DNA from: a virus
Taxonomy: Duplodnaviria > Caudoviricetes
Length of the DNA stretch: 52,475 nucleotides
Virus record (IMG/VR): IMGVR_UViG_3300008266_000146
Span: 1 to 52,475 of that record
Strand: one strand, 5' to 3'
In this document: positions 1 through 52,475 of the stretch, piece after piece
How positions within the stretch are numbered: the first letter of the stretch is position 1
Layout: every line of letters begins with the position of its first letter
Translations under genes and position numbers: made by a program
The notes under the pieces: model-generated
Seen by the model: the letters and a program-made list of their open reading frames with translations, nothing else
The model's database searches: none
What the model was told of the DNA's origin: nothing

Positions 1-711
1 CCCGGACCGATCACGCCGAAGGCGGCGGTCAACGACACGCGCAGGAAGGAGTTCGACGCCACGATCACCCGTCTGGGCACGCAGGACGGGCAGGGGCAGG
101 GTGCGCGCGTCGCCATGGCCTTCGCTGCCATGAACGCGGCCCGTGACCAGATCATCACGGAGAACGACACCAGCGCGGTGTTCTCCCGCTACCGCAAGGC
201 CGCCGGCAAGGCGGGTGCCGACGAGGTGCTGGACGAGGCGAAGCAGAAGCAGCAGCTGTCCAAGCTCCGCCAGCTGATCAAGTGCGGTGCCATCCGGAAG
301 TTCGACACCGTCCCCATGATGGAGCGGGCGCTCGACACCGTGAAGACGCTCGCCGGTGCCGGCACGATCAAGAAGTCCCGCAACGTCTACGAGGACATGG
401 TGCAGGTCGCCCGCACCCAGCTCGGCTCCCCCGACGCTCCGCTCACCGATGAGCAGGTCACCGAGGCGTTCCTGCCGAAGGAGACCGAGCGGACCTTCGC
501 CAAGGAGCTGAAGAAGTTCGTCGACCGCATGCAGAAGCTCTACGAGGGCGGCGAGGACGTCGCTGACATCGAGGGCCTGTCCAAGGCGAAGGACGAACGC
601 TTCGTCGCGGCGATGGACGGCCTTGCCGATCTGCACCGCGACATCGAGAAGCAGGCTGCCGTCTCCAAGTTTCTCGCTGACGCTGCCGCGCTCGGCCTGA
701 AGCTCGCCTGA
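1..711 (+). CDS. Hypothetical phage protein, 5'-truncated by the window
   Basis: Frame is open from base 1 through the listed ORF 115..711 with strongly GC3-biased codons; helical, charged protein with no recognisable motif. Confidence 0.75.
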   Translation, partial: PGPITPKAAVNDTRRKEFDATITRLGTQDGQGQGARVAMAFAAMNAARDQIITENDTSAVFSRYRKAAGKAGADEVLDEAKQKQQLSKLRQLIKCGAIRKFDTVPMMERALDTVKTLAGAGTIKKSRNVYEDMVQVARTQLGSPDAPLTDEQVTEAFLPKETERTFAKELKKFVDRMQKLYEGGEDVADIEGLSKAKDERFVAAMDGLADLHRDIEKQAAVSKFLADAAALGLKLA

Positions 712-746
712 TCGGTTACTCCGCCGAGTAACTGCTATCGACACGC

Positions 747-774
747 TGCCCCCTGTCGCTAATGACGGGGGGCA
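747..774 (+). terminator. GC-rich hairpin after the first gene (possible terminator or processing site)
   Basis: TGCCCCCTGTC-gctaat-GACGGGGGGCA, an 11-bp stem with one G-U pair; no U-tract. Confidence 0.4.
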
Positions 775-989
775 TCAGTCGGGAGCACACCACCCCGAAC
801 CCCCCGCACCAACGGAGGCATCAATGCGACAATAACTGACACCACCACATCGCTGGACACCCTTGGGGCTGGGCGGAGCCTGAAAACTCCCCCGGCATCC
901 AGCCTTCACGAGAGGCGGTCACTCGCCTCCCATGAGCGCTGCACCCTGCGCTATCACGCAACGCGCTATCATCGCGCCGGAGCACCACC

Positions 990-1247
990 ATGACCAGCAC
1001 CAAGAAAACCTATTCCGTCCTGTTCTCCGCCCCGTGGCACGACACGCGCGCCTGTGCCTACTGGGTCGGCCTCGCTGCCGATCCGAAGGACGCGATCAAT
1101 CAGGCTGTCTTCTACGACCTTGCGGACCCTGAACCGTCCGAAAACACCTACGGCAAGCCCGATGGCGGCGCGCTGGACGAGGACGTGGCGCAGGTCACCA
1201 TCGTCTGGCTGTGCGAAGGCGAGCTGCCGGCGTTCATCCACACGTAA
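990..1247 (+). CDS. Hypothetical protein (acidic, 85 aa)
   Basis: GGAG RBS upstream; stop TAA lies inside the box at 1244. Confidence 0.75.
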   Translation: MTSTKKTYSVLFSAPWHDTRACAYWVGLAADPKDAINQAVFYDLADPEPSENTYGKPDGGALDEDVAQVTIVWLCEGELPAFIHT

Positions 1248-1263
1248 CTCGGGGGAGTAACCA

Positions 1264-1521
1264 ATGACCCGCATGCCGGGCAGTCGGGAATACGCCATTG
1301 CGTGCTGCGTTCACTGCGGGGTGGCGTGGCCGACGACGCACTTCGTCGCTTACGGTCAGCAGATGCCATACTCATGCAGCGGCGGCGTTCGCTACCACGC
1401 CGTGGCACCGGCCTATATCGTCGACATCCTGCCGGGACATCCCACGCTGACGCGGGGTGTCAATGAGCGCTATCACGTGCTCGCCAAGCTCTTCCACGCC
1501 GCAAAGGAGACAACCTCATGA
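1264..1521 (+). CDS. CxxC/LAKLF family small protein, member A
   Basis: CCVHCG near the N-terminus, YIVD, C-terminal RYHVLAKLFH; RBS supplied by the box at 1244. Confidence 0.75.
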   Translation: MTRMPGSREYAIACCVHCGVAWPTTHFVAYGQQMPYSCSGGVRYHAVAPAYIVDILPGHPTLTRGVNERYHVLAKLFHAAKETTS

Positions 1522-1745
1522 CTAAGACCGCGTTCCTCGCCGCGCTCCGCCGGCACCTGATCGACACCTACCAGTGGGCTGCCGACGCGGCGAAACTGGA
1601 CCGCTTCATGGCCAGCGTCGAGGCCACGATCCGTGGGGACGTGAAGACGTGGAACCCCGACGGGGAGGCGTCGACGGCCGCGTGGCGCGAGATCGGCGGC
1701 ACCGGCAAGGTCGCTCTTCGCCGCCTGCGCGAGTTGGCCGAGTAA
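1518..1745 (+). CDS. Hypothetical protein (75 aa)
   Basis: AGGAG RBS, ATGA overlap with the upstream gene, stop inside the box at 1742. Confidence 0.75.
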   Translation: MTKTAFLAALRRHLIDTYQWAADAAKLDRFMASVEATIRGDVKTWNPDGEASTAAWREIGGTGKVALRRLRELAE

Positions 1746-1760
1746 CTTGGGGGAGTAACC

Positions 1761-2024
1761 ATGCGCTACGCACTGGTGTGCTGCCCCGAATGCGGCGATC
1801 TGTGGACAAAAGCGCGCCGTGACCCGCTGTTCACGCTCGGCGAGCGCACGCCTACAGTATGCAACGGCGAGTTCAAAGGTCGGTTCGGACACGAGCCGAC
1901 ACGTGTGGTCGTCGTCGACCTTGAGCCGGACTACATCGTCGACAGCCGTCACAAGCTGAGCAACCGAGAGAGCGACCGCTACCACACGCTCGCCAAGATA
2001 TTCGCCTCTAACTCCAAGGAGTAA
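1761..2024 (+). CDS. CxxC/LAKLF family small protein, member B
   Basis: CCPECG, YIVD, RYHTLAKIF; bounded by boxes at 1742 and 2008. Confidence 0.8.
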   Translation: MRYALVCCPECGDLWTKARRDPLFTLGERTPTVCNGEFKGRFGHEPTRVVVVDLEPDYIVDSRHKLSNRESDRYHTLAKIFASNSKE

Positions 2025-2029
2025 CCACC

Positions 2030-2332
2030 ATGGCCAAGATGACTGTCGCCGACGTTGCCACCGCGCTCCGCGATGCCGACGTGTCCACCCTGACCCCGGC
2101 GACCGCGCCGGACTGGCTCAAGATGATCGACTTCCTCCGCCAGCAGACGCTCGCTGCCATCGACGAGGTGGCCCTGCGCGCTGACGCGCTGGACGCACGT
2201 GAGAAGGCGGTCGCGGAGGCTGAAGCTGTGCTCGCCACCCGCAAGGCTGCCGTCGAGCGCATCATGTCCCTGCCGGGTGCGCACCCCGCCACCCCGCCGT
2301 CCACCAAGCGCTCCATGTGGAGCCTCCGGTAA
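2030..2332 (+). CDS. Hypothetical protein with a predicted coiled coil
   Basis: Bounded by boxes at 2008 and 2329; Ala/Glu/Arg-rich helical segment. Confidence 0.75.
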   Translation: MAKMTVADVATALRDADVSTLTPATAPDWLKMIDFLRQQTLAAIDEVALRADALDAREKAVAEAEAVLATRKAAVERIMSLPGAHPATPPSTKRSMWSLR

Positions 2333-2348
2333 CTCAGGAGAGTAACCC

Positions 2349-2609
2349 ATGTCCATCTACTGCCCTGCCCAAGGCCCGCCGCGCCTCATCCGGCTCATCC
2401 CCGCGCTCTTCCCCGACGGCTCGCTCGCCGTGCTGGACGAGAGGCGCAACTTCCTCATGGTGTCCGCCCCGCTGTTCGAGGGACTGACGCCCATCCAGCA
2501 GGAGCGGTGCCGGCGCACGACGCGCGCTATCACCATGCCGCATGACGTCGAACACCACCAAGACCCCATCCCCTTTGGCCGCAGCGCCGGCCGTAACTCG
2601 CAGGAGTAA
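2349..2609 (+). CDS. Hypothetical protein (86 aa)
   Basis: Bounded by boxes at 2329 and 2593; RBS from the upstream box. Confidence 0.7.
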   Translation: MSIYCPAQGPPRLIRLIPALFPDGSLAVLDERRNFLMVSAPLFEGLTPIQQERCRRTTRAITMPHDVEHHQDPIPFGRSAGRNSQE

Positions 2610-2615
2610 CACCCT

Positions 2616-3716
2616 ATGCCCACCCTTCAGCAGCTTGCCGGCATCATGCCGAACATCCTCGACACCGGCATCAGCGTCGAGTTGATCTCGTCGCCCGGCA
2701 TCGGCAAGTCCGACTTCGTCGAGCAGCTGGTCGCGTCGCGCACCGAGACCACCGGCATCAAGTGGGGCATGTCGCAGGCCTTCCTCGCGACCTACACCCC
2801 GCCGGACCTCATCGGCTACCAGTTCAAGGGTGAGCGCATGTGGCGCTCGCCGCACACTGGCGAGATGGAGCCGGTCGCCGTGACCGATCCGTCCATGCCG
2901 CTGTGGATGATTTCGTCCGAGGGCCGCCCGCTCTACGAGTACGAGCGCGGCATCCTGTTCCTCGACGAGTTCGGGCAGGGTGAGGCTGACGTCAAGCGCG
3001 CGGCGGCGCAATTGCTGCTCAAGCGCGAGATTGGTCCGTGGCGTCTGCCGCCCGGCTGGTCGGTCATGGCCGCGTCCAACCGCGCCAACGACCGCAGCGG
3101 CGTGACCAAGTCGTTCGACTTCGTCATCAACCGGCGCGTCGAGTACCACATCACCCCCGACCTGCTGTCGTGGGACGCATGGGCAATCTCGCGGGGTATC
3201 GACCCGCTGTTCGTGGCCTTCGCCCACCAGCACCCCGAGATTGTCTTCTCCGGCTCCGTGCCGAAGCAGCAGGGTCCGTGGTGCACGCCGCGCTCGCTCG
3301 TCATGGCGCATGACCTGCTCGTGGCGATCTCCGGCGGTGCCGGCCAGCCCATCCGCATGGATGATCTGGGTGCGGAGACCATGCGCGGCACCATTGGCGA
3401 CGCGGCCACGGCGCAGCTCAAGTCGTTCATCGACGTGTCCATGCAGCTGCCCTCGCTGGACGACATCGTCGACGATCCGACGAAGTGCGCGTTGCCGACG
3501 CGTGCGGACGGTCAGATGCTCGTCGTGTTCCAGCTGGCGCACGTTGCGCACAAGGACATCATGCGGCCCGTCGGCACCTACATCAACCGGCTCGGCGCGT
3601 CGTTCGAGACCATGTTCATCAAGCGCCTCATCGGTCGGTCGCCGACGTTCGCCATGGACCCGGTCATCGACAAGATGGTCACCCGCAACGCCCACCTCAT
3701 CCACGCGGTGGCGTGA
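2616..3716 (+). CDS. MoxR-like AAA+ ATPase
   Basis: Walker A SPGIGKS, Walker B ILFLDE, sensor-1 AASN, INRR and TPRS motifs; a vWA partner lies nearby. Confidence 0.85.
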   Translation: MPTLQQLAGIMPNILDTGISVELISSPGIGKSDFVEQLVASRTETTGIKWGMSQAFLATYTPPDLIGYQFKGERMWRSPHTGEMEPVAVTDPSMPLWMISSEGRPLYEYERGILFLDEFGQGEADVKRAAAQLLLKREIGPWRLPPGWSVMAASNRANDRSGVTKSFDFVINRRVEYHITPDLLSWDAWAISRGIDPLFVAFAHQHPEIVFSGSVPKQQGPWCTPRSLVMAHDLLVAISGGAGQPIRMDDLGAETMRGTIGDAATAQLKSFIDVSMQLPSLDDIVDDPTKCALPTRADGQMLVVFQLAHVAHKDIMRPVGTYINRLGASFETMFIKRLIGRSPTFAMDPVIDKMVTRNAHLIHAVA

Positions 3717-3777
3717 CGGTTACTCGCCGGAGTAACGGGGCGCGAATGCCCCACCGCCCCAACAGGAGCACGCACCA
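3717..3777 (+). repeat. 61-bp direct repeat, copy 1 (box + hairpin + RBS leader)
   Basis: Matches 6052-6112 with one mismatch. Confidence 0.9.
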
Positions 3778-3978
3778 ATGCGCACCACCTACACCATCAC
3801 CCTGCATGCCGATCTGGCTGACGACGCCGAGAAGCAGGCAGCGCTCGACCAGTTCATCCGCGACCGCGCCATCGAGACCATTGCTCTCGTCAAGCTGCTG
3901 GGCCTGTCCCGTCCGCCGGCCATCACGGCGACGCGCCACCGCTATGGCGACGGCACGGTGGACATCGACGTCACATGA
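3778..3978 (+). CDS. Hypothetical protein (66 aa)
   Basis: AGGAG RBS 9 nt upstream of the ATG; ATGA overlap with the next gene. Confidence 0.7.
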   Translation: MRTTYTITLHADLADDAEKQAALDQFIRDRAIETIALVKLLGLSRPPAITATRHRYGDGTVDIDVT

Positions 3979-4229
3979 CGCGCGCTATCATCGCCGACCG
4001 GCACTGGGCCTGCTGCCCCGACTGCAACAAGATGTGGCAGTCCAAACATCTGCGCGGCTACGCTCTTGGTTGCCGCACCCGGTTTGTGTGTATTTGCAGC
4101 CCACAGCCGCTCGCCCCCGGCGCCCCCCGCCTGATCGCTGTCGGTGACCTGCCGGAGCACAAGCCCGCCAAATACGTCTACGCCATGGCGAAGCTATTCG
4201 CCAGTAACTTGAAGGAGTTACCGAAATGA
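3975..4229 (+). CDS. CxxC/LAKLF family small protein, member C
   Basis: CCPDCNKMW at the N-terminus; YAMAKLF at the C-terminus. Confidence 0.75.
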   Translation: MTRAIIADRHWACCPDCNKMWQSKHLRGYALGCRTRFVCICSPQPLAPGAPRLIAVGDLPEHKPAKYVYAMAKLFASNLKELPK

Positions 4230-5608
4230 AGCTGCTCGAATTGACCCCCGCGCAGAAGGTGGAGTGGGAAGCCACCCGCACAGCGCTCATGTGGAGCGCC
4301 CCGGCGTTCACCCACCTGCTGTTCACCATCCTCGACTACCGGGCGCGCGACAACTACGCCAACGCGTTCTGGACGGACGAGGTGGAGATCGCCGCGACCG
4401 ACGGCTGGCGTCTGCTTCTCAACCCCACGACGTTCTTGGCGATCCCGCTCAAGGACCGCGTGTTCATCGTGGCGCACGAGATCATGCACTGCATCTGGGC
4501 GCACCCCGCCACCATGAAGCACTGGCAGCAGCGTGGCTATGTGGTCGGCGCAAAGGGCGATCACATCCCCTACCACCACGAAGTGCTCAACATCGCTGCC
4601 GACCTCATCATCAACGACCTGCTGATCGACAGCAAGATCGGCACATTCCCGGCCATCGGCGGCCTGCACGACAAGAACCTCGCCACCGCTGTGGACGCCC
4701 TCAACGAGGTGTACGAGCGCGTCTACAACAAGACGCCCAAGCAGCCGCAGGGCGGCAACGGGCAGGGGCAGGGGCAGGGGCAGGGGCAGGGGCAGGGGCA
4801 GGGGCAGCCCGGTCAGGGTAACTCCCCGAGTAACGGTCAGGGTGCCGCCGGCCAGATGCCGTCCCATGGCGGCAAGAAGGCGTTCGACACCATGATGGAC
4901 CCGGACGGCCATCCCGAGGATAAGCCCGCCGACGCCCATGCCAATGGCACGGCGCAGGGTGACGGTCGGTGGCGTCAGGCCATCGCCGAGGCTGCGGCTC
5001 TGGGCAAGGCGCAGGGGCAGCTGCCGGCCGGCATCGCCCGTGTCTTCGCCGAGCTGACGGAGCCCAAGGTCGACTGGTCCGGTGCCATCCGTGGCGCGGT
5101 CGCCCGCCGTGTCGGCTCGTCGGACAGCTCATGGCGTCGCCCGGACCGCCGCATGATCGTGCGCGACATCTACTCGCCCGGTCGCAGCGGTCACGGTGCC
5201 GGCACCATCGCGCTCGTCGGCGACACGTCCGGGTCCATGACCGACACCGAGATCGGCGTCATCCTGCGCGAGTTGCGGGGCATCTTGGAAGACCTCAACC
5301 CGCAGCGTGTCATCGTCATCTGGTGCGACGCCAAGGTCCATGCGGTCGAGGACGTCTACGACGCCAGCGACATCCCCTCCCTGCGGCCCAAGGGTGGCGG
5401 CGGCACCGACTTCCGTCCGCCGTTCCATTGGCTCGACGACGAGAGCATCACGCCGGACGGTATGATCTACGTGACCGACGGCTATGGCACGTTCCCGTCG
5501 AGCGCGCCCGACTACCCTGTGATCTGGGCCGACATCACCGGCCCCGGTCGCGTCGCCTACCCGTGGGGGGACGTCATTAACATCCCCCGCGACAGCCTCG
5601 CCGAGTAA
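4226..5608 (+). CDS. Metallopeptidase-like (HExxH) + vWA domain protein (DUF2201-like)
   Basis: AHEIMH zincin motif; MIDAS DTSGS, GGGTDF and TDGY; Gly/Gln linker; typical partner of MoxR-type AAA+ ATPases. Confidence 0.85.
   Translation: MKLLELTPAQKVEWEATRTALMWSAPAFTHLLFTILDYRARDNYANAFWTDEVEIAATDGWRLLLNPTTFLAIPLKDRVFIVAHEIMHCIWAHPATMKHWQQRGYVVGAKGDHIPYHHEVLNIAADLIINDLLIDSKIGTFPAIGGLHDKNLATAVDALNEVYERVYNKTPKQPQGGNGQGQGQGQGQGQGQGQPGQGNSPSNGQGAAGQMPSHGGKKAFDTMMDPDGHPEDKPADAHANGTAQGDGRWRQAIAEAAALGKAQGQLPAGIARVFAELTEPKVDWSGAIRGAVARRVGSSDSSWRRPDRRMIVRDIYSPGRSGHGAGTIALVGDTSGSMTDTEIGVILRELRGILEDLNPQRVIVIWCDAKVHAVEDVYDASDIPSLRPKGGGGTDFRPPFHWLDDESITPDGMIYVTDGYGTFPSSAPDYPVIWADITGPGRVAYPWGDVINIPRDSLAE
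4760..4807 (+). repeat. Perfect tandem repeat (GGGCAG)x8 encoding (GQ)8
   Basis: Eight identical hexamers in the linker of the vWA protein. Confidence 0.95.
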
Positions 5609-5673
5609 CTTCGCCGAGTAACCGGGGGCGCGCTATCACGGCGCGCTCCCACCACCCCAACAGGAGAACACCC

Positions 5674-6048
5674 ATGAAATCCTACCGCCGCAATGATCGT
5701 GAAGAGACGCGCGAAATCGAGCCCATTACGCTGGACTTGCCCGCCGCGCTCATCCACAAGCCGCTGCACGTCGTCACCATGGGCGCAAAGGCCACCGCGA
5801 TTGTCTACGAGACGGCCAACCGCGTCTGGAGCAGCGACCGTACCAACTATTTCGACGCTCCCGTGTTTCGTGTGGTGCTCACCGGGTTCAGCGACGCCGC
5901 GCGCAGCCGGCTGGCGTACTACAATGGGCACCGCGACGACGCCCAATGCTTCACCACTCTGCTCGACGTCGAGCTGTTCATTCGCGCGGCTGCCGTGGCG
6001 TGCGCCCCGGTCAAGAAGCGCGTCACGGTCGTCGAGGAAGACGTCTGA
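5674..6048 (+). CDS. Hypothetical protein (124 aa)
   Basis: AGGAG RBS; lies between boxes at 5605 and 6054. Confidence 0.7.
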   Translation: MKSYRRNDREETREIEPITLDLPAALIHKPLHVVTMGAKATAIVYETANRVWSSDRTNYFDAPVFRVVLTGFSDAARSRLAYYNGHRDDAQCFTTLLDVELFIRAAAVACAPVKKRVTVVEEDV

Positions 6049-6051
6049 CGG

Positions 6052-6112
6052 CGGTTACTCGCCGGAGTAACGGGGCGCGAATGCCCCACCACCCCAACAG
6101 GAGCACGCACCA
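6052..6112 (+). repeat. 61-bp direct repeat, copy 2
   Basis: Matches 3717-3777 with one mismatch. Confidence 0.9.
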
Positions 6113-6166
6113 GTGCCCATCAAGCCGCCGCTCGCCAAGCTCTTCCACGCTAACTCGCAGGAGTAA
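6113..6166 (+). CDS. 17-aa micro-ORF MPIKPPLAKLFHANSQE
   Basis: GTG sits at the same offset from AGGAG as the ATG at 3778 in the other repeat copy; encodes the LAKLF tail of the CxxC family; stop inside the box at 6150. Too short for the supplied ORF track. Confidence 0.55.
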   Translation: MPIKPPLAKLFHANSQE

Positions 6167-6171
6167 CCACC

Positions 6172-6402
6172 ATGGCTAGCCACTACTACGCTGAATGCGC
6201 CAGCGGCAAATCGCGCGCCAGCCGCACCGGCACTCTGAAGACCGGCATCCGCGCCGTCGTCGCGTCGTGGCAGGGGGCGTGCCACACCACCCTCTACGAC
6301 AAGGACGGCGTCACTTATGTCCGCGTGCATCTGGCGTTGTGGGGTGGCAAGGGCACGTCCAAGCTGATCTACGACGGCCCCGTCGGGGAGTACGCGCCGT
6401 GA
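6172..6402 (+). CDS. Hypothetical protein (76 aa)
   Basis: RBS from the box at 6150; ends GEYAP. Confidence 0.7.
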   Translation: MASHYYAECASGKSRASRTGTLKTGIRAVVASWQGACHTTLYDKDGVTYVRVHLALWGGKGTSKLIYDGPVGEYAP

Positions 6403-6671
6403 GCAATCCCCGCACCCACAGGCCGGGGCCGGGCTTTGCCGGCGACGCCGTCGAGCATGTGCGGCTCTACCATGGCGTCATGGACCTGCACAGCAAGAAC
6501 ATCCTGCGCACCATATTGCGCGGTGCGCTCGACAGCCACGCCCATATCGTCAAGGGACTGGCCGGCACCGCGACGCAGGCTTGGTTCGAGGACACGTTCA
6601 AGAACGACGTCGCGGCAGTCAACGATGCGATCTCGCTGCTGGACAGTAGCTCAGGGGAGTACGCGCCGTGA
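6399..6671 (+). CDS. Hypothetical protein (MSNPRTH..., 90 aa)
   Basis: GTG start in a GTGA overlap with GGAG RBS; 3' part of ORF 6195..6671; flanked by 18-bp direct repeats; ends GEYAP. Confidence 0.65.
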   Translation: MSNPRTHRPGPGFAGDAVEHVRLYHGVMDLHSKNILRTILRGALDSHAHIVKGLAGTATQAWFEDTFKNDVAAVNDAISLLDSSSGEYAP

Positions 6672-6991
6672 AGTATTTCGTCGCTGGCTGCCCGACATGC
6701 GGGCGGGTGTGGCAGTCCACCCATGCGCCGCTGCAACAGCTTAGCTCTCATTATGGGCTCTGTCGCGGCGGCACTGGCAGCCAAAAATACCCTATGACCG
6801 GCGACGAGATTGGACCTATCGCCGAGCATGTCACCTCGATGTATATCGTGTACATGCACGACCAGCCGCTAGCCGTCCGCAGCCATCAGTATAGGGAGGT
6901 AAACGGGCCGATCACCACCCTTTTACCCGCTGACGAACATGCTAGACTGTGGGCGCTCGCGAAGCTCTTCCACAGTAACTCCACGGAGTAA
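6668..6991 (+). CDS. CxxC/LAKLF family small protein, member E
   Basis: GCPTCGRVW, YIVY, LWALAKLFH; stop inside the box at 6975. Confidence 0.75.
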   Translation: MKYFVAGCPTCGRVWQSTHAPLQQLSSHYGLCRGGTGSQKYPMTGDEIGPIAEHVTSMYIVYMHDQPLAVRSHQYREVNGPITTLLPADEHARLWALAKLFHSNSTE

Positions 6992-6996
6992 CCTCC

Positions 6997-7575
6997 ATGA
7001 CCGCTGTCCAGATCGTAGGGTTGTGTGGCGTAGCGCGTGCCGGCAAGACCTCGACGGCCAACTTCATGAAGGTGGACAAGGGCTTCACCAACATCAGGTT
7101 CACCGACAGCATGGCCAAGATATGTCTCGCTGCCGGCCTGACACCCGACCACGTCGACGGACGCCTCAAGGACACCCCGGAGCCGTTACTCGGGGGAGCA
7201 ACACCCCGGCAGTTCATGGTTGGCATCGGGCGCACGCTGCGCGCGTTCAACCCCGAGTTCTTCCCCGAACACTGGCGCAGGCAGGTGCGCGCTATCACGC
7301 CGACGCTGCACCCCATGCTCCGCAAGATCGTCGCTGACGACGTCCGCACGCCCGCTGAAGCCGCTGCGATCAAGGCCGAGGACGGCGTCCTCATCCGCAT
7401 CATCCCCACCTATCCGGCCTATGCCAACGCCACCAGAGGCATCGACTATGACCCTGCGACTGAAGACCAGCAATTCGACGTCGACCACACCGTCCGCAAC
7501 GCCGGAAGCGCGTTCGAGCTTGCCGGACAAGTCTACGCCATCCTCGCCGCGACATGGCCGCGTCCTCTCGGGTGA
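6997..7575 (+). CDS. Deoxynucleoside monophosphate kinase
   Basis: N-terminal P-loop IVGLCGVARAGKTS; TPRQFM and DDVR..EA.AI...G.LIRI motifs typical of phage dNMP kinases. Confidence 0.8.
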   Translation: MTAVQIVGLCGVARAGKTSTANFMKVDKGFTNIRFTDSMAKICLAAGLTPDHVDGRLKDTPEPLLGGATPRQFMVGIGRTLRAFNPEFFPEHWRRQVRAITPTLHPMLRKIVADDVRTPAEAAAIKAEDGVLIRIIPTYPAYANATRGIDYDPATEDQQFDVDHTVRNAGSAFELAGQVYAILAATWPRPLG

Positions 7576-7576
7576 C

Positions 7577-7900
7577 GTGCTCGCCATCGGGTACTGCCCG
7601 GCGTGCGACAAAGCCGTGTACCGCACGTTCAAGGCCAAGACCATTCACAAGCGCCAGTGGGGCATCGGCAGCGCTGCCTATCAGTGCGTCGGCGATGTTG
7701 TGCAGTCGCATGGGTTTCCTTACAGGGTGCGTACATGGGCGCATCCCGGCGAGTTCGTGACGTTGATCCAGATCAAACCCGTCGCCAGACAGCTGGGTCG
7801 GCGCTCCGCGCCTACGCTCCCTGTAAACCCTAACATCCTGTCTGACAAAGCGCGTGCGCTCATGGCGATCCTCGCGTCCAGCCGTCACTCGGTGGAGTAA
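7577..7900 (+). CDS. CxxC family small protein, divergent member F
   Basis: GTG just after the kinase stop; YCPACD; C-terminal amphipathic ARALMAILA instead of LAKLF; stop inside the box at 7884. Confidence 0.6.
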   Translation: MLAIGYCPACDKAVYRTFKAKTIHKRQWGIGSAAYQCVGDVVQSHGFPYRVRTWAHPGEFVTLIQIKPVARQLGRRSAPTLPVNPNILSDKARALMAILASSRHSVE

Positions 7901-7903
7901 CCC

Positions 7904-8365
7904 ATGCACGGGTTCCAGATCGAAGAGTTCCGTCGCTCCATGCTGGAAGCCACGTGGCTTCTCGTCATCATGCTGACCACGGCGTGCAGCATGCTCATCG
8001 TCGGCATGCACCACGTGTCTGAGCCATCCTCGACGGTCCTCATCGTTGCGTCTGGCGTTGTCACCGTCACCGCCATGTTCGCCATGCGTGCGGCGGCGAA
8101 CGACGCTTGGCGGACGTACTGCTGGGACAACTACGACAGTGCGCTCGTCAGCCTGTACGCAGTGCTCGCTGAGGATGACGGCTCGCAGACCTACTTCGTC
8201 GCGCAGGAGCGGCACTCCGTCAAGAGCATCATGCACGCCTACAGCCCGGAGGACATCACGAAAGGCGTGAGATGGGCGCTCGCGCAGCGCAACCTCACCC
8301 ATGGCTCGACGCTCGTGCGCTACTGCACCGACGACGAAGTCGCATTCTTGGAGAACGACAGATGA
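7904..8365 (+). CDS. Hypothetical membrane protein (two hydrophobic segments)
   Basis: WLLVIMLTTACSMLIVGM and VLIVASGVVTVTAMFAM; RBS from the box at 7884. Confidence 0.7.
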   Translation: MHGFQIEEFRRSMLEATWLLVIMLTTACSMLIVGMHHVSEPSSTVLIVASGVVTVTAMFAMRAAANDAWRTYCWDNYDSALVSLYAVLAEDDGSQTYFVAQERHSVKSIMHAYSPEDITKGVRWALAQRNLTHGSTLVRYCTDDEVAFLENDR

Positions 8366-8586
8366 CCAGACCCCGCACCTACGACAGCCGCGAAGCATTC
8401 ATGTCCGCCCTCTCGGAGGCCATCGTTGCCGACGGCAGGACGCACGTCCAGCTCGCGCTCGCCACCAGCGTCTCGCATACAACGATCAGCCGCATTGTCA
8501 GCGGCGACACCCGCTGGCCGCGCTACACCACCATCTTTCCGCTCATCCAGACGCTGGGCCTCAAACTGTCGCTGGAACGTCGATGA
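8362..8586 (+). CDS. XRE/Cro-like helix-turn-helix protein
   Basis: THVQLALATSVSHTTISRIVSG.T..PR..TI..L..TLG matches the XRE HTH pattern; ATGA overlap and GGAG RBS. Confidence 0.8.
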   Translation: MTRPRTYDSREAFMSALSEAIVADGRTHVQLALATSVSHTTISRIVSGDTRWPRYTTIFPLIQTLGLKLSLERR

Positions 8587-8606
8587 CGGTTACTCAGGGA
8601 GTTACC

Positions 8607-8873
8607 ATGCGAGAGCCGTTCCGCGACTATCCCGAGGATATGCAAGAGCTTGAAAAAGTCCTTGCGGATGACGTCAAGGTGTTGTCGGTGCACCTCGCCC
8701 TGCTGCTGACTGGCGACGCTCCGGGCGTCAAGTCACCCCGCATCCCTATCGTGGCGATCATCAACGCTGCGCTTGAAGTCTACGGTAACCAGCCGTGGCT
8801 GGTCAGCGACATCAAGCGCCACTGCGAAGCGCTGGAAATACAAGCACGCATATACGCCAACAGATCAATATAG
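8607..8873 (+). CDS. Hypothetical protein (MREPFRDY...)
   Basis: ATG directly after the box at 8589, which supplies GGGAG. Confidence 0.65.
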   Translation: MREPFRDYPEDMQELEKVLADDVKVLSVHLALLLTGDAPGVKSPRIPIVAIINAALEVYGNQPWLVSDIKRHCEALEIQARIYANRSI

Positions 8874-8882
8874 GAGCACCCA

Positions 8883-9533
8883 ATGTCCCGTGAAACCAGA
8901 CGGTACCGCGCCTGCACCAACGCCCAAGGCGAAGCGTACCTCTCCACCGTCCGCAGCGCACTTCAGCGGTACGTCAACGTGCCGGCCACGATCCCTGTCG
9001 ACGTTGTCGCGCACGCCCTCATCAAGCCGGACGACGTCGAGATATGCCGCGCTGCCAGCCGCTTCTACGGCTTTCGGACAGCCCGGCGCGTGATCTCGGT
9101 CGACGTGCCGTTTCTGACCGCCAGCAACGAGCTGGTGTCGCAGCTGTTCAAGTTCGAGCTGCGCACCGGCTCGCTGCGCCTGCCCGAATACGTCCACAAC
9201 GAGTTCGTCGTCGACCGCACCAACCTCTACTACGGCAACTTCCGCGAGTGCGTCGACAATCAGGTAGCGGCGCTGCTCAACGTCAAGAGCATCTATGCGG
9301 AGGTCCGGCACGTGCTGGCCGTATGGCCGGCTAACAATGCGCGCGCCGTCCTGCCGGGGTTCAAGGAGCTGGTCCCCGGTACGGTCACGGAGTACGTCCC
9401 GTGCAACCGCCTGCTTTTGCAGTGGTTCGACGTCTACGCTGCTGCCAAGATGATGCCGGAGGTCCAGTATTATGACCCGGACGAGAGCCGACCTGACGCA
9501 GTGATGATTATCTGCGAGAGCGTTACAGAATAG
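8883..9533 (+). CDS. Hypothetical protein (216 aa)
   Basis: AGGAG RBS; phage-like codon usage. Confidence 0.7.
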   Translation: MSRETRRYRACTNAQGEAYLSTVRSALQRYVNVPATIPVDVVAHALIKPDDVEICRAASRFYGFRTARRVISVDVPFLTASNELVSQLFKFELRTGSLRLPEYVHNEFVVDRTNLYYGNFRECVDNQVAALLNVKSIYAEVRHVLAVWPANNARAVLPGFKELVPGTVTEYVPCNRLLLQWFDVYAAAKMMPEVQYYDPDESRPDAVMIICESVTE

Positions 9534-9584
9534 GTGCGCTATCATCCGGGCGTCGGGCGTGCGTTACTCGGGCAAGTAACTGTC

Positions 9585-9613
9585 TTGACTATGTCTTGTC
9601 TATATGTTAGCAG
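9585..9613 (+). promoter_or_regulatory. Possible sigma70-type promoter for the DNA polymerase
   Basis: TTGACT in an AT-rich intergenic stretch 4 nt downstream of the box at 9563-9580; the -10 at 17-nt spacing (TAGCAG) is weak. Confidence 0.35.
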
Positions 9614-9658
9614 TATTGCACCCCGCCACCCCGATGCGACTACAACACAGGCCGCGCC

Positions 9659-11536
9659 ATGAAGCGAATTTTTCTCGATTTCGAGAGCTACTACGACGAC
9701 CTGTACTCGCTTCGCAAGATGACGCCGGCAGAGTACCTGCTGGATGCCCGGTTCGAGATGATCGGCTGCGCGGTCGCTGTCGGCGATGGGCCGTCCGACT
9801 TCATGGACGCTGCGCACTTCGACTGGTTTCTGCAACAGCACGACCCGCTCGACTGCATGGTGATCTCCCACAACGCGCTGTTCGACGCCTGTCTGCTGAC
9901 GTGGCACTACAACTGGATGCCGCGCCTGTTCGTCGACACGCTGGCCATGTCCCGTGCGCTGCTGCAACACAAGCTGCGCTCGCTATCGCTGGACAGTGTC
10001 GCCCGGCACTTGGGGCTCGGCGTCAAGGGCACGCAGCTGATCCAGATGAAGGGCATGACCACCAACATGATCCGCTCGCGCGGGCTGTGGCCGGGCATGG
10101 CAGAGTATGCGCGCAACGACAACGACCTGTGCCGGGGCATCTTCAAGACGCTGCTGAAGGACTTCCCGGCGAAGGAGATCGTGCTGAATGACATGGTGAT
10201 CCGCTGCGCGGCGGTGCCCATGCTGATGTTCAACCGCGAAATCCTGCACGAGCATCTTGCCGACGTACTGCTGAAGAAGCAACAGCTGCTGGCGCAGTGC
10301 GGCGTCACTGACGTCGCCGACCTGATGTCCAACGACAAGTTCGCCGAGGTGCTGTCGTCGCTGGGCGTGGAGCCACCCCGCAAGGTGTCGCAGCGCACCG
10401 GCAAGGAGACGTGGGCGTTCTCCAAGACCGACGTCGCGTTCATGGAGCTGGAAGAGCACGACGACCCCATGGTGCAGGCTGCTGTCGCCGCTCGCATGGG
10501 GTTCAAGTCGACCATCGAGCAGACCCGCACCGAGCGGTTCATCGCCATCTCCCAGCTTACTTGGCCGAGTAACCAAGGCCACGACATCCCGTGGGCGCCG
10601 ATCCCACTGCGCTTCTCGGGCGCGCACACGCATCGCCTGTCGGGCGACTGGAAGCTGAACATGCAGAACCTTGGGCGCGGCAGCCGCCTCAGGTACGCGC
10701 TTGAAGCTCCGCCCGGCTACAAGGTCATGACGGTGGACGCCTCGCAGATCGAGGCGCGCGTCAATGCCACCCTGTGGGGGCAGGAGGACCTGCGGTTGAT
10801 GTTCGAGCGGGGCGAGGACGTCTACTCGTCGTTCGCGGGCAACGTCTTCGGCTACCCGGTGAACAAGAAGACGCACCCCAAGGAGCGGTTCATCGGCAAG
10901 ACGTCGGTGCTCGGGCTGGGGTTCGGCGTCGGGCACGTCAAGTTCTTCAACACGGTCCGGCTGAAGTCGAAGCAGGACTTGGGCGAAGAGATGATCCTGC
11001 CGGAGGGCGAGGCGCAGCGCATCGTCAACCTGTTCCGGGGCACCTATAACCGCATCTCGGCGGGGTGGGACATCCTCAACGGGCTGATCCCCGCCATGGC
11101 CGCCGGCACCGCCACCCAGACAATCGGCCCGCTCAAGTTCGGGGCGAAGGCGATCCGCCTGCCGTCCGGGCTCGACCTCAAGTACCACAACCTGCGTTAC
11201 GAGACGCACGAGGTGTTCGGCAGTGGCTGGGTCTACGACTACGCCGGCAAGCCCAAGCGCCTCTATGGGGCTGCGCTGGACGAGAATGTCGTGCAGGCCA
11301 TCGCCCGCTGCGTCACCATGGACGCCGCTGTCCGCATGCGCCCGTGGATGGACGCCAACGGGTGTTTCTTCGTGATGCAGGTGCACGACGAGCTGGTCTA
11401 CGCCGTGCCAGACCACCTTGTCGACGACGCCGGGCAACTCATGCTGGACGAGATGCGCCGCCGCCCGACATACATGCCCATGCTGCCGCTCGACGCCGAG
11501 GTTGGTGTTGGGTACAGCTACGGCGACGCCAAGTAA
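9659..11536 (+). CDS. Family A DNA polymerase with 3'-5' exonuclease
   Basis: Exo motifs LDFES and HNALFD; motif A DASQIEAR, motif B RFIGKTSVLGLGFG, motif C QVHDEL. Confidence 0.92.
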   Translation: MKRIFLDFESYYDDLYSLRKMTPAEYLLDARFEMIGCAVAVGDGPSDFMDAAHFDWFLQQHDPLDCMVISHNALFDACLLTWHYNWMPRLFVDTLAMSRALLQHKLRSLSLDSVARHLGLGVKGTQLIQMKGMTTNMIRSRGLWPGMAEYARNDNDLCRGIFKTLLKDFPAKEIVLNDMVIRCAAVPMLMFNREILHEHLADVLLKKQQLLAQCGVTDVADLMSNDKFAEVLSSLGVEPPRKVSQRTGKETWAFSKTDVAFMELEEHDDPMVQAAVAARMGFKSTIEQTRTERFIAISQLTWPSNQGHDIPWAPIPLRFSGAHTHRLSGDWKLNMQNLGRGSRLRYALEAPPGYKVMTVDASQIEARVNATLWGQEDLRLMFERGEDVYSSFAGNVFGYPVNKKTHPKERFIGKTSVLGLGFGVGHVKFFNTVRLKSKQDLGEEMILPEGEAQRIVNLFRGTYNRISAGWDILNGLIPAMAAGTATQTIGPLKFGAKAIRLPSGLDLKYHNLRYETHEVFGSGWVYDYAGKPKRLYGAALDENVVQAIARCVTMDAAVRMRPWMDANGCFFVMQVHDELVYAVPDHLVDDAGQLMLDEMRRRPTYMPMLPLDAEVGVGYSYGDAK

Positions 11537-11549
11537 CTCGGGGGAGTTA

Positions 11550-11942
11550 ATGTCAGATAAAATCTCGCGTCAGGCGGTATGCCCCCACTGTAGCTTTACT
11601 TCGTATCAACACGACTCCTTGCCGTATGAAAAAGACGGCCTTTCTTCGTGGGACTGGGCCTGTCGCGCAGTCGGCAGACGCAGGTACAGCGAGCATCTAT
11701 GCAAGGATGGGCCTAACGCGGGGCAGTATAGTCACAGCTATATAGTTCACGTCTACGACCGCGAAGACGGTGGGGAAAAGCTGCCGTTGAAACAGGCCCA
11801 AGCCCGCGCCAAGCTGTTCGATGTCAACTATGTCGAGCCGCCCGAATATATTAACACTTACACGTCTACCGGCAGGCTGGTCGAAAAGTTCTACGCCAAC
11901 ATCGTTCGCGCCGCCATCGAAGCCGGTAACTCGGAGAAGTAA
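11550..11942 (+). CDS. CxxC/LAKLF family protein, member G (AT-richer than its neighbours)
   Basis: VCPHCS, HSYIVH, ARAKLFD; starts and stops inside boxes at 11533 and 11926. Confidence 0.7.
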   Translation: MSDKISRQAVCPHCSFTSYQHDSLPYEKDGLSSWDWACRAVGRRRYSEHLCKDGPNAGQYSHSYIVHVYDREDGGEKLPLKQAQARAKLFDVNYVEPPEYINTYTSTGRLVEKFYANIVRAAIEAGNSEK

Positions 11943-11961
11943 CATAGGAATAGAAACCCTA

Positions 11962-11990
11962 TTGACAGGGGGTTCTACCTTGTGTATACT
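11962..11990 (+). promoter_or_regulatory. Near-consensus sigma70 promoter
   Basis: TTGACA-N17-TATACT; an imperfect inverted repeat (TAGAAACCCT/AGGGGGTTCTA) straddles the -35. Confidence 0.75.
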
Positions 11991-12013
11991 TTGTCTGATC
12001 GTTGGAGCACCCC

Positions 12014-12319
12014 ATGCAACATCATCTGACCCGCGACCATTATTGGGCCGCACTAAAGCTGCCGCCCGTCATGCTCGACACCCTGATGGCCCTCATCGAG
12101 AACGAGATCATCACGGTCGACTACCTGACGAACGTGACCCTGCACGGGCACTACGCCATCCACCGCCTGCGGCGCGTCCTCGCTGACGAGTGTCCGGCGA
12201 CCGGCATCACCAGCGCTCGCGCGGTGGGGTACTGGATGACGCCCGAGCAGAAGGAAGAGCTGGCGGCCTACGTCGCTGCCAAGCTGGCTGCCAATCGCGC
12301 GCCGTTACTCGCCGAGTAA
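12014..12319 (+). CDS. Winged-helix DNA-binding protein (OmpR/PhoB C-terminal-like)
   Basis: HYAIHRLRRVL...ITSARAVGYWM resembles the recognition helix and wing (HI.RLR.KL...I.TVRG.GY) of the OmpR/PhoB DNA-binding domain; GGAG RBS. Confidence 0.65.
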   Translation: MQHHLTRDHYWAALKLPPVMLDTLMALIENEIITVDYLTNVTLHGHYAIHRLRRVLADECPATGITSARAVGYWMTPEQKEELAAYVAAKLAANRAPLLAE

Positions 12320-12346
12320 CACCACCCCCGCACCCCGGAGCGATCC

Positions 12347-12733
12347 ATGGGCCAGACGCCTGCGCCTCCCGCCAATCTGTACGCCATGGCTACCAATGCT
12401 TCGCACAGGAACGCGCTATCACCCGCGTCCCAGTCCATCCGGCAGACGTCGCTGGGCTCGAACACCTACAACGGTATCGGGCTCGGCGTCGTCAAGACGG
12501 TGCCGTGTATCGCCGACAGCGCTTGGCGCACTGAAGCTATCAACACGCGTTGTCACAGTTTTGACCACAGCGGGCTTGCCATCTTTACTATCTGGCTGGA
12601 AGGCTGGCAGCACATCCACGTCGCTATCTGTCGCCGCGCGGGTGACGGGCTTGTCGTGGTCGAAGACCCGGTCGCGTCGTTCCCATCCGACAACCTCATC
12701 GCAAAGATCGCTCTCATGGCAGCAGTGAAATGA
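12347..12733 (+). CDS. Hypothetical protein ending FPSDNLIAKIALM
   Basis: GGAG RBS; ATGA overlap with the next gene; C-terminus resembles that of 13296..13634. Confidence 0.6.
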   Translation: MGQTPAPPANLYAMATNASHRNALSPASQSIRQTSLGSNTYNGIGLGVVKTVPCIADSAWRTEAINTRCHSFDHSGLAIFTIWLEGWQHIHVAICRRAGDGLVVVEDPVASFPSDNLIAKIALMAAVK

Positions 12734-13294
12734 CCGGACCCGCCACAACCCAATACCGCAAGGTCGAAAAGCCGTTCTCTTGGTCCTACTCTCGGATCAA
12801 GAATTTCGAGACGTGCCCCAAGCGCTACTATGAGGTGGACGTCGCCAAGAATGTGCAGGAGGAAGACAGCGACCAGCTCGCCTTCGGCAACAAGCTGCAC
12901 TCGGCGTTCGCGGCCTATCTGTCCAAGGGCACCCCGTTGCCGCCGGACCTGATCACCTATCAGGAGGACGTTGACCGCGTTGCCGGCATGAACGGCACGA
13001 TGCTCGTCGAGCAGAAGCTGGCGATCACCAAGGACTTCGGGCCGTGCGATTACTTCGCGCGTAACGCTTGGTTCCGGGCGCAGGGGGACGTGCTGCGCAT
13101 CGCCGGCAGGGTGGCCTATTGCGGCGACTGGAAGACCGGCAAGGTGAAGGAGGACAGCGTCCAGCTGGCACTCGTCGCCGCGTGTGTCTTCGCCCACCAC
13201 CCCGCCGTGCTGGCCGTGAAGACCGAGTTCATCTGGATGGCTCTGCCGGCGCTACTGCCCGGTCCGCTCGTGCCCGCACTACGGAGGAGAGTGA
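12730..13294 (+). pseudogene. Cas4/AddB-like PD-(D/E)xK exonuclease with a frame break near 13240
   Basis: WSYS...FETCP, GNKLH, VEQKL, D..., DWKTGK and QL motifs in the frame of 12730; the expected C-terminal three-Cys cluster LCRRYCPVRSCPHYGGE* (13241-13294) is in the +1 frame. Confidence 0.7.
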
Positions 13295-13295
13295 T

Positions 13296-13634
13296 ATGTC
13301 GACGTACATGGACGCACTGCGGCGCAGCAACACTGTGCCGGAGCGGTTCTCGCTTAGAGACGTCATGCGCCGCACCGGCGACGAGGTGCTGCTCCGGTCG
13401 CTCTACAACGGGATGCCCCTGCCGGTCGGTGTCCTGCTCCGCGAGATTGTGGACAGCCCTATGGATCAGTCGCTCATATATACTGTTGTGACAGGCCCAC
13501 GATTCAGCGTCGTCCAACTGAAGGCGGGCCTTCAGGAAGTCACCCACGGAAGTCCTAACTTCTGGCCGTTACCGGACAGCGTGCTGGCGAAGATGAAGCT
13601 GCTATCTGCCGCTGCTGGTAACTCGGGGGAGTAA
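13296..13634 (+). CDS. Hypothetical protein (MSTYMDAL..., 112 aa)
   Basis: Strong GGAGGAG RBS at 13283; stop inside the box at 13618. Confidence 0.7.
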   Translation: MSTYMDALRRSNTVPERFSLRDVMRRTGDEVLLRSLYNGMPLPVGVLLREIVDSPMDQSLIYTVVTGPRFSVVQLKAGLQEVTHGSPNFWPLPDSVLAKMKLLSAAAGNSGE

Positions 13635-13636
13635 CA

Positions 13637-14035
13637 ATGACCCCCGAGGGCAAAGTCAAAGCGGCAGTGAAGGCTGTTCTTGCCCGGCACACTGGGCTAT
13701 ACCATTTCATGCCCGTGCCATACGGCATCGGCGAGAGCAGTCTGGACTTCATCATCTGCTTTCGTGGCGTGTTTATCGCCGTCGAGACGAAGGTGCCGGG
13801 GAAGTCGATGACCCCCCGCCAGAACATACAGGCCGGCAACATCGCCGCCGCAGGCGGAGCTGTATTCGAGATCGCATCGCATTCAGACGTGGAGCGGTTC
13901 GCGGCGTGGCTCGACGAGCTGGCTGCAACCCCGGAGATAGAGAATGTCATTAGCCGAAGTGATGGTGAGCGCGACATACCGAAGCATCGTCGTGCCCCAC
14001 CGCGCCGACGTGGCGAACCTATTCCCATCGAGTAA
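13637..14035 (+). CDS. VRR-NUC domain nuclease / Holliday junction resolvase-like
   Basis: MTPEGKVK...G..LDF...G.FIAVETK.PGK.MTPRQ pattern. Confidence 0.85.
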   Translation: MTPEGKVKAAVKAVLARHTGLYHFMPVPYGIGESSLDFIICFRGVFIAVETKVPGKSMTPRQNIQAGNIAAAGGAVFEIASHSDVERFAAWLDELAATPEIENVISRSDGERDIPKHRRAPPRRRGEPIPIE

Positions 14036-15512
14036 GCAGTTCGTCTTTCGGGGCAAGCCGCGCCTTGTCCTGCCGCACGACATTCAGGCGACCCTGACGC
14101 TGCGCCAGCTGGGCATGGACGTGCCGGCTCCGGTCATGTCGCAGTACGATTGGCCGCACCCCCCGTCCAAGCCGCCGTTCGAGGTGCAGAAGAAGACCGT
14201 GGCTATGCTGACCACGTGCCCGCGCGCCTACGTGCTCAACGACATGGGCACCGGCAAGACCGCGAGCGCCGTATGGGCGTTCGATTACTTGGCGAGTAAC
14301 GGCTACGCCACCAAGATGCTGGTCGTGTGCCCGCTGTCCACGATGGAGGAAACGTGGCTCCGGCATGTGATCGAGTTCACGCCCGACCGCAAGGCGGTAG
14401 TGCTGTCCGGCACTGCTACGCGGCGCAAGCGCCTGCTGGCTGACCAGTCGGCGGACATCTACATCATCAACCATGACGGCGTGCAGGTGGTGCTGGACGA
14501 GCTGTACAAGCGCCCCGACATCGACTGCGTGTGCATCGACGAGCTGGCGGTCTACCGCAACGCCCGCGCCAACCGCACGAAGGCGATGACGAAGTTCGTC
14601 GCGCGCCGCCCGTGGGTCTGGGGTCTGACCGGCCGCCCGGCACCCCATGAGCCCACCGACGTGTGGGCGCAGTGCCAGATCGTCACGCCCCACACCGTGC
14701 CGACCCGCTGGACGACGTTCCGCGATGACCTGATGTTCAAGGTCGGCGCGTTCAACTGGGTGTCGAAGGACAACGCTGTCGAGACCGCCGTCATGGCCAT
14801 GCGCCCCGCCGTGCGGTTCTCCATGGACGACGTCACCGAGCTGCCCGACTTGGTGTTCGAGACGGTCACGACGCCGATGGAGAGCAAGCAGGCGCAGGCG
14901 TTCGAGATGATGCGCGCCAGCGCTGTGGCCAAGATCGCGTCCCACCAGATCGACGCCATGAATGCGGGCGCGGTGCTCAACAAGCTGCTGCAAATCTCGG
15001 CAGGCTGGGTCTACACTCGCGACGGGCACATCCTCGACATGAAGGGGACCGGCAGGCTGCGGCGGGTGGAGGACGACGTCGAGGCTAACAGCGGCAAGAC
15101 CATCGTGTTCGTGCCGTTCGTGTCCGCTCTGGACGGCGTTGCCGATGCACTTACTCGGGCGGGTAACCGTGTCGCCAAAATCTCTGGTGCCACCCCGTCG
15201 CGCGAGCGCACCGACATCTTCGCCGGGCTTCAGACGCATGACCTGTATGACGTGCTGGTCGCCCACCCGCAGTGCATGGCTCATGGCGTCACGCTGACGG
15301 CGGCCAACCAGATCATCTGGTACGCCCCGACGACCAGCCTTGAGATATTCGAGCAGGCCAACGCACGCATTCGCCGCGTCGGTCAGAAAAAGAAACAGAT
15401 CATCCGCATGTATGTGGGCTCGACGGCCGAGCGTCGCATCTATACAATCCTACGAAGCCGGCAAAAAGTCCAAGATAAGATGTTGGAGCTATTCCAAGCC
15501 AACACGATCTAA
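13944..15512 (+). CDS. SNF2-family (SF2) helicase
   Basis: DMGTGKT, CIDEL, LTGRP, HGVTL and QANARIRRVGQ motifs. Confidence 0.9.
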   Translation: MSLAEVMVSATYRSIVVPHRADVANLFPSSKQFVFRGKPRLVLPHDIQATLTLRQLGMDVPAPVMSQYDWPHPPSKPPFEVQKKTVAMLTTCPRAYVLNDMGTGKTASAVWAFDYLASNGYATKMLVVCPLSTMEETWLRHVIEFTPDRKAVVLSGTATRRKRLLADQSADIYIINHDGVQVVLDELYKRPDIDCVCIDELAVYRNARANRTKAMTKFVARRPWVWGLTGRPAPHEPTDVWAQCQIVTPHTVPTRWTTFRDDLMFKVGAFNWVSKDNAVETAVMAMRPAVRFSMDDVTELPDLVFETVTTPMESKQAQAFEMMRASAVAKIASHQIDAMNAGAVLNKLLQISAGWVYTRDGHILDMKGTGRLRRVEDDVEANSGKTIVFVPFVSALDGVADALTRAGNRVAKISGATPSRERTDIFAGLQTHDLYDVLVAHPQCMAHGVTLTAANQIIWYAPTTSLEIFEQANARIRRVGQKKKQIIRMYVGSTAERRIYTILRSRQKVQDKMLELFQANTI

Positions 15513-15540
15513 CCTACTATCGCACCCACGGAGAAGCACC

Positions 15541-15924
15541 ATGTCATTCGAGAAGCGCATCGCGCAGTACGTAAGACTACGCGACCACATCAAGGCCGAG
15601 GACGAGGCTCACAAGGTCAAGATGCGGCCGTTTCGCGACTTGATGGGCAAGCTGGAAGCGGAGCTGCTGAAACAGCTGGAAGCCACTGGTCAGGACAGCG
15701 CCGCCACTGCCGCCGGTACCGCCTACCGCAGCAAGCGCGAGTATTGCTCGCTGGAAGACGCCAGCGAGTTCATGCGCCACGTCATCGGCAGCGAGGACTG
15801 GGACCTGCTCGACCGCAAGGCCAACACCGCTGCCTGTGTGAAATTCGCCGAAGAGAACGGTGGCAACATGCCGCCGGGCGTCAAGTACACTGCCGAGTTC
15901 GTCGCGAACGTTCGTCGGAAGTGA
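15541..15924 (+). CDS. Hypothetical protein of the replication module (coiled-coil N-terminus)
   Basis: GGAG RBS; lies between the helicase and the SSB-like gene; ends PPGVKY. Confidence 0.75.
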   Translation: MSFEKRIAQYVRLRDHIKAEDEAHKVKMRPFRDLMGKLEAELLKQLEATGQDSAATAAGTAYRSKREYCSLEDASEFMRHVIGSEDWDLLDRKANTAACVKFAEENGGNMPPGVKYTAEFVANVRRK

Positions 15925-15964
15925 ATTACTCCACCGAGTAACCCCTGAGAGAAGAGGACATACT

Positions 15965-17272
15965 ATGAGCAAAGCGCTCGTCAACGTCGATCCGTTCGCA
16001 GCCATGGCTGCACAGTTCGCCCTGCCCGCCGTCTTCGCCAACCAGCCCGTGCAGGATGAGCTGGGTGCCGGTATCGAAGGCTCGTTCGGCATCGTCGGCT
16101 ACAAGGGCAAGGTCTGGCGCATCCGCTATCGAGGCAACGAGGAGGTCGTCACCCGTATCGACGACGGCACCCCGGCAGCCGCGCTTGAGCTGGTTATCGT
16201 CAAGGCCAGCCCCCACAAGGCCAAGACCTATTACGCCGGCTCGTTCGTCGAGGGCACGCAGGAGCGCCCCGACTGCTGGTCGAACAACGGCGTGACGCCG
16301 GACCCCGGCGTGACCAACCCGGTTCACACCGCCTGCGCCACGTGTCCGATGAACGTGTTCGGCTCCAAGACGTCCGACAACGGCTCCAAGGCCAAGGCGT
16401 GTCAGGACCACAAGCGCGTCGCCGTCGTGCCGCTCGACGACATGATGAACGAGAGCGGCGGTGGGCCGATGCTGCTGCGCATCCCCCCGGCGTCGCTTCA
16501 GGCCGCCAAGGAGTACGGCGACAACCTCACGCGGGCGAACATCCCGATCTATGCCGTCGGCACGCGCGTGCTGTTCGACATGAACGTGGCGCACCCGCAG
16601 TTCATCTTCAAGCCGATCCGCGTGCTGACGGACGAGGAAGCCGAGTACATCAACGCCCTGCGCACCGACCCCCGCGTCGACCGCATCCTCAACGAGGGGA
16701 CGGACTTCGCGGCGGCTGCGGCGTTGGAGGCTCCCCCGCTGCCCGACGAGTTCTCTGCGCTCGCCGATCAGGCCGCTGCCAAGGCTACGGCCCCCAAGGC
16801 TGCCGCCCCCAAGCCGGCGTCGGCCACGGCCGCCGTGCAGGCCGCCGCTGCCAAGGCTGCCGCTCCCGCCGCCAAGGCCCCTGTAGCGGCTCCCAAGGCC
16901 GTTGCGCCGCCTCCGAAGGCTCCGGTGGCCCCCAAGGCTGCCGCGCCCGCCCCTGCGGCTCCCAAGGCCGCTGCCGCGCCGGTTACTCCGGCGAGTAACG
17001 CTACCCCGGCCGTCAAGCCGTCTGCGGCACAGGTGCTGGCCAATGCCCGCGCCAAGCAGGCCGCTGCTGCCGCAGCCGCAGCCGCCGCTGCCGCAGCCGC
17101 CGCAGCCGCTGAAGCCGCCGCTGCCGAGGCGGAGGGTGGCGAGGTGATCGAGGGTGAGTACGCCGAAGAGGGCGAGTACACCGAAGAGGGCGCTGAGGGC
17201 GCTGAGGGCGCTGAGGGCGAAGCGACCGTCGACGATCTCGACGCCGAGCTGAAGGCGCTGATGGGCGATTGA
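15965..17272 (+). CDS. Putative ssDNA-binding/annealing protein with an Ala/Pro/Lys linker and acidic tail
   Basis: Cys cluster (PDCWS, CATCP, AC); LLRIPPASL; acidic C-terminus DDLDAELKALMGD; position next to the primase. Confidence 0.6.
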   Translation: MSKALVNVDPFAAMAAQFALPAVFANQPVQDELGAGIEGSFGIVGYKGKVWRIRYRGNEEVVTRIDDGTPAAALELVIVKASPHKAKTYYAGSFVEGTQERPDCWSNNGVTPDPGVTNPVHTACATCPMNVFGSKTSDNGSKAKACQDHKRVAVVPLDDMMNESGGGPMLLRIPPASLQAAKEYGDNLTRANIPIYAVGTRVLFDMNVAHPQFIFKPIRVLTDEEAEYINALRTDPRVDRILNEGTDFAAAAALEAPPLPDEFSALADQAAAKATAPKAAAPKPASATAAVQAAAAKAAAPAAKAPVAAPKAVAPPPKAPVAPKAAAPAPAAPKAAAAPVTPASNATPAVKPSAAQVLANARAKQAAAAAAAAAAAAAAAAAEAAAAEAEGGEVIEGEYAEEGEYTEEGAEGAEGAEGEATVDDLDAELKALMGD

Positions 17273-17287
17273 GCCCGAGCACATGCG

Positions 17288-17309
17288 GGGCCGGGGGAAA
17301 CTCCGGCCC
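17288..17309 (+). terminator. GAAA-loop hairpin between the SSB-like gene and primase
   Basis: GGGCCGGGG-GAAA-CTCCGGCCC; weak U-tract. Confidence 0.5.
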
Positions 17310-17339
17310 TAACTACCTCTTGGGACATGGGCGGCGGCA

Positions 17340-20300
17340 GTGAACATCAACGAGGCGAAAAGGTATCTGGCACGTGTTCTGCCATGGCCAACCGACGGGG
17401 GTGACTGGTTCGTCAACCTCCACACCCTGCGCGACGTTGGGCGTCGCGACAAGAAGGGCAAGCCGATCCTGATGCCGGGCGGGCGTCCGTTCAAGGACGT
17501 CGGGCGCGCGGCGAACGCGATTGAGTGGTGGCTGACCAAGAGCCAGCACAACACGGACATCTACGCCTGCATGTCGGCACAGGCCACGGCTGTGACCCGG
17601 TACGACGACAACGGCAAGGCGTTCCTGACGGCGGTGCGCAACACCCAGAACACGCTGTGGTGCAAGTCGCTCTACATCGACGTCGACGTGAAGGCGCCGC
17701 CCAAGGGCTACGCAACCCGCGAGGAAGCGCTTGAGGCGATCAACGCGTTCATCGAGGCTCTTGGCATGCCGGAGCCCAGCGTCATCGTCGACAGCGGCAA
17801 CGGCTTCCATGTCTACTGGACCGTCGTGGACCCGGTCACTCCGGCGCAATGGTGGCCCTATGCCTACGCGCTCGCCGAGGCTACCAAGGCGTTCGGGCTG
17901 CGCTGCGATACCCAGTGCACCGTGGACGTGGTGCGCATCCTGCGCGTGCCGGGCACCTACAACTACAAGTCCGATCCGCCGACCACGGTCTCGATCCACC
18001 ACTGGCGGGACGGCGACTATTTCTGGAAGCATCTGACGGGGCCGTTGGAGCCCTACGTCGGCAGGGTGGTGATCGAGACCGATATGTCGCAGGAGTTCGC
18101 GGCGCTCGGGCGCATGTCCGGGCCGATGGTGGCTAACGAGCTGGGATCGGGCATCGAGCCGAACAAGGCACCAGAGGTGGACCTTGCGAAGGTCATCAAT
18201 GATTGCGCGTTTTTCCGTGACACTGTGGTGGACGGCGGGGCGAAGAACGACAACCCCCTCTGGGTGCTGACGCTGCTGGCGGCGACGTTCTGCGGCGAGG
18301 ACGGGGCGGAGCTGGCGCAGGCGATGTCCGCCGGCCATGAGACCTATGACCCCGACACCGTGGCGACGCGCTACGCCGAGAAGCTGGCCGAGAAGACCCG
18401 CCGCAATCTGGGTTGGCCGTCGTGCAAGGCGATCTCCGGTGCCGGTGCGCCGCAGTGCTCCACGTGCCCCCATCTGGCTGCCGGCAAGAGCCCGATGCGG
18501 TTCGGCATGCCGGACGATGTTACTCTCGCGAGTAACACCCCGCCACCCCGCCCGGTGCCCGCCGCCGTGCAGGCGCTGTCGCAGCAGACCGGCATCTACC
18601 AGATCGCCATGAACACTCTGCCGGACGACTACGTCCGTCGGCCGAACGGCATCATCGCTCAGGTGGTCACTCCGTCCGATGGTGGTGCCCAGTTCGAGCA
18701 GGCTGTGTGCCCCTACCCGCTGTTTGATGGCTGGCTTCAGCGTGACCCGTGGACGATCAACTTCTCGACCGTCGTGTCGGGTGGTAAGCAGGAGCGCGTC
18801 GCAGTCCGCTACGAGGACATGAGCGGGTCCGAGACGTTCCGCAAGACAGTGCTGCGGTTCGGGTTGGCGTTCGACAGCGAGAAGACGTTTGAAAGGCTGA
18901 AGGTGTTTCTCATGGCATGGATTAACAAGCTGCGCGACGGCCCCCTCGCCATTGGGTCCGGCCATACGTTTGGCTGGTCGACGAACGGCACCAAAGAGGA
19001 CGGTTTCATCTACGACGGGCATCTGTATGGGATGGACCCGGAACCCCGCCCCATGGCCATTGCCGACCCGGTGATCGCCGAACAGTACCGCCCCCGTGGC
19101 GACATAGGTCCGTGGGTTGACGCGCTCGACATCGTGCTGGGGCGCGAGCGCTACGACCTTGAGGCTATCGTGGCGTCGGCGTTCGCCGCACCGCTGGTGA
19201 AGTTCACCGGGCACTCGGGCCTCATCATGGCGGCGTACTCGGAAGCCTCGGGCGTCGGCAAGACCACGGCGATGAAGATCGCGCAGGCTGTGTGGGGCGA
19301 CCCCAAGCGCGCCATGCAGCAGCTCGACGACACCCAAAACTCGGTGTTCAAGAAGATCGGTCAGATCAAGAACCTGCCGATGTACTGGGACGAGATCAAG
19401 GGCGAAGAGAACCTGAAAAACTACGTGCGCATGATCTTCTCCATGGCCTCGGGCAAGGAGAAGTCCCGCATGCGCGCCGATGCCACCATGAACCTGTCCG
19501 GCACGTGGAAGACGCTTCTCGTTTCGGCGAACAATGAGAGCCTGATCGACTACATCATCCGGCAGACCAAGCAGACGAGCGCCGGCCTCATGCGCGTGTT
19601 CGAGTACCCCGTGGTGTCCCGGTCGGACGGCAGCATGAAGACATCGTCCGTGCAGGCCTCTCTGGGGCTGCTGGACGAGAATTACGGGCAGGCCGGGCTC
19701 ATCTACGCCAAGTGGCTCGGAGCCAACTGGGAGCGCGTTGCCAAGGACGTGCTGGCCATGTCGTCGGCATTCGAGAAGCGGGCCAAGGCCACGACCGACG
19801 AGCGGTTCTGGATCGCCCTCATCGCCGTGCTTGTCCTCGGGGCAACCTACGCCAACAAGCTTGGGCTGGCGCAGTTCAACACGGCGAAGCTGCGGGAGTT
19901 TCTGTTCGAGCAGCTGGAAGCGATGCGGGGTGTGGGGGACGCCCAGCCGGTGGATATGTCCAAGGGCATCAACGTCGTCAACGTCCTGTCCCGGTTCCTC
20001 GCGCAGAAGCGGGCGCGCAACACCCTCATCACCAACCGCATGCACGTGTCTCGCGGCAAGCCGCCTGCCGGGATCAACACCCTCAACGAGGCGACCAAGC
20101 TGGACGAAATTCAGGTCCATATGTCGGTCGACGACAAGCTGCTGCGGATCGTCTCGTCGGCGTTCTCGGACTGGTGTCAGGAGCACGGCATCTCGCGCCA
20201 CCAGTTCACCAAGGCACTGCACGACCAGTTCAACGTGCACGAGACGGTGGGCATCATCGGGGCCGGCACGCCCTACAAGTCGATGGCGCAGTACGTCATC

Positions 20301-20348
20301 CAGCTCGATCTTGCCGACCTCAAGATACAGCCGTTCATGGATACCTGA
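17340..20348 (+). CDS. Primase (AEP/RepB-like) fused to a DUF927-type P-loop helicase
   Basis: YIDVD, SGNGFHVYW, RILRVPGTYNYK; central Cys cluster; GVGKTT and YWDE in the C-terminal part. Confidence 0.85.
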   Translation: MNINEAKRYLARVLPWPTDGGDWFVNLHTLRDVGRRDKKGKPILMPGGRPFKDVGRAANAIEWWLTKSQHNTDIYACMSAQATAVTRYDDNGKAFLTAVRNTQNTLWCKSLYIDVDVKAPPKGYATREEALEAINAFIEALGMPEPSVIVDSGNGFHVYWTVVDPVTPAQWWPYAYALAEATKAFGLRCDTQCTVDVVRILRVPGTYNYKSDPPTTVSIHHWRDGDYFWKHLTGPLEPYVGRVVIETDMSQEFAALGRMSGPMVANELGSGIEPNKAPEVDLAKVINDCAFFRDTVVDGGAKNDNPLWVLTLLAATFCGEDGAELAQAMSAGHETYDPDTVATRYAEKLAEKTRRNLGWPSCKAISGAGAPQCSTCPHLAAGKSPMRFGMPDDVTLASNTPPPRPVPAAVQALSQQTGIYQIAMNTLPDDYVRRPNGIIAQVVTPSDGGAQFEQAVCPYPLFDGWLQRDPWTINFSTVVSGGKQERVAVRYEDMSGSETFRKTVLRFGLAFDSEKTFERLKVFLMAWINKLRDGPLAIGSGHTFGWSTNGTKEDGFIYDGHLYGMDPEPRPMAIADPVIAEQYRPRGDIGPWVDALDIVLGRERYDLEAIVASAFAAPLVKFTGHSGLIMAAYSEASGVGKTTAMKIAQAVWGDPKRAMQQLDDTQNSVFKKIGQIKNLPMYWDEIKGEENLKNYVRMIFSMASGKEKSRMRADATMNLSGTWKTLLVSANNESLIDYIIRQTKQTSAGLMRVFEYPVVSRSDGSMKTSSVQASLGLLDENYGQAGLIYAKWLGANWERVAKDVLAMSSAFEKRAKATTDERFWIALIAVLVLGATYANKLGLAQFNTAKLREFLFEQLEAMRGVGDAQPVDMSKGINVVNVLSRFLAQKRARNTLITNRMHVSRGKPPAGINTLNEATKLDEIQVHMSVDDKLLRIVSSAFSDWCQEHGISRHQFTKALHDQFNVHETVGIIGAGTPYKSMAQYVIQLDLADLKIQPFMDT

Positions 20349-20368
20349 TTACTCGGGGGAGTAACTTC

Positions 20369-20635
20369 ATGCGCTATATCGTCTGCGCCACCTGCGGGTC
20401 GTCTAGAGCGCTCCCGGTGTCACCGGCACCGGCAAGCACGCGAGAGGACGTCATATGCAGCGTCGTTGGGGCCGGCACCCATGTCGGGACGTGCGCGCAT
20501 TGCACGTCTGGCTTCGACGCGACGGTCGGCAGGAAATACGTCGTGGAGAGCGACACCCTCGACCACCACAAGCTCCATACCCTAGCGAAGCTGTTTGACT
20601 GCACCACAGGAGACACCAAGCATGGCCGCCCCTAG
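20369..20635 (+). CDS. CxxC/LAKLF family small protein, member H
   Basis: MRYIVCATCGS, CAHC, KYVVE, LHTLAKLFD; RBS from the box at 20348. Confidence 0.75.
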   Translation: MRYIVCATCGSSRALPVSPAPASTREDVICSVVGAGTHVGTCAHCTSGFDATVGRKYVVESDTLDHHKLHTLAKLFDCTTGDTKHGRP

Positions 20636-20837
20636 ACCCCGCTACTACAGCCGCGACAGCATCGTCTACGACCGGGAGTGGTTCCCACAGCTGAAGGCCT
20701 CGCCGCCGCCCCCCTTCACCCTCGCACGCTGCCGCAACCCCCGCGTCGCAAGGGTGCTGGCCAAGACGCTCAACCAGACCAACGTCGAGCAGTTCGAGCG
20801 CGATCTCGCGGCAGACGCACCAGCATTCGAGGACTAG
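20622..20837 (+). CDS. Hypothetical protein (71 aa)
   Basis: AGGAG RBS at 20608. Confidence 0.6.
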   Translation: MAAPRPRYYSRDSIVYDREWFPQLKASPPPPFTLARCRNPRVARVLAKTLNQTNVEQFERDLAADAPAFED

Positions 20838-20840
20838 ATC

Positions 20841-21143
20841 ATGCTGACCCAAGAACAGATCGACACGCTGGGCGCAATCGCCATCACCATGACCGGCAAG
20901 CCCTCGACGGAGGCTGTCGTCGAGGCGCTGGTCTCGATCCTTCAGCAGGACGTCCACATGGTCAACAAGAGCGCCATGCTGCTTTACGCAGCCATGTCGC
21001 CGGAGATGCGTCGGACGGTCAGGGGGATCGCAGAGACGTCGCGCGACAGCGGGCTCGCCGCTGCTTACGAGTGGGCGGGGTGGGTCCACGATCACGCCGC
21101 TAAAACGTACGTGTACCCGGATAAGCCGGGCCGGCGGCGCTGA
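20841..21143 (+). CDS. Hypothetical protein (100 aa), last gene of the + strand block
   Basis: GAGG RBS; converges on the HNH gene. Confidence 0.65.
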   Translation: MLTQEQIDTLGAIAITMTGKPSTEAVVEALVSILQQDVHMVNKSAMLLYAAMSPEMRRTVRGIAETSRDSGLAAAYEWAGWVHDHAAKTYVYPDKPGRRR

Positions 21144-21146
21144 CGG

Positions 21147-21422
21147 TCACACCCCGTCGCGCCAGCCCCGGTTCTTGCTCGCGGGCATGACGCGGAGGTT
21201 CTTCTTCCCATTGCCGCCACCGCTGCGCAGGGGCGTCTTGTGGTCGACGTCCTTGCCGTCCCCCTTCCGCACCTTGCCGGCCTTCTCCATCTCGGCGCGC
21301 GCCTGATTGCGGGCGACGCGGTTCGCCACCTGCTCGGGCCGGGCGTTGTAGCCCCGGCTCATCTCGCGCATCTGCGCAGGGGTGCGGTGTGACTTCGGAT
21401 CGCGCTTGCCGCCAGTGGCCAT
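21147..21422 (-). CDS. HNH endonuclease
   Basis: DVDHKTPL..GG.N...NLR......NR motif. Confidence 0.85.
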   Translation of the reverse strand: MATGGKRDPKSHRTPAQMREMSRGYNARPEQVANRVARNQARAEMEKAGKVRKGDGKDVDHKTPLRSGGGNGKKNLRVMPASKNRGWRDGV

Positions 21423-21437
21423 GGTTACTTCCCCGAG

Positions 21438-24400
21438 TTACTGGTCGTTATAGACGTCGTTGCGGTCGTAGATGTGCTGGTTGCGGCGGTTGGTCCGCAT
21501 GCCGCCCACCACCGTCTCGTCGCGGGTCTCACGCTGGCGCGTCATCACAGCTCTGTCAAGCTGCTGACGAGTGATGCGGGCGGCCTGCGCTCCAACCGGC
21601 AGCTCCCTGTTGTACCGCTCCACCTGCCCCCAGATGCGCATGCGCTCGCCCGGCGTGGCCTTGATGTAGGCCGCCGTCAGCTCGCTGCGCACCCGCTGCT
21701 CGGACCTGTTGGCCTCGCTGAAGGCCCGGCGGTGCTCCTGACGCTCGGCCTCTGCCGCCGGGGCGAAGCCCAGCGCCCGGACCGCTGCCTGATAGGGGGT
21801 GTAGGGCTCGACGATCTGACGGCCCATGCGGTCGGTCTTGCCGCCCATAGCGCCGAAGACGGACCTCTGTACGTCTCGCGCGGCCTTGAGCGGGATCATC
21901 TTGTCGGCGGCTGCCACGACGTCCTGCCGGAACAGGGCCTGCACGCCCTCGACCTGCTGGATGATCGTGCCGACCGGAGCGCCCATGGCCGTCTCGCCGA
22001 GCCACGCCATGATGTCGCGGCGCTTCTCGGAGTTGGGCTGGCCCATGGTCACCAGCGACGACAGCGACATGCGGTTCGCCACGTCGACGCCGATGGCGCG
22101 GACAAGGCCCCGCGTCGCCAGCTCTCCGCCGGTCGTGCCGAGCAGCCCGGCAGCCCCGCGCCGTATCATGTTCTCGAAATCGTCGTACGAGAACGTGGTC
22201 GCGCCGAGCGCGTTGGCGGCGATGAGGGCGATCTTCACAGGCTCAAGCGGCAGGCCAAGTGCGCCCGCCACCATTCCGTGGGTCATCATCAGGCCGGCGA
22301 ACTGGCGCATGGCCTCCCTGTCGCCCTGAAGCGACTTCCGCATGGTCTTGCCCAGCAGGTAGTAAGTCTTCTGGCCGAACTTCTTGAACTGCAAGGCGAC
22401 GCGGCCCAGCGGGTGCTGGAAGATCGGGGCAGCGTTACTCGACGAGTAATTGCCCATAGTGTCGTGGACGACTTCGGTCGCGTACTTGAGCGATGCGTTG
22501 TGGTCCTTGGTCTTGGCGAACTCAAGGCGGTAGGCCGCCACAGCGGTGACGCTGCGGTTGATCGCCTCGACGGCGGCACCCACCTGCCGGGACATCAGGT
22601 CAGCACGGTCCAGTGCCCGGCTCGGAGCCCAAGCGTCGGGGCGGGACTGGAATGCCACCTCCATGCCGCTCTCGCGCTCGAACAGGCCCCTGTCGTGCAG
22701 GTGCTGCAACAGCGTGCCCAGTCGCCCGGCTTCACCCGCGTCGGTGTTGCGCGCGATCTCCGCCGAGAACGTCTTGACGTAGTCGGTGAACCCCGACGAG
22801 TTGCGGTACGCCGACAGGGTGTCCTTGAACCCCGCCATCAGCCCGGACTTGGCACCGATAAGGTCATACGCCCCCACCAGCGTCTTGGACGTTGCGCCAG
22901 CGCCATGCCGCCCGCCGATGACCGGCAGGGAGGTCGTCCACGGCTCCGCCGAGTTGATGACGTGGTAGGAGACGCCGGCCAGCTTGTCGAGATGCGACAG
23001 CTGAAGCATGCGCCGGATCGCGGTGTTCGCCGCCGTCGGGGCGATCTGCGTGTCGGCGTTGGCACGCGCCTCCATGGTCGTGTAGATTTCGTCGCGGCGC
23101 AGCGCCGTGCCGTCATCCTTCGCGTTCTTGTAGTCCTCGATCACCTTGCGCATCGCAGCGAGGTTCGCGTCGATCTCAGGGCGATGCTTCTGCCCGGCGA
23201 TGAAGTTGGCGGACGACACGGCGAACTCGGCCGTGTTGCGCACCATGTCGGAGCTATAGCCGGTCACCCTGCGGCGCGGCAGGCGGGAGGACGCCAGACG
23301 CCCACCGCTGAGCCGGAGGCTGGCCTGCGCCAGCGACTGGATGACCTCGTTCTTCTGCGCCTGCGTCATGTTGCGGAAGCGGTCGCGCTGCTCCATCGAC
23401 TTGACGATGGTCGCCATCTCCGACGACAGAAGGCGGCGGTCACCCCCCTCATAGTCCTTGTGCTCCCGAATGCCCTGCATCTCCATGCCGTCAGCGGCCA
23501 GCTCGGCAGCCGCGCGCTCCGCTGCGCCCATCGACGTGTGGAACTCGGTGTGCTGGGTCTGCACGTAGACGTCGTAGGCCGGCACCGCGTTGGGGTCCTC
23601 GGCGTCAAGCACCTTCTTCGGGTCGGCCTTGTCCACCCACGTGATCTTGGTGTCGATGTGCAGGTCCGCATCGGGCCGGGAGACGTACGCCTCGGCGGCG
23701 CGGCGAGACTTGGCATCGGAGCCCATCGCGAAGCGGATGGCCGTGCGGCCCGACTTGTCCTCGACCAGCATCGCCCCATCGGGCGCAGTGATCTTGCGCG
23801 TGCCGGTGACGACGAACTCGCCACGGCGGCGCAGGGGCAGATACCAGCCGTCGATCTTCTTCAGCTCACGGGCGTTACTCAGGGAAGTAACCAGCGCCAT
23901 GTTCTTGATCTTGGGGTCCGTACCGGCCTTCTCTTCCGGCGTCAGACCATCCTCGTGGATGCGCTTGGCGAGCCCCGGCTCGTCGATGCCGGCGATGCGC
24001 AGGATGTTCTCGACCTGCGCCAGCGCCATGGCGTCCTGCTCGCTGCGGAAGAACGCCTCGGCCTTGCGAATGCCCGCCTGAAGGTCGTCCGGCAGCGCGG
24101 CCAGACGGCTCTCGATGTCGGCGAGGCGAGACTTGCTCTGCCACCCCGCCATCTTGTCCTTGCCAAGGTGCGTGTTGTCGCCGAACGGGTTGACGTTGTA
24201 GACGGTCGCGTCGTGGGCAACGTCCACCGCCTTGGCCCACTGCCCGTCTGACACGTACTTGCGCTCAAGGTCCGCCAGCGTCCGGGTGACATCGTTGCCC
24301 CCGCCATCGCGGTTGAGGTGGGTGTCGGCAGCCACACGCAGGCGCTCGATACCCTCGGCCACAAGGCGCGGAGCCTCGCTACCCTTGAACGCCTCAATGG

Positions 24401-27400
24401 CCCGCTCGCCCAGCATCATGTTGGTCGAGACGCTGTCCTTGAACTTGCGCCAGCTGCGCCCCACCGTCTTGCGCCAGTCGCCGGCCGACATGGTCATGTC
24501 GCGGCGAACCGTGGACAGCATGGCCTCGGCCCCGTCGGACATGACGTTCGGCAGGGTGATGTCCTCGGGCTTGATCGGGTTGTCCTTGACCAGACGGTCG
24601 AAGAACGCCTTCAGCTCGGGCTCCGGCAGATGCTCCTTGCCGGTCAGCTTGGAGACGATCTTGCGGTACGCCTGCGCGATGCGGCTGAAGAAACGGTCCA
24701 TGACCGTCATCGGCTGCTCGCTGGTCTGCGCCCACCGGGCCATGCTGTCGGCGAAGAACTCGTTGAACCCGAACCAGTAGCTTCTGTCGGACATATCCAC
24801 GGCGGCGAGGTCTTCGTTGCCGTGGTTTTTCTTGATAGCCTCTCTCGCCGATTTCAACGCGCGCAGGCTACGAATGTGGCCATAGGCTGTCTTCGTCGTC
24901 GCATTGGCAAGCCAGCGCGTATACGCGTCCATGATCTGCGTCTTGAGGGCGGGGTCTTTGGCCGCCATCTCGTTGAATACGCGGTGCATGACGAGGTGGC
25001 CAAGCTCATGGCCTACCGTCTCGATGGACTGCGCCCGGCTCATCCCCTTCTTCAAAACTATAACGTTGACGTCGCTGCCGCTCCTGATCGCCCCGCCGAG
25101 GGCATCAACATCCGACGTGAGGTTAGGATACGCCGCCCGCGCCGTTACGACTACGTCAGCATACTCTCTTGGGGTCAGCCCAAGGCTCTCGGCGATCTTG
25201 GTCGCATTGTTCCCCTTCAGGTCTTCCGGGTGAAGCACCAACACGCGGCCGGGGAAGTTGACCAGCTCCTTCAGCTCGCGTGCATAGCCACCCAGATCAT
25301 CGGACATGCTCTTGCCGACCGTGACGCTTTCGGAGCGAGTACGGTTGAATGCGTTCTCGGCGGCTTTGGCGGCTTCCATCTCAGCCCGGAACGCCGGGTC
25401 TTGGCCGAGAGCGTCCTCGACAGCCTTACGGCCGGCGGCACGAGCCTCTTCAACACGCGCCCGCTCGATGACGCGAGCGGCCTCATCCTTGACGCGGGCT
25501 TCTGTCTCGGCCCGACGAGCGTCGTCAGCCTTCTCTGCGATGCGTGCGCGGCGGGCAGCGCGTGCCTCTGCCAGCGCGTCCTTCGCACTTATCACATCCA
25601 GCTGCGCGTCAAACTTACGCTTGGCTGCCAACTCACGCGCACGGGCGATGGCCTCTTGACCCTTCACCCCGATCTTGCGGGACGGCAGGCGCTCCACCTT
25701 GGGGGCGGCGGTGTTACTCTCGGGAGTAACCTTGGGCGGCGGGCCTTCGGCGCGGCGGGCTGCGACACGGTCCTCTGCCGCCTTGCGGTCGGCGTCAATG
25801 TCTCCAAGGACCGTATCGCCGTCGTCGGCGTAGCGCGCCGGCCTGTCGTCGACGACATGCAGCGCTTCATCCAAGTCCACGCGGCTGTGGTACGGCAAGC
25901 CGGCGTCGTACTCGCCTTCACTCGCGCCTTTGCCGGGCGTCTTGGCGTCCTGATCCGCCGACCGCTCCATGGCGTTGCCGCCAAGGCCGGTGACAGTCTT
26001 GGACTTCGCGTCGGCTTTCTGCTCGGCGACGAGACGGGCGATCTCGGCTTCGCGGCTCTCGGCTGCACGGGCAGCCTCCTGCTCAGCCTTCTTCTTGGCG
26101 CGGACAGCCACCTTGCCGCCATCACGCTTCGGCTCCGTGTTGGGCTGCGCCTTGGCTGCGGCAGCGGTCTCGACTTGGTTCTCATGCGCACGCTGAAGCA
26201 GCGCCATGGCGGCCTTGTCTAGGCGAGCGCCGGGAGTGCGGGCCTGCTGCTCCTGAATGTTCTTGGCGAGACGCGCCCAGTCAGCCGGCTGCCGGCCTTC
26301 CTTCTCAGCCTTGGCGATCTCCTTGTTGGCGTCGCGGTAGAACTTACGACGCGCATCGGGGTTGGCTATGGACGCGGCCTTCTCAGGCACGCCCTGCGCC
26401 GAGCGGTCCGACGCTTCGTTACTCTTGGCGATCTGGCGGTCGCGGCGTGCAGTCTCTGCCGCTTCCTTCTTGGCCTGCTCGGCGTCGACCAGCACGCGCC
26501 GGCCCTCGATCACCTTGGCAGGCGGCTCCACAGCCACGGTGTTGCCGGGGGTCTTGTTGGCCTCCAATGCCGCCCTCTGCACCCCGGCGGTCTGGTCAGT
26601 ACCGGCAGCAGCCTTGACCTCGATCCCATCGGGCGTGCGCTCGACGACACCAACCGGCGTCTCGCCGTCTGCAATACGCGCGGCGACTTCCTGCTTGTTG
26701 ACCGGGCCAAGACCCAGCAGCTCTCCATCACGCCCCTCCTTGATGGCCGCATAGACGTCCTTCATCTTGAGGCGGGTGGGGTCGATGATGTAGATGCCCT
26801 TCTTGGTCGGCACCAGCGACAGCCCCTGCTCCTTCGCACGGGCCAGAAGCTCCGGGGGCATCGGCGTGTTCTTGGGGACCAGCGCGGCAGCGACATCGCC
26901 GTCGACCACCTTCTGCACCTGATAGCCCAGCATCACGGCGGGCTCGGGCGCAGTGCGGCCGGTGTCGTCGAACGGACGGGTCGCAGCCGGGGCGGTCTCC
27001 ATGGTCGGCGGGCGCGGGTCAGCCGTAGCCGGTGCCGCCTCGGGCTCGATCCAGCGCTCCTGCACGCGGCGAACTGCGTCGCCCACCGGGTCGGGGACGG
27101 TGGCGGTGGCGGTGTCGGGCGTGGGCTCCGGGCGGCCGGGCTGCTGCGGGTCCGTCCATCCCTCCTGCACGCGGCGGGTGGCCTCCGCGACGGGGTCCGG
27201 CACAGCCGGGCCTTCCATGATGTCCTCGGGGCGGACGTTGTCGAGCGTGATGGCCTGACGACGCGTGCGGTCGGTCGCCTCCGCGACATCCGGCGGCACA
27301 GCGGTAGGGTCAGCCGGCGCAGCCTCGGGCGCGGCGGGGGTCTCTGCGGGCTTATCAGGCTGGCGCGCGGCAAGAGCTGCTTGCTGGTCAGCGGGCACAG

Positions 27401-28589
27401 CGTCGGTCGGGGCGGTCTCAACGGCCTTGGTGCGGCGGTTACTCCTGCGAGTAACAGGGGGAGTGACCACAGCATCGGCCGCTGTCGGTGCTGCCGGCTG
27501 GACATTGGGGGGCGCAGGCGCTGCCGCTGCGGACGCGGGGGTCTGCTCACCGGCCGGAGCTGCAAGGGCGGGCTCGGGAGCTGGGGCCTGACCGGCAATG
27601 GGGGCGTCCGGCTTCGGCTCGGGCTTCTCGGGCTGACGCGCAGCGAGAGCTGCCTGCTGGTCCGCCGGAACGTCGCGCTGGTTGTCGCCGGGGCGCTCGC
27701 GGGTCATGCGGTGCGCCGCGTAGTGCGCGCCGGAGCCGGCGAGGCCAAGCGCACCACCAAGGATACCACCCTTGATGAAGTCGTCCATGAAGCTGTCGAA
27801 CGAGAACGCCTCGCCTGTCTGGGCGCGCTGGTTGGCGATTTGAGCGGACGCGTTAGTGCTGCCACCCGATGCGGCACCGGCTGCGGCATTCACACCAGTG
27901 TCGATGGCCAGTGCGCGGGCGTTGCGGCCGACCGACTGGCTCGCACCGGGAATGAACCTCTGGGCCGCTGCGAACTGGGCACCGCCGATAGCTGCCGACG
28001 TGCCAAGCTGTCGACGGTCGTACAGCGCGTTGGTGAGGGAGATGCGGGCTTCCTGCTCGGACATACCGCGCGTCCGCATCTCACGGTATGCACCGGAGGT
28101 CTTCTGAAGCTCCGCATCGTCCATGCGGTTGAAGCGGTTGAGCGCCGCGTCGATGTCCTGACCGACCTGCACCGCAGCGCCGGCAGCAGCAACGCCGGCT
28201 GGGCCGCCGAGCGCGTGCGCACCGAGCAGCACCGCGCCTTGCGGGATGACGCCCATGAAGTTGAGGACGGCTGCGCCGGCAAGGTGATTGCGGCTGTTTT
28301 CCAGAGCGTCCTTGGCCCCCGGCGACATACTGTCGTCGACCTTGGACTTGAAGTAGTTGAACAGCCGGTTCATGCCACGCGCGAAGTCGTGCGCGTTCGG
28401 GGCACCGGGCCTACCGTCTTCAGTGTTCGGGACGTTGGCAGCGGCAGCCTGCGCACTGGCAGACGCTCCGGCACCTAGAGCGAGAGTGTCGGAGATAACC
28501 TTTTTGCCGAGATCGAGAAGGCCGGGGCTCTCGTTGGCACCTTCCGGCGCACCGCCGACGCCATATCCGGGGAAAGTTACTTCCGACAT
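21438..28589 (-). CDS. Very large internal virion/ejection protein (polyvalent type)
   Basis: 2383 aa; GHELGH...FNEFFAD zincin-like module; YLPLRRRGEF (PLxRFG-like) motif; last of three large genes after the tail genes. Confidence 0.75.
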   Translation of the reverse strand: MSEVTFPGYGVGGAPEGANESPGLLDLGKKVISDTLALGAGASASAQAAAANVPNTEDGRPGAPNAHDFARGMNRLFNYFKSKVDDSMSPGAKDALENSRNHLAGAAVLNFMGVIPQGAVLLGAHALGGPAGVAAAGAAVQVGQDIDAALNRFNRMDDAELQKTSGAYREMRTRGMSEQEARISLTNALYDRRQLGTSAAIGGAQFAAAQRFIPGASQSVGRNARALAIDTGVNAAAGAASGGSTNASAQIANQRAQTGEAFSFDSFMDDFIKGGILGGALGLAGSGAHYAAHRMTRERPGDNQRDVPADQQAALAARQPEKPEPKPDAPIAGQAPAPEPALAAPAGEQTPASAAAAPAPPNVQPAAPTAADAVVTPPVTRRSNRRTKAVETAPTDAVPADQQAALAARQPDKPAETPAAPEAAPADPTAVPPDVAEATDRTRRQAITLDNVRPEDIMEGPAVPDPVAEATRRVQEGWTDPQQPGRPEPTPDTATATVPDPVGDAVRRVQERWIEPEAAPATADPRPPTMETAPAATRPFDDTGRTAPEPAVMLGYQVQKVVDGDVAAALVPKNTPMPPELLARAKEQGLSLVPTKKGIYIIDPTRLKMKDVYAAIKEGRDGELLGLGPVNKQEVAARIADGETPVGVVERTPDGIEVKAAAGTDQTAGVQRAALEANKTPGNTVAVEPPAKVIEGRRVLVDAEQAKKEAAETARRDRQIAKSNEASDRSAQGVPEKAASIANPDARRKFYRDANKEIAKAEKEGRQPADWARLAKNIQEQQARTPGARLDKAAMALLQRAHENQVETAAAAKAQPNTEPKRDGGKVAVRAKKKAEQEAARAAESREAEIARLVAEQKADAKSKTVTGLGGNAMERSADQDAKTPGKGASEGEYDAGLPYHSRVDLDEALHVVDDRPARYADDGDTVLGDIDADRKAAEDRVAARRAEGPPPKVTPESNTAAPKVERLPSRKIGVKGQEAIARARELAAKRKFDAQLDVISAKDALAEARAARRARIAEKADDARRAETEARVKDEAARVIERARVEEARAAGRKAVEDALGQDPAFRAEMEAAKAAENAFNRTRSESVTVGKSMSDDLGGYARELKELVNFPGRVLVLHPEDLKGNNATKIAESLGLTPREYADVVVTARAAYPNLTSDVDALGGAIRSGSDVNVIVLKKGMSRAQSIETVGHELGHLVMHRVFNEMAAKDPALKTQIMDAYTRWLANATTKTAYGHIRSLRALKSAREAIKKNHGNEDLAAVDMSDRSYWFGFNEFFADSMARWAQTSEQPMTVMDRFFSRIAQAYRKIVSKLTGKEHLPEPELKAFFDRLVKDNPIKPEDITLPNVMSDGAEAMLSTVRRDMTMSAGDWRKTVGRSWRKFKDSVSTNMMLGERAIEAFKGSEAPRLVAEGIERLRVAADTHLNRDGGGNDVTRTLADLERKYVSDGQWAKAVDVAHDATVYNVNPFGDNTHLGKDKMAGWQSKSRLADIESRLAALPDDLQAGIRKAEAFFRSEQDAMALAQVENILRIAGIDEPGLAKRIHEDGLTPEEKAGTDPKIKNMALVTSLSNARELKKIDGWYLPLRRRGEFVVTGTRKITAPDGAMLVEDKSGRTAIRFAMGSDAKSRRAAEAYVSRPDADLHIDTKITWVDKADPKKVLDAEDPNAVPAYDVYVQTQHTEFHTSMGAAERAAAELAADGMEMQGIREHKDYEGGDRRLLSSEMATIVKSMEQRDRFRNMTQAQKNEVIQSLAQASLRLSGGRLASSRLPRRRVTGYSSDMVRNTAEFAVSSANFIAGQKHRPEIDANLAAMRKVIEDYKNAKDDGTALRRDEIYTTMEARANADTQIAPTAANTAIRRMLQLSHLDKLAGVSYHVINSAEPWTTSLPVIGGRHGAGATSKTLVGAYDLIGAKSGLMAGFKDTLSAYRNSSGFTDYVKTFSAEIARNTDAGEAGRLGTLLQHLHDRGLFERESGMEVAFQSRPDAWAPSRALDRADLMSRQVGAAVEAINRSVTAVAAYRLEFAKTKDHNASLKYATEVVHDTMGNYSSSNAAPIFQHPLGRVALQFKKFGQKTYYLLGKTMRKSLQGDREAMRQFAGLMMTHGMVAGALGLPLEPVKIALIAANALGATTFSYDDFENMIRRGAAGLLGTTGGELATRGLVRAIGVDVANRMSLSSLVTMGQPNSEKRRDIMAWLGETAMGAPVGTIIQQVEGVQALFRQDVVAAADKMIPLKAARDVQRSVFGAMGGKTDRMGRQIVEPYTPYQAAVRALGFAPAAEAERQEHRRAFSEANRSEQRVRSELTAAYIKATPGERMRIWGQVERYNRELPVGAQAARITRQQLDRAVMTRQRETRDETVVGGMRTNRRNQHIYDRNDVYNDQ

Positions 28590-28596
28590 AGTGCCC

Positions 28597-31500
28597 TCAT
28601 TCCACGCCGTTCGCGCGCCCCATCATAGCAGCTCTGTCGGCGTCGTCCAGCACACGACCGCGCCCTTCGCGACGCGTCCGTTCCCGCTCGCCTACACGCT
28701 GTACACGGTCAGCCTCGGCGCGGATCGCCTGACGGCGGTTCTGGCGCATCTCAGGCGACACAATCGGAACGTGGTCGTTCCGGGCTGCGTCGCGCATGGT
28801 CCCGTTAATGGCGAGACCCAGATCGCGCATGATGCTTCCGAACTCACCCTCACCCTTGGCTCGCCGCTCTTCGCGACGCGCAATAAGCGGCATGGCATCA
28901 CGGCGCGCGTTCTGGATTTGGCGCAGCGTGTTGGGGTCCATGGCGATGACACCGCCGAACTCCTGCGGCTCTCCGCCCGGCTGCTCGGGCCGGCGGACCA
29001 TGACAACCTGCAAGTTGCCGGCGGCGTCCTTGTCGGGCAGGACGCGGAACGGCGGCTGACCGGGCACGGGATCGGGAGCCGTGATCATGATGTGCGCAGC
29101 GTCCGCTGCCTGCTGCGGGGCGTGGCCCCAGATAGCGAAGCGAGCGGCGACGTCGATCATGTTGTTGTAGACGCCCGACGCGATTGACCGCGACCGCTGG
29201 TCGTGGCCATAGACACTCTGGAACGTCTCGTTGCCGTTGGCACCGCTGGCGCGCGGGTCCAAGCTCTTCGTCATGGTGGCGTCGATGTCCGGCAGGACCG
29301 ACCGGATGTTCTCGGCGGTGGGGCGGTGGAGGCGCGCGGCGTCAGCCCGCCTGCCATCTTCCGTACGGCGCGCGGTCAGGATGGTCTGCTGCTGCTGGTA
29401 GCGGTGCTTCGCCGCTTCCATGCGAGCGTCGCGCTCCTGCTGCTCGCGCCGGGCCAGAGCATCGCGCTCGGTCCGTCGTGCGTCTCGCGTGTCTGCTCGG
29501 TCTTCAATGTACGCCGCGCCACGCTGCTGCGCGTCCTGCGCACGGATCGCGGCAAGCTCTTCGTTGTGCACCTTCAGCTTGTCTTCATAGTCCTTGATCG
29601 CTGCCTGATTACGCTGGTTGACGGCGGCGCGCTGGGCAGCGTTCATCTCCTGCTTGATCTCGACTAGCGTCGGACGCACCGGGCGCGGCGTGACAGGCTC
29701 GCGGCTCGGGCGGGCTTCAGCCGCTTCGCGCCGGCGGGTCATCTCGGTCGGCAGGGCGCTGGACCGGGCGACAGCCGTCGGCGCACCGGGAGCCGGGGGC
29801 GCGGTCGGGGGAGCAGTCGGGGGCGGTGCCTCGGGCGCAGCGGGGGCTGGCGCAGCCGGAGCAGCCGGGGACGACGGGATCGGGGAGGCCGGAGCAGGCA
29901 CGGGGGGTGTGTCCGGGGCCGGAGCGGTGGACGCAGGCGGGCTACCGGCGGGCGGAGCCGCAGCCACGTTAGGACGAGCCGCCGGAGCGGGCTCAGCCTC
30001 GGCGGGAGCCGGAGCAGCCGGGGTCGTCGGAGCCGCAGCGGGAGCGTTACTCCCCGGAGTAACCGCCGGCTCGCCGCGCATGTGGCGCTCGAACGCGTCG
30101 GGGTCCATGCCGCCACTACCCTGCGCCGACTGGTGCTGGGCAGCGGCGCGCTGAAGGGTCTCCCAGTAGAGCGCACCGTTCTGAAGGCCAAGCGCCGTCT
30201 CCATCACCTGCCGGGGGGACAGCGTGATGTTGCGGGTGCGGCCATTCGGCTCGCGGATGGTCACCGGAATTTGACCGTCGCGGGTCGGCTGGCCGGGCGT
30301 GATCTGGGCACCGGCAGGGATCGCGTTGACCGCTGCGGCGGTCGCAGCCACCATACCACCAACGTTGCCATTCTGGCCTGCCACGATGCCGATGGAGGCG
30401 ATGCGGGCGGTCAGGCGCTGGCTGTACTGGATGATGCCGGCAGCGAAGCGGTTGGCTGCGTCGAGGTCGCCCTTCTGCAAGGCGAGGTCGTGGCGGGCCT
30501 GCATGACGCGGATCGCGCGCTGGCCGGCGGACAGCTCACCGCTCGGGTCGACCGCGTCACCGACCGTCTGGTACTGGGACGGCGTCGGGGTGTCGGCGTT
30601 GCGGCCAAGCGCATACGCAACCGCGCCAGCGGGCAAGCCACGGGGCGGGGGGAGGCGGCCGGCGATGTAACGCAGGGCTCCGTCGAGGATGCCAGCGATG
30701 CCCGTGTTCTGGGCAGGCTGGGCGGCGGGCTGCGCCGGGCGGCTGGCAGGCTGGTCAGCGGCAGCCGGGATCGCCTGCGCCCTCGGGGCTTCGGGGGTGG
30801 CAACGGGCTCCGGGGCCTTGTCGGCGGCGCGCTCGGGCCGCTGGCGCATGGCGTCGGCCACCTGTCGCTGCTCGATCTCCTGCTCGCTGGGACGGGCCAT
30901 CGGCACGGGGGCCTGCGCCATGGATGCGGCGGTGTCGCCGGGGCGGCCGTCAGGCATGGTGGCCGGGCTCAGGACCGGAGCAGGCGTCGTCGGCAGCGCG
31001 GCGGGGCGCTCTACCGGCTGGTTGCCGTCCGGGCTCTCCTGCACGAGGCCACCTTCGACGAACTGCTGCGGGGCAACGCCGGAACGCATGGCCTGCTCGC
31101 GCGCAGGGCCAGACAGCCCACCATGCTCGGGACGAAGCTGCCCCTGCTCATCATAGGGCGACGTGGCCGCCTGCGAGGGTGCTGCGACGGTCTGCGAACG
31201 CGTGGGAGCGGCGAGGGGCGCACGCTCGACGGCGACGCTTTGGGTCGGCGCGGCGGGCATGGTGTCGTCGCCAACCCTGATGTTGCGGAAGCGACTTGTC
31301 TGTAGATCGTAGACCTGTCGCGCCGTGCGCGGCGTACCGTCGCTGTTGAAGAACACACGCCGGTTGGCGCTCGCTGCGTCCGGGTCGACAAACTGGGTCG
31401 CCGGGGCGTCGGGGTTCTCCTGCATGCGGCGCAGGAAGGACGGCCCACCGCTCGATCCGAGAAAGTGGGTCATGTAGAGATTGCCGGGGGTGGCCGGCAG

Positions 31501-31998
31501 GTTCGCCCTCGCCAGAACTCCGGCGTTGTCGTAGGTAAACTGGCGGGCAGCACGCATCGCCTGCTGCGGGTCGGTGCGGCCGTCGGCCGTCAGCTGAAGC
31601 TGCGGGTGCCGCTCCATCATCTCGCGCCAAGTGCCATCAGTGAACTGCGCGAGGCCAGTGGCAGACGACGTCGACGCACGCGCGTTGGGGTTGCCGCTGC
31701 TCTCGTGCGCGACCATGTGGCCAAGGTACTGGTCGACCACACGCGCGTCGAGGTTGGGCGGCGGTCCGGCGGCGGCCGGCGCGGGCGTACCACCAACTGC
31801 CGCCGTCGGGTTCGTGGTGTTGCTGCGGCGCTCGGTTCGCGCGACCGCTGCGTCCACGGCATCCTGATCAGCCGTCAGCGCGCGGGTGCGCGCCTGTGTG
31901 AAGCCGGTCAGCGCGCGGGTGTACTCGCTGTCGTCGAGTGTCTTGGTGACCGTCTTGTAGGCCCCAAGGAAGTCGGACATCTCTTTGGCGAACGACAT
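28597..31998 (-). CDS. Internal virion protein with a lysozyme-like/lytic transglycosylase domain
   Basis: HESSGNPNA...SATGLAQFTDGTW...LYMTHFLG; probable start MSFAKEM at 31998 with GAGG RBS. Confidence 0.8.
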   Translation of the reverse strand: MSFAKEMSDFLGAYKTVTKTLDDSEYTRALTGFTQARTRALTADQDAVDAAVARTERRSNTTNPTAAVGGTPAPAAAGPPPNLDARVVDQYLGHMVAHESSGNPNARASTSSATGLAQFTDGTWREMMERHPQLQLTADGRTDPQQAMRAARQFTYDNAGVLARANLPATPGNLYMTHFLGSSGGPSFLRRMQENPDAPATQFVDPDAASANRRVFFNSDGTPRTARQVYDLQTSRFRNIRVGDDTMPAAPTQSVAVERAPLAAPTRSQTVAAPSQAATSPYDEQGQLRPEHGGLSGPAREQAMRSGVAPQQFVEGGLVQESPDGNQPVERPAALPTTPAPVLSPATMPDGRPGDTAASMAQAPVPMARPSEQEIEQRQVADAMRQRPERAADKAPEPVATPEAPRAQAIPAAADQPASRPAQPAAQPAQNTGIAGILDGALRYIAGRLPPPRGLPAGAVAYALGRNADTPTPSQYQTVGDAVDPSGELSAGQRAIRVMQARHDLALQKGDLDAANRFAAGIIQYSQRLTARIASIGIVAGQNGNVGGMVAATAAAVNAIPAGAQITPGQPTRDGQIPVTIREPNGRTRNITLSPRQVMETALGLQNGALYWETLQRAAAQHQSAQGSGGMDPDAFERHMRGEPAVTPGSNAPAAAPTTPAAPAPAEAEPAPAARPNVAAAPPAGSPPASTAPAPDTPPVPAPASPIPSSPAAPAAPAPAAPEAPPPTAPPTAPPAPGAPTAVARSSALPTEMTRRREAAEARPSREPVTPRPVRPTLVEIKQEMNAAQRAAVNQRNQAAIKDYEDKLKVHNEELAAIRAQDAQQRGAAYIEDRADTRDARRTERDALARREQQERDARMEAAKHRYQQQQTILTARRTEDGRRADAARLHRPTAENIRSVLPDIDATMTKSLDPRASGANGNETFQSVYGHDQRSRSIASGVYNNMIDVAARFAIWGHAPQQAADAAHIMITAPDPVPGQPPFRVLPDKDAAGNLQVVMVRRPEQPGGEPQEFGGVIAMDPNTLRQIQNARRDAMPLIARREERRAKGEGEFGSIMRDLGLAINGTMRDAARNDHVPIVSPEMRQNRRQAIRAEADRVQRVGERERTRREGRGRVLDDADRAAMMGRANGVE

Positions 31999-32000
31999 AG

Positions 32001-33080
32001 TTACCTCATCGGCAGGGCGGTAGCGCGCGTCTCGGGGGGCTTCTGGGCGGGAGCCTGCGTCGGGCCGGGACGCGGGCCGGGGTCGCCGTCGCGCTGCTTG
32101 CGCGCCTTGGCGATCATGTCCTCGATGGTCTTCTCGCCCATCCAGTTCACGACATCGCGCGGGATGACGTACTCGCCGGCATTGAGCTGCGCCGGCTGCC
32201 CGGTCTGGCCGATGACGGCCGGGACGTCGTCCACGGCAGCGCCGCCGGACGGCGACATCTCTTCGGGCACCGCGCCACCGCCCTCGAACAGGAGCGCCGC
32301 CGTCGCGCCGAACAGCGAGCCAAGGCCGGAGGACGACTGCTGGTTGGCGTTGTACTGCTGCATCTGGGAATTGTAGCCCGACGTCAACGCGTTGCCCCAG
32401 ACGCCAAGCGCGGCGTTGGACTGACCCATCCACGAGGCGGGGTTGCCCATGGTGCCAGAGCCGGACTGGGTGCCGGCAAGCTGCGCACCGGACGCGCCCG
32501 CGCCCGCCTGAAGCGTCTGCGCGGTCTGGGTGGCCACCTGCGCCGGGTAGCCGCGCCCGACATTGATGGCCTCGGAGCGCATCGCGCGCCCCTGAGCATC
32601 GACGGCGAGATCGGACTGGTTGCCAGCGGCAGCCTGCGCGGCGGCCTGCTGGGTGCGGCTGGCGAGGTCGAGGGCGGCGGTGCGGGTCGATGTCGGGTCG
32701 ACGCCATAGCTCTCAAGCTGCTGCTGGGCGGCGGCTCGGGCACCGTCGAACGCCTGCGCGACGCCGGCCATGGACCGGCCGCGCTCAAGCTCTTTCTTCT
32801 CGGGCGACGCATAGGTCTCGGCGTCACGGACAAGCTGCGTCTCAAGCGGCTGGAAGATGCCCTCGTAGCGGGCACGATCCTTGATGGCGTTATCCATGTT
32901 GATGCGCTGGGCATCCAGCGCCGTGTCCACCACCTGCTTGATGATGCCACGGTCATTGGCGTACTGCTCGCGCGCCCACGCCAACTGCTCTTTGGCGATG
33001 TCGTACGAAAGCCGAGCCTGTTCCTTGGATGCCTCGGCGATGGGAGTGTAGTCAGGGGGTGGAGGAGCCGAGCCGCCCAT
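32001..33080 (-). CDS. Putative DNA ejection/pilot protein
   Basis: Start MGGSAPPPPDY; Gln/Ala/Gly-rich; C-terminal DDVPA...LNAGEYVIP.DVV; position before the large internal proteins. Confidence 0.65.
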   Translation of the reverse strand: MGGSAPPPPDYTPIAEASKEQARLSYDIAKEQLAWAREQYANDRGIIKQVVDTALDAQRINMDNAIKDRARYEGIFQPLETQLVRDAETYASPEKKELERGRSMAGVAQAFDGARAAAQQQLESYGVDPTSTRTAALDLASRTQQAAAQAAAGNQSDLAVDAQGRAMRSEAINVGRGYPAQVATQTAQTLQAGAGASGAQLAGTQSGSGTMGNPASWMGQSNAALGVWGNALTSGYNSQMQQYNANQQSSSGLGSLFGATAALLFEGGGAVPEEMSPSGGAAVDDVPAVIGQTGQPAQLNAGEYVIPRDVVNWMGEKTIEDMIAKARKQRDGDPGPRPGPTQAPAQKPPETRATALPMR

Positions 33081-33540
33081 TAGGAACCTCGAAACGACGT
33101 GGGGTGATCCTGCTAAGACACCAACAGTTTTCACGGTGTAGCGTCATGAACACGCACGCTTCCGGGTACACGCCTGCGAGCCGCACTTCCTCGACAAACC
33201 CAAGACGCCGGGCCAAAGACAGTGAAGCCGCGTTTGTTTCCGAAATCGGGCCGATTATCTTTTTACACCCCCATCCGATAAATGGCAAGTAGAACGCGGC
33301 CCACCACATATCGCGCGGCACGAACTGTGCTTTTTGCGTGGCGACATGGACAAAGCAGGACGCGCCGGGGCGCACGCTTTCATAGAGCACGCCGGCAACC
33401 AGCTCGTTACTCACCGAGTAACACATGCTGGACGTCACGCCGGGGTAGTAGTTTGCGCCGCATATATGAGCGGTCTCGCGCGCCAGTCTGTCGTCGCCGC
33501 ATCGTATCTCGCCGCTGGTGCCTATGCGAGCCGCGATCAT
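33052..33540 (-). CDS. GNAT-fold acetyltransferase-like protein
   Basis: N.ASL.LARRLGF.EE motif; typical position before podoviral ejection genes. Confidence 0.7.
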   Translation of the reverse strand: MIAARIGTSGEIRCGDDRLARETAHICGANYYPGVTSSMCYSVSNELVAGVLYESVRPGASCFVHVATQKAQFVPRDMWWAAFYLPFIGWGCKKIIGPISETNAASLSLARRLGFVEEVRLAGVYPEACVFMTLHRENCWCLSRITPRRFEVPNGRLGSSTP

Positions 33541-33737
33541 GACGTCAGCAAGGCCGCCTGATCCACCGTGATGATGCCGGCATCGAGCAGCTTCTGCACG
33601 GACACCATGCGAGCGTTGGCCGGGCCTCTGTATCCCAGCTGCATCTCGACGGCTTCCTTCAGCGCCCGCAGGACTTCAAGGTCCGTCTGGGCGTTGCCAG
33701 TGGGCTCGGGGATCGAGGGATACCGGATCGCCATCAC
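33537..33737 (-). CDS. Small virion-associated hypothetical protein
   Basis: Overlaps both neighbouring genes (translational coupling); LRALKEAVE...G.RG. Confidence 0.6.
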   Translation of the reverse strand: MMAIRYPSIPEPTGNAQTDLEVLRALKEAVEMQLGYRGPANARMVSVQKLLDAGIITVDQAALLTS

Positions 33738-36001
33738 ACACCCTGAAGCTCGCGAACGGTGTTCGCAAATTCGTACTTGGTGATCTCAACGCGGCCCTCG
33801 ATCTCGAACTCCCACACCAGCCCCTTGAAGCCGGCCGGCAGGCGCATGATCTCGTTCGACGTCCGCAACTCACGGGTCCACACATGGCGGCCGTCACAGT
33901 AGGCGCGCACCAGCGCGTACTGGTCCGCCTGAAGCTGCTGGGAAAGCCCGACGACCGGCGTGGGGTTGAGGGTTGGCGTGTCCGAGTACGTGCGGAAATG
34001 CAGCCGCATCGCCCCCATGTTGGAGAGGTAGTTGAGCTGGAATTTCTTGGACCGCCACTTATACGTCCCATGTCCCTGCGTGCCGGAGATGTCCATCCAC
34101 TCGATCTGCTGCCCGGAGATCATCAGGACTTCGCCGGTCCAGATGTCGGACCACACATTGTCGATGGGCTGCGACGACACGAGGACGGTGTAGCCGAGGC
34201 GCTGGTCGTTCAAGTTGACCATCATGCCGAAGTATTGGCCGTCCGACCCGTCGAACGATGTCTGCTCGAACCCGGACGTCTCGAACGCCGTCGGCTCGAA
34301 CACGCCGTTGAGCGCCGAGCCCCACGCATAGTAGGCGTTGTTGAGCATCACGCCGCGCAGCGACGGGATGTAAGCAATGTCGAGCCAGTCGTCCTTGTTG
34401 AGCAGCTTCGTCGTTATGTTGGTCGCCGAGCCCGGCTGTACGTTCACGATGCCGTTCTGGGACGCGTAGAACACGCCGCTGGGGGACGACACGATGGAGC
34501 CACGGGACAGGCACGGCTCGATCTGCGGCAGCACGGACATGGCCATGGACGCGGGGGTTACACCCGTGATCGTGTAGGGCTTGCCGGTCGTGCACACGAC
34601 CAGCGTCTGGCCGACGACGCCGAGGCCGACGATGTTGGACGGCACGCCAAGCGCGTAGGCAGCCGGCCATGCGTGGTAACGGTACGGCTCGCAGAACCAG
34701 ACCTCATTGGTGCGGAACCCGGCGATGATGCCATTGGGCATCTCGATGATACCCTTCAGGTCCGGCGGCGGGGCCGACCAGTTGGTCGACGGTAGTTGCA
34801 CGGCGGTGGCTACGGAGGCATCAGTCAGGATGTCGTTGTACGACGCCGTGCCGATGGCGACCTGCGCGACAAAGAAGAACGTCGCCACGCCCGTCGAGGA
34901 CGTGATCGTCCGATAGATGTTGATGTGCGTGATGTTGCGCCCGGTCGATACAGCTCCGGGTATGGCCGGGATCGACACGCCCCATGTGACGTCGTTCGCG
35001 CCGGTCTCGATGTCGGCAGGGGACGGCGGTCCCTCTTCTCCGTACGCGGTCACCCACGTGTACACATAGGCGCGCGTGACGCCCGTGATCTGGGGTGAGA
35101 CAGAGTGCGTGCCGCCACCTACAAGCGTGTGCGTACCCGAGCCTGCTGACGACGTGGCGACCGCTGCGCCGCCGCGTGTGGCCGAGACAGTGAAGGTGTC
35201 ATTGTCGATGACCGTCTTGACGTAATACTGGGTGGTCACCGACAGGCCTGTCGGCAGCGCGCCCGTCGTCGCGAACTCGACGGTGTCGTCCGCCAGCAGG
35301 TTGTGTCCGGCTCGCGTGACGACACCGGGCGAAGCGTTGGAGATGGTCACCGTTGGCGCGGTCGTGATGATCGACGTGCCGCCTGCGGTCTCACTGATCT
35401 GGAACGTGTCGGTGGTCAGACCCGCCGCAGACACATAGTAGTCGCGGCCGGGCTGAAGGGGATACGGTAGCGCTCGCGTCGTCGTGAACCGGACGCGGCG
35501 ACCCGCGATGAGGCCATGGCCTGCTTTGGTGACGACGGCGGGCGACGCCGTGCTGATTGTCACCGTACCCGCGCTCTGCGCCGCAGCCGTCACTGTCGGT
35601 GCCGACGTGGGCGCTGATATGCCCAGCTTGAGCCACGGGTCGCCGTTCTGGATGCGCGCCTTGGTGTTGTAGGACGGCTCGACGGTCGGTGACGCTGCGT
35701 AGTAGCGCTCGTAGCTGTCGCCGGTCAACGCCGACTTGACGACGTCGGTGTCGATGTCCGCGAATTCCATCCAGATCGCGTCGTCGAGGTTGTCCTTGTT
35801 GAACGTCGCCAAGGGAATGCGGTACGCGCGCTTGGCCGCCGTGTTGGTCAGCGCGCGTAGCACCCGCCTGTTGTGCATCGGCTGCAACGTGCCGCTCAGG
35901 AGCCAAGTGTTCTCGGCTCGCGACGCGTTGTTGTCCGGCAGAAGCGTATCATCTACCGAAGGGATCATCCCACCGAATGCGGACGAGCGGAACGCCACCA
36001 T
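33734..36001 (-). CDS. Tail tube/nozzle (stabilisation) protein with two inserted beta-domain repeats
   Basis: F.GMIP N-terminus; YVYTWVT.YGEEGPPS; FCEPY..HAWP; duplicated TIS.ASP.VVT.AGH.L...YYV...F..S.T.GG modules. Confidence 0.7.
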   Translation of the reverse strand: MVAFRSSAFGGMIPSVDDTLLPDNNASRAENTWLLSGTLQPMHNRRVLRALTNTAAKRAYRIPLATFNKDNLDDAIWMEFADIDTDVVKSALTGDSYERYYAASPTVEPSYNTKARIQNGDPWLKLGISAPTSAPTVTAAAQSAGTVTISTASPAVVTKAGHGLIAGRRVRFTTTRALPYPLQPGRDYYVSAAGLTTDTFQISETAGGTSIITTAPTVTISNASPGVVTRAGHNLLADDTVEFATTGALPTGLSVTTQYYVKTVIDNDTFTVSATRGGAAVATSSAGSGTHTLVGGGTHSVSPQITGVTRAYVYTWVTAYGEEGPPSPADIETGANDVTWGVSIPAIPGAVSTGRNITHINIYRTITSSTGVATFFFVAQVAIGTASYNDILTDASVATAVQLPSTNWSAPPPDLKGIIEMPNGIIAGFRTNEVWFCEPYRYHAWPAAYALGVPSNIVGLGVVGQTLVVCTTGKPYTITGVTPASMAMSVLPQIEPCLSRGSIVSSPSGVFYASQNGIVNVQPGSATNITTKLLNKDDWLDIAYIPSLRGVMLNNAYYAWGSALNGVFEPTAFETSGFEQTSFDGSDGQYFGMMVNLNDQRLGYTVLVSSQPIDNVWSDIWTGEVLMISGQQIEWMDISGTQGHGTYKWRSKKFQLNYLSNMGAMRLHFRTYSDTPTLNPTPVVGLSQQLQADQYALVRAYCDGRHVWTRELRTSNEIMRLPAGFKGLVWEFEIEGRVEITKYEFANTVRELQGV

Positions 36002-36004
36002 GGC

Positions 36005-36412
36005 TTAGCCACCGCGCCGGATAAGCGCTGCGCGACCAGCCGCCATCTCGGCCAGCGTACGCTCGCTGAGCGGCGGGGTGTAGTCGGGCTCGGCGGCGAC
36101 AGTCACGACCACACTGGCCGGGACGTCTGCGGCGTTACTCTCGGGAGTAACCTTGACGATGTCCTTGGCGTCGAACACGCCGATCTCCGCCTCCATGGAC
36201 GGGGGGACCGGGTGCGTGGTCGGCTCCGGCAGGGGCAGAAGCTCAATCAGCTCGTCGTCTTGGCCAGCGCCGTCTTGGTCAGCGTCGTCGGTAGCTGCGG
36301 CCTCTGCTTCGGCGGCTGCGGCGTCCGCTTCGGCGGCGGCTGCGGCGGCGGCTGCCTCAAGTCGCCGGGCTTCGGCAAGGGCGGCGGCTGCGTTGGTGGA
36401 TCGTTTCGCCAT
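36005..36412 (-). CDS. Hypothetical acidic/Ala-rich protein
   Basis: AGGAG RBS; contains the box-encoded VTPESN. Confidence 0.6.
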   Translation of the reverse strand: MAKRSTNAAAALAEARRLEAAAAAAAAEADAAAAEAEAAATDDADQDGAGQDDELIELLPLPEPTTHPVPPSMEAEIGVFDAKDIVKVTPESNAADVPASVVVTVAAEPDYTPPLSERTLAEMAAGRAALIRRGG

Positions 36413-36442
36413 CAGTTCTCTCCTGTGATGCGTGGTGTGACA

Positions 36443-36877
36443 TTACCGGCTTTGCGGCGGCGGCGCAATCCGGGCGTTCATGCTGGCAATGTTCTCGCGA
36501 ATAACGCCGAGCGTCGACAGGATTTCGCTGGACGTACGCCGCTGCTCAGAGACCAGTTCCCTGAGGTTGGTCACCTGCACGTCGTTGGAACTGAGGCGGA
36601 GCTGGATGCTCTCGATCTGCGGCATGTACTGCGCCTTGGCCTGTTCGAGGGCCTTGATCTGCCCCGCCTGCCGCTCGACGTGGGTCGATATGTACCAGAC
36701 GCCAGAGCCAATCGACATGGCGATGGTGAGCGACGTCATGACGTGCCCGAAATTGAACTCCCAATTGAACTTTGGGGCGTGCATCGCATTCTCCGGGTCG
36801 TGGCGCGTGGAAGGATTGGATGGCTGCTGCATTGTGTCTATCCCGAAAAAGCGGATTGGCGTGTCTATCTGCTTCAC
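36443..36877 (-). CDS. Single-TM coiled-coil protein (holin/antiholin candidate)
   Basis: Hydrophobic VMTSLTIAMSIGSGVWYI followed by a coiled coil; adjacent to the spanins; start uncertain. Confidence 0.45.
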   Translation of the reverse strand: MKQIDTPIRFFGIDTMQQPSNPSTRHDPENAMHAPKFNWEFNFGHVMTSLTIAMSIGSGVWYISTHVERQAGQIKALEQAKAQYMPQIESIQLRLSSNDVQVTNLRELVSEQRRTSSEILSTLGVIRENIASMNARIAPPPQSR

Positions 36878-37062
36878 CAGATACCGGCGGCTGCCTCTCG
36901 CGCCACCCGAATGTCGATGCGCTCCTGATCGGCGGGGGTCGCCCCGCGAACGCCTACGAGCGGCTGGCCGAGAACCCGGCTAAGGCCGCGAACATCTGTT
37001 GGCGGCGTGGTCCCACATGCCGCCAGAAGCACGGCAACTGCGCACAAGGCGCTCAGCTTCAT
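36874..37062 (-). CDS. o-spanin-like lipoprotein (Rz1-like)
   Basis: Signal peptide with lipobox LLAAC; overlaps the 3' end of the i-spanin gene. Confidence 0.65.
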   Translation of the reverse strand: MKLSALCAVAVLLAACGTTPPTDVRGLSRVLGQPLVGVRGATPADQERIDIRVAREAAAGIW

Positions 37063-37234
37063 TTGCCCGTGACGTTGCATCGTTCGTCTCCCGTTCGATC
37101 CGGCTGCGCTCTTCCTGCCGACCGCTGTCCTTCACATTGTTGTACACCACGACGCCCATCGTCAGAGCCGTCACTGCGGCGGTGGTAATGAGCGCAACAC
37201 GCCAGTTCGCGAGCAGAAACAGCAGGACGTGCAT
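36980..37234 (-). CDS. i-spanin-like protein (Rz-like)
   Basis: N-terminal TM, helical periplasmic part, C-terminal Cys pair; directly follows the endolysin. Confidence 0.65.
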   Translation of the reverse strand: MHVLLFLLANWRVALITTAAVTALTMGVVVYNNVKDSGRQEERSRIERETNDATSRANEAERLVRSCRASGGMWDHAANRCSRP

Positions 37235-37244
37235 CGAGCGCTCC

Positions 37245-38096
37245 TTAGCTGGGGTTGCGGTTCACTGTCAGACGGCCAGTGAAGTACATCCACACGCCGA
37301 TGCCAACTGCGACGCCAGCAAGCGCTGCTGCGGCGAGCGCGTAGGGGTTGTCGATGCCTTGGACGATACCAAGCAGGCCGGAGCCGCCAAGGGCGGTCAG
37401 CGCCGACAGGACGCCTGTGCTCTGCTGGGCCGGCACGTCGTCGGCCTGCGCCGCGCGCTCGGGCACCTCTTCGTTGCTGGAAAGCAGCTCCGGCTTCTGC
37501 GCGTGCTCGATGGCGGCGAGGAAACTTGCGTAGTGGCTGGCGATGAGGCGTGCCTTGTCCTTGCCGTTGACCATGGCTCGGGCACCGACCGGGTCGGTCG
37601 TGTCGTCGTCGAAATACTTGCTGAAGCGCTCGCGACCGCGCGTCCACCATCCCTCGAACAGAGACGGCCAGAACACCTTGGCGTCGCCCTGCTCGGTCAG
37701 AAGGATGTCGGGGTTGGTGACGCACTGCAAGCCCGTCTTGGTCTGCACGAACTGGTAGTTGGGGAGGTGCGTCGTCTGGATACGGCCGCGCCCGAACCAT
37801 CCCTCACGCCAGTACGGCGTCCTGACCTGCGGCATGCGGCCGGCAGCCCACGCCTTGTCGAGTGCGCGGATGGCATTGGCTGTCGACGTGGCGAACGCCT
37901 CGCGGATCGGGGTCATCCTCCCGCCCGTCTCGTGGAACGCCGTGGCGAGGCCGTAGGCCAGCTTGCGGTTGTCGCCGTCGCCGTATTTCTCCCATGCCGC
38001 AAGCATGGCGGTCATGCCGTCGATCTGGCTCTGGCTGAGCCTACCGCCGAACGGGGCGTTGCGAACGTACGTGTAGAAAACGGTCTTGTTCATCAC
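37245..38096 (-). CDS. Endolysin (GH19/chitinase-like lysozyme fold) with a hydrophobic C-terminus
   Basis: LAY.LATAFHET...PIRE...FGRG.IQ.T...NY motif set; ARAMVNG.D. Confidence 0.8.
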   Translation of the reverse strand: MMNKTVFYTYVRNAPFGGRLSQSQIDGMTAMLAAWEKYGDGDNRKLAYGLATAFHETGGRMTPIREAFATSTANAIRALDKAWAAGRMPQVRTPYWREGWFGRGRIQTTHLPNYQFVQTKTGLQCVTNPDILLTEQGDAKVFWPSLFEGWWTRGRERFSKYFDDDTTDPVGARAMVNGKDKARLIASHYASFLAAIEHAQKPELLSSNEEVPERAAQADDVPAQQSTGVLSALTALGGSGLLGIVQGIDNPYALAAAALAGVAVGIGVWMYFTGRLTVNRNPS

Positions 38097-38395
38097 GCCG
38101 GCTCCGCCACATTGAACCCGATTACGTCTTGCTTGATCTGGTTGGCCGTCGTCACGACGGTGACCTCAACCGCGTACTCGCACCTATCGTATCCGCCCGC
38201 CATGTAGAACACGCACGTGGTAAGGCCGGAGACGCTGTAGCCGTCCATAAACAGCTCGGTCCCGGTGCCCGTACCGCTGAGCCTCGTGACCACGAACGTG
38301 GCCGAGACAAGGGTCTCTCCAACCGGCAGCCACTGGCTGTAGTCGATGGTGTACCGCTTGCGCTCGTCAGGGGCTTTCAGGAACTCTGCGATCAT
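38093..38395 (-). CDS. Virion/tail-associated small beta protein
   Basis: K.PDE...Y.IDYS.WL..GETL pattern; lies between the fibre and lysis genes. Confidence 0.6.
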   Translation of the reverse strand: MIAEFLKAPDERKRYTIDYSQWLPVGETLVSATFVVTRLSGTGTGTELFMDGYSVSGLTTCVFYMAGGYDRCEYAVEVTVVTTANQIKQDVIGFNVAEPA

Positions 38396-38406
38396 CTCTA
38401 CAGCCC

Positions 38407-38688
38407 CTAGTCGAAGTTTCGCGGAGCATACACAAACCGGGCTTCGTATTCAACTAGGACCGTCAGGTTTTGTCCGCCTGTGTACACGACCGTCGGCGCG
38501 TCAAGTACGTTGATCTCTGACAGCTCTCCGGCAACCCTGATGACGTCCGTCTGGTTGTCGAAGAAATAGAGCGCGTCGAGGTAGCCGTAGAGCGTGCTGT
38601 AGCCGTAGATCGACGCCGTCGTGACGTAGCCCGGCGCTTGCCAAGCGTTCGTCTGGACTGCGTTTGGCTGCGCTACGAACAGGCCCAC
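38407..38688 (-). CDS. Hypothetical protein (93 aa)
   Basis: GTG start 2 nt after the box at 38691, which supplies GGGAG on the - strand. Confidence 0.55.
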   Translation of the reverse strand: MGLFVAQPNAVQTNAWQAPGYVTTASIYGYSTLYGYLDALYFFDNQTDVIRVAGELSEINVLDAPTVVYTGGQNLTVLVEYEARFVYAPRNFD

Positions 38689-38691
38689 AGG

Positions 38692-39261
38692 TTACTCCCC
38701 CGAGTTACCGGCTTTGACGGCGAGAGCCCGGCTGCGCACCTCTGCAAGGTCGATGCCCAGCATCGCCGCAATAGCGACGACATCCGGCTCCCTGAGGTTG
38801 AACGATGTCGCGTTGTCCCACAGCTGGAACTTGCCAGCGGCGATGGCTGCGCCGTTGACTTCGTCGAGCATATCCATCTCATGCAGCGCCTGCTTGACGT
38901 AGGCGGCGTGTATCTGGTCGTCCGGCAGTGCGGGAGCCGCCTTGAGCGCATCCAGCTCTACCCGCAGTCTGGCAGCCTCCGTTTCCGCAACTTCCTTGGC
39001 GGCTACAGCCGCTGCGGCGTCACTTACTGCAACGTCGCGTTCGCCGCGCATCGCAGCGATCTGGGCGACGAGCGCCGCACTGTCCGGTAGGAGCGTGGCA
39101 AGACTGGCTTCGTCGACATTCTCGAACAATGACGGCTCGACGCGCCCAAAGCGCCCGATGTATTCGTCGCTGTAGGAACCTCGGTTGAGTTCCTTGACCG
39201 TCCCGTCCGGGTTGAGGTCGACGACGATGTTGATGACGCGGCGGAGCGGTGTGTCAGCCAT
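38692..39261 (-). CDS. Hypothetical protein downstream of the tail fibre (possible fibre assembly factor)
   Basis: Coiled coil plus C-terminal WDNATSF...P.V..IA..LG; stop inside the box. Confidence 0.55.
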   Translation of the reverse strand: MADTPLRRVINIVVDLNPDGTVKELNRGSYSDEYIGRFGRVEPSLFENVDEASLATLLPDSAALVAQIAAMRGERDVAVSDAAAAVAAKEVAETEAARLRVELDALKAAPALPDDQIHAAYVKQALHEMDMLDEVNGAAIAAGKFQLWDNATSFNLREPDVVAIAAMLGIDLAEVRSRALAVKAGNSGE

Positions 39262-39272
39262 GTGGTTGTCCC

Positions 39273-41789
39273 TTATGTCCTGAAGGAGATCACGCGCCAA
39301 CGGCTTGACGTGGCGTCATACTGAAGGATTGCGTGCTTGCAGTTCAAGTTGCCGCCACTATCGGTAAAGATGCGGTTGCCGGCCGTCGACGAGCCACTAT
39401 CGTTGTCCAGCGTCATCTGGTGGGCAGTCGTGTTGATCAGTACGGCAAAAATGCCGTCAGCGCCCCCGGTGAGGCCGGTGATCTGGAAAGCCCCAGTCGG
39501 GCCGGCGATGCGCAGCGACGACGAGTTGGGACGGGCGACGTTGTGGTTGCCACCGTTTGCGAGCGTAAGGGCCGCCATGCGATGCGCGACATCGCCGTTG
39601 ACGTCGAACATCGCCGCCGCACCTGTCGTATTGATGCCGACCTTACCATCGGAAGCAATGCGCATGCGCTCGGCGGCGTTCGTCCAGAACGCCATGTAGT
39701 CGCCGTTGTGGGCGTATTCGATCCTGCCGACATCATCATCGGCCGGGTCTCCGAAATGGATGCCGGAGACAAAATTCGTGTTAGCTCCGAAAAGCCAGTA
39801 CGAGTTACCCTGACCATAATTGGTGATAGAGTAGCCACTCGCCGGGTTGACGCGGGCCGCCGAAGTGCCGATGGACAGCGGCATGGTCAGTGTGAGCAGC
39901 GACGTCGTCATTGTCGCCCGCGTCGTCCACGTCGCAGAGGCAAAAGACGCCCACGTCAGCGTGGTGCCTGCGCTGTCGCCGGGACGGTTGAGGCCAAACG
40001 CCCAGCCCGTCGCGCCGCCACTAATAATCATACGGTGTGTAACGTCACCCGCCGTGGCGGACATCAGATGGCTGCCAGTGCCACCAATAGTCATGCTGCC
40101 ATCAGCGTCAATGAACAGATCGCGGCGCGCGTCCGTGTTCGAGTAGATGTAGAAGCCCTTGCCCCAAGAGTGCGTCGTCTTGGTGACGCCGAACTGATAC
40201 TCCTGTGGAGTGCCGCCGTTATCGGCGCGTAGCAGCCACGCCATAACGTTCGCGCCGCCGCCGCGAATGCGCATGACGTTGTCGACGGTGTCGCGAACAT
40301 CGAGGGCGTAACCGGGGGTCGCGCCGAGACCACCGGGACCGATTCCCACCTGCCCAGACGTGTTCACCGTCAGGCCGACGATATTGTTGGCCTTCAGGTT
40401 GATGTTGGAGCCGGCGGCCGACCCGAACTCGATACCGTAGGTTACGCTGAAAGAGATGCCAAATGTGCCATAGGTGCCATCAGACACCTGAAGCACTGTC
40501 GTGCCAGCGGGACCGCGCACGTCGAGCGGAGCTGCTGGGGCCGTCGTGTTGATGCCTACCCGCTGGTCGTAGCGGATCGTCATGACGTTGTGGCTGACGC
40601 CGAGGCCGTAGTTGTTCGACACGCCGAAGTGCAGGGACGAACCCGAACCCGTGATCTGCGCTGCGACGCGCGCAACTGAAGCACTACCTGTCGTGGCGAA
40701 ATCAATAGCGTTGAACTCACCGGCACCAGCGCCGCCGCGAATGAGAAGCGCGCCAGTGTTAACGCCGGTCATCGTAGCCAGCGTCGTGCTCTGAAGCATC
40801 AGCGCACCGTCTGCGCCGAGACGCATGCGCTCAGTCCACGTCGCAGAGGCAAAGGACGACCACACCAGATTGGTGCCGGCAGAGGCCCCCGGACGGTTCA
40901 AGCCGGCAGCCCAGCCCGTCGCGCCACCAGAAACGAACATGCGGTGGGTGGCATCGGTAGCATCACTCGACAGGACATGGTGTCCTTCGGACGCAGTCGC
41001 GCCGACTGTCATGCCAGACGCAGTCAGTTGCGCCCATTCAACCTGCGCAGCTGATCGCCAGACGTGCAGCGCCGCGTCGACGTAAAGGCCGGACACAGCC
41101 GAAGCTGCCGCAATCTGCGCGTAAGGCGCACCAGAATTGGCCCACAGGTTGAACTGAAGGCTGCTGTTGGCAATCGCTCCCTCAAGAAAGAGCATCGCCG
41201 CCGCAGATGCTCCATTATTGGGGTTCTGGACCTGAACCCCGTTTTGAGAGTTGGCGTTGTGCGTAACGGTCAGCTTGTAGGCAGCTGCCCCGCCACCAAT
41301 GTTTATGTTGCCGGTCGTTGGATAAAGCGAGAGCGGCGTGATTGTCGTGTTGGTAAATTCGAGCACACCCGTCGTGCCACGATTGACCAGCTGCCACTCC
41401 TGCACGCCGGTCTGGAACAGCGACAGGGTAACATTACCGCTGGACCCTCGACGCGCCTGCACAGTGGGTCCGGCGGTAATGTTACCGCTGTCGTCAATCG
41501 TCGCGGACGAGTTCTGGATCAGCTTGCCGGTCGTGGCGTCGAAGCGGGCGATGGCGTTGTCGGTGGCGGAGGCAGGGCCGACCACCGCCCCGGCTGAAGC
41601 CAGCCACGTCAGCAGCGACGCAGCGCTGATCTCTTCAGCGTCGCCTGTTCCCGCCGTAAGACGGCCGAGCACGAAGCCCGACGCCATCGTGATGTTGTGT
41701 TCCTCGTTCCAGTTGGACGGGCGGACGCGGGTCGTATCGCCGTCGTCCGGTACCGAGCTGACGAACTTGTGCTTCAGGGAGATGGTCAT
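39273..41789 (-). CDS. Tail fibre / receptor-binding protein 1
   Basis: GPASATDNAIARFD.TTGKLIQNS and repeated G.VGI.T..P...LDV.G / ERMRI fibre motifs. Confidence 0.8.
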   Translation of the reverse strand: MTISLKHKFVSSVPDDGDTTRVRPSNWNEEHNITMASGFVLGRLTAGTGDAEEISAASLLTWLASAGAVVGPASATDNAIARFDATTGKLIQNSSATIDDSGNITAGPTVQARRGSSGNVTLSLFQTGVQEWQLVNRGTTGVLEFTNTTITPLSLYPTTGNINIGGGAAAYKLTVTHNANSQNGVQVQNPNNGASAAAMLFLEGAIANSSLQFNLWANSGAPYAQIAAASAVSGLYVDAALHVWRSAAQVEWAQLTASGMTVGATASEGHHVLSSDATDATHRMFVSGGATGWAAGLNRPGASAGTNLVWSSFASATWTERMRLGADGALMLQSTTLATMTGVNTGALLIRGGAGAGEFNAIDFATTGSASVARVAAQITGSGSSLHFGVSNNYGLGVSHNVMTIRYDQRVGINTTAPAAPLDVRGPAGTTVLQVSDGTYGTFGISFSVTYGIEFGSAAGSNINLKANNIVGLTVNTSGQVGIGPGGLGATPGYALDVRDTVDNVMRIRGGGANVMAWLLRADNGGTPQEYQFGVTKTTHSWGKGFYIYSNTDARRDLFIDADGSMTIGGTGSHLMSATAGDVTHRMIISGGATGWAFGLNRPGDSAGTTLTWASFASATWTTRATMTTSLLTLTMPLSIGTSAARVNPASGYSITNYGQGNSYWLFGANTNFVSGIHFGDPADDDVGRIEYAHNGDYMAFWTNAAERMRIASDGKVGINTTGAAAMFDVNGDVAHRMAALTLANGGNHNVARPNSSSLRIAGPTGAFQITGLTGGADGIFAVLINTTAHQMTLDNDSGSSTAGNRIFTDSGGNLNCKHAILQYDATSSRWRVISFRT

Positions 41790-42214
41790 CAGGTCTCGTC
41801 CACAAAGCTGGCAGGGGTCAGTCGGGGCTGCACGCCGGGCTCCATCGTGATGCTATCGTTCAACGCGCCGGAATACAACACGAGCGTCGATCCCGACGCA
41901 TCCGTGCCAATCGCCCAGTGCGTGTAGGTCTCTGTTCCGGCGACGCACTCGGGGAACGACGTCTTGGTGGCCAGCGTCACCCGGTTACTCGCGAGAGTAA
42001 ACCCGAGCGTCGAGCGCGGCACGGCGACACGCGCGTAGCCGGTGTAGGTCGCTTCGTGCGCCGACTGCGTGTCGCCTACGCCCAGCGCCTGCTTGTGCAG
42101 CGACAGATACAGGTTGGCGTTCGGCGCGGCGGCGTTCCGCGCGAGGCCGGGAATGTCCTGCCCGAGGAAGATCAGCCCGAGCAGGTAATTCGCGTAGCTG
42201 GTCGACTTCGCCAT
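41789..42214 (-). CDS. Virion structural protein (tail-associated)
   Basis: LYLSLH...E.TY.GYARVAV...FP.C...TH..IG pattern; overlaps both fibre genes. Confidence 0.65.
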   Translation of the reverse strand: MAKSTSYANYLLGLIFLGQDIPGLARNAAAPNANLYLSLHKQALGVGDTQSAHEATYTGYARVAVPRSTLGFTLASNRVTLATKTSFPECVAGTETYTHWAIGTDASGSTLVLYSGALNDSITMEPGVQPRLTPASFVDET

Positions 42215-43491
42215 CAGTCCCACCCACGATCAGCAACAGCGACGTACTGCCAAGACGTGCGCGTGATCGCTCCAATAGCGCCGCTTGCGCGAAGCGAGAC
42301 GACGAGAAAGGTGTGGTACACGACCTCCATCGTGTTACGACCCGAGAGCATCCCCATGAGCGTCTGGTTGTTGCCGGTACTGTCGCTCAGACCCCTCGTG
42401 ATCTCACCGGGATTGTACCCATACTGCGACACAGTGTTCACAAGATATATCTCATGAAACTCCGGTAGTACGCCAATGTTATGCAGAAACGTGGCGATGG
42501 TAAACGTCGTCGGAATGGTTGTTTGCGCAGACCTGTACCGACCGTTCAACGCGTACGCGATGGCCGATGTTACCGCAGACCCGGAAGTTACCGCTTCGCC
42601 GACGAAGACGACCCACACAAGGTCAGCCGTGGAGCCGTTGCCGAGATACATCTTCCGTTCGTTGATGATGTAGGTGTATTGACCCGACGTAACAGATGCG
42701 ATGCCACCACGCTGGTAGATCGGCGCGAGCGCCGTCGAGCCGGCGGTGAGCGTGCCATCGGCGTTGACCGTGACAAACAGGAAATTGGTCGAGCTGGCGG
42801 CGAGCGACCCGAACGTCAGGTTCGCTGTTGTCTGCCCGACGCGCCTCGACAGGCCCTGATTGGCTGTCGCCACCAAGGGAAGCGTCGAAGACACATTGGT
42901 CGTGGTTATGGAAAGCGCGACGGCGGTTGACGGCATGAACGTCGGAATGCCGTTCGTGTCGGACGGAGCCATGTTGACCGACTGCCCGCGCAGCGTCGTG
43001 TAGGTGTTGGTCAGCGCGCCGGCAATGACATCGAGACCGCCACCAAGTGTCAGCTCCGCGCCGGCCGTGCTCGCCTCATTCGATCCGAGCAAGCGTTTTG
43101 CAGCACCGAGCGCGGCGAGGTCGGCGGCTGCCACCGAGCTTTTGGTCGCCAGCGACCCGAGCCCGAGCGCCGTACGCGCGCCGGACTGCGAATTGGCCCC
43201 GGTGCCGCCCTGTACGATGGACAGCGGCGTGGTGAGCCCGGACAACGAGGTAATGTCGGAGTTGGCCCCCGGAGCAGCGCGGTCCGACGACAGCACGCCG
43301 GAGGCGAACAGAAGGCCGCTACCGACAGTGATCTCTTCGGCCGCGCCCGTGCCCGCCGTCGTGCGGCCAATGAGGCGCGCAGTGGCCATCTGGATGGTGT
43401 GCGGCGCGTTCCAGTTGGACGGCTGCACGAGCGAGCTGTCGACACCGTCGGGCTTGGCGGAGACGAACTGGTGGACAATGCTGATCGCCAT
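42214..43491 (-). CDS. Tail fibre / receptor-binding protein 2
   Basis: N-terminus paralogous to fibre 1; GANSDITSLSGLTTPLSI.QGGTGA...ARTALGLGSLATK fibre motif. Confidence 0.8.
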   Translation of the reverse strand: MAISIVHQFVSAKPDGVDSSLVQPSNWNAPHTIQMATARLIGRTTAGTGAAEEITVGSGLLFASGVLSSDRAAPGANSDITSLSGLTTPLSIVQGGTGANSQSGARTALGLGSLATKSSVAAADLAALGAAKRLLGSNEASTAGAELTLGGGLDVIAGALTNTYTTLRGQSVNMAPSDTNGIPTFMPSTAVALSITTTNVSSTLPLVATANQGLSRRVGQTTANLTFGSLAASSTNFLFVTVNADGTLTAGSTALAPIYQRGGIASVTSGQYTYIINERKMYLGNGSTADLVWVVFVGEAVTSGSAVTSAIAYALNGRYRSAQTTIPTTFTIATFLHNIGVLPEFHEIYLVNTVSQYGYNPGEITRGLSDSTGNNQTLMGMLSGRNTMEVVYHTFLVVSLRASGAIGAITRTSWQYVAVADRGWD

Positions 43492-43494
43492 GGA

Positions 43495-44085
43495 TCACAC
43501 CCTGTATTGCTGTGGAAACCGCCAAGGGGCAGCACCCATTGTGGACATCTGGGATGCGCGCTGCTTGGCTTCGGCAGCGCCTTTGACGAAGTACCCCCAG
43601 TTGATCTTCGCCATCGGAAGGTTCGTCCACGGCTTCATGGTCTGGCGCTGCAAGAGCGCCGACGTGCCGGAGAGGATGGCGTCGTACCAACGCTCGATGA
43701 CTTCGTTCGGAACGTCCGGGTAACCTTCCCGAGTAACCGGCAGGCGCACGCCCGTGGCAAACTTCGCGGTGAACACCGCGCCGTCGACGTTGGGGACGGT
43801 GGGGCAGCGGATGGTCGTGATGGACTGCATCATCCACCCTCTGGACGCATTGTCGTTCTCGTCGACGACCGACAGCAGCAGCTCGATCCGCCCTCGCGGA
43901 ATAGAGACGGTGTAGAGCTGCTGGCCAGTTATCAACTCGATGGTGGCTTCGCTGACCCACGCCAGAGAGTGGGGCAGGAACCAGTGCATCGCGTTGTAAA
44001 TCTCGCGCTTCAGCGTGTCGTCCACCGCGCCGGGGAACAACACGCGGAGATCGTCCATCAGCCTGTCGACGTCTTGCGTAGCCAT
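43495..44085 (-). CDS. Head-tail adaptor / tail tubular protein A-like
   Basis: Position after capsid; W.DAIL.G....L.....KPW motif. Confidence 0.6.
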   Translation of the reverse strand: MATQDVDRLMDDLRVLFPGAVDDTLKREIYNAMHWFLPHSLAWVSEATIELITGQQLYTVSIPRGRIELLLSVVDENDNASRGWMMQSITTIRCPTVPNVDGAVFTAKFATGVRLPVTREGYPDVPNEVIERWYDAILSGTSALLQRQTMKPWTNLPMAKINWGYFVKGAAEAKQRASQMSTMGAAPWRFPQQYRV

Positions 44086-44435
44086 TAGGACACCGTTGCT
44101 GCGAGCTTCTTGATGAACGCATTCAGGAACGCGGCCGACCGGGCATCCTGCGCCGGCTCTTCGTCTATGACGTGGACCGTGCCGCAGATGAAGTAGACCA
44201 GCGCCAGCCGGTAGCGTGCGTCGAGATCGACCGTATCGCCCACCACAGAGAACGTCGGCACGCCGGTCTTGAGGTACGGCCGAACGAGGTCGGGCCTCAT
44301 CCGGTAGACCTCCATGTAACCCTCATTGAGCGCCGCGATGAAGTCGGCGTCGGAGTAGCGATATGGCGCGACAGTGTCCTGCACGATGGTGCGGGCTCTG
44401 GTCACATATTCCTGCACCGTGCTCAGAAAGGCCAT
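44085..44435 (-). CDS. Head-tail connector-like protein
   Basis: R..IVQD....RYSD..F..ALNEG......RPD pattern; directly after capsid. Confidence 0.6.
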   Translation of the reverse strand: MAFLSTVQEYVTRARTIVQDTVAPYRYSDADFIAALNEGYMEVYRMRPDLVRPYLKTGVPTFSVVGDTVDLDARYRLALVYFICGTVHVIDEEPAQDARSAAFLNAFIKKLAATVS

Positions 44436-44454
44436 GTTGCCCCCAGATAGACGT

Positions 44455-44485
44455 AAGGCCCCCGCCGTAAAACGACGAGGGCCTT
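44455..44485 (-). terminator. Hairpin terminator after the major capsid gene
   Basis: On the - strand, AAGGCCCTCGTCGT-TTT-ACGGCGGGGGCCTT; its two mismatches become G-U pairs only on this strand. Confidence 0.6.
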
Positions 44486-44505
44486 CAGCGGATCACGTTG
44501 CCGGA

Positions 44506-45492
44506 TCAGGCCTGCGTGACAATCGCCTGCGAGATGGCCTTGCCGTCGATGACCTTGTAGCCGAAGACCTGAAGGCCGCGCAGCAGATCGGAGAAGGTCC
44601 GCTCGGAACGGATGTTCTCCATCTTCGTGAACTGCGACGCGAACGTCAGACCGTGGGCGTGACCGGCGTAGCAGGCGTACTCGCCAGCCGCCAGACCGCC
44701 AGCGACGCCGGAGGGCAGGAGGTTGGACACGTAGACCATGAAGCGGTCGATCATGCCGATGCGGCCGTTGCGGAGCATGGACACGCCGTCGCCGGACAGG
44801 TAGGCCTGCCGCAGCTCGGAGCGCTTCACCAGCGTCGCCATCCACGCGGGGATGACCAGCCAGCGGCCCGTCTCGGGGATGTTCTGCTCGTCGAGCACCT
44901 GACCGAAGCGCAGGATCATGTCGACCACTTCCACCTGACCGACGGTCGGGGAGTTGGCGACGAGAGCCAGCGGCGAGGTCGTGACGCCGAGGTTGAGGTT
45001 GCCCGAGATGACACCAGCGGTCGCGCCGCGATTGGCGGCGGCGGCCTGCCCGAGGATGCCGGCGAGGACGTCCGTGTCGATCTTGATCTTCAGCTGTTCC
45101 GACGCGTCATCCGCCCAGATGGACAAGATGTTGAGATCGGACTGCTTCTCCATCACGTCGTCGAGGGCGAGGTTGAAATACTTCGCCTTGTCGATGAGCA
45201 GCTGGACCTTGTTGCCCGACGGGCGGTCGATGGTGAGGTCACCGTCGGCAAGGTAGTCGCGGATCGTGATCGTCGGCTTGGTACGGATGTTGACCGTATC
45301 GCCTTGGTTCTTGATCTCGCCCTCGTAGTCGGTGTTCGAGATCGCCGCGAGCACAGTGTTCGCGTAGAACTTCTCGACCAGCTTGCCCGACCAGATTTCG
45401 GGAATGAAGCCCGTCGACTGGAGGGTGTTGGCGGTTCCGCCGGAGGGGTAGAGCGGGGGCGTCGTGACGCCAGATGCAACGCCAAATGCCAT
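44506..45492 (-). CDS. Major capsid protein (HK97 fold, P22-coat-like group)
   Basis: FIPEIWSGKL...NTDYEGEI...GDTVNI; LDEQNIP..GRWLV; RGLQVFG.KV; very strong codon bias. Confidence 0.9.
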   Translation of the reverse strand: MAFGVASGVTTPPLYPSGGTANTLQSTGFIPEIWSGKLVEKFYANTVLAAISNTDYEGEIKNQGDTVNIRTKPTITIRDYLADGDLTIDRPSGNKVQLLIDKAKYFNLALDDVMEKQSDLNILSIWADDASEQLKIKIDTDVLAGILGQAAAANRGATAGVISGNLNLGVTTSPLALVANSPTVGQVEVVDMILRFGQVLDEQNIPETGRWLVIPAWMATLVKRSELRQAYLSGDGVSMLRNGRIGMIDRFMVYVSNLLPSGVAGGLAAGEYACYAGHAHGLTFASQFTKMENIRSERTFSDLLRGLQVFGYKVIDGKAISQAIVTQA

Positions 45493-45522
45493 GGCGAAAG
45501 CTCCATCAAATTGCGAAGGGGG

Positions 45523-46575
45523 TTACCGAACCCGGCCCTCTTTCAGCGCTTCGTTGAGGATCGCTTCCTGCTGCACCACCTGTTCGGGTGTGTACCTGCC
45601 TGCGGCGACGTCCGCATAGAAGCGGCTGATTTCAGCCGGCTTGATGATGGGCTTCTCAGCGGAGGCATATGCCTGCGCAGACTGGGCTCGTCCGGGTGCC
45701 GCCAGCGATGCCATGTCCACCTTGCCATCGGGGGCCGGTGACGTGGCTGCCTTGTGGGCGGGGGCCACAGACGCCTCGCGAGTAACGAAGCCGTTGAAGA
45801 TCGCCTTCGTGCGCGCCACATTGAGCTGCTTGAAAGCGTCGTCCAATAGGTCAAAACGAATAGCACCAGAAAATGGGTCTGGCAAGCCCAGCCACGAAAG
45901 AAATTCGCGGTCCTCATTCAGAGCCCGCCAATTCGGCAGCTGGCTGTCCATTTCGCGGAAGAACTGCTCACGCGTGATGGCGTCGCCGGTCTGCTTGGTG
46001 GCGGCGACGGTCGCGCCCATCTCGGCGATCTTGCGCTCGAACTCCGCGCGGATCGGCTCGACGATCTGCTGCGCCCGGCGGCCGACAACGTCAAGGAACT
46101 CCGTCCCGAAGGTCTCGACTTCGTCCTCCGAAAACTCTGGCACGGCGACTGACGCCGGAGCGGAAACGCGTGCCTGTCGAAGCGCGGTCAGCTCGGCGCT
46201 CAGCGCGCGTTCGTTGGCGCGCGACGCATGCAGCTCGCCGCGCAGCGTCTCGACCGTTTCGGTCAGCTGGCGGATGCGGCCATCGAGAGAACGGTCGCGG
46301 TGGCGTTCGCGCTCGCGTTCCCGCTCGGCTTTGGCCTCCTGCTGGGCGCGGGCGTCCTGCGACGGCTGCTGGCCCTGCTCGTCCTGCTGGCCCTGCTCGT
46401 CCTGCGGCGGCTGCGCGTCCTGCGGCTGCTGGTCCTGCTGGTCGGTGACGAGCGTGCCTTCGGGAGTGTAGTGCTGCTTCTGAAGCTGCTCGGCGCGCTC
46501 CATCTGCTTGCGGACAGCGGCGGGCAGGACGACGTTGGGATCGTTGTGTGGTACGGCGGTATTTGCGTCGGTCAT
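45523..46575 (-). CDS. Scaffolding protein
   Basis: Acidic/Gln-rich N-terminus, coiled coil, directly upstream of capsid; probable start MTDANT with GAGGA RBS. Confidence 0.7.
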   Translation of the reverse strand: MTDANTAVPHNDPNVVLPAAVRKQMERAEQLQKQHYTPEGTLVTDQQDQQPQDAQPPQDEQGQQDEQGQQPSQDARAQQEAKAERERERERHRDRSLDGRIRQLTETVETLRGELHASRANERALSAELTALRQARVSAPASVAVPEFSEDEVETFGTEFLDVVGRRAQQIVEPIRAEFERKIAEMGATVAATKQTGDAITREQFFREMDSQLPNWRALNEDREFLSWLGLPDPFSGAIRFDLLDDAFKQLNVARTKAIFNGFVTREASVAPAHKAATSPAPDGKVDMASLAAPGRAQSAQAYASAEKPIIKPAEISRFYADVAAGRYTPEQVVQQEAILNEALKEGRVR

Positions 46576-46603
46576 GTGGTGTGGTCCTCTGGTGGTTAGT
46601 GAC

Positions 46604-46638
46604 AAAAAGGGCACCGCCGCTGTCCGCGAGGGTGCCCC
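46604..46638 (-). terminator. Rho-independent terminator
   Basis: On the - strand, a GGGCACC...GGTGCCC stem followed by TTTTT. Confidence 0.7.
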
Positions 46639-46661
46639 TGTACTCAGCACTGACGCGGCGG

Positions 46662-47081
46662 TTACAGGCCGCGAATGGTGACAGCCGGGGTTCCGACGTT
46701 GGTCACGATGGCGAGATACCGTCGCGACGTGCCCGTGGCGATGGTCGTCGTGCCGGCGAGCGTGATGCCCGTACCGATTGCCATCGTGATCGTGCCCGAC
46801 TTCGTGTTGATGATCTCGAACGTGAAGGCGTCACCGACCTCGCAGTCCGGCATGGCGTTGATGATGGCCGTGGCCGTCGGGAACACGTCGGTCGACGTCG
46901 CGCCGGCCGAACGCAGGATGAACCCGCCGAGCAGCTGCGCGGCCGTCAGCGTGACGTTGCCGTCCGTGGCGTCTGCGGCGTACTTGCGGCCAGCGAGGGT
47001 CGCGACAGCCGAGAAGAGCTTCTTCAGAAACTCGGGGATACGAGCGCTGTCGACGCTCTGCGAAAACTGTTTCAGCGCCAT
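46662..47081 (-). CDS. Virion structural protein (decoration-like, Thr/Ala-rich beta protein)
   Basis: VTLTAAQLLGG...FPTA..I...GD.F.F.IIN pattern; AGGAG RBS; followed by a terminator. Confidence 0.55.
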   Translation of the reverse strand: MALKQFSQSVDSARIPEFLKKLFSAVATLAGRKYAADATDGNVTLTAAQLLGGFILRSAGATSTDVFPTATAIINAMPDCEVGDAFTFEIINTKSGTITMAIGTGITLAGTTTIATGTSRRYLAIVTNVGTPAVTIRGL

Positions 47082-47091
47082 GTTCGATCTC

Positions 47092-47364
47092 CTAGATGTT
47101 CGCCTTGGCAGACTGCTTCTGCCTCAGGGCGATGATGTTGCGCCCATCTTCTCTACACGACGCCAACTGTTTGCACAACTGCACCATGCACTGCGCCTGC
47201 CCCTGCATGACCTGCATCTTGTCAGCCGGGGCGTCGACGAGCGCATCGGACAACGCCCGCGCCCGCGCCTGCATGGCCTCCGTGAACTGACGCCAGACAT
47301 CCGAGTTGACCTCGGACAGACGCAACATCGCCAGCGTCAGCTCTTCGGTTACCTGCTTGCTCAC
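47092..47364 (-). CDS. Hypothetical helical protein (portal-scaffold interval)
   Basis: W..F...........LV.......MQGQAQ pattern; GTGA overlap with the upstream gene. Confidence 0.65.
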   Translation of the reverse strand: MSKQVTEELTLAMLRLSEVNSDVWRQFTEAMQARARALSDALVDAPADKMQVMQGQAQCMVQLCKQLASCREDGRNIIALRQKQSAKANI

Positions 47365-47558
47365 GGGCGCGGACCCATGAGCGCCATCTGCGGCACGGAC
47401 GGGCTGTCCTCCATGGACGGCGTTGCCTTGCCATAGTGCCCCATCGACCGCTGCGCCGGGTCACCCCGCGTCAGGGTGTTCAAGGCTCCACGATGCGGCA
47501 GTATCTGCTGGCGCGTGCCCTTGCCTTTCAGCGTGATATAGGTCGGGTGTTTCGCCAT
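47361..47558 (-). CDS. Small basic protein
   Basis: GGAG RBS; coupled to its neighbours. Confidence 0.6.
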   Translation of the reverse strand: MAKHPTYITLKGKGTRQQILPHRGALNTLTRGDPAQRSMGHYGKATPSMEDSPSVPQMALMGPRP

Positions 47559-47559
47559 C

Positions 47560-47760
47560 CTACGATCTCCCAGTCATTCCGGTTCGGCCGAAAGAAATGT
47601 TGCCGTACTGCTTGGCGTCGTACGGCGCTTCGGTAGATTTCGCGTAGTTCGACGAGCGCTGTTTCGGCGCGTTGAGCTTCGTCGTCACCTGCTTGGTCTT
47701 GGGCACTGACGGCCTGAGCCGCGACACCGAAGACGTCGATACGACTTTGTTGTTGGCCAT
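47560..47760 (-). CDS. Small basic protein
   Basis: Strong AAGGAGG RBS. Confidence 0.65.
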   Translation of the reverse strand: MANNKVVSTSSVSRLRPSVPKTKQVTTKLNAPKQRSSNYAKSTEAPYDAKQYGNISFGRTGMTGRS

Positions 47761-47795
47761 ACCGACCTCCTTGGTGTCGCGGTTACTCGCGGGAG

Positions 47796-47978
47796 TTACT
47801 TCCCGCGCTTGCCCGCCATGAAGCCCTTGGCGAACAGGTTGCCCTTGTTGACCTTGTCGAGGGCCTTCTTGTCCGCTGCACGGTCCGCCTTGGAGCCCTC
47901 CTTCGGAGCGCCCTTGCGGCTATCCATGCGCTTGTCGATGGCCGAGCGCTCGAACTGCTTGGGGGTCATCTTCGCCAT
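47796..47978 (-). CDS. Small Lys-rich protein (MAKMTPKQFERS...)
   Basis: TGATG coupling with the upstream gene; stop inside the box at 47782; 3' end of ORF 47796..48575. Confidence 0.6.
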   Translation of the reverse strand: MAKMTPKQFERSAIDKRMDSRKGAPKEGSKADRAADKKALDKVNKGNLFAKGFMAGKRGK

Positions 47979-48205
47979 CACTGACCCGCCTTCGCCGAGT
48001 GGCCCGCGCGAGCGGTGCCGGCCGAGCCCTTGCCGAACATCTTGGTCGTGCCGCCGGACACGAACTTGCCGCCCGAGCCGCCGTTGTCGCTCTTGGCGGT
48101 GTGACCCGCCTTGGCGGTCGCTGCGCCGCCCTTGCCGAACATCTTGCCGGAACCGCCGGACATGAACTTTCCTCCGCCGGAGGATTTGCTGTTGACCTTC
48201 GCCAT
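47978..48205 (-). CDS. Small Gly/Lys-rich protein with an internal duplication
   Basis: GGKF.SGG..KMFGKG.A.TA.AGH.AK occurs twice; AGGAGG RBS. Confidence 0.7.
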   Translation of the reverse strand: MAKVNSKSSGGGKFMSGGSGKMFGKGGAATAKAGHTAKSDNGGSGGKFVSGGTTKMFGKGSAGTARAGHSAKAGQ

Positions 48206-48222
48206 ACCAATGGCCTCCTGCG

Positions 48223-50310
48223 CTATTGGGAACCACCGGAGATGTTGGTGCGCGGGCCAACGTCCCCAGATGCTTGGCCGCCCTGCGGCGTCTGACCGCC
48301 TTGGGCATCTGCTGCCTTCTCGCCGAGGCCGGCGTGGCCCGGTATGTTCTGCTGCGCGGCTTTGGCAGCTGCTGCCTTCTGCTGCGTCTCCAACTCGTCT
48401 TCCGACGGCACCACCTGAGCGCCGGAAATGCCGATGGTATCTGCCACCGACCGGAGCACCGTGGCTCGCCCCTTCGGACCCATGATCTGGGCATCCATCG
48501 GGTTGGCCGTGATGCCAAGGAACTCAAGTTGGCGAGCACGCTGCGTTTCCCGCTGCACTGCCACCTGCACGCCAAGAATGCGGACTTTCTCGTCGCCAGT
48601 CAACATCCCTGTTTCGTCGGTCATCATGATCATGTCGTAGAGCCCCATCAGGGCGGGCTCGTAGACATCGCGGTCGATGTTGGCGCAGACCGTCTGAAGC
48701 ATCTTGGACGCGTTGCCCATGAGCATGGCGAGGCCGGACGCGGTGCGCCCAGCGCCGGAGCCGGCAGCGCCGCCGGCCAGATACTTCGGGATGGCCGACA
48801 GGTCATCTGCGATGGCCATCATCTCCTTGTAGACGCCAAGGTGCTCGTGCGCGTTCGACTGCGGCTGGAAGAACTCGACCGGCTTCTGGGTCGAGTTGGT
48901 CAGCGGGTCATTGGTGACGTGCCAGCGCTTCCACGGGTACATCTCGTCGGCGTCGGCCCCGATGGCGATGCGGTCATCGTTCACGACCACCTGCGGGCCG
49001 GACGACATGGACAAGTTGTTGGCCAGCGAGCGGAGCGAGGCGTTGGCCATCTCCTGCACGTCGGCGAGGATGTCCGGCAAGGCGTTGCCCACTGGCGTTC
49101 CGGGCACCTTCTCGAACGACGTGATGTAGTAGGGGTGGCGCTTGCGCGGGCTCGGCGACAGCTGAACCTTCAGCACATGGCGGTCGATGATCCACGCCTG
49201 CACCATGTAGTCGCGCAGCGGGTCGGTCACGCCGGGTAGGTTATACCCGGCCAGCATGCTGCCCTGCACGTTGCCGTGGAACTCCAACATGGAGATCAGG
49301 CCGGAGCGGTTGAGGTGCGGGTTCTCGCGGCGCTCAAGGATCGCACGCGCGGCGTCGGTCTGGTCCCAGTTGTCGTACAGGCCGCCCGAGCCGTAGTCGG
49401 CGAGGCACTGGCGCACTGCTTCGGTGTTGTAGCCGGGGATGTCCAGCAGGTCGTTGAGATCGGCACGGGTGACGCGCGAGCGCTCGATGATCTCCGCGTC
49501 CTCGATGCGCGAGATGCCGGGCGTCCAGAACAGGTCGAACGGCGACACGCGCGACCAGATGAGGCGCGGCACATTGGTGATGACCGGCTGTCCCTGCTTC
49601 CACTTCACCGTCTGCACGATGCGGACTGTCGGCCCTTTGAGGCACGCGAACGGGAACAGCGGCAGGTCTTGGATGAACTCGCTGATCGCCCGGTAGAAGT
49701 CACCCTCGTTGAGGATTTCGTCGATCTTGTCCTGCGCAACCTTGGCCTGATCCTTGGCCCGCTTCTTGGAAGCGTCGCGAGCCGCCTTCATCAGCCCGAA
49801 GATGCGGTCGCGGATCATCGTGGGGTCGACGGGCATCCCCTGCTGCTGAAGCGCCGCCATTTCGGAGTTGGCCAGCGAGATGATGGCCTGCACGATGTTC
49901 GGCGGCACATCCGGGTCGGGAGCCGGGTCGATGCCCCATGCCCGCTCGTTCGTCAGGTAGACGTCTCGCAGCAGCGACGACGCGCCACGGCACTTCATGG
50001 CGGTCATGCGGGCGTAGATTTCGGAGCCGCCGAACTGCCGGACCTCCGCGAGCTTCTGCGGGTCGTACTCGCCGTTGAACGCCCGCATGGCGGCGAGCAG
50101 GCGGTGGTCCCAGCCCGACTGGGTGTTGGCGCGGTGAACGCGCATGACGTCGTAGCGCGACCGGATATAGCCCACCAGACCCTGAAGCTGCGCACTTCGC
50201 GCCGCCTCGTCTGCGTCCCGTTTGACCTTGCGCTCTTCCTCTTCGCGAGCCGCTAGCTGCGAATTGCTCGCTATACGAATGACGCCGCGCTGTGGGAGAG
50301 TGTTGGACAT
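48223..50310 (-). CDS. Portal protein
   Basis: 695 aa, first gene of the structural operon; RVSPFDLFW.P, GNALPD.L.D.Q, RTASGL.MLM podoviral portal-like motifs. Confidence 0.8.
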   Translation of the reverse strand: MSNTLPQRGVIRIASNSQLAAREEEERKVKRDADEAARSAQLQGLVGYIRSRYDVMRVHRANTQSGWDHRLLAAMRAFNGEYDPQKLAEVRQFGGSEIYARMTAMKCRGASSLLRDVYLTNERAWGIDPAPDPDVPPNIVQAIISLANSEMAALQQQGMPVDPTMIRDRIFGLMKAARDASKKRAKDQAKVAQDKIDEILNEGDFYRAISEFIQDLPLFPFACLKGPTVRIVQTVKWKQGQPVITNVPRLIWSRVSPFDLFWTPGISRIEDAEIIERSRVTRADLNDLLDIPGYNTEAVRQCLADYGSGGLYDNWDQTDAARAILERRENPHLNRSGLISMLEFHGNVQGSMLAGYNLPGVTDPLRDYMVQAWIIDRHVLKVQLSPSPRKRHPYYITSFEKVPGTPVGNALPDILADVQEMANASLRSLANNLSMSSGPQVVVNDDRIAIGADADEMYPWKRWHVTNDPLTNSTQKPVEFFQPQSNAHEHLGVYKEMMAIADDLSAIPKYLAGGAAGSGAGRTASGLAMLMGNASKMLQTVCANIDRDVYEPALMGLYDMIMMTDETGMLTGDEKVRILGVQVAVQRETQRARQLEFLGITANPMDAQIMGPKGRATVLRSVADTIGISGAQVVPSEDELETQQKAAAAKAAQQNIPGHAGLGEKAADAQGGQTPQGGQASGDVGPRTNISGGSQ

Positions 50311-50361
50311 GGCGGTTGTTTACCGTATATTCCGATGCCTTGGCAATAGGGATCATACACC

Positions 50362-50859
50362 ATGGATAGCCCGCCTAACAAGCCCGCCACCGAAGTAACA
50401 TCAGACAAGCTCGACACGACCATGCTTCAACTGGCGCGTGAGATCGCCATGGACATCTACCCGTTGTCCGACATCCTGTCGAACGCAGGGGTGTCGCACG
50501 ACCAGTGGGAGGTGATCCAGCGCAGCCCGCGCTTCGTCGCCTACCTGAGCGCCAATGTCGCGGAATGGTCGAGCGCCAAGAACTCAAGCGAGCGGCTGAA
50601 GCTCAAGTCGGCCATCCTTCTGGAAGAATGGCTGCCGACGCTCAACAACGAGCTGCACGGCAAGGACGCGTCGCTCAATGCCAAGGTAGAGGCCGCCAAA
50701 CTGCTTGCCAAAGTCGCTGGCGTCGACCGGATGCCCAGCGAAGGCGGCGACAGCTCCAACGGCTTTCAGGTCGTCATCAACCTCGGCGACCGCCGTATCG
50801 ACCACACGATTACTCTTCCGAGTAACCAGTATTCCACCGTAACCAATGAGCTTGACTGA
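50362..50859 (+). CDS. Putative terminase small subunit
   Basis: Helical protein with F.V.INLG near the C-terminus; TGATG-coupled to TerL. Confidence 0.6.
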   Translation: MDSPPNKPATEVTSDKLDTTMLQLAREIAMDIYPLSDILSNAGVSHDQWEVIQRSPRFVAYLSANVAEWSSAKNSSERLKLKSAILLEEWLPTLNNELHGKDASLNAKVEAAKLLAKVAGVDRMPSEGGDSSNGFQVVINLGDRRIDHTITLPSNQYSTVTNELD

Positions 50860-52301
50860 TGACCTCTGTTCGCTTCGACGCCCCACCCACCATTGCGCGG
50901 TTCATGTCATCCGAGGCGTTCGGCAGGCTCATCGCGGGGCCTGTAGGCTCCGCCAAGACCACCGGCTGCATCTTTGAGCTGTTCCGACGCGCCGCCGAGC
51001 AGATCAAGGCCCCTGACGGCTACCGCTACACCCGGTTCGCCATCGTCCGCCAGACGCTGAAGCAGCTCAAGGACACCGTCCTCAAGGACATTCTGGCGTG
51101 GCTCGGCCAGATCAGCACCTACAAGGTCTCCGACAACACCATCTACATCGAGGCCGGCGACATCCGGTCGGAATGGCTCCTGATCCCGCTCGACGACCCC
51201 GAGGACCAGCGCCGGTTGCTGTCCATGCAGCTCACAGGCGCGTGGATGTCGGAGTGCATCGAGATGGACATCCAGATCATCGACCCGCTCTCCGGCCGTC
51301 TTGGACGCTACCCGTCGGCAGCGCAAGGTGGTGCATCGTGGTTCGGGCTCATCGCGGATACCAACTTCCCGACGGAGGGTTCCGACTGGCACAAGTTCAT
51401 GGAGAACCCGCCCAAGGACTGGCAAATCTTCAAGCAGCCGGGTGGCATGGCCGACAACGCCGAGAACCTGAACTGGCTGACACAGACGCCGGAGACCCTG
51501 AAGCTCCCGATCAACCACCCGGAGCGCATCGCACAGGGCCGCAAATACTACGAGCGCATGACCGAAAACAGCTCACCGGACTGGGTGCGCCGCTACGTCC
51601 ACGCGCAGTACGGCGCTGACCCGTCTGGCACCGTCGTGTTCCGCGACAGCTTCAGCATGTCGAAGCACGTCGTCGACGAGATCATCCCGCTGTCGACCAT
51701 GCCGCTCTACATCGGACAGGACTTCGGTCGCGACCCCTGCTCGATCATCGTCCAGCCCGACCATCGCGGCTGTCTGCTGGTTCTGGAAGAAGTCATCGCG
51801 AAAGACGTTGGCCTTGAGGTGCATGTGCGCACTTCGCTGAAGCCGGCCCTCAAGCAGGAGCGTTACCTCGGCAGGGGGACGGCGGTCATCGGAGACCCAT
51901 CAGGCGCGGCGCGCGGGTCCATCTTTGAAGAGACCACGTTCGACTTCATGAAGAACGCCGGTTTCTCCGCCTTCCCCGCCCCCACCAACGACATCGAGCC
52001 CCGTATCCGGGCCGTGGAGGGGTGGTTGATGTCCATGGTCAACGGCGAGCCGGCGGTGAAGATCGACCGTAAGCGGTGCCCGACGCTCATTCAGGCGCTG
52101 TCGATTGGCTACCGCTACTCCAAGCTGCGTTCGGGGCAGACCAAGCCCATGCCCGACAAGAACGAGTTCTCGCACATCATGGACGCGTTCCAGTACGCGT
52201 GCCTTGCAGCGGGCAGCGGGCTCCACGGCCATATCCAGAACCGTCTGACCCGTCGCCCTGCTGCACCGCCCCGGCGCTACTCGGCGGCGGGGTGGACCTG
52301 A
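50859..52301 (+). CDS. terL: Terminase large subunit
   Basis: Walker A GPVGSAKTT, Walker B WMSE, coupling motif DTN; RNase H-like nuclease GQDFG, GDPSG, SHIMDAFQY. Confidence 0.9.
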   Translation: MTSVRFDAPPTIARFMSSEAFGRLIAGPVGSAKTTGCIFELFRRAAEQIKAPDGYRYTRFAIVRQTLKQLKDTVLKDILAWLGQISTYKVSDNTIYIEAGDIRSEWLLIPLDDPEDQRRLLSMQLTGAWMSECIEMDIQIIDPLSGRLGRYPSAAQGGASWFGLIADTNFPTEGSDWHKFMENPPKDWQIFKQPGGMADNAENLNWLTQTPETLKLPINHPERIAQGRKYYERMTENSSPDWVRRYVHAQYGADPSGTVVFRDSFSMSKHVVDEIIPLSTMPLYIGQDFGRDPCSIIVQPDHRGCLLVLEEVIAKDVGLEVHVRTSLKPALKQERYLGRGTAVIGDPSGAARGSIFEETTFDFMKNAGFSAFPAPTNDIEPRIRAVEGWLMSMVNGEPAVKIDRKRCPTLIQALSIGYRYSKLRSGQTKPMPDKNEFSHIMDAFQYACLAAGSGLHGHIQNRLTRRPAAPPRRYSAAGWT

Positions 52302-52475
52302 TCGGTCAGCTTACGGATGGCAGTCGCCAGCGTATCCCTCTCTGCCGTAACGGCGGCGAGAGAGGCTTCGGCGGCGGCCAGACGCTCGGACAGCGATCCG
52401 TCCGGGGGTCCGTTCTGCTCGGCCTTTTGCTCGTCAAGCCAGCGTTGGACCTCGCCACCGCTCCACATTTTCCGC
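52277..52475 (-). CDS. Hypothetical coiled-coil protein, probably 5'-truncated by the window
   Basis: ORF 52277..52468 converges on terL; its frame is open to the window edge. Confidence 0.45.
   Translation of the reverse strand, partial: RKMWSGGEVQRWLDEQKAEQNGPPDGSLSERLAAAEASLAAVTAERDTLATAIRKLTDQVHPAAE

Follow-up and report, generated by a model that had tools for sequence, protein, structure and literature searches.

The 52,475-bp window analysed here (the whole stretch of DNA, which is the complete record of an uncultured podovirus) carries a dispersed array of a bipartite palindrome, GTWACT-N5/6-AGTWAC, hereafter the box. The array is under selection at the level of the DNA; its inheritance follows one phage clade, and host DNA lacks it. 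The best explanation, taken as a whole and held with about even confidence, is that the boxes are double-stranded-DNA recognition sites for a dyad-symmetric, phage-encoded protein.

Distribution of the box in the genome

The exact pattern is present 27 times between positions 715 and 47782 (four copies with the N5 and 23 with the N6 spacer), where about 0.004 copies are expected from the base composition; the 23 exact N6 copies compare with 0.00 in 100 dinucleotide shuffles of the window. A further 13 copies (two N5 and eleven N6) contain one mismatch. Four N5/6 matches with two mismatches amount to background, other spacers yielding 1–4 each. Only the N5 and N6 spacers are populated in a spacer scan, with no exact box in the window at spacers of 3, 4, 7 or 8. 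An earlier, sequence-only reading had described such a palindrome throughout the genome, essential genes included, which these counts bear out; its 27 exact copies stand, while its 15 near-exact copies become 13 with one mismatch. Its GC content of about 66% is corrected to 64.8%, and its chance expectation of under 0.01 exact copies holds because the base-composition estimate is even lower. In all 27 exact copies the first base of the spacer is a pyrimidine and the last a purine, as had been noticed, and both halves of the box show the same YY/RR flank preference.

The early operon is the densest stretch, as had been noticed: boxes occur about every 0.6 kb there and at almost one gene junction in two. 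The first 10 kb contain 17 copies with at most one mismatch, rather than the 18 reported. Gaps between boxes are more even than in random placement, both in the late block (CV 0.32, P=0.0003) and in the early block (CV 0.56, P=0.0009). The even spacing of the late block is not clearly repeated in relatives (P 0.04 to 0.5).

Table 1. Boxes and related features of the window (N5 and N6, spacer length; mm, mismatch; PD, perfect dyad)
Feature	Position	Strand	Context
N6 exact, PD	715..732	+	intergenic, 3 nt past stop of gene 1-711
N6 exact	1244..1261	+	junction; 990-1247 TAA in 5' half, GGGGGAG spacer, ATG 2 nt after
N6 exact	1742..1759	+	junction; contains stop of 1518-1745, ATG 1 nt after
N6, 1 mm (CTAACT)	2008..2025	+	junction; contains stop of 1761-2024, ATG 4 nt after
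N6 exact	2329..2346	+	junction; contains stop of 2030-2332, ATG 2 nt after
N6 exact	2593..2610	+	junction; 2349-2609 stop in 3' half, ATPase-gene ATG 5 nt after
N6 exact, PD	3719..3736	+	intergenic past ATPase gene, then GC-rich hairpin (repeat at 6072)
N6 exact (GTAACT..AGTTAC)	4204..4221	+	final codons of 3975-4229; 4 nt ahead of next ATG
N5 exact	4818..4834	+	within gene 4226-5608, insert (GNSPSN) not present in relatives
N6 exact	5605..5622	+	contains stop of 4226-5608
N6 exact, PD	6054..6071	+	intergenic past 5674-6048; downstream hairpin same as at 3737
N6, 1 mm	6150..6167	+	6172-6402 ATG 4 nt after
N6 exact	6975..6992	+	junction; 6794-6991 stop in 3' half, dNMP kinase ATG 4 nt after
N6, 1 mm	7185..7202	+	within 6997-7575
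N6, 1 mm	7884..7901	+	junction; ATG 2 nt after
HTH_3 (Xre-type) protein, 74 aa, second DNA-binding candidate	8362..8586	+	HTH_3 assignment
N5 exact	8589..8605	+	junction directly past HTH_3 gene; ATG 1 nt after
N6 exact, PD	9563..9580	+	intergenic, upstream of DNA polymerase gene; 4 nt before TTGACT hexamer
N6, 1 mm	10556..10573	+	within DNA polymerase gene (LTWPSN)
N6, 1 mm	11533..11550	+	contains polymerase-gene stop
N6 exact	11926..11943	+	ends 18 nt upstream of -35 hexamer, promoter-like site before winged-helix gene
Sigma-70-like promoter, TTGACA-17-TATACT	11962..11990	+	11/12 consensus; before winged-helix gene
OmpR/PhoB-type winged-helix protein, 101 aa, stand-alone, candidate reader	12014..12319	+	profile and model matches
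N5 exact, PD	12304..12320	+	overlaps final codons and stop of winged-helix gene
N6 exact	13618..13635	+	junction; 13637-14035 ATG 1 nt after
N5, 1 mm	14284..14300	+	within SNF2 helicase gene
N6, 1 mm	15925..15942	+	intergenic; starts 1 nt past stop of 15541-15924
N6 exact, PD	16982..16999	+	within 15965-17272 (VTPASN), variable Ala/Pro-rich linker
N6 exact, PD	18519..18536	+	within primase-helicase gene (VTLASN); stretch missing in relatives
N6, 1 mm	20348..20365	+	first base is last base of primase stop; 3 nt ahead of an ATG
N6 exact	21424..21441	-	junction; contains stop of 21438-28589, 21147-21422 ATG 1 nt after
N5, 1 mm	22434..22450	-	within gene of 2383-aa virion protein
N6 exact, PD	23874..23891	-	within 2383-aa gene (VTSLSN)
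N6 exact, PD	25713..25730	-	within 2383-aa gene (VTPESN)
N6 exact, PD	27438..27455	-	within 2383-aa gene (VTRRSN)
N6 exact, PD	30046..30063	-	within 28597-31998 (VTPGSN), insert
N5 exact, PD	33406..33422	-	within ORF 33052-33540
N6 exact, PD	36134..36151	-	within 36005-36412 (VTPESN)
N6 exact	38691..38708	-	junction; 38407-38688 start 2 nt after
N6, 1 mm	41984..42001	-	within 41789-42214 (FTLASN)
N6, 1 mm to window form; exact for core GTWAC-N8-GTWAC	43720..43737	-	within 43495-44085
N6 exact	47782..47799	-	contains stop of 47796-47978
N6, 1 mm	50809..50826	+	within 50362-50859 (ITLPSN), gene preceding large terminase

Copies at gene junctions

About half of the copies are located at gene junctions, a placement overlooked in the sequence-only reading. 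There, the box supplies the TAA stop of the upstream gene, holds a Shine-Dalgarno sequence in its spacer and ends 1–5 nt before the next ATG. An early-junction copy serves at the same time as stop codon, as spacer for the Shine-Dalgarno sequence and as the context of the start. In one lineage (L084) the 3' half and the ATG are much better preserved than the 5' half, and junction mismatches in seven genomes number 50 in the 5' half versus 30 in the 3' half (p=0.03). The two biases hint at a directional, start-linked role and so weigh against the proposed explanation.

Copies within genes

The genes of the window contain 10 core copies, whereas 200 within-gene synonymous-codon shuffles average 0.22 and never exceed three; the same kind of shuffle gives 2.0 for the 19 intragenic copies of the cultured Rhizobium phage RHph_TM27A and 2.0 for the 12 of relative G001. 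Every V-T-x-x-S-N peptide that had been named in unrelated proteins was found at a box (Table 1). In relatives this stretch is missing, or different codons spell a similar peptide, while close relatives preserve the half-sites despite changes in the spacer. The intragenic boxes lie in inserts or variable linkers and turn over between distant relatives; the box at 25713 aligns column for column with one in G001 and with a copy in G004 that has one mismatch. The shuffles and the homologues support the proposal that selection targets the DNA, not the peptide.

Occurrence in related phages and in host DNA

RHph_TM27A has 33 core copies, and relatives G001 to G005 have 32, 16, 13, 14 and 11, with 0–2 of the reversed pattern. 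When 80 helicase-defined IMG/VR loci are scored for the core TTAC-N7/8-GTAA, 65 have at least three copies, and the total is 778 sites versus 26.5 expected from other spacers. The helicase tree places the emergence of the box close to the base of one ingroup, and all 18 of the distant relatives lack it; in an unbiased pattern scan of IMG/VR, box arrays are found only in contigs of the clade. The box is therefore a trait of a large phage clade to which a cultured Rhizobium phage belongs, a fact that the sequence-only reading had missed.

In Bradyrhizobium, Pseudolabrys and Xanthobacteraceae genomes with integrated relatives, the box is confined to the phage. Copies inside the integrated phage are 22 of 25, 28 of 29, 11 of 12 and 1 of 3 in four bacterial genomes; outside it, the four together have seven, where 12 other spacers predict about 4.3, and this is chance level. 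This argues against a host regulator, and the suggestion that the boxes are a decoy for one is not supported; CtrA boxes number zero in the window.

A proposed two-fold symmetric site and its candidate reader

That the box acts as a hairpin is poorly supported. The variable arm positions do not covary: Watson-Crick pairs at arm positions 6, 7 and 8 number 95, 65 and 48 of 147, versus 98.4, 76.4 and 52.8 if the sides are independent. Among junction copies, 45 of 77 are GTAAC..GTAAC, with an A·A mismatch and a mean predicted RNA dG of -1.2 kcal/mol. A two-fold symmetric DNA reader, as had been suggested, fits these data better. Such a phage protein would bind two inverted half-sites, 5'-GTTACYY, with cores 11–12 bp apart.

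The leading candidate is, tentatively, the winged-helix protein encoded at 12014-12319 or a relative of it. Its profile matches in the PDB are to OmpR-family DNA-binding domains (E 0.06–1), the Atlas's own model of it matches a Trans_reg_C cluster with a TM of 0.69, and 34 of 61 relatives match PF00486 at E<=0.1. A 214-aa relative in G011 scores above the Pfam cut-off (38.8 bits) and matches the small protein of G001 (E 0.0014). The earlier winged-helix assignment is thus plausible, as OmpR/PhoB-type. One box lies upstream of the promoter of the gene and another at its 3' end, and its homologue in RHph_TM27A (EVB29_062) has a similar promoter in front. The gene is present in 34 of the 80 IMG/VR loci and 5 of 26 genome loci, all box-bearing except L085 and L103 (0 and 2 copies by TTAC-N7/8-GTAA). 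At least 14 loci that bear the box and reach 6 kb or more upstream of the helicase yielded no member of the family, which is also missing, by family profile and by PF00486, from the complete box-bearing genomes G010 and G013. Clean covariation of the recognition helix with the half-site variant of the lineage is not seen. The second candidate, at 8362-8586, is an HTH_3 protein, in agreement with its earlier annotation as an HTH protein; no homologue was found among the six relatives compared.

Possible function and comparison with known systems

No phage RNA polymerase was found, and therefore the host polymerase must be steered. The winged-helix protein, expressed from its own sigma-70-type promoter, would fill the roughly 40 sites, and their occupancy could exert genome-wide control of transcription by host RNA polymerase, as an early shut-off or a roadblock; in lysogenic relatives it would possibly silence. 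Placement at junctions would be cost-free, with the 5' half serving as the TAA stop, the spacer as Shine-Dalgarno and the 3' half filling the gap to the ATG, while in the long late genes the box would have had to go into variable linkers, as V-T-x-x-S/G-N. Against this explanation, a rigid dimer would not usually read both N5 and N6 sites in one genome, and the late-gene sites fit poorly with a simple roadblock, because late genes need transcription through them. Convincing placement beside a promoter is seen for a single box of the window. Among known systems, the box is similar to the 17-bp repeats of Cluster O, to stoperators and to SAS.

Abundance of the box and selection on its sequence

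The window contains 27 exact copies of GTWACT-N5/6-AGTWAC, four with the N5 and 23 with the N6 spacer, and 13 copies with one mismatch, much as counted in the sequence-only reading (about 42 copies). At the other spacers from 2 to 10, there is neither an exact nor a one-mismatch copy, and the two-mismatch matches are background. The 23 exact N6 copies compare with 0.00 in 100 dinucleotide shuffles, and the 28 copies of the 10-base core GTWAC-N7/8-GTWAC with 0.07 in 200 shuffles. In a codon control, synonymous codons were shuffled within each gene, leaving the proteins and the codon usage of each gene unchanged; these shuffles contain a mean of 0.22 and a maximum of 3 intragenic copies, against 10 observed. 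The excess shows that the codons are selected and not the peptides, as had been supposed from the sequence. The spacer starts with a pyrimidine and ends with a purine in all 27 exact copies, an extension of the dyad that had also been noticed beforehand.

The window, one entire IMG/VR virus record, is linear, 52,475 bp long, with a GC content of 64.8%, and 85% complete according to CheckV. A plus-strand gene block extends from position 1 to around 21,143. It starts with many small ORFan early genes, followed by genes for an ATPase, a vWA-like protein, a dNMP kinase, a family-A DNA polymerase, a RecB-type exonuclease, an SNF2 helicase and a 1002-residue primase-helicase. The minus-strand block (21,147–50,356) encodes a 2383-residue virion protein, a transglycosylase-bearing internal protein, other internal virion proteins, endolysin, tail fibres, capsid and portal; beyond 50,356, a small gene and the large terminase gene are again on the plus strand. 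The box density is about one per 0.6 kb in the early operon versus one per 2.5 kb in the late genes. Twelve copies are located within the minus-strand virion block, and another, at 50809, lies in the gene preceding the large terminase.

Scans of 58 ORFs against Pfam and PHROG found no phage RNA polymerase in the window, and the integrase family PF00589 is matched neither by the window (85% complete) nor by the complete genome of the IMG/VR relative G001. A megablast search with positions 20000–32000 found no close DNA-level relative in the phage collection. The nearest cultured relatives are the Rhizobium phages RHph_TM27A (TM27A) and RHph_TM27B, TM29 and TM3_14A, whose primases are 40% identical along their whole length and whose genes are in the same order. 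The C-terminal region of the 2383-residue virion protein (21438–28589, minus strand) matches the PHROG family "DarB-like antirestriction" with an E-value of 5e-18. An N4-like virion RNA polymerase using hairpin promoters was considered and rejected, as this protein shows no polymerase family, only the DarB-like carboxy-terminus. Two tail-fibre-like genes (39273–41789 and 42214–43491, minus strand) have a region in common at 53% identity; their amino-terminus resembles TM27A EVB29_006, and their carboxy-terminal parts resemble fibres of Pelagibacter and cyanobacterial podoviruses. Nucleotide metabolism is represented by the dNMP kinase at 6997–7575 in the window and by a dCMP deaminase in relatives (G001, 26387–26800).

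In the early region, several small ORFs have a common C-terminal peptide (..LAKLF/IFH or A) with a junction box directly after it (1987–2034, 4180–4229, 6129–6176 and 6950–6996), and ORFs 1761–2024 and 3975–4229 are paralogues with 30% identity. Duplication of units composed of an ORF plus a box seems to be how the early region expands. A near-exact repeat of a box and about 25 following bases (a GGGGCGCGAATGCCCC hairpin, then ACC.CCCCA) is present at 3719–3765 and 6054–6100, one after the ATPase gene and one after the gene at 5674–6048. The GGGGCGCGAATGCCCC hairpin looks like a terminator, without a T run; downstream of the box at 5605, a different GC-rich hairpin is found. Among public sequencing runs, none of RNA was listed as containing the phage. 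Contigs of four public DNA runs are identical to window positions 1–20000 or too fragmentary for site-level comparison. Contigs of the public runs X6 and X8 contain 131 extra letters at 13238/13239, in the region of the exonuclease gene, and are otherwise nearly identical.

Anatomy of the individual copies

The anatomy of the box was analysed in the window and six relatives, whose 147 core copies were each oriented by local transcription. Seventy are located inside genes and 77 at junctions or in intergenic regions; the corresponding numbers for the window are 17 and 23 of 40. Almost all intragenic copies (64 of 70) are the perfect palindrome GTTAC..GTAAC, most of them in frame so as to read V-T-x-x-S/G-N, and taking all copies together, arm position 3 is a TA pair, giving the exact core palindrome, in 94 of 147. 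At junctions, the form GTAAC..GTAAC is found in the sense direction in 45 of 77 copies and its mirror form in 2, and in most of the former the upstream gene has its stop in the TAA of the 5' half. About 15 window copies contain the upstream stop, the spacer then holding a GGAG-type Shine-Dalgarno sequence; 13 of the 40 end 1–5 nt 5' of the next start codon, with the Shine-Dalgarno in the spacer, while 27 do not. The oriented junction variant can be attributed to the tolerance of W at position 3 together with stop-codon economy. The arms are the constant, selected part of the box, while the free spacer and the W position adapt to the local context.

Single mismatches are concentrated at the outermost G/C (121 of 169), in agreement with the core TTACY-N5/6-RGTAA of the broader clade, and in junction copies 50 mismatches fall in the 5' half versus 30 in the 3' half. 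In pairwise comparisons, the half-sites are conserved at about 83% and the spacer and flanks at about 72–74%, a noisy, pseudo-replicated measure that gives a weak hint. Triplets of half-sites, with GTWAC at steps of 12–13 bp, occur at 767–796, 12807–12837 and 13779–13809 in G001 and at 378–419 in the IMG/VR relative G002, as adjacent or overlapping boxes; none was found in 106 other loci, so they are not a general feature.

Mapped on protein alignments, intragenic boxes often fall in inserts or low-complexity linkers that relatives lack, which bears out the placement proposed from the sequence; examples are collected in the table. The box in the TM27A helicase encodes VTLDGN; in relatives the corresponding stretch is V-T/S/A-L-D-N-D, written in codons that form no box; this is the result to be expected if the DNA and not the peptide is kept, as had been suggested. 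In close relatives, boxes with a changed spacer are found in the same alignment column, namely helicase column 218 (G001, G002, G004) and ATPase column 235 (G001, G004, G005; G004 and G005 are also IMG/VR relatives). In the 2383-residue protein, one box is common to the window, G001 and G004 (with one mismatch in G004), at about 28% protein identity.

Intragenic boxes located in inserts or linkers that are absent from relatives
Genome	Position	Strand	Gene product
Window	18519	+	primase
Window	4818	+	vWA-like protein
Window	30046	-	internal protein
TM27A			polymerase

The linkage to starts, the bias of junction mismatches towards the 5' half and the box of one relative, locus L084, fit a different reading, in which the functional unit would be the oriented succession of stop, Shine-Dalgarno, GTAAC and ATG, the intragenic copies being secondary. 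In 10 of the 13 L084 copies, GGTAACAC is immediately followed by ATG or TTG; the 5' half is degenerate and holds TAA or TGA. Such a cassette could act on the mRNA, by translational coupling, repression or cleavage at the ribosome-binding site, or it could be a common linker promoting modular exchange of early genes, like the SAS or PeSL elements of other phages. The early genes between boxes are indeed lineage-specific ORFans, and nucleotide homology ends near boxes about twice as often as at random (P 0.06–0.17 per pair), although this enrichment does not reach significance and gene boundaries confound it. However, the 70 intragenic copies have neither a Shine-Dalgarno nor a start, yet they include the most perfect dyads and are under synonymous-site selection; moreover, on RNA the symmetry of the flanks would be left unexplained without pairing, which is unsupported. 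Both the mRNA-level form of this reading and the exchange-linker form are considered unlikely.

Pairing between the arms

Pairing was analysed directly, as the box could also form a hairpin in RNA or single-stranded DNA, with a 7-bp stem and a loop of 3–4 nt, which would act on mRNA stability, processing, pausing or coupling. The mixture of N5 and N6 spacers is the best point for a loop, as these would leave loops of 3 and 4 nt. For perfect copies, folding energies of −4.5 to −4.7 kcal/mol are predicted, and at position 6 intragenic copies have 22 G.U versus 6 C.A combinations on the sense strand. Nevertheless, arm positions 6, 7 and 8 are Watson-Crick-paired in 95, 65 and 48 of the 147 copies, where 98.4, 76.4 and 52.8 are expected when partners are permuted within each genome, so there is no covariation. 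At position 7 the wobble bias is reversed (9 versus 20); with position 6 favouring the sense and position 7 the antisense strand, wobble asymmetry was discarded as an uninformative strand test. In addition, 45 of the 77 junction copies carry an A.A mismatch, with a mean predicted free energy of −1.2 kcal/mol and 76% weaker than −2, and some lineages have N5 or N6 fixed. On the pair statistics, the within-genome permutation and the folding, the hairpin was rejected as the main explanation, and we regard it as quite improbable. Each half prefers GTTAC-Y-Y independently of the other, a preference to be expected from a two-fold symmetric protein that binds duplex DNA.

Distribution in related phages

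TM27A has 33 core copies, mostly GTTACC-T....A-GGTAAC and with spacers of 7 and 8 only, and five IMG/VR relatives have 32, 16, 13, 14 and 11 copies, compared to 0–2 for the reversed pattern. A helicase profile search of IMG/VR identified 259 relatives. Among the best 80 of these 259 helicase-defined loci, 65 have at least three copies of T[TA]AC-N7/8-GTAA, and the 80 together (1.32 Mb) contain 778 copies, where eight other spacers predict 26.5. The sixth base pair (TTACC, TTACT, TTACG) and the spacer preference vary between lineages, some having N5 only and others nearly only N6. In the midpoint-rooted helicase tree, the box arises near the base of one large ingroup, and it is found in none of 18 distant relatives (helicase identity of 43% or less, mostly assigned to other bacterial classes). 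An unbiased scan of IMG/VR with a 14-base pattern of the window type found at least 113 stretches, of which 80 were examined. Fifteen of these 80 have at least three relaxed copies; among the matches listed, 12 of the 15 encode clade proteins, and a thirteenth is on the same contig as two loci encoding clade proteins. The box is real, strongly selected and clade-wide.

Some ingroup members without the standard box have other repeated boxes. Locus L106 contains four copies of a perfect palindrome, CCTCGTACGAGG, and L085 a variant box, AACTA-N4-TAGTT, at 5–6 sites. At 9138–9611 of L094, about ten repeats of a unit of around 36 nt, mostly in 36-nt steps, contain AGCGAGCCA. When gene families were profiled against box presence, the top families were a 241-residue protein of unknown function, dCMP deaminase, the winged-helix protein and the vWA/ATPase pair, a ranking that is confounded by subclade structure. 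The dCMP deaminase and the 241-residue family probably co-occur with the box through shared ancestry.

Host genomes and chromosome-wide readings

Relatives of the window phage are integrated within large contigs of Bradyrhizobium, Pseudolabrys, Xanthobacteraceae and Rhodospirillales genomes. Two tandem Pseudolabrys copies, about 61.9 kb apart, are located at around 31.6–137.2 kb of G007:C4; other integration sites are at around 51–108 kb of G008:C32 (Xanthobacteraceae) and in G006:C166 and C111 (Bradyrhizobium). A tyrosine integrase is present at the edge of the integrated relatives in G007 and G008, while the complete genome with direct terminal repeats, G001, and the window have none; the clade thus mixes temperate and apparently integrase-less members.

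In four host-type genomes (20.4 Mb), TTACY-N5/6-RGTAA occurs 25, 29, 12 and 3 times, with 22, 28, 11 and 1 of these copies in phage regions. The same half-sites at twelve other spacers are found 15, 9, 6 and 1 times; the host chance level was taken from these spacers, a reversed-pattern control being unfair for the box pattern. Outside the phages, seven copies at N5/6 compare with about 4.3 predicted by chance.

These counts bear on the suggestion, made from the sequence, that the array is a decoy for a host regulator. CtrA or another alphaproteobacterial regulator could use the box, or be titrated by it: the geometry is like that of the CtrA box TTAA-N7-TTAA, a site of host CtrA on other alphaproteobacterial phages (PMC9437464), and the known or inferred hosts are Hyphomicrobiales. 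However, the box is restricted to prophage in the four genomes and elsewhere at chance level, and it is implausible that a host regulator would have no sites in the genome that encodes it. The window does not contain a single TTAA-N7-TTAA; the box has an invariant C/G for CtrA's A/T, N8 spacing predominates, and the half-site variants follow the phage lineage and not the host. CtrA and other host factors were rejected as readers on the host-genome counts and the lack of CtrA boxes, and with them the decoy was abandoned. A host-protein site is very improbable.

The chance-level counts in host DNA, the sites in late genes and their even spacing would also fit a signal of identity or loading along the whole chromosome, with gaps of about 4 kb or less, as opposed to gene-specific regulation. 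The 11 sites of the late block of the window are separated by gaps of 1.4–4.1 kb, with a CV of 0.32, more even than random (P = 0.0003). A phage machine would then work on the DNA of the phage, as distinct from that of the host, by recognising a bar-code for "self" along the entire chromosome. Its role could be priming by the primase-helicase, Chi-like control of recombination or nucleases, compaction or ejection, or nucleation of a protective coat, and the machine might pair the winged-helix protein with one of three others: SNF2 helicase, primase-helicase or the DarB-like protein that is injected. Selection would keep the spacing, to the point of inserting codons into essential genes. Copies do lie within essential late genes, in inserts and at a coding cost; a palindrome functions on both strands, and the phage has its own primase-helicase, SNF2 helicase, RecB-type exonuclease and DarB-like virion protein. 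On the other hand, relatives show little or no such evenness in their late blocks (P 0.10, 0.04, 0.5 and 0.25), and a pure spacing signal predicts neither the three- to four-fold higher early density nor the precise placement at gene starts. We know of no primase or Chi-type system that uses a 12–14-bp dyad. The identity or loading signal is considered unlikely, as are the roles, machines and maintained spacing proposed with it.

A candidate reader and a model for the array

For a phage-encoded protein binding the box as duplex DNA, Pfam and PHROG scans of the 58 ORFs of the window identified two DNA-binding candidates. The Xre-type HTH_3 protein encoded at 8362–8586 has no homologue in the six compared relatives. 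The other, a protein of 101 residues encoded at 12014–12319, is conserved in TM27A, G001, G004 and G005 and has 72 metagenomic relatives. The invariant residues of its family are in the motifs ..IHRLRRRL.. and ..R.VGYW.., which we take to be the recognition helix and the wing of OmpR/PhoB effector domains. The protein itself has no match in Pfam at E ≤ 0.01. The family profile gives weak matches to OmpR-type domains in the PDB (2m1b, AdeR and WalR; E 0.06–1.1), the Atlas's own model has a TM-score of 0.69 to a Trans_reg_C (PF00486) cluster, and 34 of 61 relatives match PF00486 at E ≤ 0.1. A 214-residue relative in G011 passes the Pfam cut-off for PF00486 (38.8 bits) and matches the small protein of G001. 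The window protein would consist of the DNA-binding domain only, a stand-alone form without the amino-terminal receiver domain. Proteins of 214–216 residues are encoded at G011:C1 45863–46507 (L246 564–1208) and at around G012:C1 1196–1843, in a subclade without the small winged-helix gene; they combine a C-terminal Trans_reg_C domain above the Pfam cut-off with an N-terminal HTH-like stretch.

The putative winged-helix gene has a strong sigma-70-type promoter in both the window and TM27A. Two boxes accompany the window gene: the first ends 18 nt 5' of the −35 hexamer, and the second overlaps the 3' end of the gene. Detected in 34 of the 80 IMG/VR loci and in 5 of the 26 genome loci, the gene is accompanied by the box everywhere except in L085 and L103 (no copy and two copies, respectively, of TTAC-N7/8-GTAA). 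This co-distribution is one-sided, as the converse fails: within 10 kb of the helicase, the gene was not detected in two inner subclades and two basal box-bearing members. Four complete box-bearing genomes have no such gene near the helicase; two of them have a longer winged-helix protein elsewhere, and in the other two, G010 and G013, a winged-helix protein is undetectable. The recognition helix and wing show no clean covariation with the half-site type or spacing of the lineages, the sole hint being an unusual wing common to two closely related N5-only loci. Co-occurrence makes the 12014–12319 family a possible reader of the box, an assignment to which we give somewhat less than an even chance because some box-bearing members, including G010 and G013, have no detectable copy.

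A plausible mechanism can be proposed from the sequence. The phage would depend on the host RNA polymerase, and the candidate reader would be the product of a middle-region gene with its own promoter. In the simplest model, the boxes would form a genome-wide operator array that shuts off or gates early transcription, with a logic analogous to that of stoperators; in the integrated relatives, the array may help prophage silencing.

Dispersed phage-specific boxes, such as stoperators, SAS and the Cluster O repeats, have been known for more than ten years, most of them without an assigned function. More than 250 uncultured relatives make up the deep clade in which the box described here is conserved, and the drift of its half-site variants makes co-evolution of reader and site amenable to comparison. 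It is available in a cultured, non-pathogenic system, RHph_TM27A on Rhizobium phaseoli, and comes with a clean host-genome control and a definite candidate for the reader, whose recognition helix is conserved. It is also a case in which selection at the DNA level shapes proteins, through V-T-x-x-S/G-N stretches in polymerase, primase and virion proteins. If the reader were confirmed, a family of stand-alone OmpR-type phage regulators would be defined, and a handle would be obtained on temporal control in podoviruses without their own RNA polymerase. If the bar-code reading were true, the array would represent a cis-acting genome-identity system of a kind new to tailed phages.

Comparison with known systems

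Among described elements, the one most like the box, as an analogue and not as a member, is the 17-bp dyad TGTTCGG-N3-CCGAACA of Cluster O mycobacteriophages such as Corndog (PMC4351075). It occurs in 34 copies genome-wide, a third of them intragenic; the authors expect a dimeric protein to bind it, give its function as unknown and note that the repeats are not closely linked to translation starts (PMC4351075). Both systems have more than 30 dispersed copies of a dyad with nearly invariant arms and a free spacer, many intergenic and others intragenic, denser in the non-structural part and not obviously linked to promoters (PMC4351075). In the window, 23 of the 40 copies are junction or intergenic and 17 intragenic. 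The two differ in sequence, in phage lineage (Mycobacterium siphoviruses versus a phage whose closest cultured relative is a Rhizobium podovirus-like phage), in host phylum and in the spacer, which is fixed at 3 bp in Cluster O (PMC4351075) and N5 or N6 here, and about a third of our copies overlap stop, Shine-Dalgarno and start. Unlike the Cluster O repeat, the box has been followed across a deep clade (helicases 45–55% identical) in which its half-sites drift, and a candidate has been named as its reader.

The stoperators of Cluster A mycobacteriophages are 13-bp, asymmetric sites, oriented with transcription and bound by the immunity repressor (L5 gp71). They too are present in tens of copies of one short site per genome and are thought to silence the genome by acting on elongating RNA polymerase (PMC4351075, PMC3203893). 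A similar context is provided by relatives of the window phage that are integrated next to a tyrosine integrase. In contrast, the box is a dyad of 17–18 bp, not a 13-bp asymmetric site, and is often intragenic. Its perfect copies are without orientation, only the junction form GTAAC..GTAAC being oriented, mostly because of the embedded TAA stop, and unlike the stoperator phages, the window and the complete G001 genome show no integrase.

The SAS and ESAS elements of Cluster K mycobacteriophages and Cluster EF Microbacterium phages are located at the ribosome-binding site, 3–7 bp before the start (PMC3203893, PMC7302621). They resemble the junction copies of the box in containing the Shine-Dalgarno core and sometimes the upstream stop, and the box as a whole in being absent from the host genome, in ESAS arms without support for RNA pairing and in a consensus that varies between subclusters, but SAS is asymmetric, has one orientation and is confined to non-structural genes (PMC3203893, PMC7302621). 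In our box the dyad arms are conserved and not the Shine-Dalgarno, 17 of 40 copies are intragenic, virion genes included, and the 12 copies in the virion block show that it is not restricted to non-structural genes. The PeSL cassettes of T4-type phages are repeated regulatory motifs flanking variable early ORFs, for which modular shuffling has been proposed; they are described as composites of promoter and stem-loop, found in hyperplastic regions only (PMC2839356, PMC4122927). Most boxes, unlike PeSL, have no evident promoter.

CtrA boxes (TTAA-N7-TTAA) belong to the same host class, consist of two AT-rich tetramers about one helical turn apart and are read by an OmpR-family winged helix, recalling the family of the candidate reader; these host-regulon sites are concentrated in one promoter-rich region, whereas the box is dispersed (PMC9437464). 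Its core, TTAC-N7/8-GTAA, has C/G for A/T, is mostly N8 and is missing from host DNA. The parS/ParB and matS/MatP systems, brought up as analogies in the sequence-only reading, were rejected, as neither a ParB nor a MatP family is found in the 58 ORFs (Pfam, PHROG) and the sites are dispersed, not in one domain. A search by topic of the main texts of the literature on RHph_TM27A and on conserved inverted repeats of Rhizobium phages found no description of the box, the sequence and architecture of which appear to be undescribed. The box matches the sequence definition of none of the families compared, and it differs from them in its combination of a dyad, overlap with stop, Shine-Dalgarno and start, intragenic copies and conservation through a deep clade.

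Follow-up and report, generated by a model that had tools for sequence, protein, structure and literature searches.

A palindromic box recurs at gene junctions and inside genes of a podophage and its relatives

What is the function of a short palindrome that recurs at gene starts, at gene ends and deep inside genes of a single phage? The window, that is, the whole 52,475-nucleotide stretch of DNA analyzed here, is an 85%-complete podophage record of 65% GC. A first-pass annotation had read its repeated box as a stop codon and ribosome-binding site in one, and had proposed either integron-style recombination between boxes or control of each ribosome-binding site by a bound protein or an RNA hairpin.

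Form and distribution of the box

The box is a 17-18-bp palindrome, GTTACTC-N3/4-GAGTAAC, with 41 copies across the window, 15 at gene junctions and 16 within genes. The element is genuine and specific, and its halves come in pairs. Allowing one mismatch at most, GTWACT-N6-AGTWAC occurs at 34 sites (0.01 expected; none of 100 shuffles had as many), and without mismatch at 23, compared with 0 for the pattern read backwards; GTAACT-N4-GG-AGTAAC with up to three mismatches gave 65 strand-matches, against 0.87 expected. When arm spacers from N1 to N12 were tested, only N6 (33 sites) and N5 (6 sites) were enriched, all other spacers together yielding 1 site and reversed-arm controls 2. GTWAC pentamers number 101 in the window (36 expected), and 56 of them are paired 12-13 nt apart. 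The boxes are as follows (strand given as "." for all 41; "left TAA" and "right TAA" name the box half that carries the stop of the upstream gene).

715..732, perfect palindrome just past the TGA of gene 1-711; GC-rich hairpin next (as RNA -10.6 kcal/mol, z -3.6)
1244..1261, junction; left TAA of gene 990-1247; GGAG; ATG 1264
1742..1759, junction; left TAA of gene 1518-1745; ATG 1761
2008..2025, junction, CTAACT...; right TAA of gene 1761-2024, tail SNSKE; ATG 2030
2329..2346, junction; left TAA of gene 2030-2332; ATG 2349
2593..2610, junction; right TAA of gene 2349-2609, tail RNSQE; ATG 2616
3719..3736, perfect palindrome past the TGA of ATPase gene 2616-3716; opens a 71-nt repeat, 3717-3787 (box, GC hairpin, ribosome-binding site, start)
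4204..4221, junction, GTAACT...AGTTAC; within gene 3975-4229; ATG 4226
4818..4834, short spacer; within gene 4226-5608 (DUF2201 metallopeptidase/VWA-like)
5605..5622, left TAA of gene 4226-5608; GC hairpin after; next ATG 5674
6054..6071, perfect palindrome past the TGA of gene 5674-6048; opens the second 71-nt repeat copy, 6052-6122, 94% identical to the first
6150..6167, junction; right TAA of remnant 6113-6169, tail ANSQE; ATG 6172
6975..6992, junction; right TAA of gene 6668-6991, tail SNSTE; ATG 6997
7185..7202, degenerate; within gene 6997-7575
7884..7901, junction, GTCACT...; right TAA of gene 7577-7900, tail RHSVE; ATG 7904
8589..8605, short-spacer junction; gene 8362-8586 (HTH_3 protein) to ATG 8607
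9563..9580, perfect arms; in the 125-nt gap 5' of the DNA polymerase gene
10556..10573, in frame (LTWPSN) within the DNA polymerase gene
11533..11550, junction; left TAA of the polymerase gene; the A of ATG 11550 is the last box base
11926..11943, right TAA of gene 11550-11942, tail GNSEK; the early arm's best sigma-70-like promoter match, 11962-11990, lies downstream
12304..12320, short spacer; TAA of gene 12014-12319
13618..13635, junction; right TAA of ORF 13296-13634, tail GNSGE; ATG 13637
14284..14300, short spacer; within the SNF2 helicase gene
15150..15167, 1 mismatch; within the SNF2 helicase gene
15925..15942, immediately past the TGA of gene 15541-15924; next ATG 15965
16982..16999, in frame (VTPASN) within gene 15965-17272
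18519..18536, in frame (VTLASN) within primase-helicase gene 17340-20348
20348..20365, junction; overlaps the TGA of the primase-helicase gene; ATG 20369
21424..21441, junction of two - strand genes, the end of the 2383-aa gene and the start (21422) of a small HNH-like gene
22434..22450, short spacer; within the 2383-aa gene
23874..23891, in frame (VTSLSN) within the 2383-aa gene
25713..25730, in frame (VTPESN) within the 2383-aa gene
27438..27455, in frame (VTRRSN) within the 2383-aa gene
30046..30063, in frame (VTPGSN) within gene 28597-31998
33406..33422, short spacer; in stretch 33081-33536, either intergenic or within ORF 33052-33540 (- strand)
36134..36151, in frame (VTPESN) within gene 36005-36412
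38691..38708, junction of - strand genes; TAA of gene 38692-39261, tail GNSGE; GTG 38688
41984..42001, 1 mismatch; in frame (FTLASN) within gene 41789-42214
43720..43737, in frame (VTREGY) within gene 43495-44085
47782..47799, end of - strand gene 47796-47978; next start 47760, 22 nt off
50809..50826, in frame (ITLPSN) within gene 50362-50859

Stops, ribosome-binding sites and starts

All 15 start codons that the first-pass annotation had placed 0-5 nt after a box are indeed there. Its claim that a TAA in the box ends the upstream gene holds for 12 of the 15 junction boxes, with the stop in the left half at five (1244, 1742, 2329, 11533 and 21424) and in the right half at seven (2008, 2593, 6150, 6975, 7884, 13618 and 38691). 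The other three differ: boxes 8589 (with a spacer one base shorter) and 20348 abut a TGA stop instead, and gene 3975-4229 continues through box 4204. Three further boxes carry a stop with no immediate start (left-half TAA at 5605 and 47782, right-half TAA at 11926), and a TGA lies just upstream of boxes 715, 3719, 6054 and 15925. GGAG, the Shine-Dalgarno candidate, sits at positions 11-14 of the box in 12 of 14 junction cases, compared with 5 of 21 other boxes. Reading the box as a stop-plus-RBS junction is correct for 15 of the 41 copies. In the early (+) arm a box is present at 17 of 20 non-overlapping junctions (those with gaps of 4 nt or more), and in the late (-) arm at only 3 of 13.

As for gene content, each of the eight genes named as filling a single inter-box interval does so, one of them (6113-6169) being a mere 18-codon remnant; other intervals hold two or three genes. 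Gene 11550-11942 is AT-richer than the polymerase gene, as had been noted (54.5% GC vs 64.0%). Every box-encoded protein tail listed earlier is present. GNSGE is found at 13617 and at 38709 (- strand), and once more, outside any coding frame, at 2328. The eight tails are not independent, since five of them come from small Cys-rich proteins of a single paralogous family.

Boxes inside genes and across relatives

Intragenic boxes lie in frame 0 in 11 of the 12 cases tested in the window, box 7185 being the sole exception, and in 47 of 59 across six genomes. The peptide VTxxSN occurs six times in 11,156 codons (0.11 expected) and is spelled GTT ACT .. AGT AAC in all six, using codons that are rare within their families (GTT 9.0%, ACT 8.1%, AGT 4.7%). 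In alignments, these boxes take the place of homologous loop residues, with no sequence inserted. Together, the frame bias, the peptide excess, the rare-codon spelling and the replacement of loops without insertion show that selection maintains the element on nucleotides, at many places in the genome, including inside long genes.

The window box is one version of a cis-element that occurs throughout these genomes and throughout the family, with the core TWACY-N5/6-RGTWA. Exact GTWAC-N8-GTWAC occurs 6-30 times per ~60-kb genome in 11 relatives (25 times in the cultured Rhizobium phage RHph_TM27A), compared with 0-2 in reversed-pattern controls, and N5 and/or N6 spacers are enriched in 18 of the 19 relatives or loci tested; Pseudomonas phage KPP25 had 0 boxes in the spacer test. 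The sequence varies by genome, reading GTTACC..GGTAAC or GTTACT..RGTAAC, TTACCG-N3-CGGTAA in relative G014 and TAACTG-N4-CAGTTA in G015, and it shifts in step over all the sites of a genome. Column 331 of the DNA polymerase alignment holds a box in the window, L017, L018, L019, L022 and L023, and L028 has its own clade's variant there. More shared columns were found in the ATPase, SNF2, g15965, g43495, g45523 and g50362 genes: the position of box 14284 is also boxed in RHph_TM27A and G014, the column of box 15150 is common to boxes in G001 and G006, that of box 43720 to a G001 box, and the column of box 50809 carries G015's own variant. RHph_TM27A also has a box at the junction matching 21424..21441 and one in the equivalent place after its homologue of gene 4226-5608. 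In these alignments, site positions are kept across relatives while site sequences differ.

Gene swapping, operator or hairpin

Breakpoints, recombinase scans and intragenic boxes give no support to integron-style recombination from box to box. Of 136 homology breakpoints between relatives, 25 have a box no more than 20 nt away, compared with 72 of 262 ordinary gene starts; for the breakpoints at gene starts, the figure is 15 of 60. RHph_TM27A and RHph_TM29 are 99% identical, and the sole segment replaced between them in the first 50 kb abuts a box at one of its four ends. Pfam and PHROGs scans found no integrase or other recombinase family among the window proteins, nor was a recombinase found among the RHph_TM27A genes that match the window's missing ~6.6 kb. 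With breakpoints no nearer to boxes than gene starts are, and no integrase found, a gene-swapping site is unsupported. Moreover, the 16 intragenic boxes cannot be cassette boundaries, and an element that sits inside large genes and is common to a phage family resembles a binding signal instead.

There is a precedent for such an element. In Cluster O mycobacteriophages, a 17-bp repeat with 7-bp inverted arms and a 3-bp center is present in more than 30 copies, about one third of them in coding regions and at higher density toward one genome end; the authors of that report predicted a dimeric DNA-binding protein as the binder (PMC4351075). The window boxes may be the same kind of element as these unexplained repeats.

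Our preferred reading, held tentatively and at somewhat less than even confidence, is that the boxes are dispersed operator-like sites read by a putative co-evolving factor. This sequence-specific factor would most likely be a phage-encoded dimeric DNA-binding protein, and the boxes would then act much as stoperators do. The box form is operator-like because its 7-bp arms are conserved and its center is variable. Departures from the box on the coding strand in six genomes also count in favor, since G.U-type changes (96) show no excess over A.C-type changes (99).

A strong rival, which we rank second, is that an RNA or DNA hairpin is the acting form. A hairpin would tolerate both N3 and N4 between the 7-bp arms, and identical arms do occur with two spacers within one genome (33 N6 and 6 N5 in the window, where six boxes have the spacer one base shorter; 18 and 10 in L012). 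This coexistence counts against an operator, because a rigid dimer on duplex DNA is not expected to accept both. So do the A found at position 3 (coding strand) of 21 of 25 junction boxes, an asymmetry that tracks transcription direction, and the tandem pentamer runs with 13-nt phasing in G006. That no reader protein was found counts against it as well. Just one helix-turn-helix protein was detected, 8362-8586 (Pfam HTH_3, E 2.8e-6), and the relatives' loci hold no homologue of it at E <=1e-4 (one L028 match, E 0.001). The first early gene product, P0001 (289 aa), is conserved in every genome regardless of box type, and its model (mean pLDDT 86) gave no convincing match to any solved fold. The earlier suggestion of a protein or hairpin at each ribosome-binding site comes near to both our best and second-best readings, but is too narrow, since the element is genome-wide and family-wide.

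Under the operator-like reading, the stop-plus-RBS appearance would be a secondary overlay on a binding site. Where genes are tightly packed, as in the early arm, the intergenic gap may be the cheapest spot for an 18-bp site, and at junctions the arms may have adapted to give TAA and the spacer to give GGAG. If this is true, box occupancy would control either read-through by transcription or the access of ribosomes for nearly all early genes together, and such control could, for example, switch the early genes off.

Genome layout and anatomy of the box

The window is a complete virus record, a linear sequence of 52,475 bases with 65% GC and an estimated completeness of about 85%. Scans against PHROGs and Pfam returned a podophage-like gene set, and 95.3% of the genome is coding. 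No tRNA genes were found, and an Rfam 15 scan of the whole window on both strands gave no match at or above the gathering score. The closest named relatives are the Rhizobium phages RHph_TM27A, TM27B, TM29 and TM3_14A (polymerase identity 47.6%); Pseudomonas phage KPP25 is a more distant named relative. The genes fall into an early and a late arm:

1-21143, + strand: rightward (early) arm, with small early genes, a MoxR-like ATPase, a DUF2201 metallopeptidase/VWA protein, DNA polymerase I, a RecB-like exonuclease, a VRR-NUC-like nuclease, an SNF2 helicase and a 1002-aa primase-helicase
21147-50310, - strand: leftward (late) arm, with a 2383-aa protein, internal virion proteins, an endolysin, tail proteins, the capsid protein and the portal
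After the leftward arm: terminase gene

The RecB-like exonuclease gene is present in two frames, 12730-13491 and 13296-13634, and its homologues align only to the first ~170 residues of ORF 12730-13491. At 13238/13239, inside 12730-13634, contigs of three other samples (X7, X8 and X9) carry 131 extra letters, an insert that would fuse both frames, so that the window is apparently a deletion variant or holds an assembly error at this point. A conserved 435-aa protein of the replication module (15965-17272) contains a long Ala/Pro/Lys-rich low-complexity tract (16770-17135) followed by an acidic tail, and we take it to be reminiscent of single-strand-binding proteins with acidic tails.

The first-pass annotation had described a repeated box, reading GTAACT-nnnnGG-AGTAAC on the coding strand at gene junctions, and we confirmed that this repeat is real. 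With up to three mismatches allowed, the pattern gave 65 strand-matches in the window against 0.87 expected, and a symmetric version, GTWACT-N6-AGTWAC with at most one mismatch, gave 34 sites against 0.01 expected. Exact sites numbered 23, while the pattern read backwards had none. The true arms are 7 bp long (GTTACTC-N4-GAGTAAC). When the core TWACY-Nx-RGTWA was searched with spacers from N1 to N12, 33 sites had N6 and 6 had N5, with 1 for all others and 2 in reversed-arm controls; the addition of two degenerate copies brought the total to 41 boxes.

Using hand-curated genes, we classified these boxes, which we name by their first base, into 15 junction boxes with a start codon 0-5 nt behind them, 10 boxes that follow a stop or lie in a gap, and 16 intragenic boxes; 25 of the 41 are thereby at gene ends or within the 4.7% of the genome that is non-coding. 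In the rightward arm, boxes occur at 17 of the 20 junctions whose gap is 4 nt or longer and at 3 of 14 overlapping junctions, and the corresponding figures for the leftward arm are 3 of 13 and 1 of 12. All 15 gene starts that the first-pass annotation had placed 0-5 nt after a box do lie there, the box-encoded protein tails it listed are correct, and gene 11550-11942 is AT-richer than the polymerase gene, as it had noted (GC 54.5% against 64.0%). Its description of the box as a stop-plus-RBS junction fits 15 of the 41 boxes by position and start, and no start codon follows the remaining 26.

GGAG occupies box positions 11-14 in 12 of 14 junction boxes, compared with 5 of 21 others, indicating that transcripts pass through these junction boxes, which serve as ribosome-binding sites. 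On this ground we discarded a role of the box as a virion RNA polymerase promoter. A promoter scan of 1-20000, covering the sigma-70 type only, found 5 sites against 3.1 expected, and just one of them (11962-11990) adjoins a box, 11926. In junction boxes, the left arm on the coding strand reads GTAAC in place of GTTAC, at the cost of one palindrome base pair (an A.A mismatch). Across six genomes, this 'AA' type makes up 21 of 25 junction boxes and the perfect 'TA' palindrome 50 of 59 intragenic ones; strand bias is limited to position 3, and to junctions.

Boxes 715, 3719, 5605 and 6054 follow larger genes and head a composite unit in which the box is followed by a GC-rich hairpin, different in sequence from copy to copy, then by a C-rich stretch containing AGGAG, and by a start. 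This unit is 71 nt long and 94% identical at 3717-3787 and 6052-6122, with diverged copies at 713-~830 and 5603-5676; it resembles an intercistronic terminator or attenuator, or else a module for processing. The element can also be arrayed and is not confined to pairs: three or four tandem GTWAC pentamers in a 13-nt phase, with overlapping boxes, were seen in the relative G006 (its locus L039, ~12807-12837 and 13779-13809) and in another relative's locus, L018 (474-504 and 1031-1074).

Boxes inside genes, which the first-pass annotation had not described, are set largely in one frame, GTT ACT xxx xxx AGT AAC, read as V-T-x-x-S-N, which holds for 11 of 12 tested in the window. Among 59 intragenic boxes from six complete genomes, this frame accounts for 47 and the other open frame for 9; the remaining 3 use the stop-giving frame and are probably gene-calling errors. 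VTxxSN occurs six times in 16 large window genes (11,156 codons), where composition predicts 0.11 occurrences, and all six are spelled with GTT, ACT and AGT, which account for only 9.0%, 8.1% and 4.7% of their respective codon families. Alignments with homologues showed that intragenic boxes substitute loop residues in place and are not insertions, the exception being one apparent 6-residue insertion in the RHph_TM27A polymerase. The single frame, the rare codons and the altered residues show that selection acts on the nucleotide motif, with the proteins bent to fit.

Box variants, shared positions and candidate readers

We collected relatives from IMG/VR, with anchor-protein identities of 38-54%. 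Exact copies of GTWAC-N8-GTWAC number 24, 11, 10, 7, 6, 30, 6, 6, 16 and 13 in relatives' genomes G001 to G010, in that order, and 25 in RHph_TM27A, with 0-2 in reversed-pattern controls. The core pattern is enriched at N6, N5 or both in 18 of 19 relatives or loci, with none in KPP25. The box-free KPP25 loci (L065-L068) have an excess of CCWGG-containing 7-mers, for example 45 copies of one against 19 expected. The motif takes different forms among the genomes:

GTTACC..GGTAAC: most genomes
GTTACT..RGTAAC: G006
The window's own box version: also G010
TTACCG-N3-CGGTAA: G014, 18 exact copies
TAACTG-N4-CAGTTA: G015

Three genomes (G012, G014 and G011) that might have been classed as lacking boxes were found to carry the short-spacer form, in 23, 23 and 9 copies, respectively, and that classification was rejected. 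The ACCGG repeats of G011 were rejected as boxes, being embedded in long, regularly spaced GGT-containing repeats.

Box positions are shared as well. The box inside the polymerase gene (LTWPSN in the window) falls in an alignment column common to the boxes of five relatives' loci, L017, L018, L019, L022 and L023 (LTWPGN), and locus L028 has its own clade variant in that column (LTASSY). Further shared columns were found in the ATPase and SNF2 genes and in the genes starting at 15965, 43495, 45523 and 50362 (g15965, g43495, g45523 and g50362), and in two of these columns a standard box is paired with the G015 variant. The window and RHph_TM27A also have boxes at three corresponding junctions, namely behind the first early gene, behind the metallopeptidase/VWA gene, and where the giant gene meets its small downstream neighbour. 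Box positions thus persist between deeply diverged relatives, with proteins 40-50% identical, and the motif itself shifts in step throughout each genome, as expected of cis-sites read by a co-evolving trans-factor. In bacterial genomes, the exact 14-base-specified motif occurs at no fewer than 121 loci, and the matches listed are scattered single sites in unrelated bacteria, with no sign among them of a motif-rich host lineage.

None of the candidates examined could be named as the reader. The only HTH protein found in the window is not conserved in relatives. The product of the first early gene, P0001 (1-711; full length 289 aa), seemed by tblastn to be limited to box-bearing genomes, but a profile search found it in all genomes whatever their box type, and we rejected it as a reader by phyletic pattern. 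P0001 is conserved family-wide (228 representatives at E 0.001 or better), and its predicted model (mean pLDDT 86) is all-helical with a disordered Ala/Pro/Thr-rich N-terminus. This predicted fold had no Foldseek match at E 0.001 or better, a VIA-wide search gave helical-hairpin matches only (Z 6.4 or below), and a PDB sequence profile search and NCBIfam returned nothing meaningful. A box is located at the P0001 stop or within 26 nt past it in the window, G001, G006 and G010.

At 21147-21422 on the - strand, directly after the 2383-aa gene and separated from it by a junction box, lies a gene for a basic 91-aa protein that is conserved in six relatives (43-64% identity) and arranged alike in RHph_TM27A. 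The Atlas clusters nearest to it bear the name HNH endonuclease (score 0.97), whereas Pfam gives no match, and on this Atlas lead alone the protein looks HNH-like.

Boxes and the exchange of genes

The main reading of the first-pass annotation was that boxes are recombination points at which whole genes are added, deleted or swapped, in the style of an integron. The PeSLs of T4-type phages would be a comparable case. Several features of the window agree with it. The small genes between boxes are orphans and the larger core genes are conserved: of 30 window proteins searched, 9 matched something in a relative's locus, and 20 of the 21 without a match come from small early-arm genes. Seven paralogous small Cys-rich genes and one 18-codon remnant are mostly flanked by boxes, and together with the duplication of the 71-nt unit of box, hairpin, ribosome-binding site and start, they indicate that modules have been duplicated and have decayed in the window. 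The paralogues (1264-1521, 1761-2024, 3975-4229, 6668-6991, 7577-7900, 11550-11942 and 20369-20635) have an N-terminal CPxCG-like motif and a C-terminal LAKLF motif, are 23-47% identical, show a GC3 of 0.66-0.79, below that of their neighbours, and have no homologue in related phages. The remnant (6113-6169) keeps only the last ~14 codons, behind the duplicated leader.

We then compared breakpoints between related loci in four pairs, one locus (L019) serving in two of them. Breakpoints, taken from blastn ends that are imprecise at 70-85% identity, lay within 20 nt of a box in 25 of 136 cases, compared with 4-9% for random positions, but ordinary gene starts lie as near in 72 of 262 cases, so that there is no enrichment over gene starts; among breakpoints at gene starts, 15 of 60 were near a box. 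In two relatives' loci (L016 and L017), some replaced genes start exactly after a box and its start codon. Against this, in the cases inspected the replaced stretch runs from one start codon to another and has a box at one end or at neither. RHph_TM27A and RHph_TM29 are 99.3-99.5% identical over their first 50 kb save for one replaced segment, and only one of its four ends abuts a box.

The first-pass annotation had also remarked on the lack of a recognisable integrase, which stands: no integrase or recombinase family was found in PHROGs (63 proteins) or Pfam (47 + 10) scans of the window, which is ~85% complete, or in nine RHph_TM27A proteins from the region absent from the window. In addition, 16 of the 41 boxes lie within genes, and distant relatives have boxes at corresponding positions. 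Contigs of the same strain from four other samples contained no box-to-box joint, a result that says little because contigs drop rare variants; the joints listed in those contigs, with sides of 21-26 letters at 85% likeness, are probably spurious. The repeats of Cluster O phages are likewise found in few, if any, indels, according to the part of PMC4351075 that deals with them.

The known gene-exchange systems differ from the box in their construction. Integrons consist of attC sites and IntI, and attC sites are much longer folded sites. The box resembles an integron array in that single genes fill the intervals and junctions bear imperfect palindromes; however, it measures 17-18 bp, also lies inside genes and occupies both genome arms, whereas attC-type long imperfect palindromes stand only at cassette 3' ends, and neither a tyrosine recombinase nor an adjacent integrase was found in the ~85% complete window. 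A PeSL combines an early promoter with a terminator-like stem-loop in one composite unit. PeSLs (PMC2839356) are the known precedent for the exchange reading and share with the box the flanking of small orphan genes by repeated regulatory motifs in variable early regions. Unlike in PeSLs, a good promoter match accompanies just one box (11926) in the sigma-70-type scan, and indel or replacement breakpoints are not enriched in the repeats.

We conclude that boxes mark gene boundaries, where exchanges end anyway, and there is no evidence that they drive the exchanges. Integron-style swapping between boxes is thus unsupported, with breakpoints no closer to boxes than ordinary gene starts are, no recombinase found and many boxes inside genes, and we consider it very improbable that recombination is their main role.

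Known phage repeats and possible readings of the box

The 17-bp dyad repeat of Cluster O phages has 7-bp inverted arms and a 3-bp centre and is present in 34 copies in Corndog; about one-third of the repeats lie in coding regions, they are denser at one genome end, and they are not closely linked to translation starts, as described in the portion of PMC4351075 on these repeats. Set against that account (PMC4351075), the box is alike in its 7-bp inverted arms, which flank a short variable centre, in a copy number above 30 per genome, in a genome-wide spread that is denser in one arm with about one-third of copies intragenic, in belonging to phages without integrase or obvious lysogeny, and in not being tied to indels. 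The box thus belongs to the same kind of element, a short palindrome with a variable centre found dozens of times genome-wide and partly inside genes. The motifs are unrelated, as are the phages and their hosts (Mycobacterium siphoviruses as against a podophage family that includes Rhizobium phages), so this is a likeness of kind and not of common descent. In contrast to the Cluster O repeats as that part of the paper presents them, 15 of 41 boxes are placed 0-5 nt ahead of a start, which they provide with GGAG, and also supply the stop. Embedding in one frame, conserved positions with clade variants, and two spacer lengths are box features that the section of PMC4351075 on the repeats does not report.

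The Start-Associated Sequences (SAS) of Cluster K mycobacteriophages are 13-bp repeats with a Shine-Dalgarno core, located 3-7 bp upstream of start codons within the genome's non-structural half, as the relevant passages of PMC3203893 describe. It is the junction boxes that recall them, and 15 of the 41 boxes fit their position. SAS and ESAS resemble the box in being 13-18-nt repeats with such a core a few bases before starts, in being restricted to or concentrated in the non-structural half, and in sometimes containing the upstream stop; SAS differ in being asymmetric, of one orientation and essentially never intragenic (PMC3203893, in the same passages). An asymmetric element that stands 3-7 bp before starts and virtually never elsewhere does not describe the box, which is a palindrome, is intragenic in 16 of 41 copies and has late-arm copies too.

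The stoperators of Cluster A mycobacteriophages are asymmetric sites that follow the direction of transcription and, in these temperate phages, bind the immunity repressor. As far as they are treated in PMC4351075 and PMC3203893, they resemble the box in being dozens of short sites in small intergenic gaps of both early and late operons. Boxes, unlike stoperators, are symmetric and often intragenic, with no repressor or integrase found, and the asymmetry and transcriptional orientation of stoperators have no counterpart in a palindrome. Stoperators serve here as the working model for the way in which bound sites could silence transcription through many genes at once.

In the literature searched, we found no description of the motif and no paper naming these Rhizobium phages. 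The box merges the Cluster O and SAS patterns in one element and adds frame-locking, conserved positions with variants, and two spacers. It is a new, well-marked variant of a known but unexplained phage feature.

Our preferred reading, which we hold tentatively, is that the boxes are dispersed putative protein-binding sites on DNA that would also gate early expression. Conserved arms around a free centre are the classic form of a dimer site. Departures from the palindrome on the coding strand in six genomes are of the G.U type in 96 cases and of the A.C type in 99 (47 and 28 in intragenic boxes), and position-specific biases go both ways with no consistent RNA-strand signature. The dimer-site reading that the Cluster O authors gave their own repeats, in the part of PMC4351075 on them, is further counted for a duplex-DNA operator.

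A serious, though somewhat less likely, alternative is that the box acts in transcripts as an RNA hairpin with a 6-7-bp stem and a 3-4-nt loop, recognized by an RNA-binding protein or nuclease; a phage or host reader would then control translation initiation of early genes, or mRNA processing and stability. Constant arms around 3- or 4-nt centres in one genome would be natural for a triloop or tetraloop, boxes concentrate at early-arm ribosome-binding sites, and the tandem pentamer runs of G006 in 13-nt phase suit a hairpin of RNA or of single-stranded DNA. Perfect-palindrome boxes fold at -7.9 to -12 kcal/mol, with z-scores of -1.8 to -3.9 in seven of the nine folded (the other two at 0.06 and -1.4), although two of these seven, 16982 and 30046, form a different helix. 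Five junction boxes folded at -4.9 to -7.3 kcal/mol, no better than shuffles, and the A.A mismatch common at junctions suggests a weakened hairpin in which GGAG would stay accessible. However, G006 keeps the perfect palindrome directly before the start codon in three of six junction boxes. The hairpin reading is also opposed by the G.U-type departures, which are not favoured over A.C-type ones, by conservation of the stem sequence itself beyond pairing, by the lack of an Rfam match in the window, and by the 16 boxes in ORFs, which cost codons and residues at places where translating ribosomes would melt a hairpin.

The box could also act as a single-stranded DNA hairpin or cruciform in replication, recombination or packaging, for example as a priming signal for the large primase-helicase or a nick site of the small HNH-like protein, but we regard this as improbable. 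In its favour, a palindrome gives the same stem on both strands and in either fork direction, either spacer length is accepted, long genes have had sites forced into them, and the family encodes the primase-helicase, the RecB-like exonuclease, the VRR-NUC nuclease, the SNF2 helicase and the 91-aa putative HNH-like protein. Box gaps in the window are more even than most random placements (late arm, coefficient of variation (CV) 0.54, with 2.6% of random placements as even; early arm, CV 0.66, 2.5%), as they are in the whole G015 genome (37 sites, CV 0.59, 0.08%) and in G009 (4.3%). Even spacing is not significant, however, in G001 (23%), G006 (80%), G010 (92%) or RHph_TM27A (23%). This reading furthermore leaves the four-fold higher box density of the early arm unexplained, and Pfam does not recognize the HNH-like protein.

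Beyond the putative protein-binding sites that we prefer, there is some chance, by no means a strong one, that the boxes form a genome-wide 'punctuation' code, in which a stem-forming palindrome placed at intervals co-evolves with its reader and is not an ordinary operator, throughout a large podophage family that includes cultured Rhizobium phages. If true, this would be a new phage-wide signal, for example for nucleic-acid self-marking, hairpin-dependent priming or nicking, or a global switch of early ribosome-binding sites.

Dispersed palindromic repeats entered the phage literature with the Cluster O and Cluster K papers and still await a functional explanation. Three handles make the question testable here. 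Selection on the motif can be demonstrated; positions are conserved while the motif changes in concert, which argues for a reader that co-evolves with its sites; and a cultured member, RHph_TM27A, whose record names Rhizobium phaseoli N831 as laboratory host, carries 25 exact copies, which brings experimental work within reach. Should the sites gate almost all early genes together, they would amount to a compact global switch for phage development; should they be read as hairpins, they could point to a new signal in replication or self-recognition.

Follow-up and report, generated by a model that had tools for sequence, protein, structure and literature searches.

The window analysed here, 52,475 nucleotides (nt) from an IMG/VR phage record, carries six to seven very divergent copies and one broken remnant of a gene for a small zinc-ribbon-like protein, dispersed among replication genes (Table 1). 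The seven open reading frames (ORFs) of the initial annotation and the strings quoted from them are all present on the plus strand where it had placed them, and the limits of M5, M6 and M7 are identical to public gene calls.

Table 1. Members of the gene family, the remnant and their junction boxes in the window
Feature	Position	Strand	Product	Assignment	Sequence features	Boxes and neighbours
M1	1264..1521	+	85 aa	firm	CCVHCG ... YIVD ... HVLAKLFH	box 1244-1261 ends 3 nt before the ATG; stop overlaps the ATG of the next gene
M2	1761..2024	+	87 aa	firm		box 1742-1759 upstream; last residues SNSKE-stop encoded by box 2008-2025
M3	3975..4229	+	84 aa	firm		box 4204-4221 within the 3' end; flanked by a conserved small gene (3778-3978) and the vWA/metallopeptidase gene, overlapping each by ATGA
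Remnant	6113..6166	+	17-codon ORF	deletion remnant	ends PLAKLFHANSQE-stop	end lies inside box 6150-6167
M4	6668..6991	+	107 aa	firm	GTG start	start overlaps the stop upstream; SNSTE-stop encoded by box 6975-6992
M7	7577..7900	+	107 aa	doubtful	GTG start; CPAC knuckle, third Cys and His match the plan; C-terminal helix is ALMAILA	box 7884-7901 at the end
M5	11550..11942	+	130 aa	probable	family domain is residues 1-97	decayed box ~11823-11840 (VNYVE) after AKLF; ORF ends in box 11926-11943
M6	20369..20635	+	88 aa	probable	MRYIVCATCG ... YVVE ... HTLAKLFD	box 20348-20365 ends 4 nt before the ATG; none after M6

The members are built on a common plan. A strand at the N-terminus leads to a CPxCG-xx-W knuckle, then come a third Cys and a His or Cys, followed by a Y-[IV]-V strand and, towards the C-terminus, an amphipathic helix with the motif x-L-A-K-L-F. 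In all 11 sequences compared (the seven proteins of the window and four outside homologues), the CxxC is placed within residues 5-15, the third Cys comes 12-27 residues after it and the His or Cys 6-22 residues further on, a spacing that is atypical for zinc ribbons. The helix motif is found 10-16 residues from the C-terminal end in these sequences and 44 residues from it in M5, where an extension of 39 residues apparently arose because the box after AKLF decayed and the stop was lost. It had been claimed that the middles of the proteins do not align, and this is correct: identity to M1 in a MAFFT alignment is 19-33% and the lengths range from 84 to 130 amino acids. The loops on either side of strand 4, which link it to strand 3 and to the helix, are long and differ in length, sequence and charge. 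The conserved positions would represent a scaffold, with a presumed C3H or C4 zinc site and a helix that packs against the sheet. The consensus of beta-clamp-binding motifs is QL[SD]LF; LAKLF was considered as such a motif and rejected, since the family has [LMR]-A-K-[LI]-F without Gln, placed inside a confidently predicted helix and not in a disordered terminus.

Mutual homology, on which the initial annotation had let the family stand or fall, is present for M1-M6 in phmmer and iterated profile searches. M1-M4 are mutually significant, with best E-values from 6.5e-8 to 5.9e-3 (phmmer against 1034 six-frame ORFs). M5 is linked to M4 at E 2-4e-3 among the 34 annotated genes and by hhalign over 78 columns (P 3e-4), and both M5 and M6 are joined to the family by reciprocal hits as well as by the iterated profile, the latter matching M6 over its full length at E 0.002. 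M7 matches the profile only over its N-terminal 40 or so residues (E 0.046, then 0.0057, among the 34 genes), and the profile search of the six-frame ORFs gave no significant match to it. The earlier count of about seven related members therefore stands for six, with the seventh in doubt, and had overlooked the 17-codon remnant. The string A[KR][LI]F occurs eight times in the six-frame translation, of which seven are on the plus strand in M1-M6 and the remnant. The pattern CxxC...C...H...[AM][KI][LI][FL], which was devised post hoc, is found in six of the 1034 six-frame ORFs, exactly M1-M6, and in none of 200 shuffles. When M6 and M7 were used as queries in word-based searches for homologues, the only matches were these two proteins themselves.

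The codon composition of the members is that of coding sequence, with GC3 > GC1 > GC2 in all of them. Their GC3 of 0.66-0.79 is lower than the 0.81-0.92 of most neighbouring genes, which agrees with the earlier remark that they have more A/T-ending codons, and the small neighbours g12347 (0.74) and g13637 (0.68) fall within the range of the members. Weak expression would be an alternative cause of the lower GC3. Six of the seven starts have a GGAG-type site upstream or overlap an upstream stop, and the GTG of M7 is one base after an upstream stop. We are highly confident that the family is real and protein-coding. The description of the family as hypervariable holds between paralogues but not between samples, in that M1, M2, M4, M5 and M7 have exactly the same letters in contigs from four other runs; there is thus no sign of ongoing diversifying selection.

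The box, GTWACTC-N4-GAGTWAC, is present in 16 exact copies compared with 0 expected, while related loci, including those of relatives that lack the family, have 0-3 each. Every member had been said to abut a box, and this is confirmed for all seven and the remnant (M2 and M5 on both sides); the same applies to 15 of 26 other plus-strand genes. Conversely, 10 of the 17 junction boxes of the plus-strand module touch a member or the remnant. The SNSxE-stop tail that follows LAKLF is dictated by the box, and four of the 3' ends have 69-85% DNA identity over 48 nt. Two repeated segments are joined at the remnant, and upstream of it 6052-6122 duplicates the leader and start of gene 3778 (3717-3787) at 94%. 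The remnant and the decayed box in M5 are signs of turnover. As RNA, the boxes form weak hairpins (z -1.6 to +0.8), and Rfam had no matches over the whole window.

Only four homologues outside the window were found among 1.84 billion representatives, and none of 63 related phage loci (872 kb searched) has a family member. These include loci with homologues of the AAA+ protein (37-58% identity) and the vWA protein (~42%); the counts of loci with a member are 0 of 8 in one search and 0 of the 63 in another. The syntenic loci examined keep the backbone of AAA+, 3778-like gene, vWA, pol, SNF2 and primase, and they have unrelated small ORFs in the slots where the members are found here; M3, for example, is an insertion between the conserved 3778-like gene and vWA. 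The multigene family is confined to the immediate lineage of the phage. Judged from sequence searches, the family is new and previously undescribed. Pfam has no family at E <= 1 for any of the seven proteins apart from one chance-level row to DUF7836 (E 0.19), the best match in PHROGs (E 0.0061) covers only the knuckle, NCBIfam has no match below E 0.078, and the best sequence match to a solved structure has E 0.47. Neither full-text literature searches for LAKLF nor searches for bacteriophage paralogous small zinc-ribbon early proteins gave, among the matches listed, a phage paper in the first case or anything bearing on the family in the second. A few candidates were discarded: the 877-amino-acid repeat protein P0009 matches the profile only through its repeated LLWALAKLV words and is unrelated, and an ORF at 1255-1539 of locus L010 (MIDICTTCG ... 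NSQE) has neither an HMM match nor LAKLF. The related-locus search with P0010 gave only a terminase (L016) by a chance EERANLWA word, and with P0012 it gave nothing.

An AlphaFold model of M4, based on an alignment of only 8 rows, is compact with four strands and a helix (pLDDT 78, pTM 0.71). The strands are at residues 3-7, 14-18, 28-32 and 56-64, the first of them preceding the CxxC, and the helix of 18 residues that includes LAKLF is at 88-105 with pLDDT 84-95; residues 37-50 form a low-confidence loop. The high pLDDT of the helix inside a compact model suggests that it is a scaffold element and not a free docking peptide, its packing being read from pTM and pLDDT and not from coordinates. 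Structural matches by VIA-align are weak (Z 2.0-3.9) and mostly to zinc-ribbon modules (bL33, the aRF1 C-domain and MCM N-terminal domains). Foldseek gave nothing better than E 0.57 (best E 1.3 in PDB and 0.57 in BFVD), and the best score among ESM Atlas look-alikes of M4 was 0.86, under the level of a lead. A single-sequence model of M7 is poor (pLDDT 56), and a homodimer prediction for two copies of M4 from an alignment, scoring 0.00 against a mark of 0.42, is evidence neither for nor against a dimer. The members are single-domain zinc-ribbon-like proteins with predicted zinc binding. The fold is a common one.

The best reading overall, and a tentative one, is that of an accessory family specific to the lineage, which reached gene junctions by spreading as gene-plus-box cassettes. 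The ancestral unit would have been a small gene with its last codons running into a junction box, and copies of gene and box would have entered junctions of the plus-strand replication module and diverged, one of them decaying. Six to seven paralogues of one small protein are unusual in a phage of ~59 kb, which suggests that something has kept the divergent copies in the lineage. The slots they occupy are variable, the usual place of phage host-interaction genes, and the members might be host-takeover or counter-defence accessory proteins made along with the replication genes. Each paralogue could be a small protein that binds, stoichiometrically, a different macromolecule of the host or perhaps of the phage. 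It is the constant scaffold with variable loops that points to binding of host proteins, and a function as binders is a distinct possibility, short of a likely one. The family is in any case a compact and testable set of candidates for new host-takeover and counter-defence activities.

Among the other explanations, the members might be zinc ribbons that bind nucleic acid and act on the boxes, either as palindromes in DNA or as sites in mRNA, and so tune transcription, the processing of RNA or translational coupling. The phage has expanded sets of both boxes and family members, often adjacent as described above, and M3 (pI 9.5) and M7 (pI 10.2) are basic. However, the pI of four of the seven is close to neutral (7.0-7.7, within a range of 7.0-10.2), conservation is seen in hydrophobic residues and metal ligands and not in a basic surface, boxes occur in relatives without the family and their RNA hairpins are weak. 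This explanation is unlikely.

The initial annotation had proposed adaptors or effectors, with the constant LAKLF helix docking on a common partner (the AAA+/vWA-metallopeptidase pair or a host protease) and variable bodies bringing targets. An accessory or effector role fits the variable slots of the otherwise conserved replication module. The docking is quite unlikely: although the helix is the best conserved segment, M3 is translationally coupled through ATGA to the vWA/metallopeptidase gene and the product of that gene has DUF2201_N peptidase and VWA domains, the pair does not need the family, as it is retained in the syntenic loci examined (6 in one comparison and 4 in another) with no member in any of the 63 related loci. 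Moreover, M3 is inserted into a conserved junction, the other members are 2-16 kb from the pair and the helix belongs to the compact domain in the model.

It is also quite improbable that the gene-plus-box units are selfish cassettes, spread by recombination at boxes, with products that serve their own spread or nothing. Boxes on both sides of M2 and M5, the joining of repeated segments at the remnant and the variability of the slots in relatives are in favour of such cassettes. On the other hand, the low identity of the paralogues to M1 indicates that there has been no recent spread, the Pfam, PHROGs and NCBIfam searches found no nuclease or recombinase motif in the members, and the retention of scaffold residues indicates purifying selection on the protein.

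A more far-reaching proposal sees the family as the equivalent, in a phage, of the multigene host-range families known from eukaryotic viruses. Zinc-ribbon adaptors would plug the LAKLF helix into one and the same machine (either a host AAA+ protease or the phage AAA+/vWA-metallopeptidase) while the loops capture different host defence or housekeeping proteins for removal. Poxviruses have multigene families of ankyrin/PRANC (F-box-like) proteins, which offer an analogy only: there are many divergent paralogues per viral genome and the best conserved segment is C-terminal, but they differ from the members in fold, size and host domain, and there is no evidence that the C-terminal helix of the members docks on a host ligase or protease. 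We regard this proposal as very unlikely.

Hardly credible, and already largely refuted, is the explanation that the ORFs are not genes and that a DNA-level repeat of box and flank is read in frame, because despite the box-encoded tail and the similar 3' ends the LAKLF codons vary synonymously (CTC/CTA/ATG, GCC/GCG, CTC/CTA/CTG/ATA, TTC/TTT), which implies constraint at the protein level, the motif is retained in M1, M5 and M6 where no box follows it, the members have N-terminal and central motifs in common that lie far from any box, all members have the coding GC3 signature and outside homologues exist.

The preferred reading of an accessory family spread with its boxes can be compared with several known systems. 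The zinc modules of bL33, of the aRF1 C-domain (an insert) and of the MCM N-terminal domain, which recur as weak matches (Z 2.0-3.2, 40-48 residues aligned), start with a strand that leads into a CPxCG knuckle and go on with a three-stranded sheet and a second pair of metal ligands, an arrangement predicted for the members too. The members differ in their second knuckle, C...H/C instead of CxxC, where 6-22 residues separate the ligands, and in having an additional long strand and the 18-residue C-terminal helix. Lar restriction-alleviation proteins are small phage zinc-ribbon accessory proteins, and like the members they have fewer than 130 amino acids, a CPxCG knuckle near the N-terminus and genes among early or accessory phage genes. 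The Lar family in Pfam has no match to any of the seven members, and the LAKLF helix is not known as a feature of Lar.

In T4-type phages, promoter-stem-loop (PeSL) cassettes flank small ORFs in hyperplastic regions. Here as there, small novel ORFs are placed in variable slots between conserved genes and bordered by a short repeated regulatory element that is able to mediate shuffling and deletion, for which the remnant at 6113-6166 may be compared. The box described here differs from PeSL in that it holds a stop codon and a ribosome-binding site and not a demonstrated promoter, and the ORFs are paralogues of one family whereas PeSL-flanked ORFs are unrelated genes. How a phage operon can gain and lose genes through short repeats at its junctions is illustrated by the remnant and by the tails that the boxes encode.

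The small zinc-finger-like ORFs constitute a coding, lineage-restricted paralogue family with a conserved pattern of metal ligands and core positions and with variable loops. The family occupies variable slots of a conserved replication module, with gain and loss. All seven ORFs of the initial annotation (M1-M7) are present as described, and that they represent a real family is very likely. Membership is firm for M1-M4, probable for M5 and M6 and possible for M7.

Positions of the replication module, the family members and the repeated elements in the window
Feature	Position	Strand
+ strand module	1-21,143	+
M1	1264-1521	+
M2	1761-2024	+
M3	3975-4229	+
M4	6668-6991	+
M5	11550-11942	+
M6	20369-20635	+
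M7	7577-7900	+
Box (examples)	715-732, 1244-1261, 16982-16999, 18519-18536, 25713-25730, 27438-27455, 47782-47799	
GCGCTATCA	948, 963, 1467, 2524, 3982, 5630, 7289, 9536, 12413	+

Each member has GC3 > GC1 > GC2, as expected for coding sequence. They do have more A/T-ending codons, with a GC3 of 0.66-0.79 compared to 0.81-0.92 in most neighbours; the small neighbours g12347 (0.74) and g13637 (0.68) fall within the same range as the members. Six-frame translation of the window contains eight instances of the helix motif A[KR][LI]F; the seven + strand instances fall in M1-M6 and in a 17-codon ORF (6113-6166) that is absent from the initial list.

With all 1034 six-frame ORFs of the window as targets, phmmer links M1-M4 (M1-M2 6.5e-8, M2-M3 1e-5 to 4.8e-4, M3-M4 1.3e-4, and more weakly M2-M4 ~5e-3 and M1-M4 ~1e-2). 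M5, M6 and M7 gave no matches to these ORFs as single queries and were non-significant among them with a profile of M1-M4, with or without outside homologues. Within the set of 34 annotated + strand genes, reciprocal matches join M4 with M5 (E 0.002-0.004) and M2 with M6 (E ~0.07). M6 is found in full length at E 0.002 once M5 has joined the profile, and M7 at E 0.0057, for residues 4-44 only, once M6 has joined. Alignment with hhalign covers 78 columns of M5 (P 3.3e-4), the 14-column helix of M6 (P 3.2e-4) and 33 N-terminal columns of M7 (P 3.5e-3), P-values that are generous because M5-M7 were chosen by eye for these same motifs. The same layout is found in 11 of 11 sequences, seven from the window and four outside homologues: CxxC lies at residues 5-15, a third Cys follows after 12-27 residues and His or Cys after another 6-22, and 10-16 residues separate the helix motif from the C-terminus (44 in M5). 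A pattern derived post hoc from this layout picks out exactly M1-M6 among the 1034 ORFs, with zero matches in 200 shuffles.

Over the regions with M1 and M2 (900-2655), M4 (6282-7331), M7 (7277-8603) and M5 (10340-12065), the window is letter-identical to contigs from four further public runs (X7, X8, X9 and X11). The term hypervariable, used in the initial annotation, therefore fits the comparison between paralogues and not the variation within the population.

The window, a linear IMG/VR record, has 52,475 bases, an estimated completeness of 85% and a G+C content of 61-71%. A contig of 59,043 bases is on record, leaving roughly 6.5 kb of the genome outside the window, which may carry further family members. 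The DNA polymerase has 47.6% identity to that of Rhizobium phages of the RHph_TM3_14A/TM27 group and ~32% to that of Pseudomonas phage KPP25/phiR18, and no DNA-level similarity to phage collection records was found over positions 1-8000. The + strand module encodes an ATPase (phrog_1297), a DUF2201 metallopeptidase/VWA protein, a dNMP kinase, a repressor-like HTH protein, DNA polymerase, an exonuclease, a VRR-NUC-like endonuclease, an SNF2 helicase and a primase-helicase of 1002 amino acids, interspersed with many small ORFs without known family. In the metallopeptidase/VWA protein (460 amino acids) the two domains are joined by a (GQ)n linker encoded by perfect GGGCAG repeats (4760-4807). The window record probably has a deletion or an assembly gap at 13238/13239, inside the exonuclease-like ORF 12730-13491, because contigs of the runs X7, X8 and X9 have 131 additional letters there, the PHROG family match is limited to residues 16-170 and the translated tail does not look like protein.

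Each member adjoins at least one copy of the box, the repeated element GTWACTC-N4-GAGTWAC, in agreement with the initial annotation. The box also adjoins 15 of the 26 other genes of the module and is therefore a general junction element. The preceding gene stops on a TAA within the box, which also contains a GGAG ribosome-binding site lying 0-6 nt ahead of the following start codon (23 nt for gene 15965). The window has 16 exact copies where none is expected, and 35-36 when one or two mismatches are allowed. At + strand gene junctions there are 17 boxes with stop codon and ribosome-binding site, and others lie within long genes such as the primase and a 2383-aa ORF, mostly as perfect GTTACTC...GAGTAAC palindromes. 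The RNA hairpins of the boxes are weak, so that a protein-binding palindrome seems as likely as an RNA structure. Related loci have 0-3 boxes each.

Other repeated elements were also observed. The 18-nt string GGGGAGTACGCGCCGTGA (6384-6402 and 6654-6672) is a second type of junction, on which the consecutive genes 6172-6402 and 6399-6671 both terminate with GEYAP-stop while the next GTG start overlaps the stop. GCGCTATCA is found in nine copies compared to 0.41 expected, always on the + strand and confined to the first 12.5 kb, and may be a promoter or regulator site. Its intergenic copies form a tandem pair before gene 990 and precede gene 5674 and the polymerase; the intragenic copies include those in M1 and M3.

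In-frame translation of the box gives the tail that follows LAKLF (S-N-S-x-E-stop in M2 and M4, A-N-S-Q-E-stop in the 17-codon ORF, S-N-L-K-E in M3). LAKLF itself is constrained at the protein level, because its codons differ synonymously (Leu CTC/CTA, Ala GCC/GCG, Leu/Ile CTC/CTA/CTG/ATA, Phe TTC/TTT) and because the motif is retained in M1, M5 and M6, each without a following box. The codons after AKLF in M5 (GTC AAC TAT GTC GAG CCG) look like a decayed box; loss of its stop would account for the 39 additional residues before the ORF terminates in the next box.

Turnover is visible at 6052-6122, a 71-nt repeat with 94% identity to 3717-3787, where a perfect box, the GC-rich hairpin GGGGCGCGAATGCCCC, a ribosome-binding site and the first codons of gene 3778, directly preceding M3, are found. 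The region of box and hairpin has a folding energy of -29.8 kcal/mol over 80 nt (z -1.8), and it may act as a terminator or as a processing site preceding a restart. The copy at 6052-6122 leads straight into a family 3' end and box (6129-6176) with 85% identity to that of M2, resulting in the ORF V-P-I-K-P-P-L-A-K-L-F-H-A-N-S-Q-E. This is best read as the leftover of a duplicated unit of 3778-like gene, member and box after internal deletion.

Of 1.84 billion representative proteins, nine matched the M1-M4 profile at E <= 1e-3: four from the window, one unrelated and four true full-length homologues (P0010-P0013; 81-116 amino acids, E 3.4e-6 to 9.2e-4). The homologues keep the family plan, including WALAKLF or HALAILF, and one tail ends in NSQE. 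Three come from one short contig each, and P0012 is found on 12 contigs, the largest of 35.9 kb. The unrelated protein, P0009 (877 amino acids), reaches E 2.5e-6 through repeated LLWALAKLV words alone and was rejected; it has at least ten tandem repeats of ~42 residues containing LLWALAKLVESGLL, and its resemblance is treated as convergence rather than homology. A word-based search of 5.8 billion clusters rendered no additional homologues, and no other relatives of M6 and M7.

No family member was found by HMM, phmmer or motif in 63 related loci (872 kb in total, some contigs counted twice) gathered via the ATPase (46-58% identity) and the polymerase (38-54%). The syntenic loci examined (six and four) retain the ATPase, the 3778-like gene, vWA, polymerase, exonuclease, SNF2 and primase, and unrelated small ORFs occupy the slots between them. 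In all relatives examined except one (L037) the 3778-like gene lies directly before vWA, and M3 is therefore an insertion. The exception has an unrelated 113-aa ORF (6432-6773) in the slot of M3, again with overlapping start and stop, and the junction seems to be an insertion hot spot.

An AlphaFold2 model of M4 from an 8-row alignment (mean pLDDT 78.1, pTM 0.71) has strands at 3-7, 14-18, 28-32 and 56-64 and a helix at 88-105 (block pLDDT 88, 95 and 84), with a low-confidence loop at 37-50. Foldseek rendered nothing below E 0.5 in PDB or BFVD. In an independent structure search the N-terminal region of PriA (Z 3.9) is followed by zinc-ribbon matches at Z 2.0-3.2 (bL33, the aRF1 C-domain, MCM N-terminal domains and the SIRT6 zinc module), all under the tool's own level for meaningful matches. 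No matches to the family were found in Pfam, PHROG, NCBIfam or PDB sequences. In its simplest reading the predicted fold is a zinc ribbon to which a long strand and an amphipathic helix at the C-terminus have been added. Along the helix, L, W/H, L, A, L and F form a broad hydrophobic face, and one Lys is invariant; this and the high pTM suggest that the helix packs on the sheet.

Slot genes of this kind usually encode accessory binders of host targets. Our best reading, and a tentative one, is that the conserved positions would be a scaffold, while the variable loops and the differing charge (pI 7.0-10.2) would give each paralogue a distinct binding surface. The products would be small accessory binders made along with the replication genes, with host targets and, less likely, phage targets. 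Rivals to this role are binding of nucleic acid, acting on the boxes, and a selfish cassette. The initial proposal of an adaptor, in which LAKLF would be an invariant helix docking on a hub (the AAA+/vWA pair or a host protease), is weakened: relatives keep the pair without the family, and the predicted M4 structure is compact. A pure artefact of repeated DNA is largely refuted.

None of the papers listed by full-text searches concerned the family, and the libraries searched contain no description of it. As a kind, small accessory proteins with a zinc ribbon, encoded in plastic parts of phage genomes, are familiar; unusual are the many paralogues within a single small genome and their apparent box-linked mode of spread.
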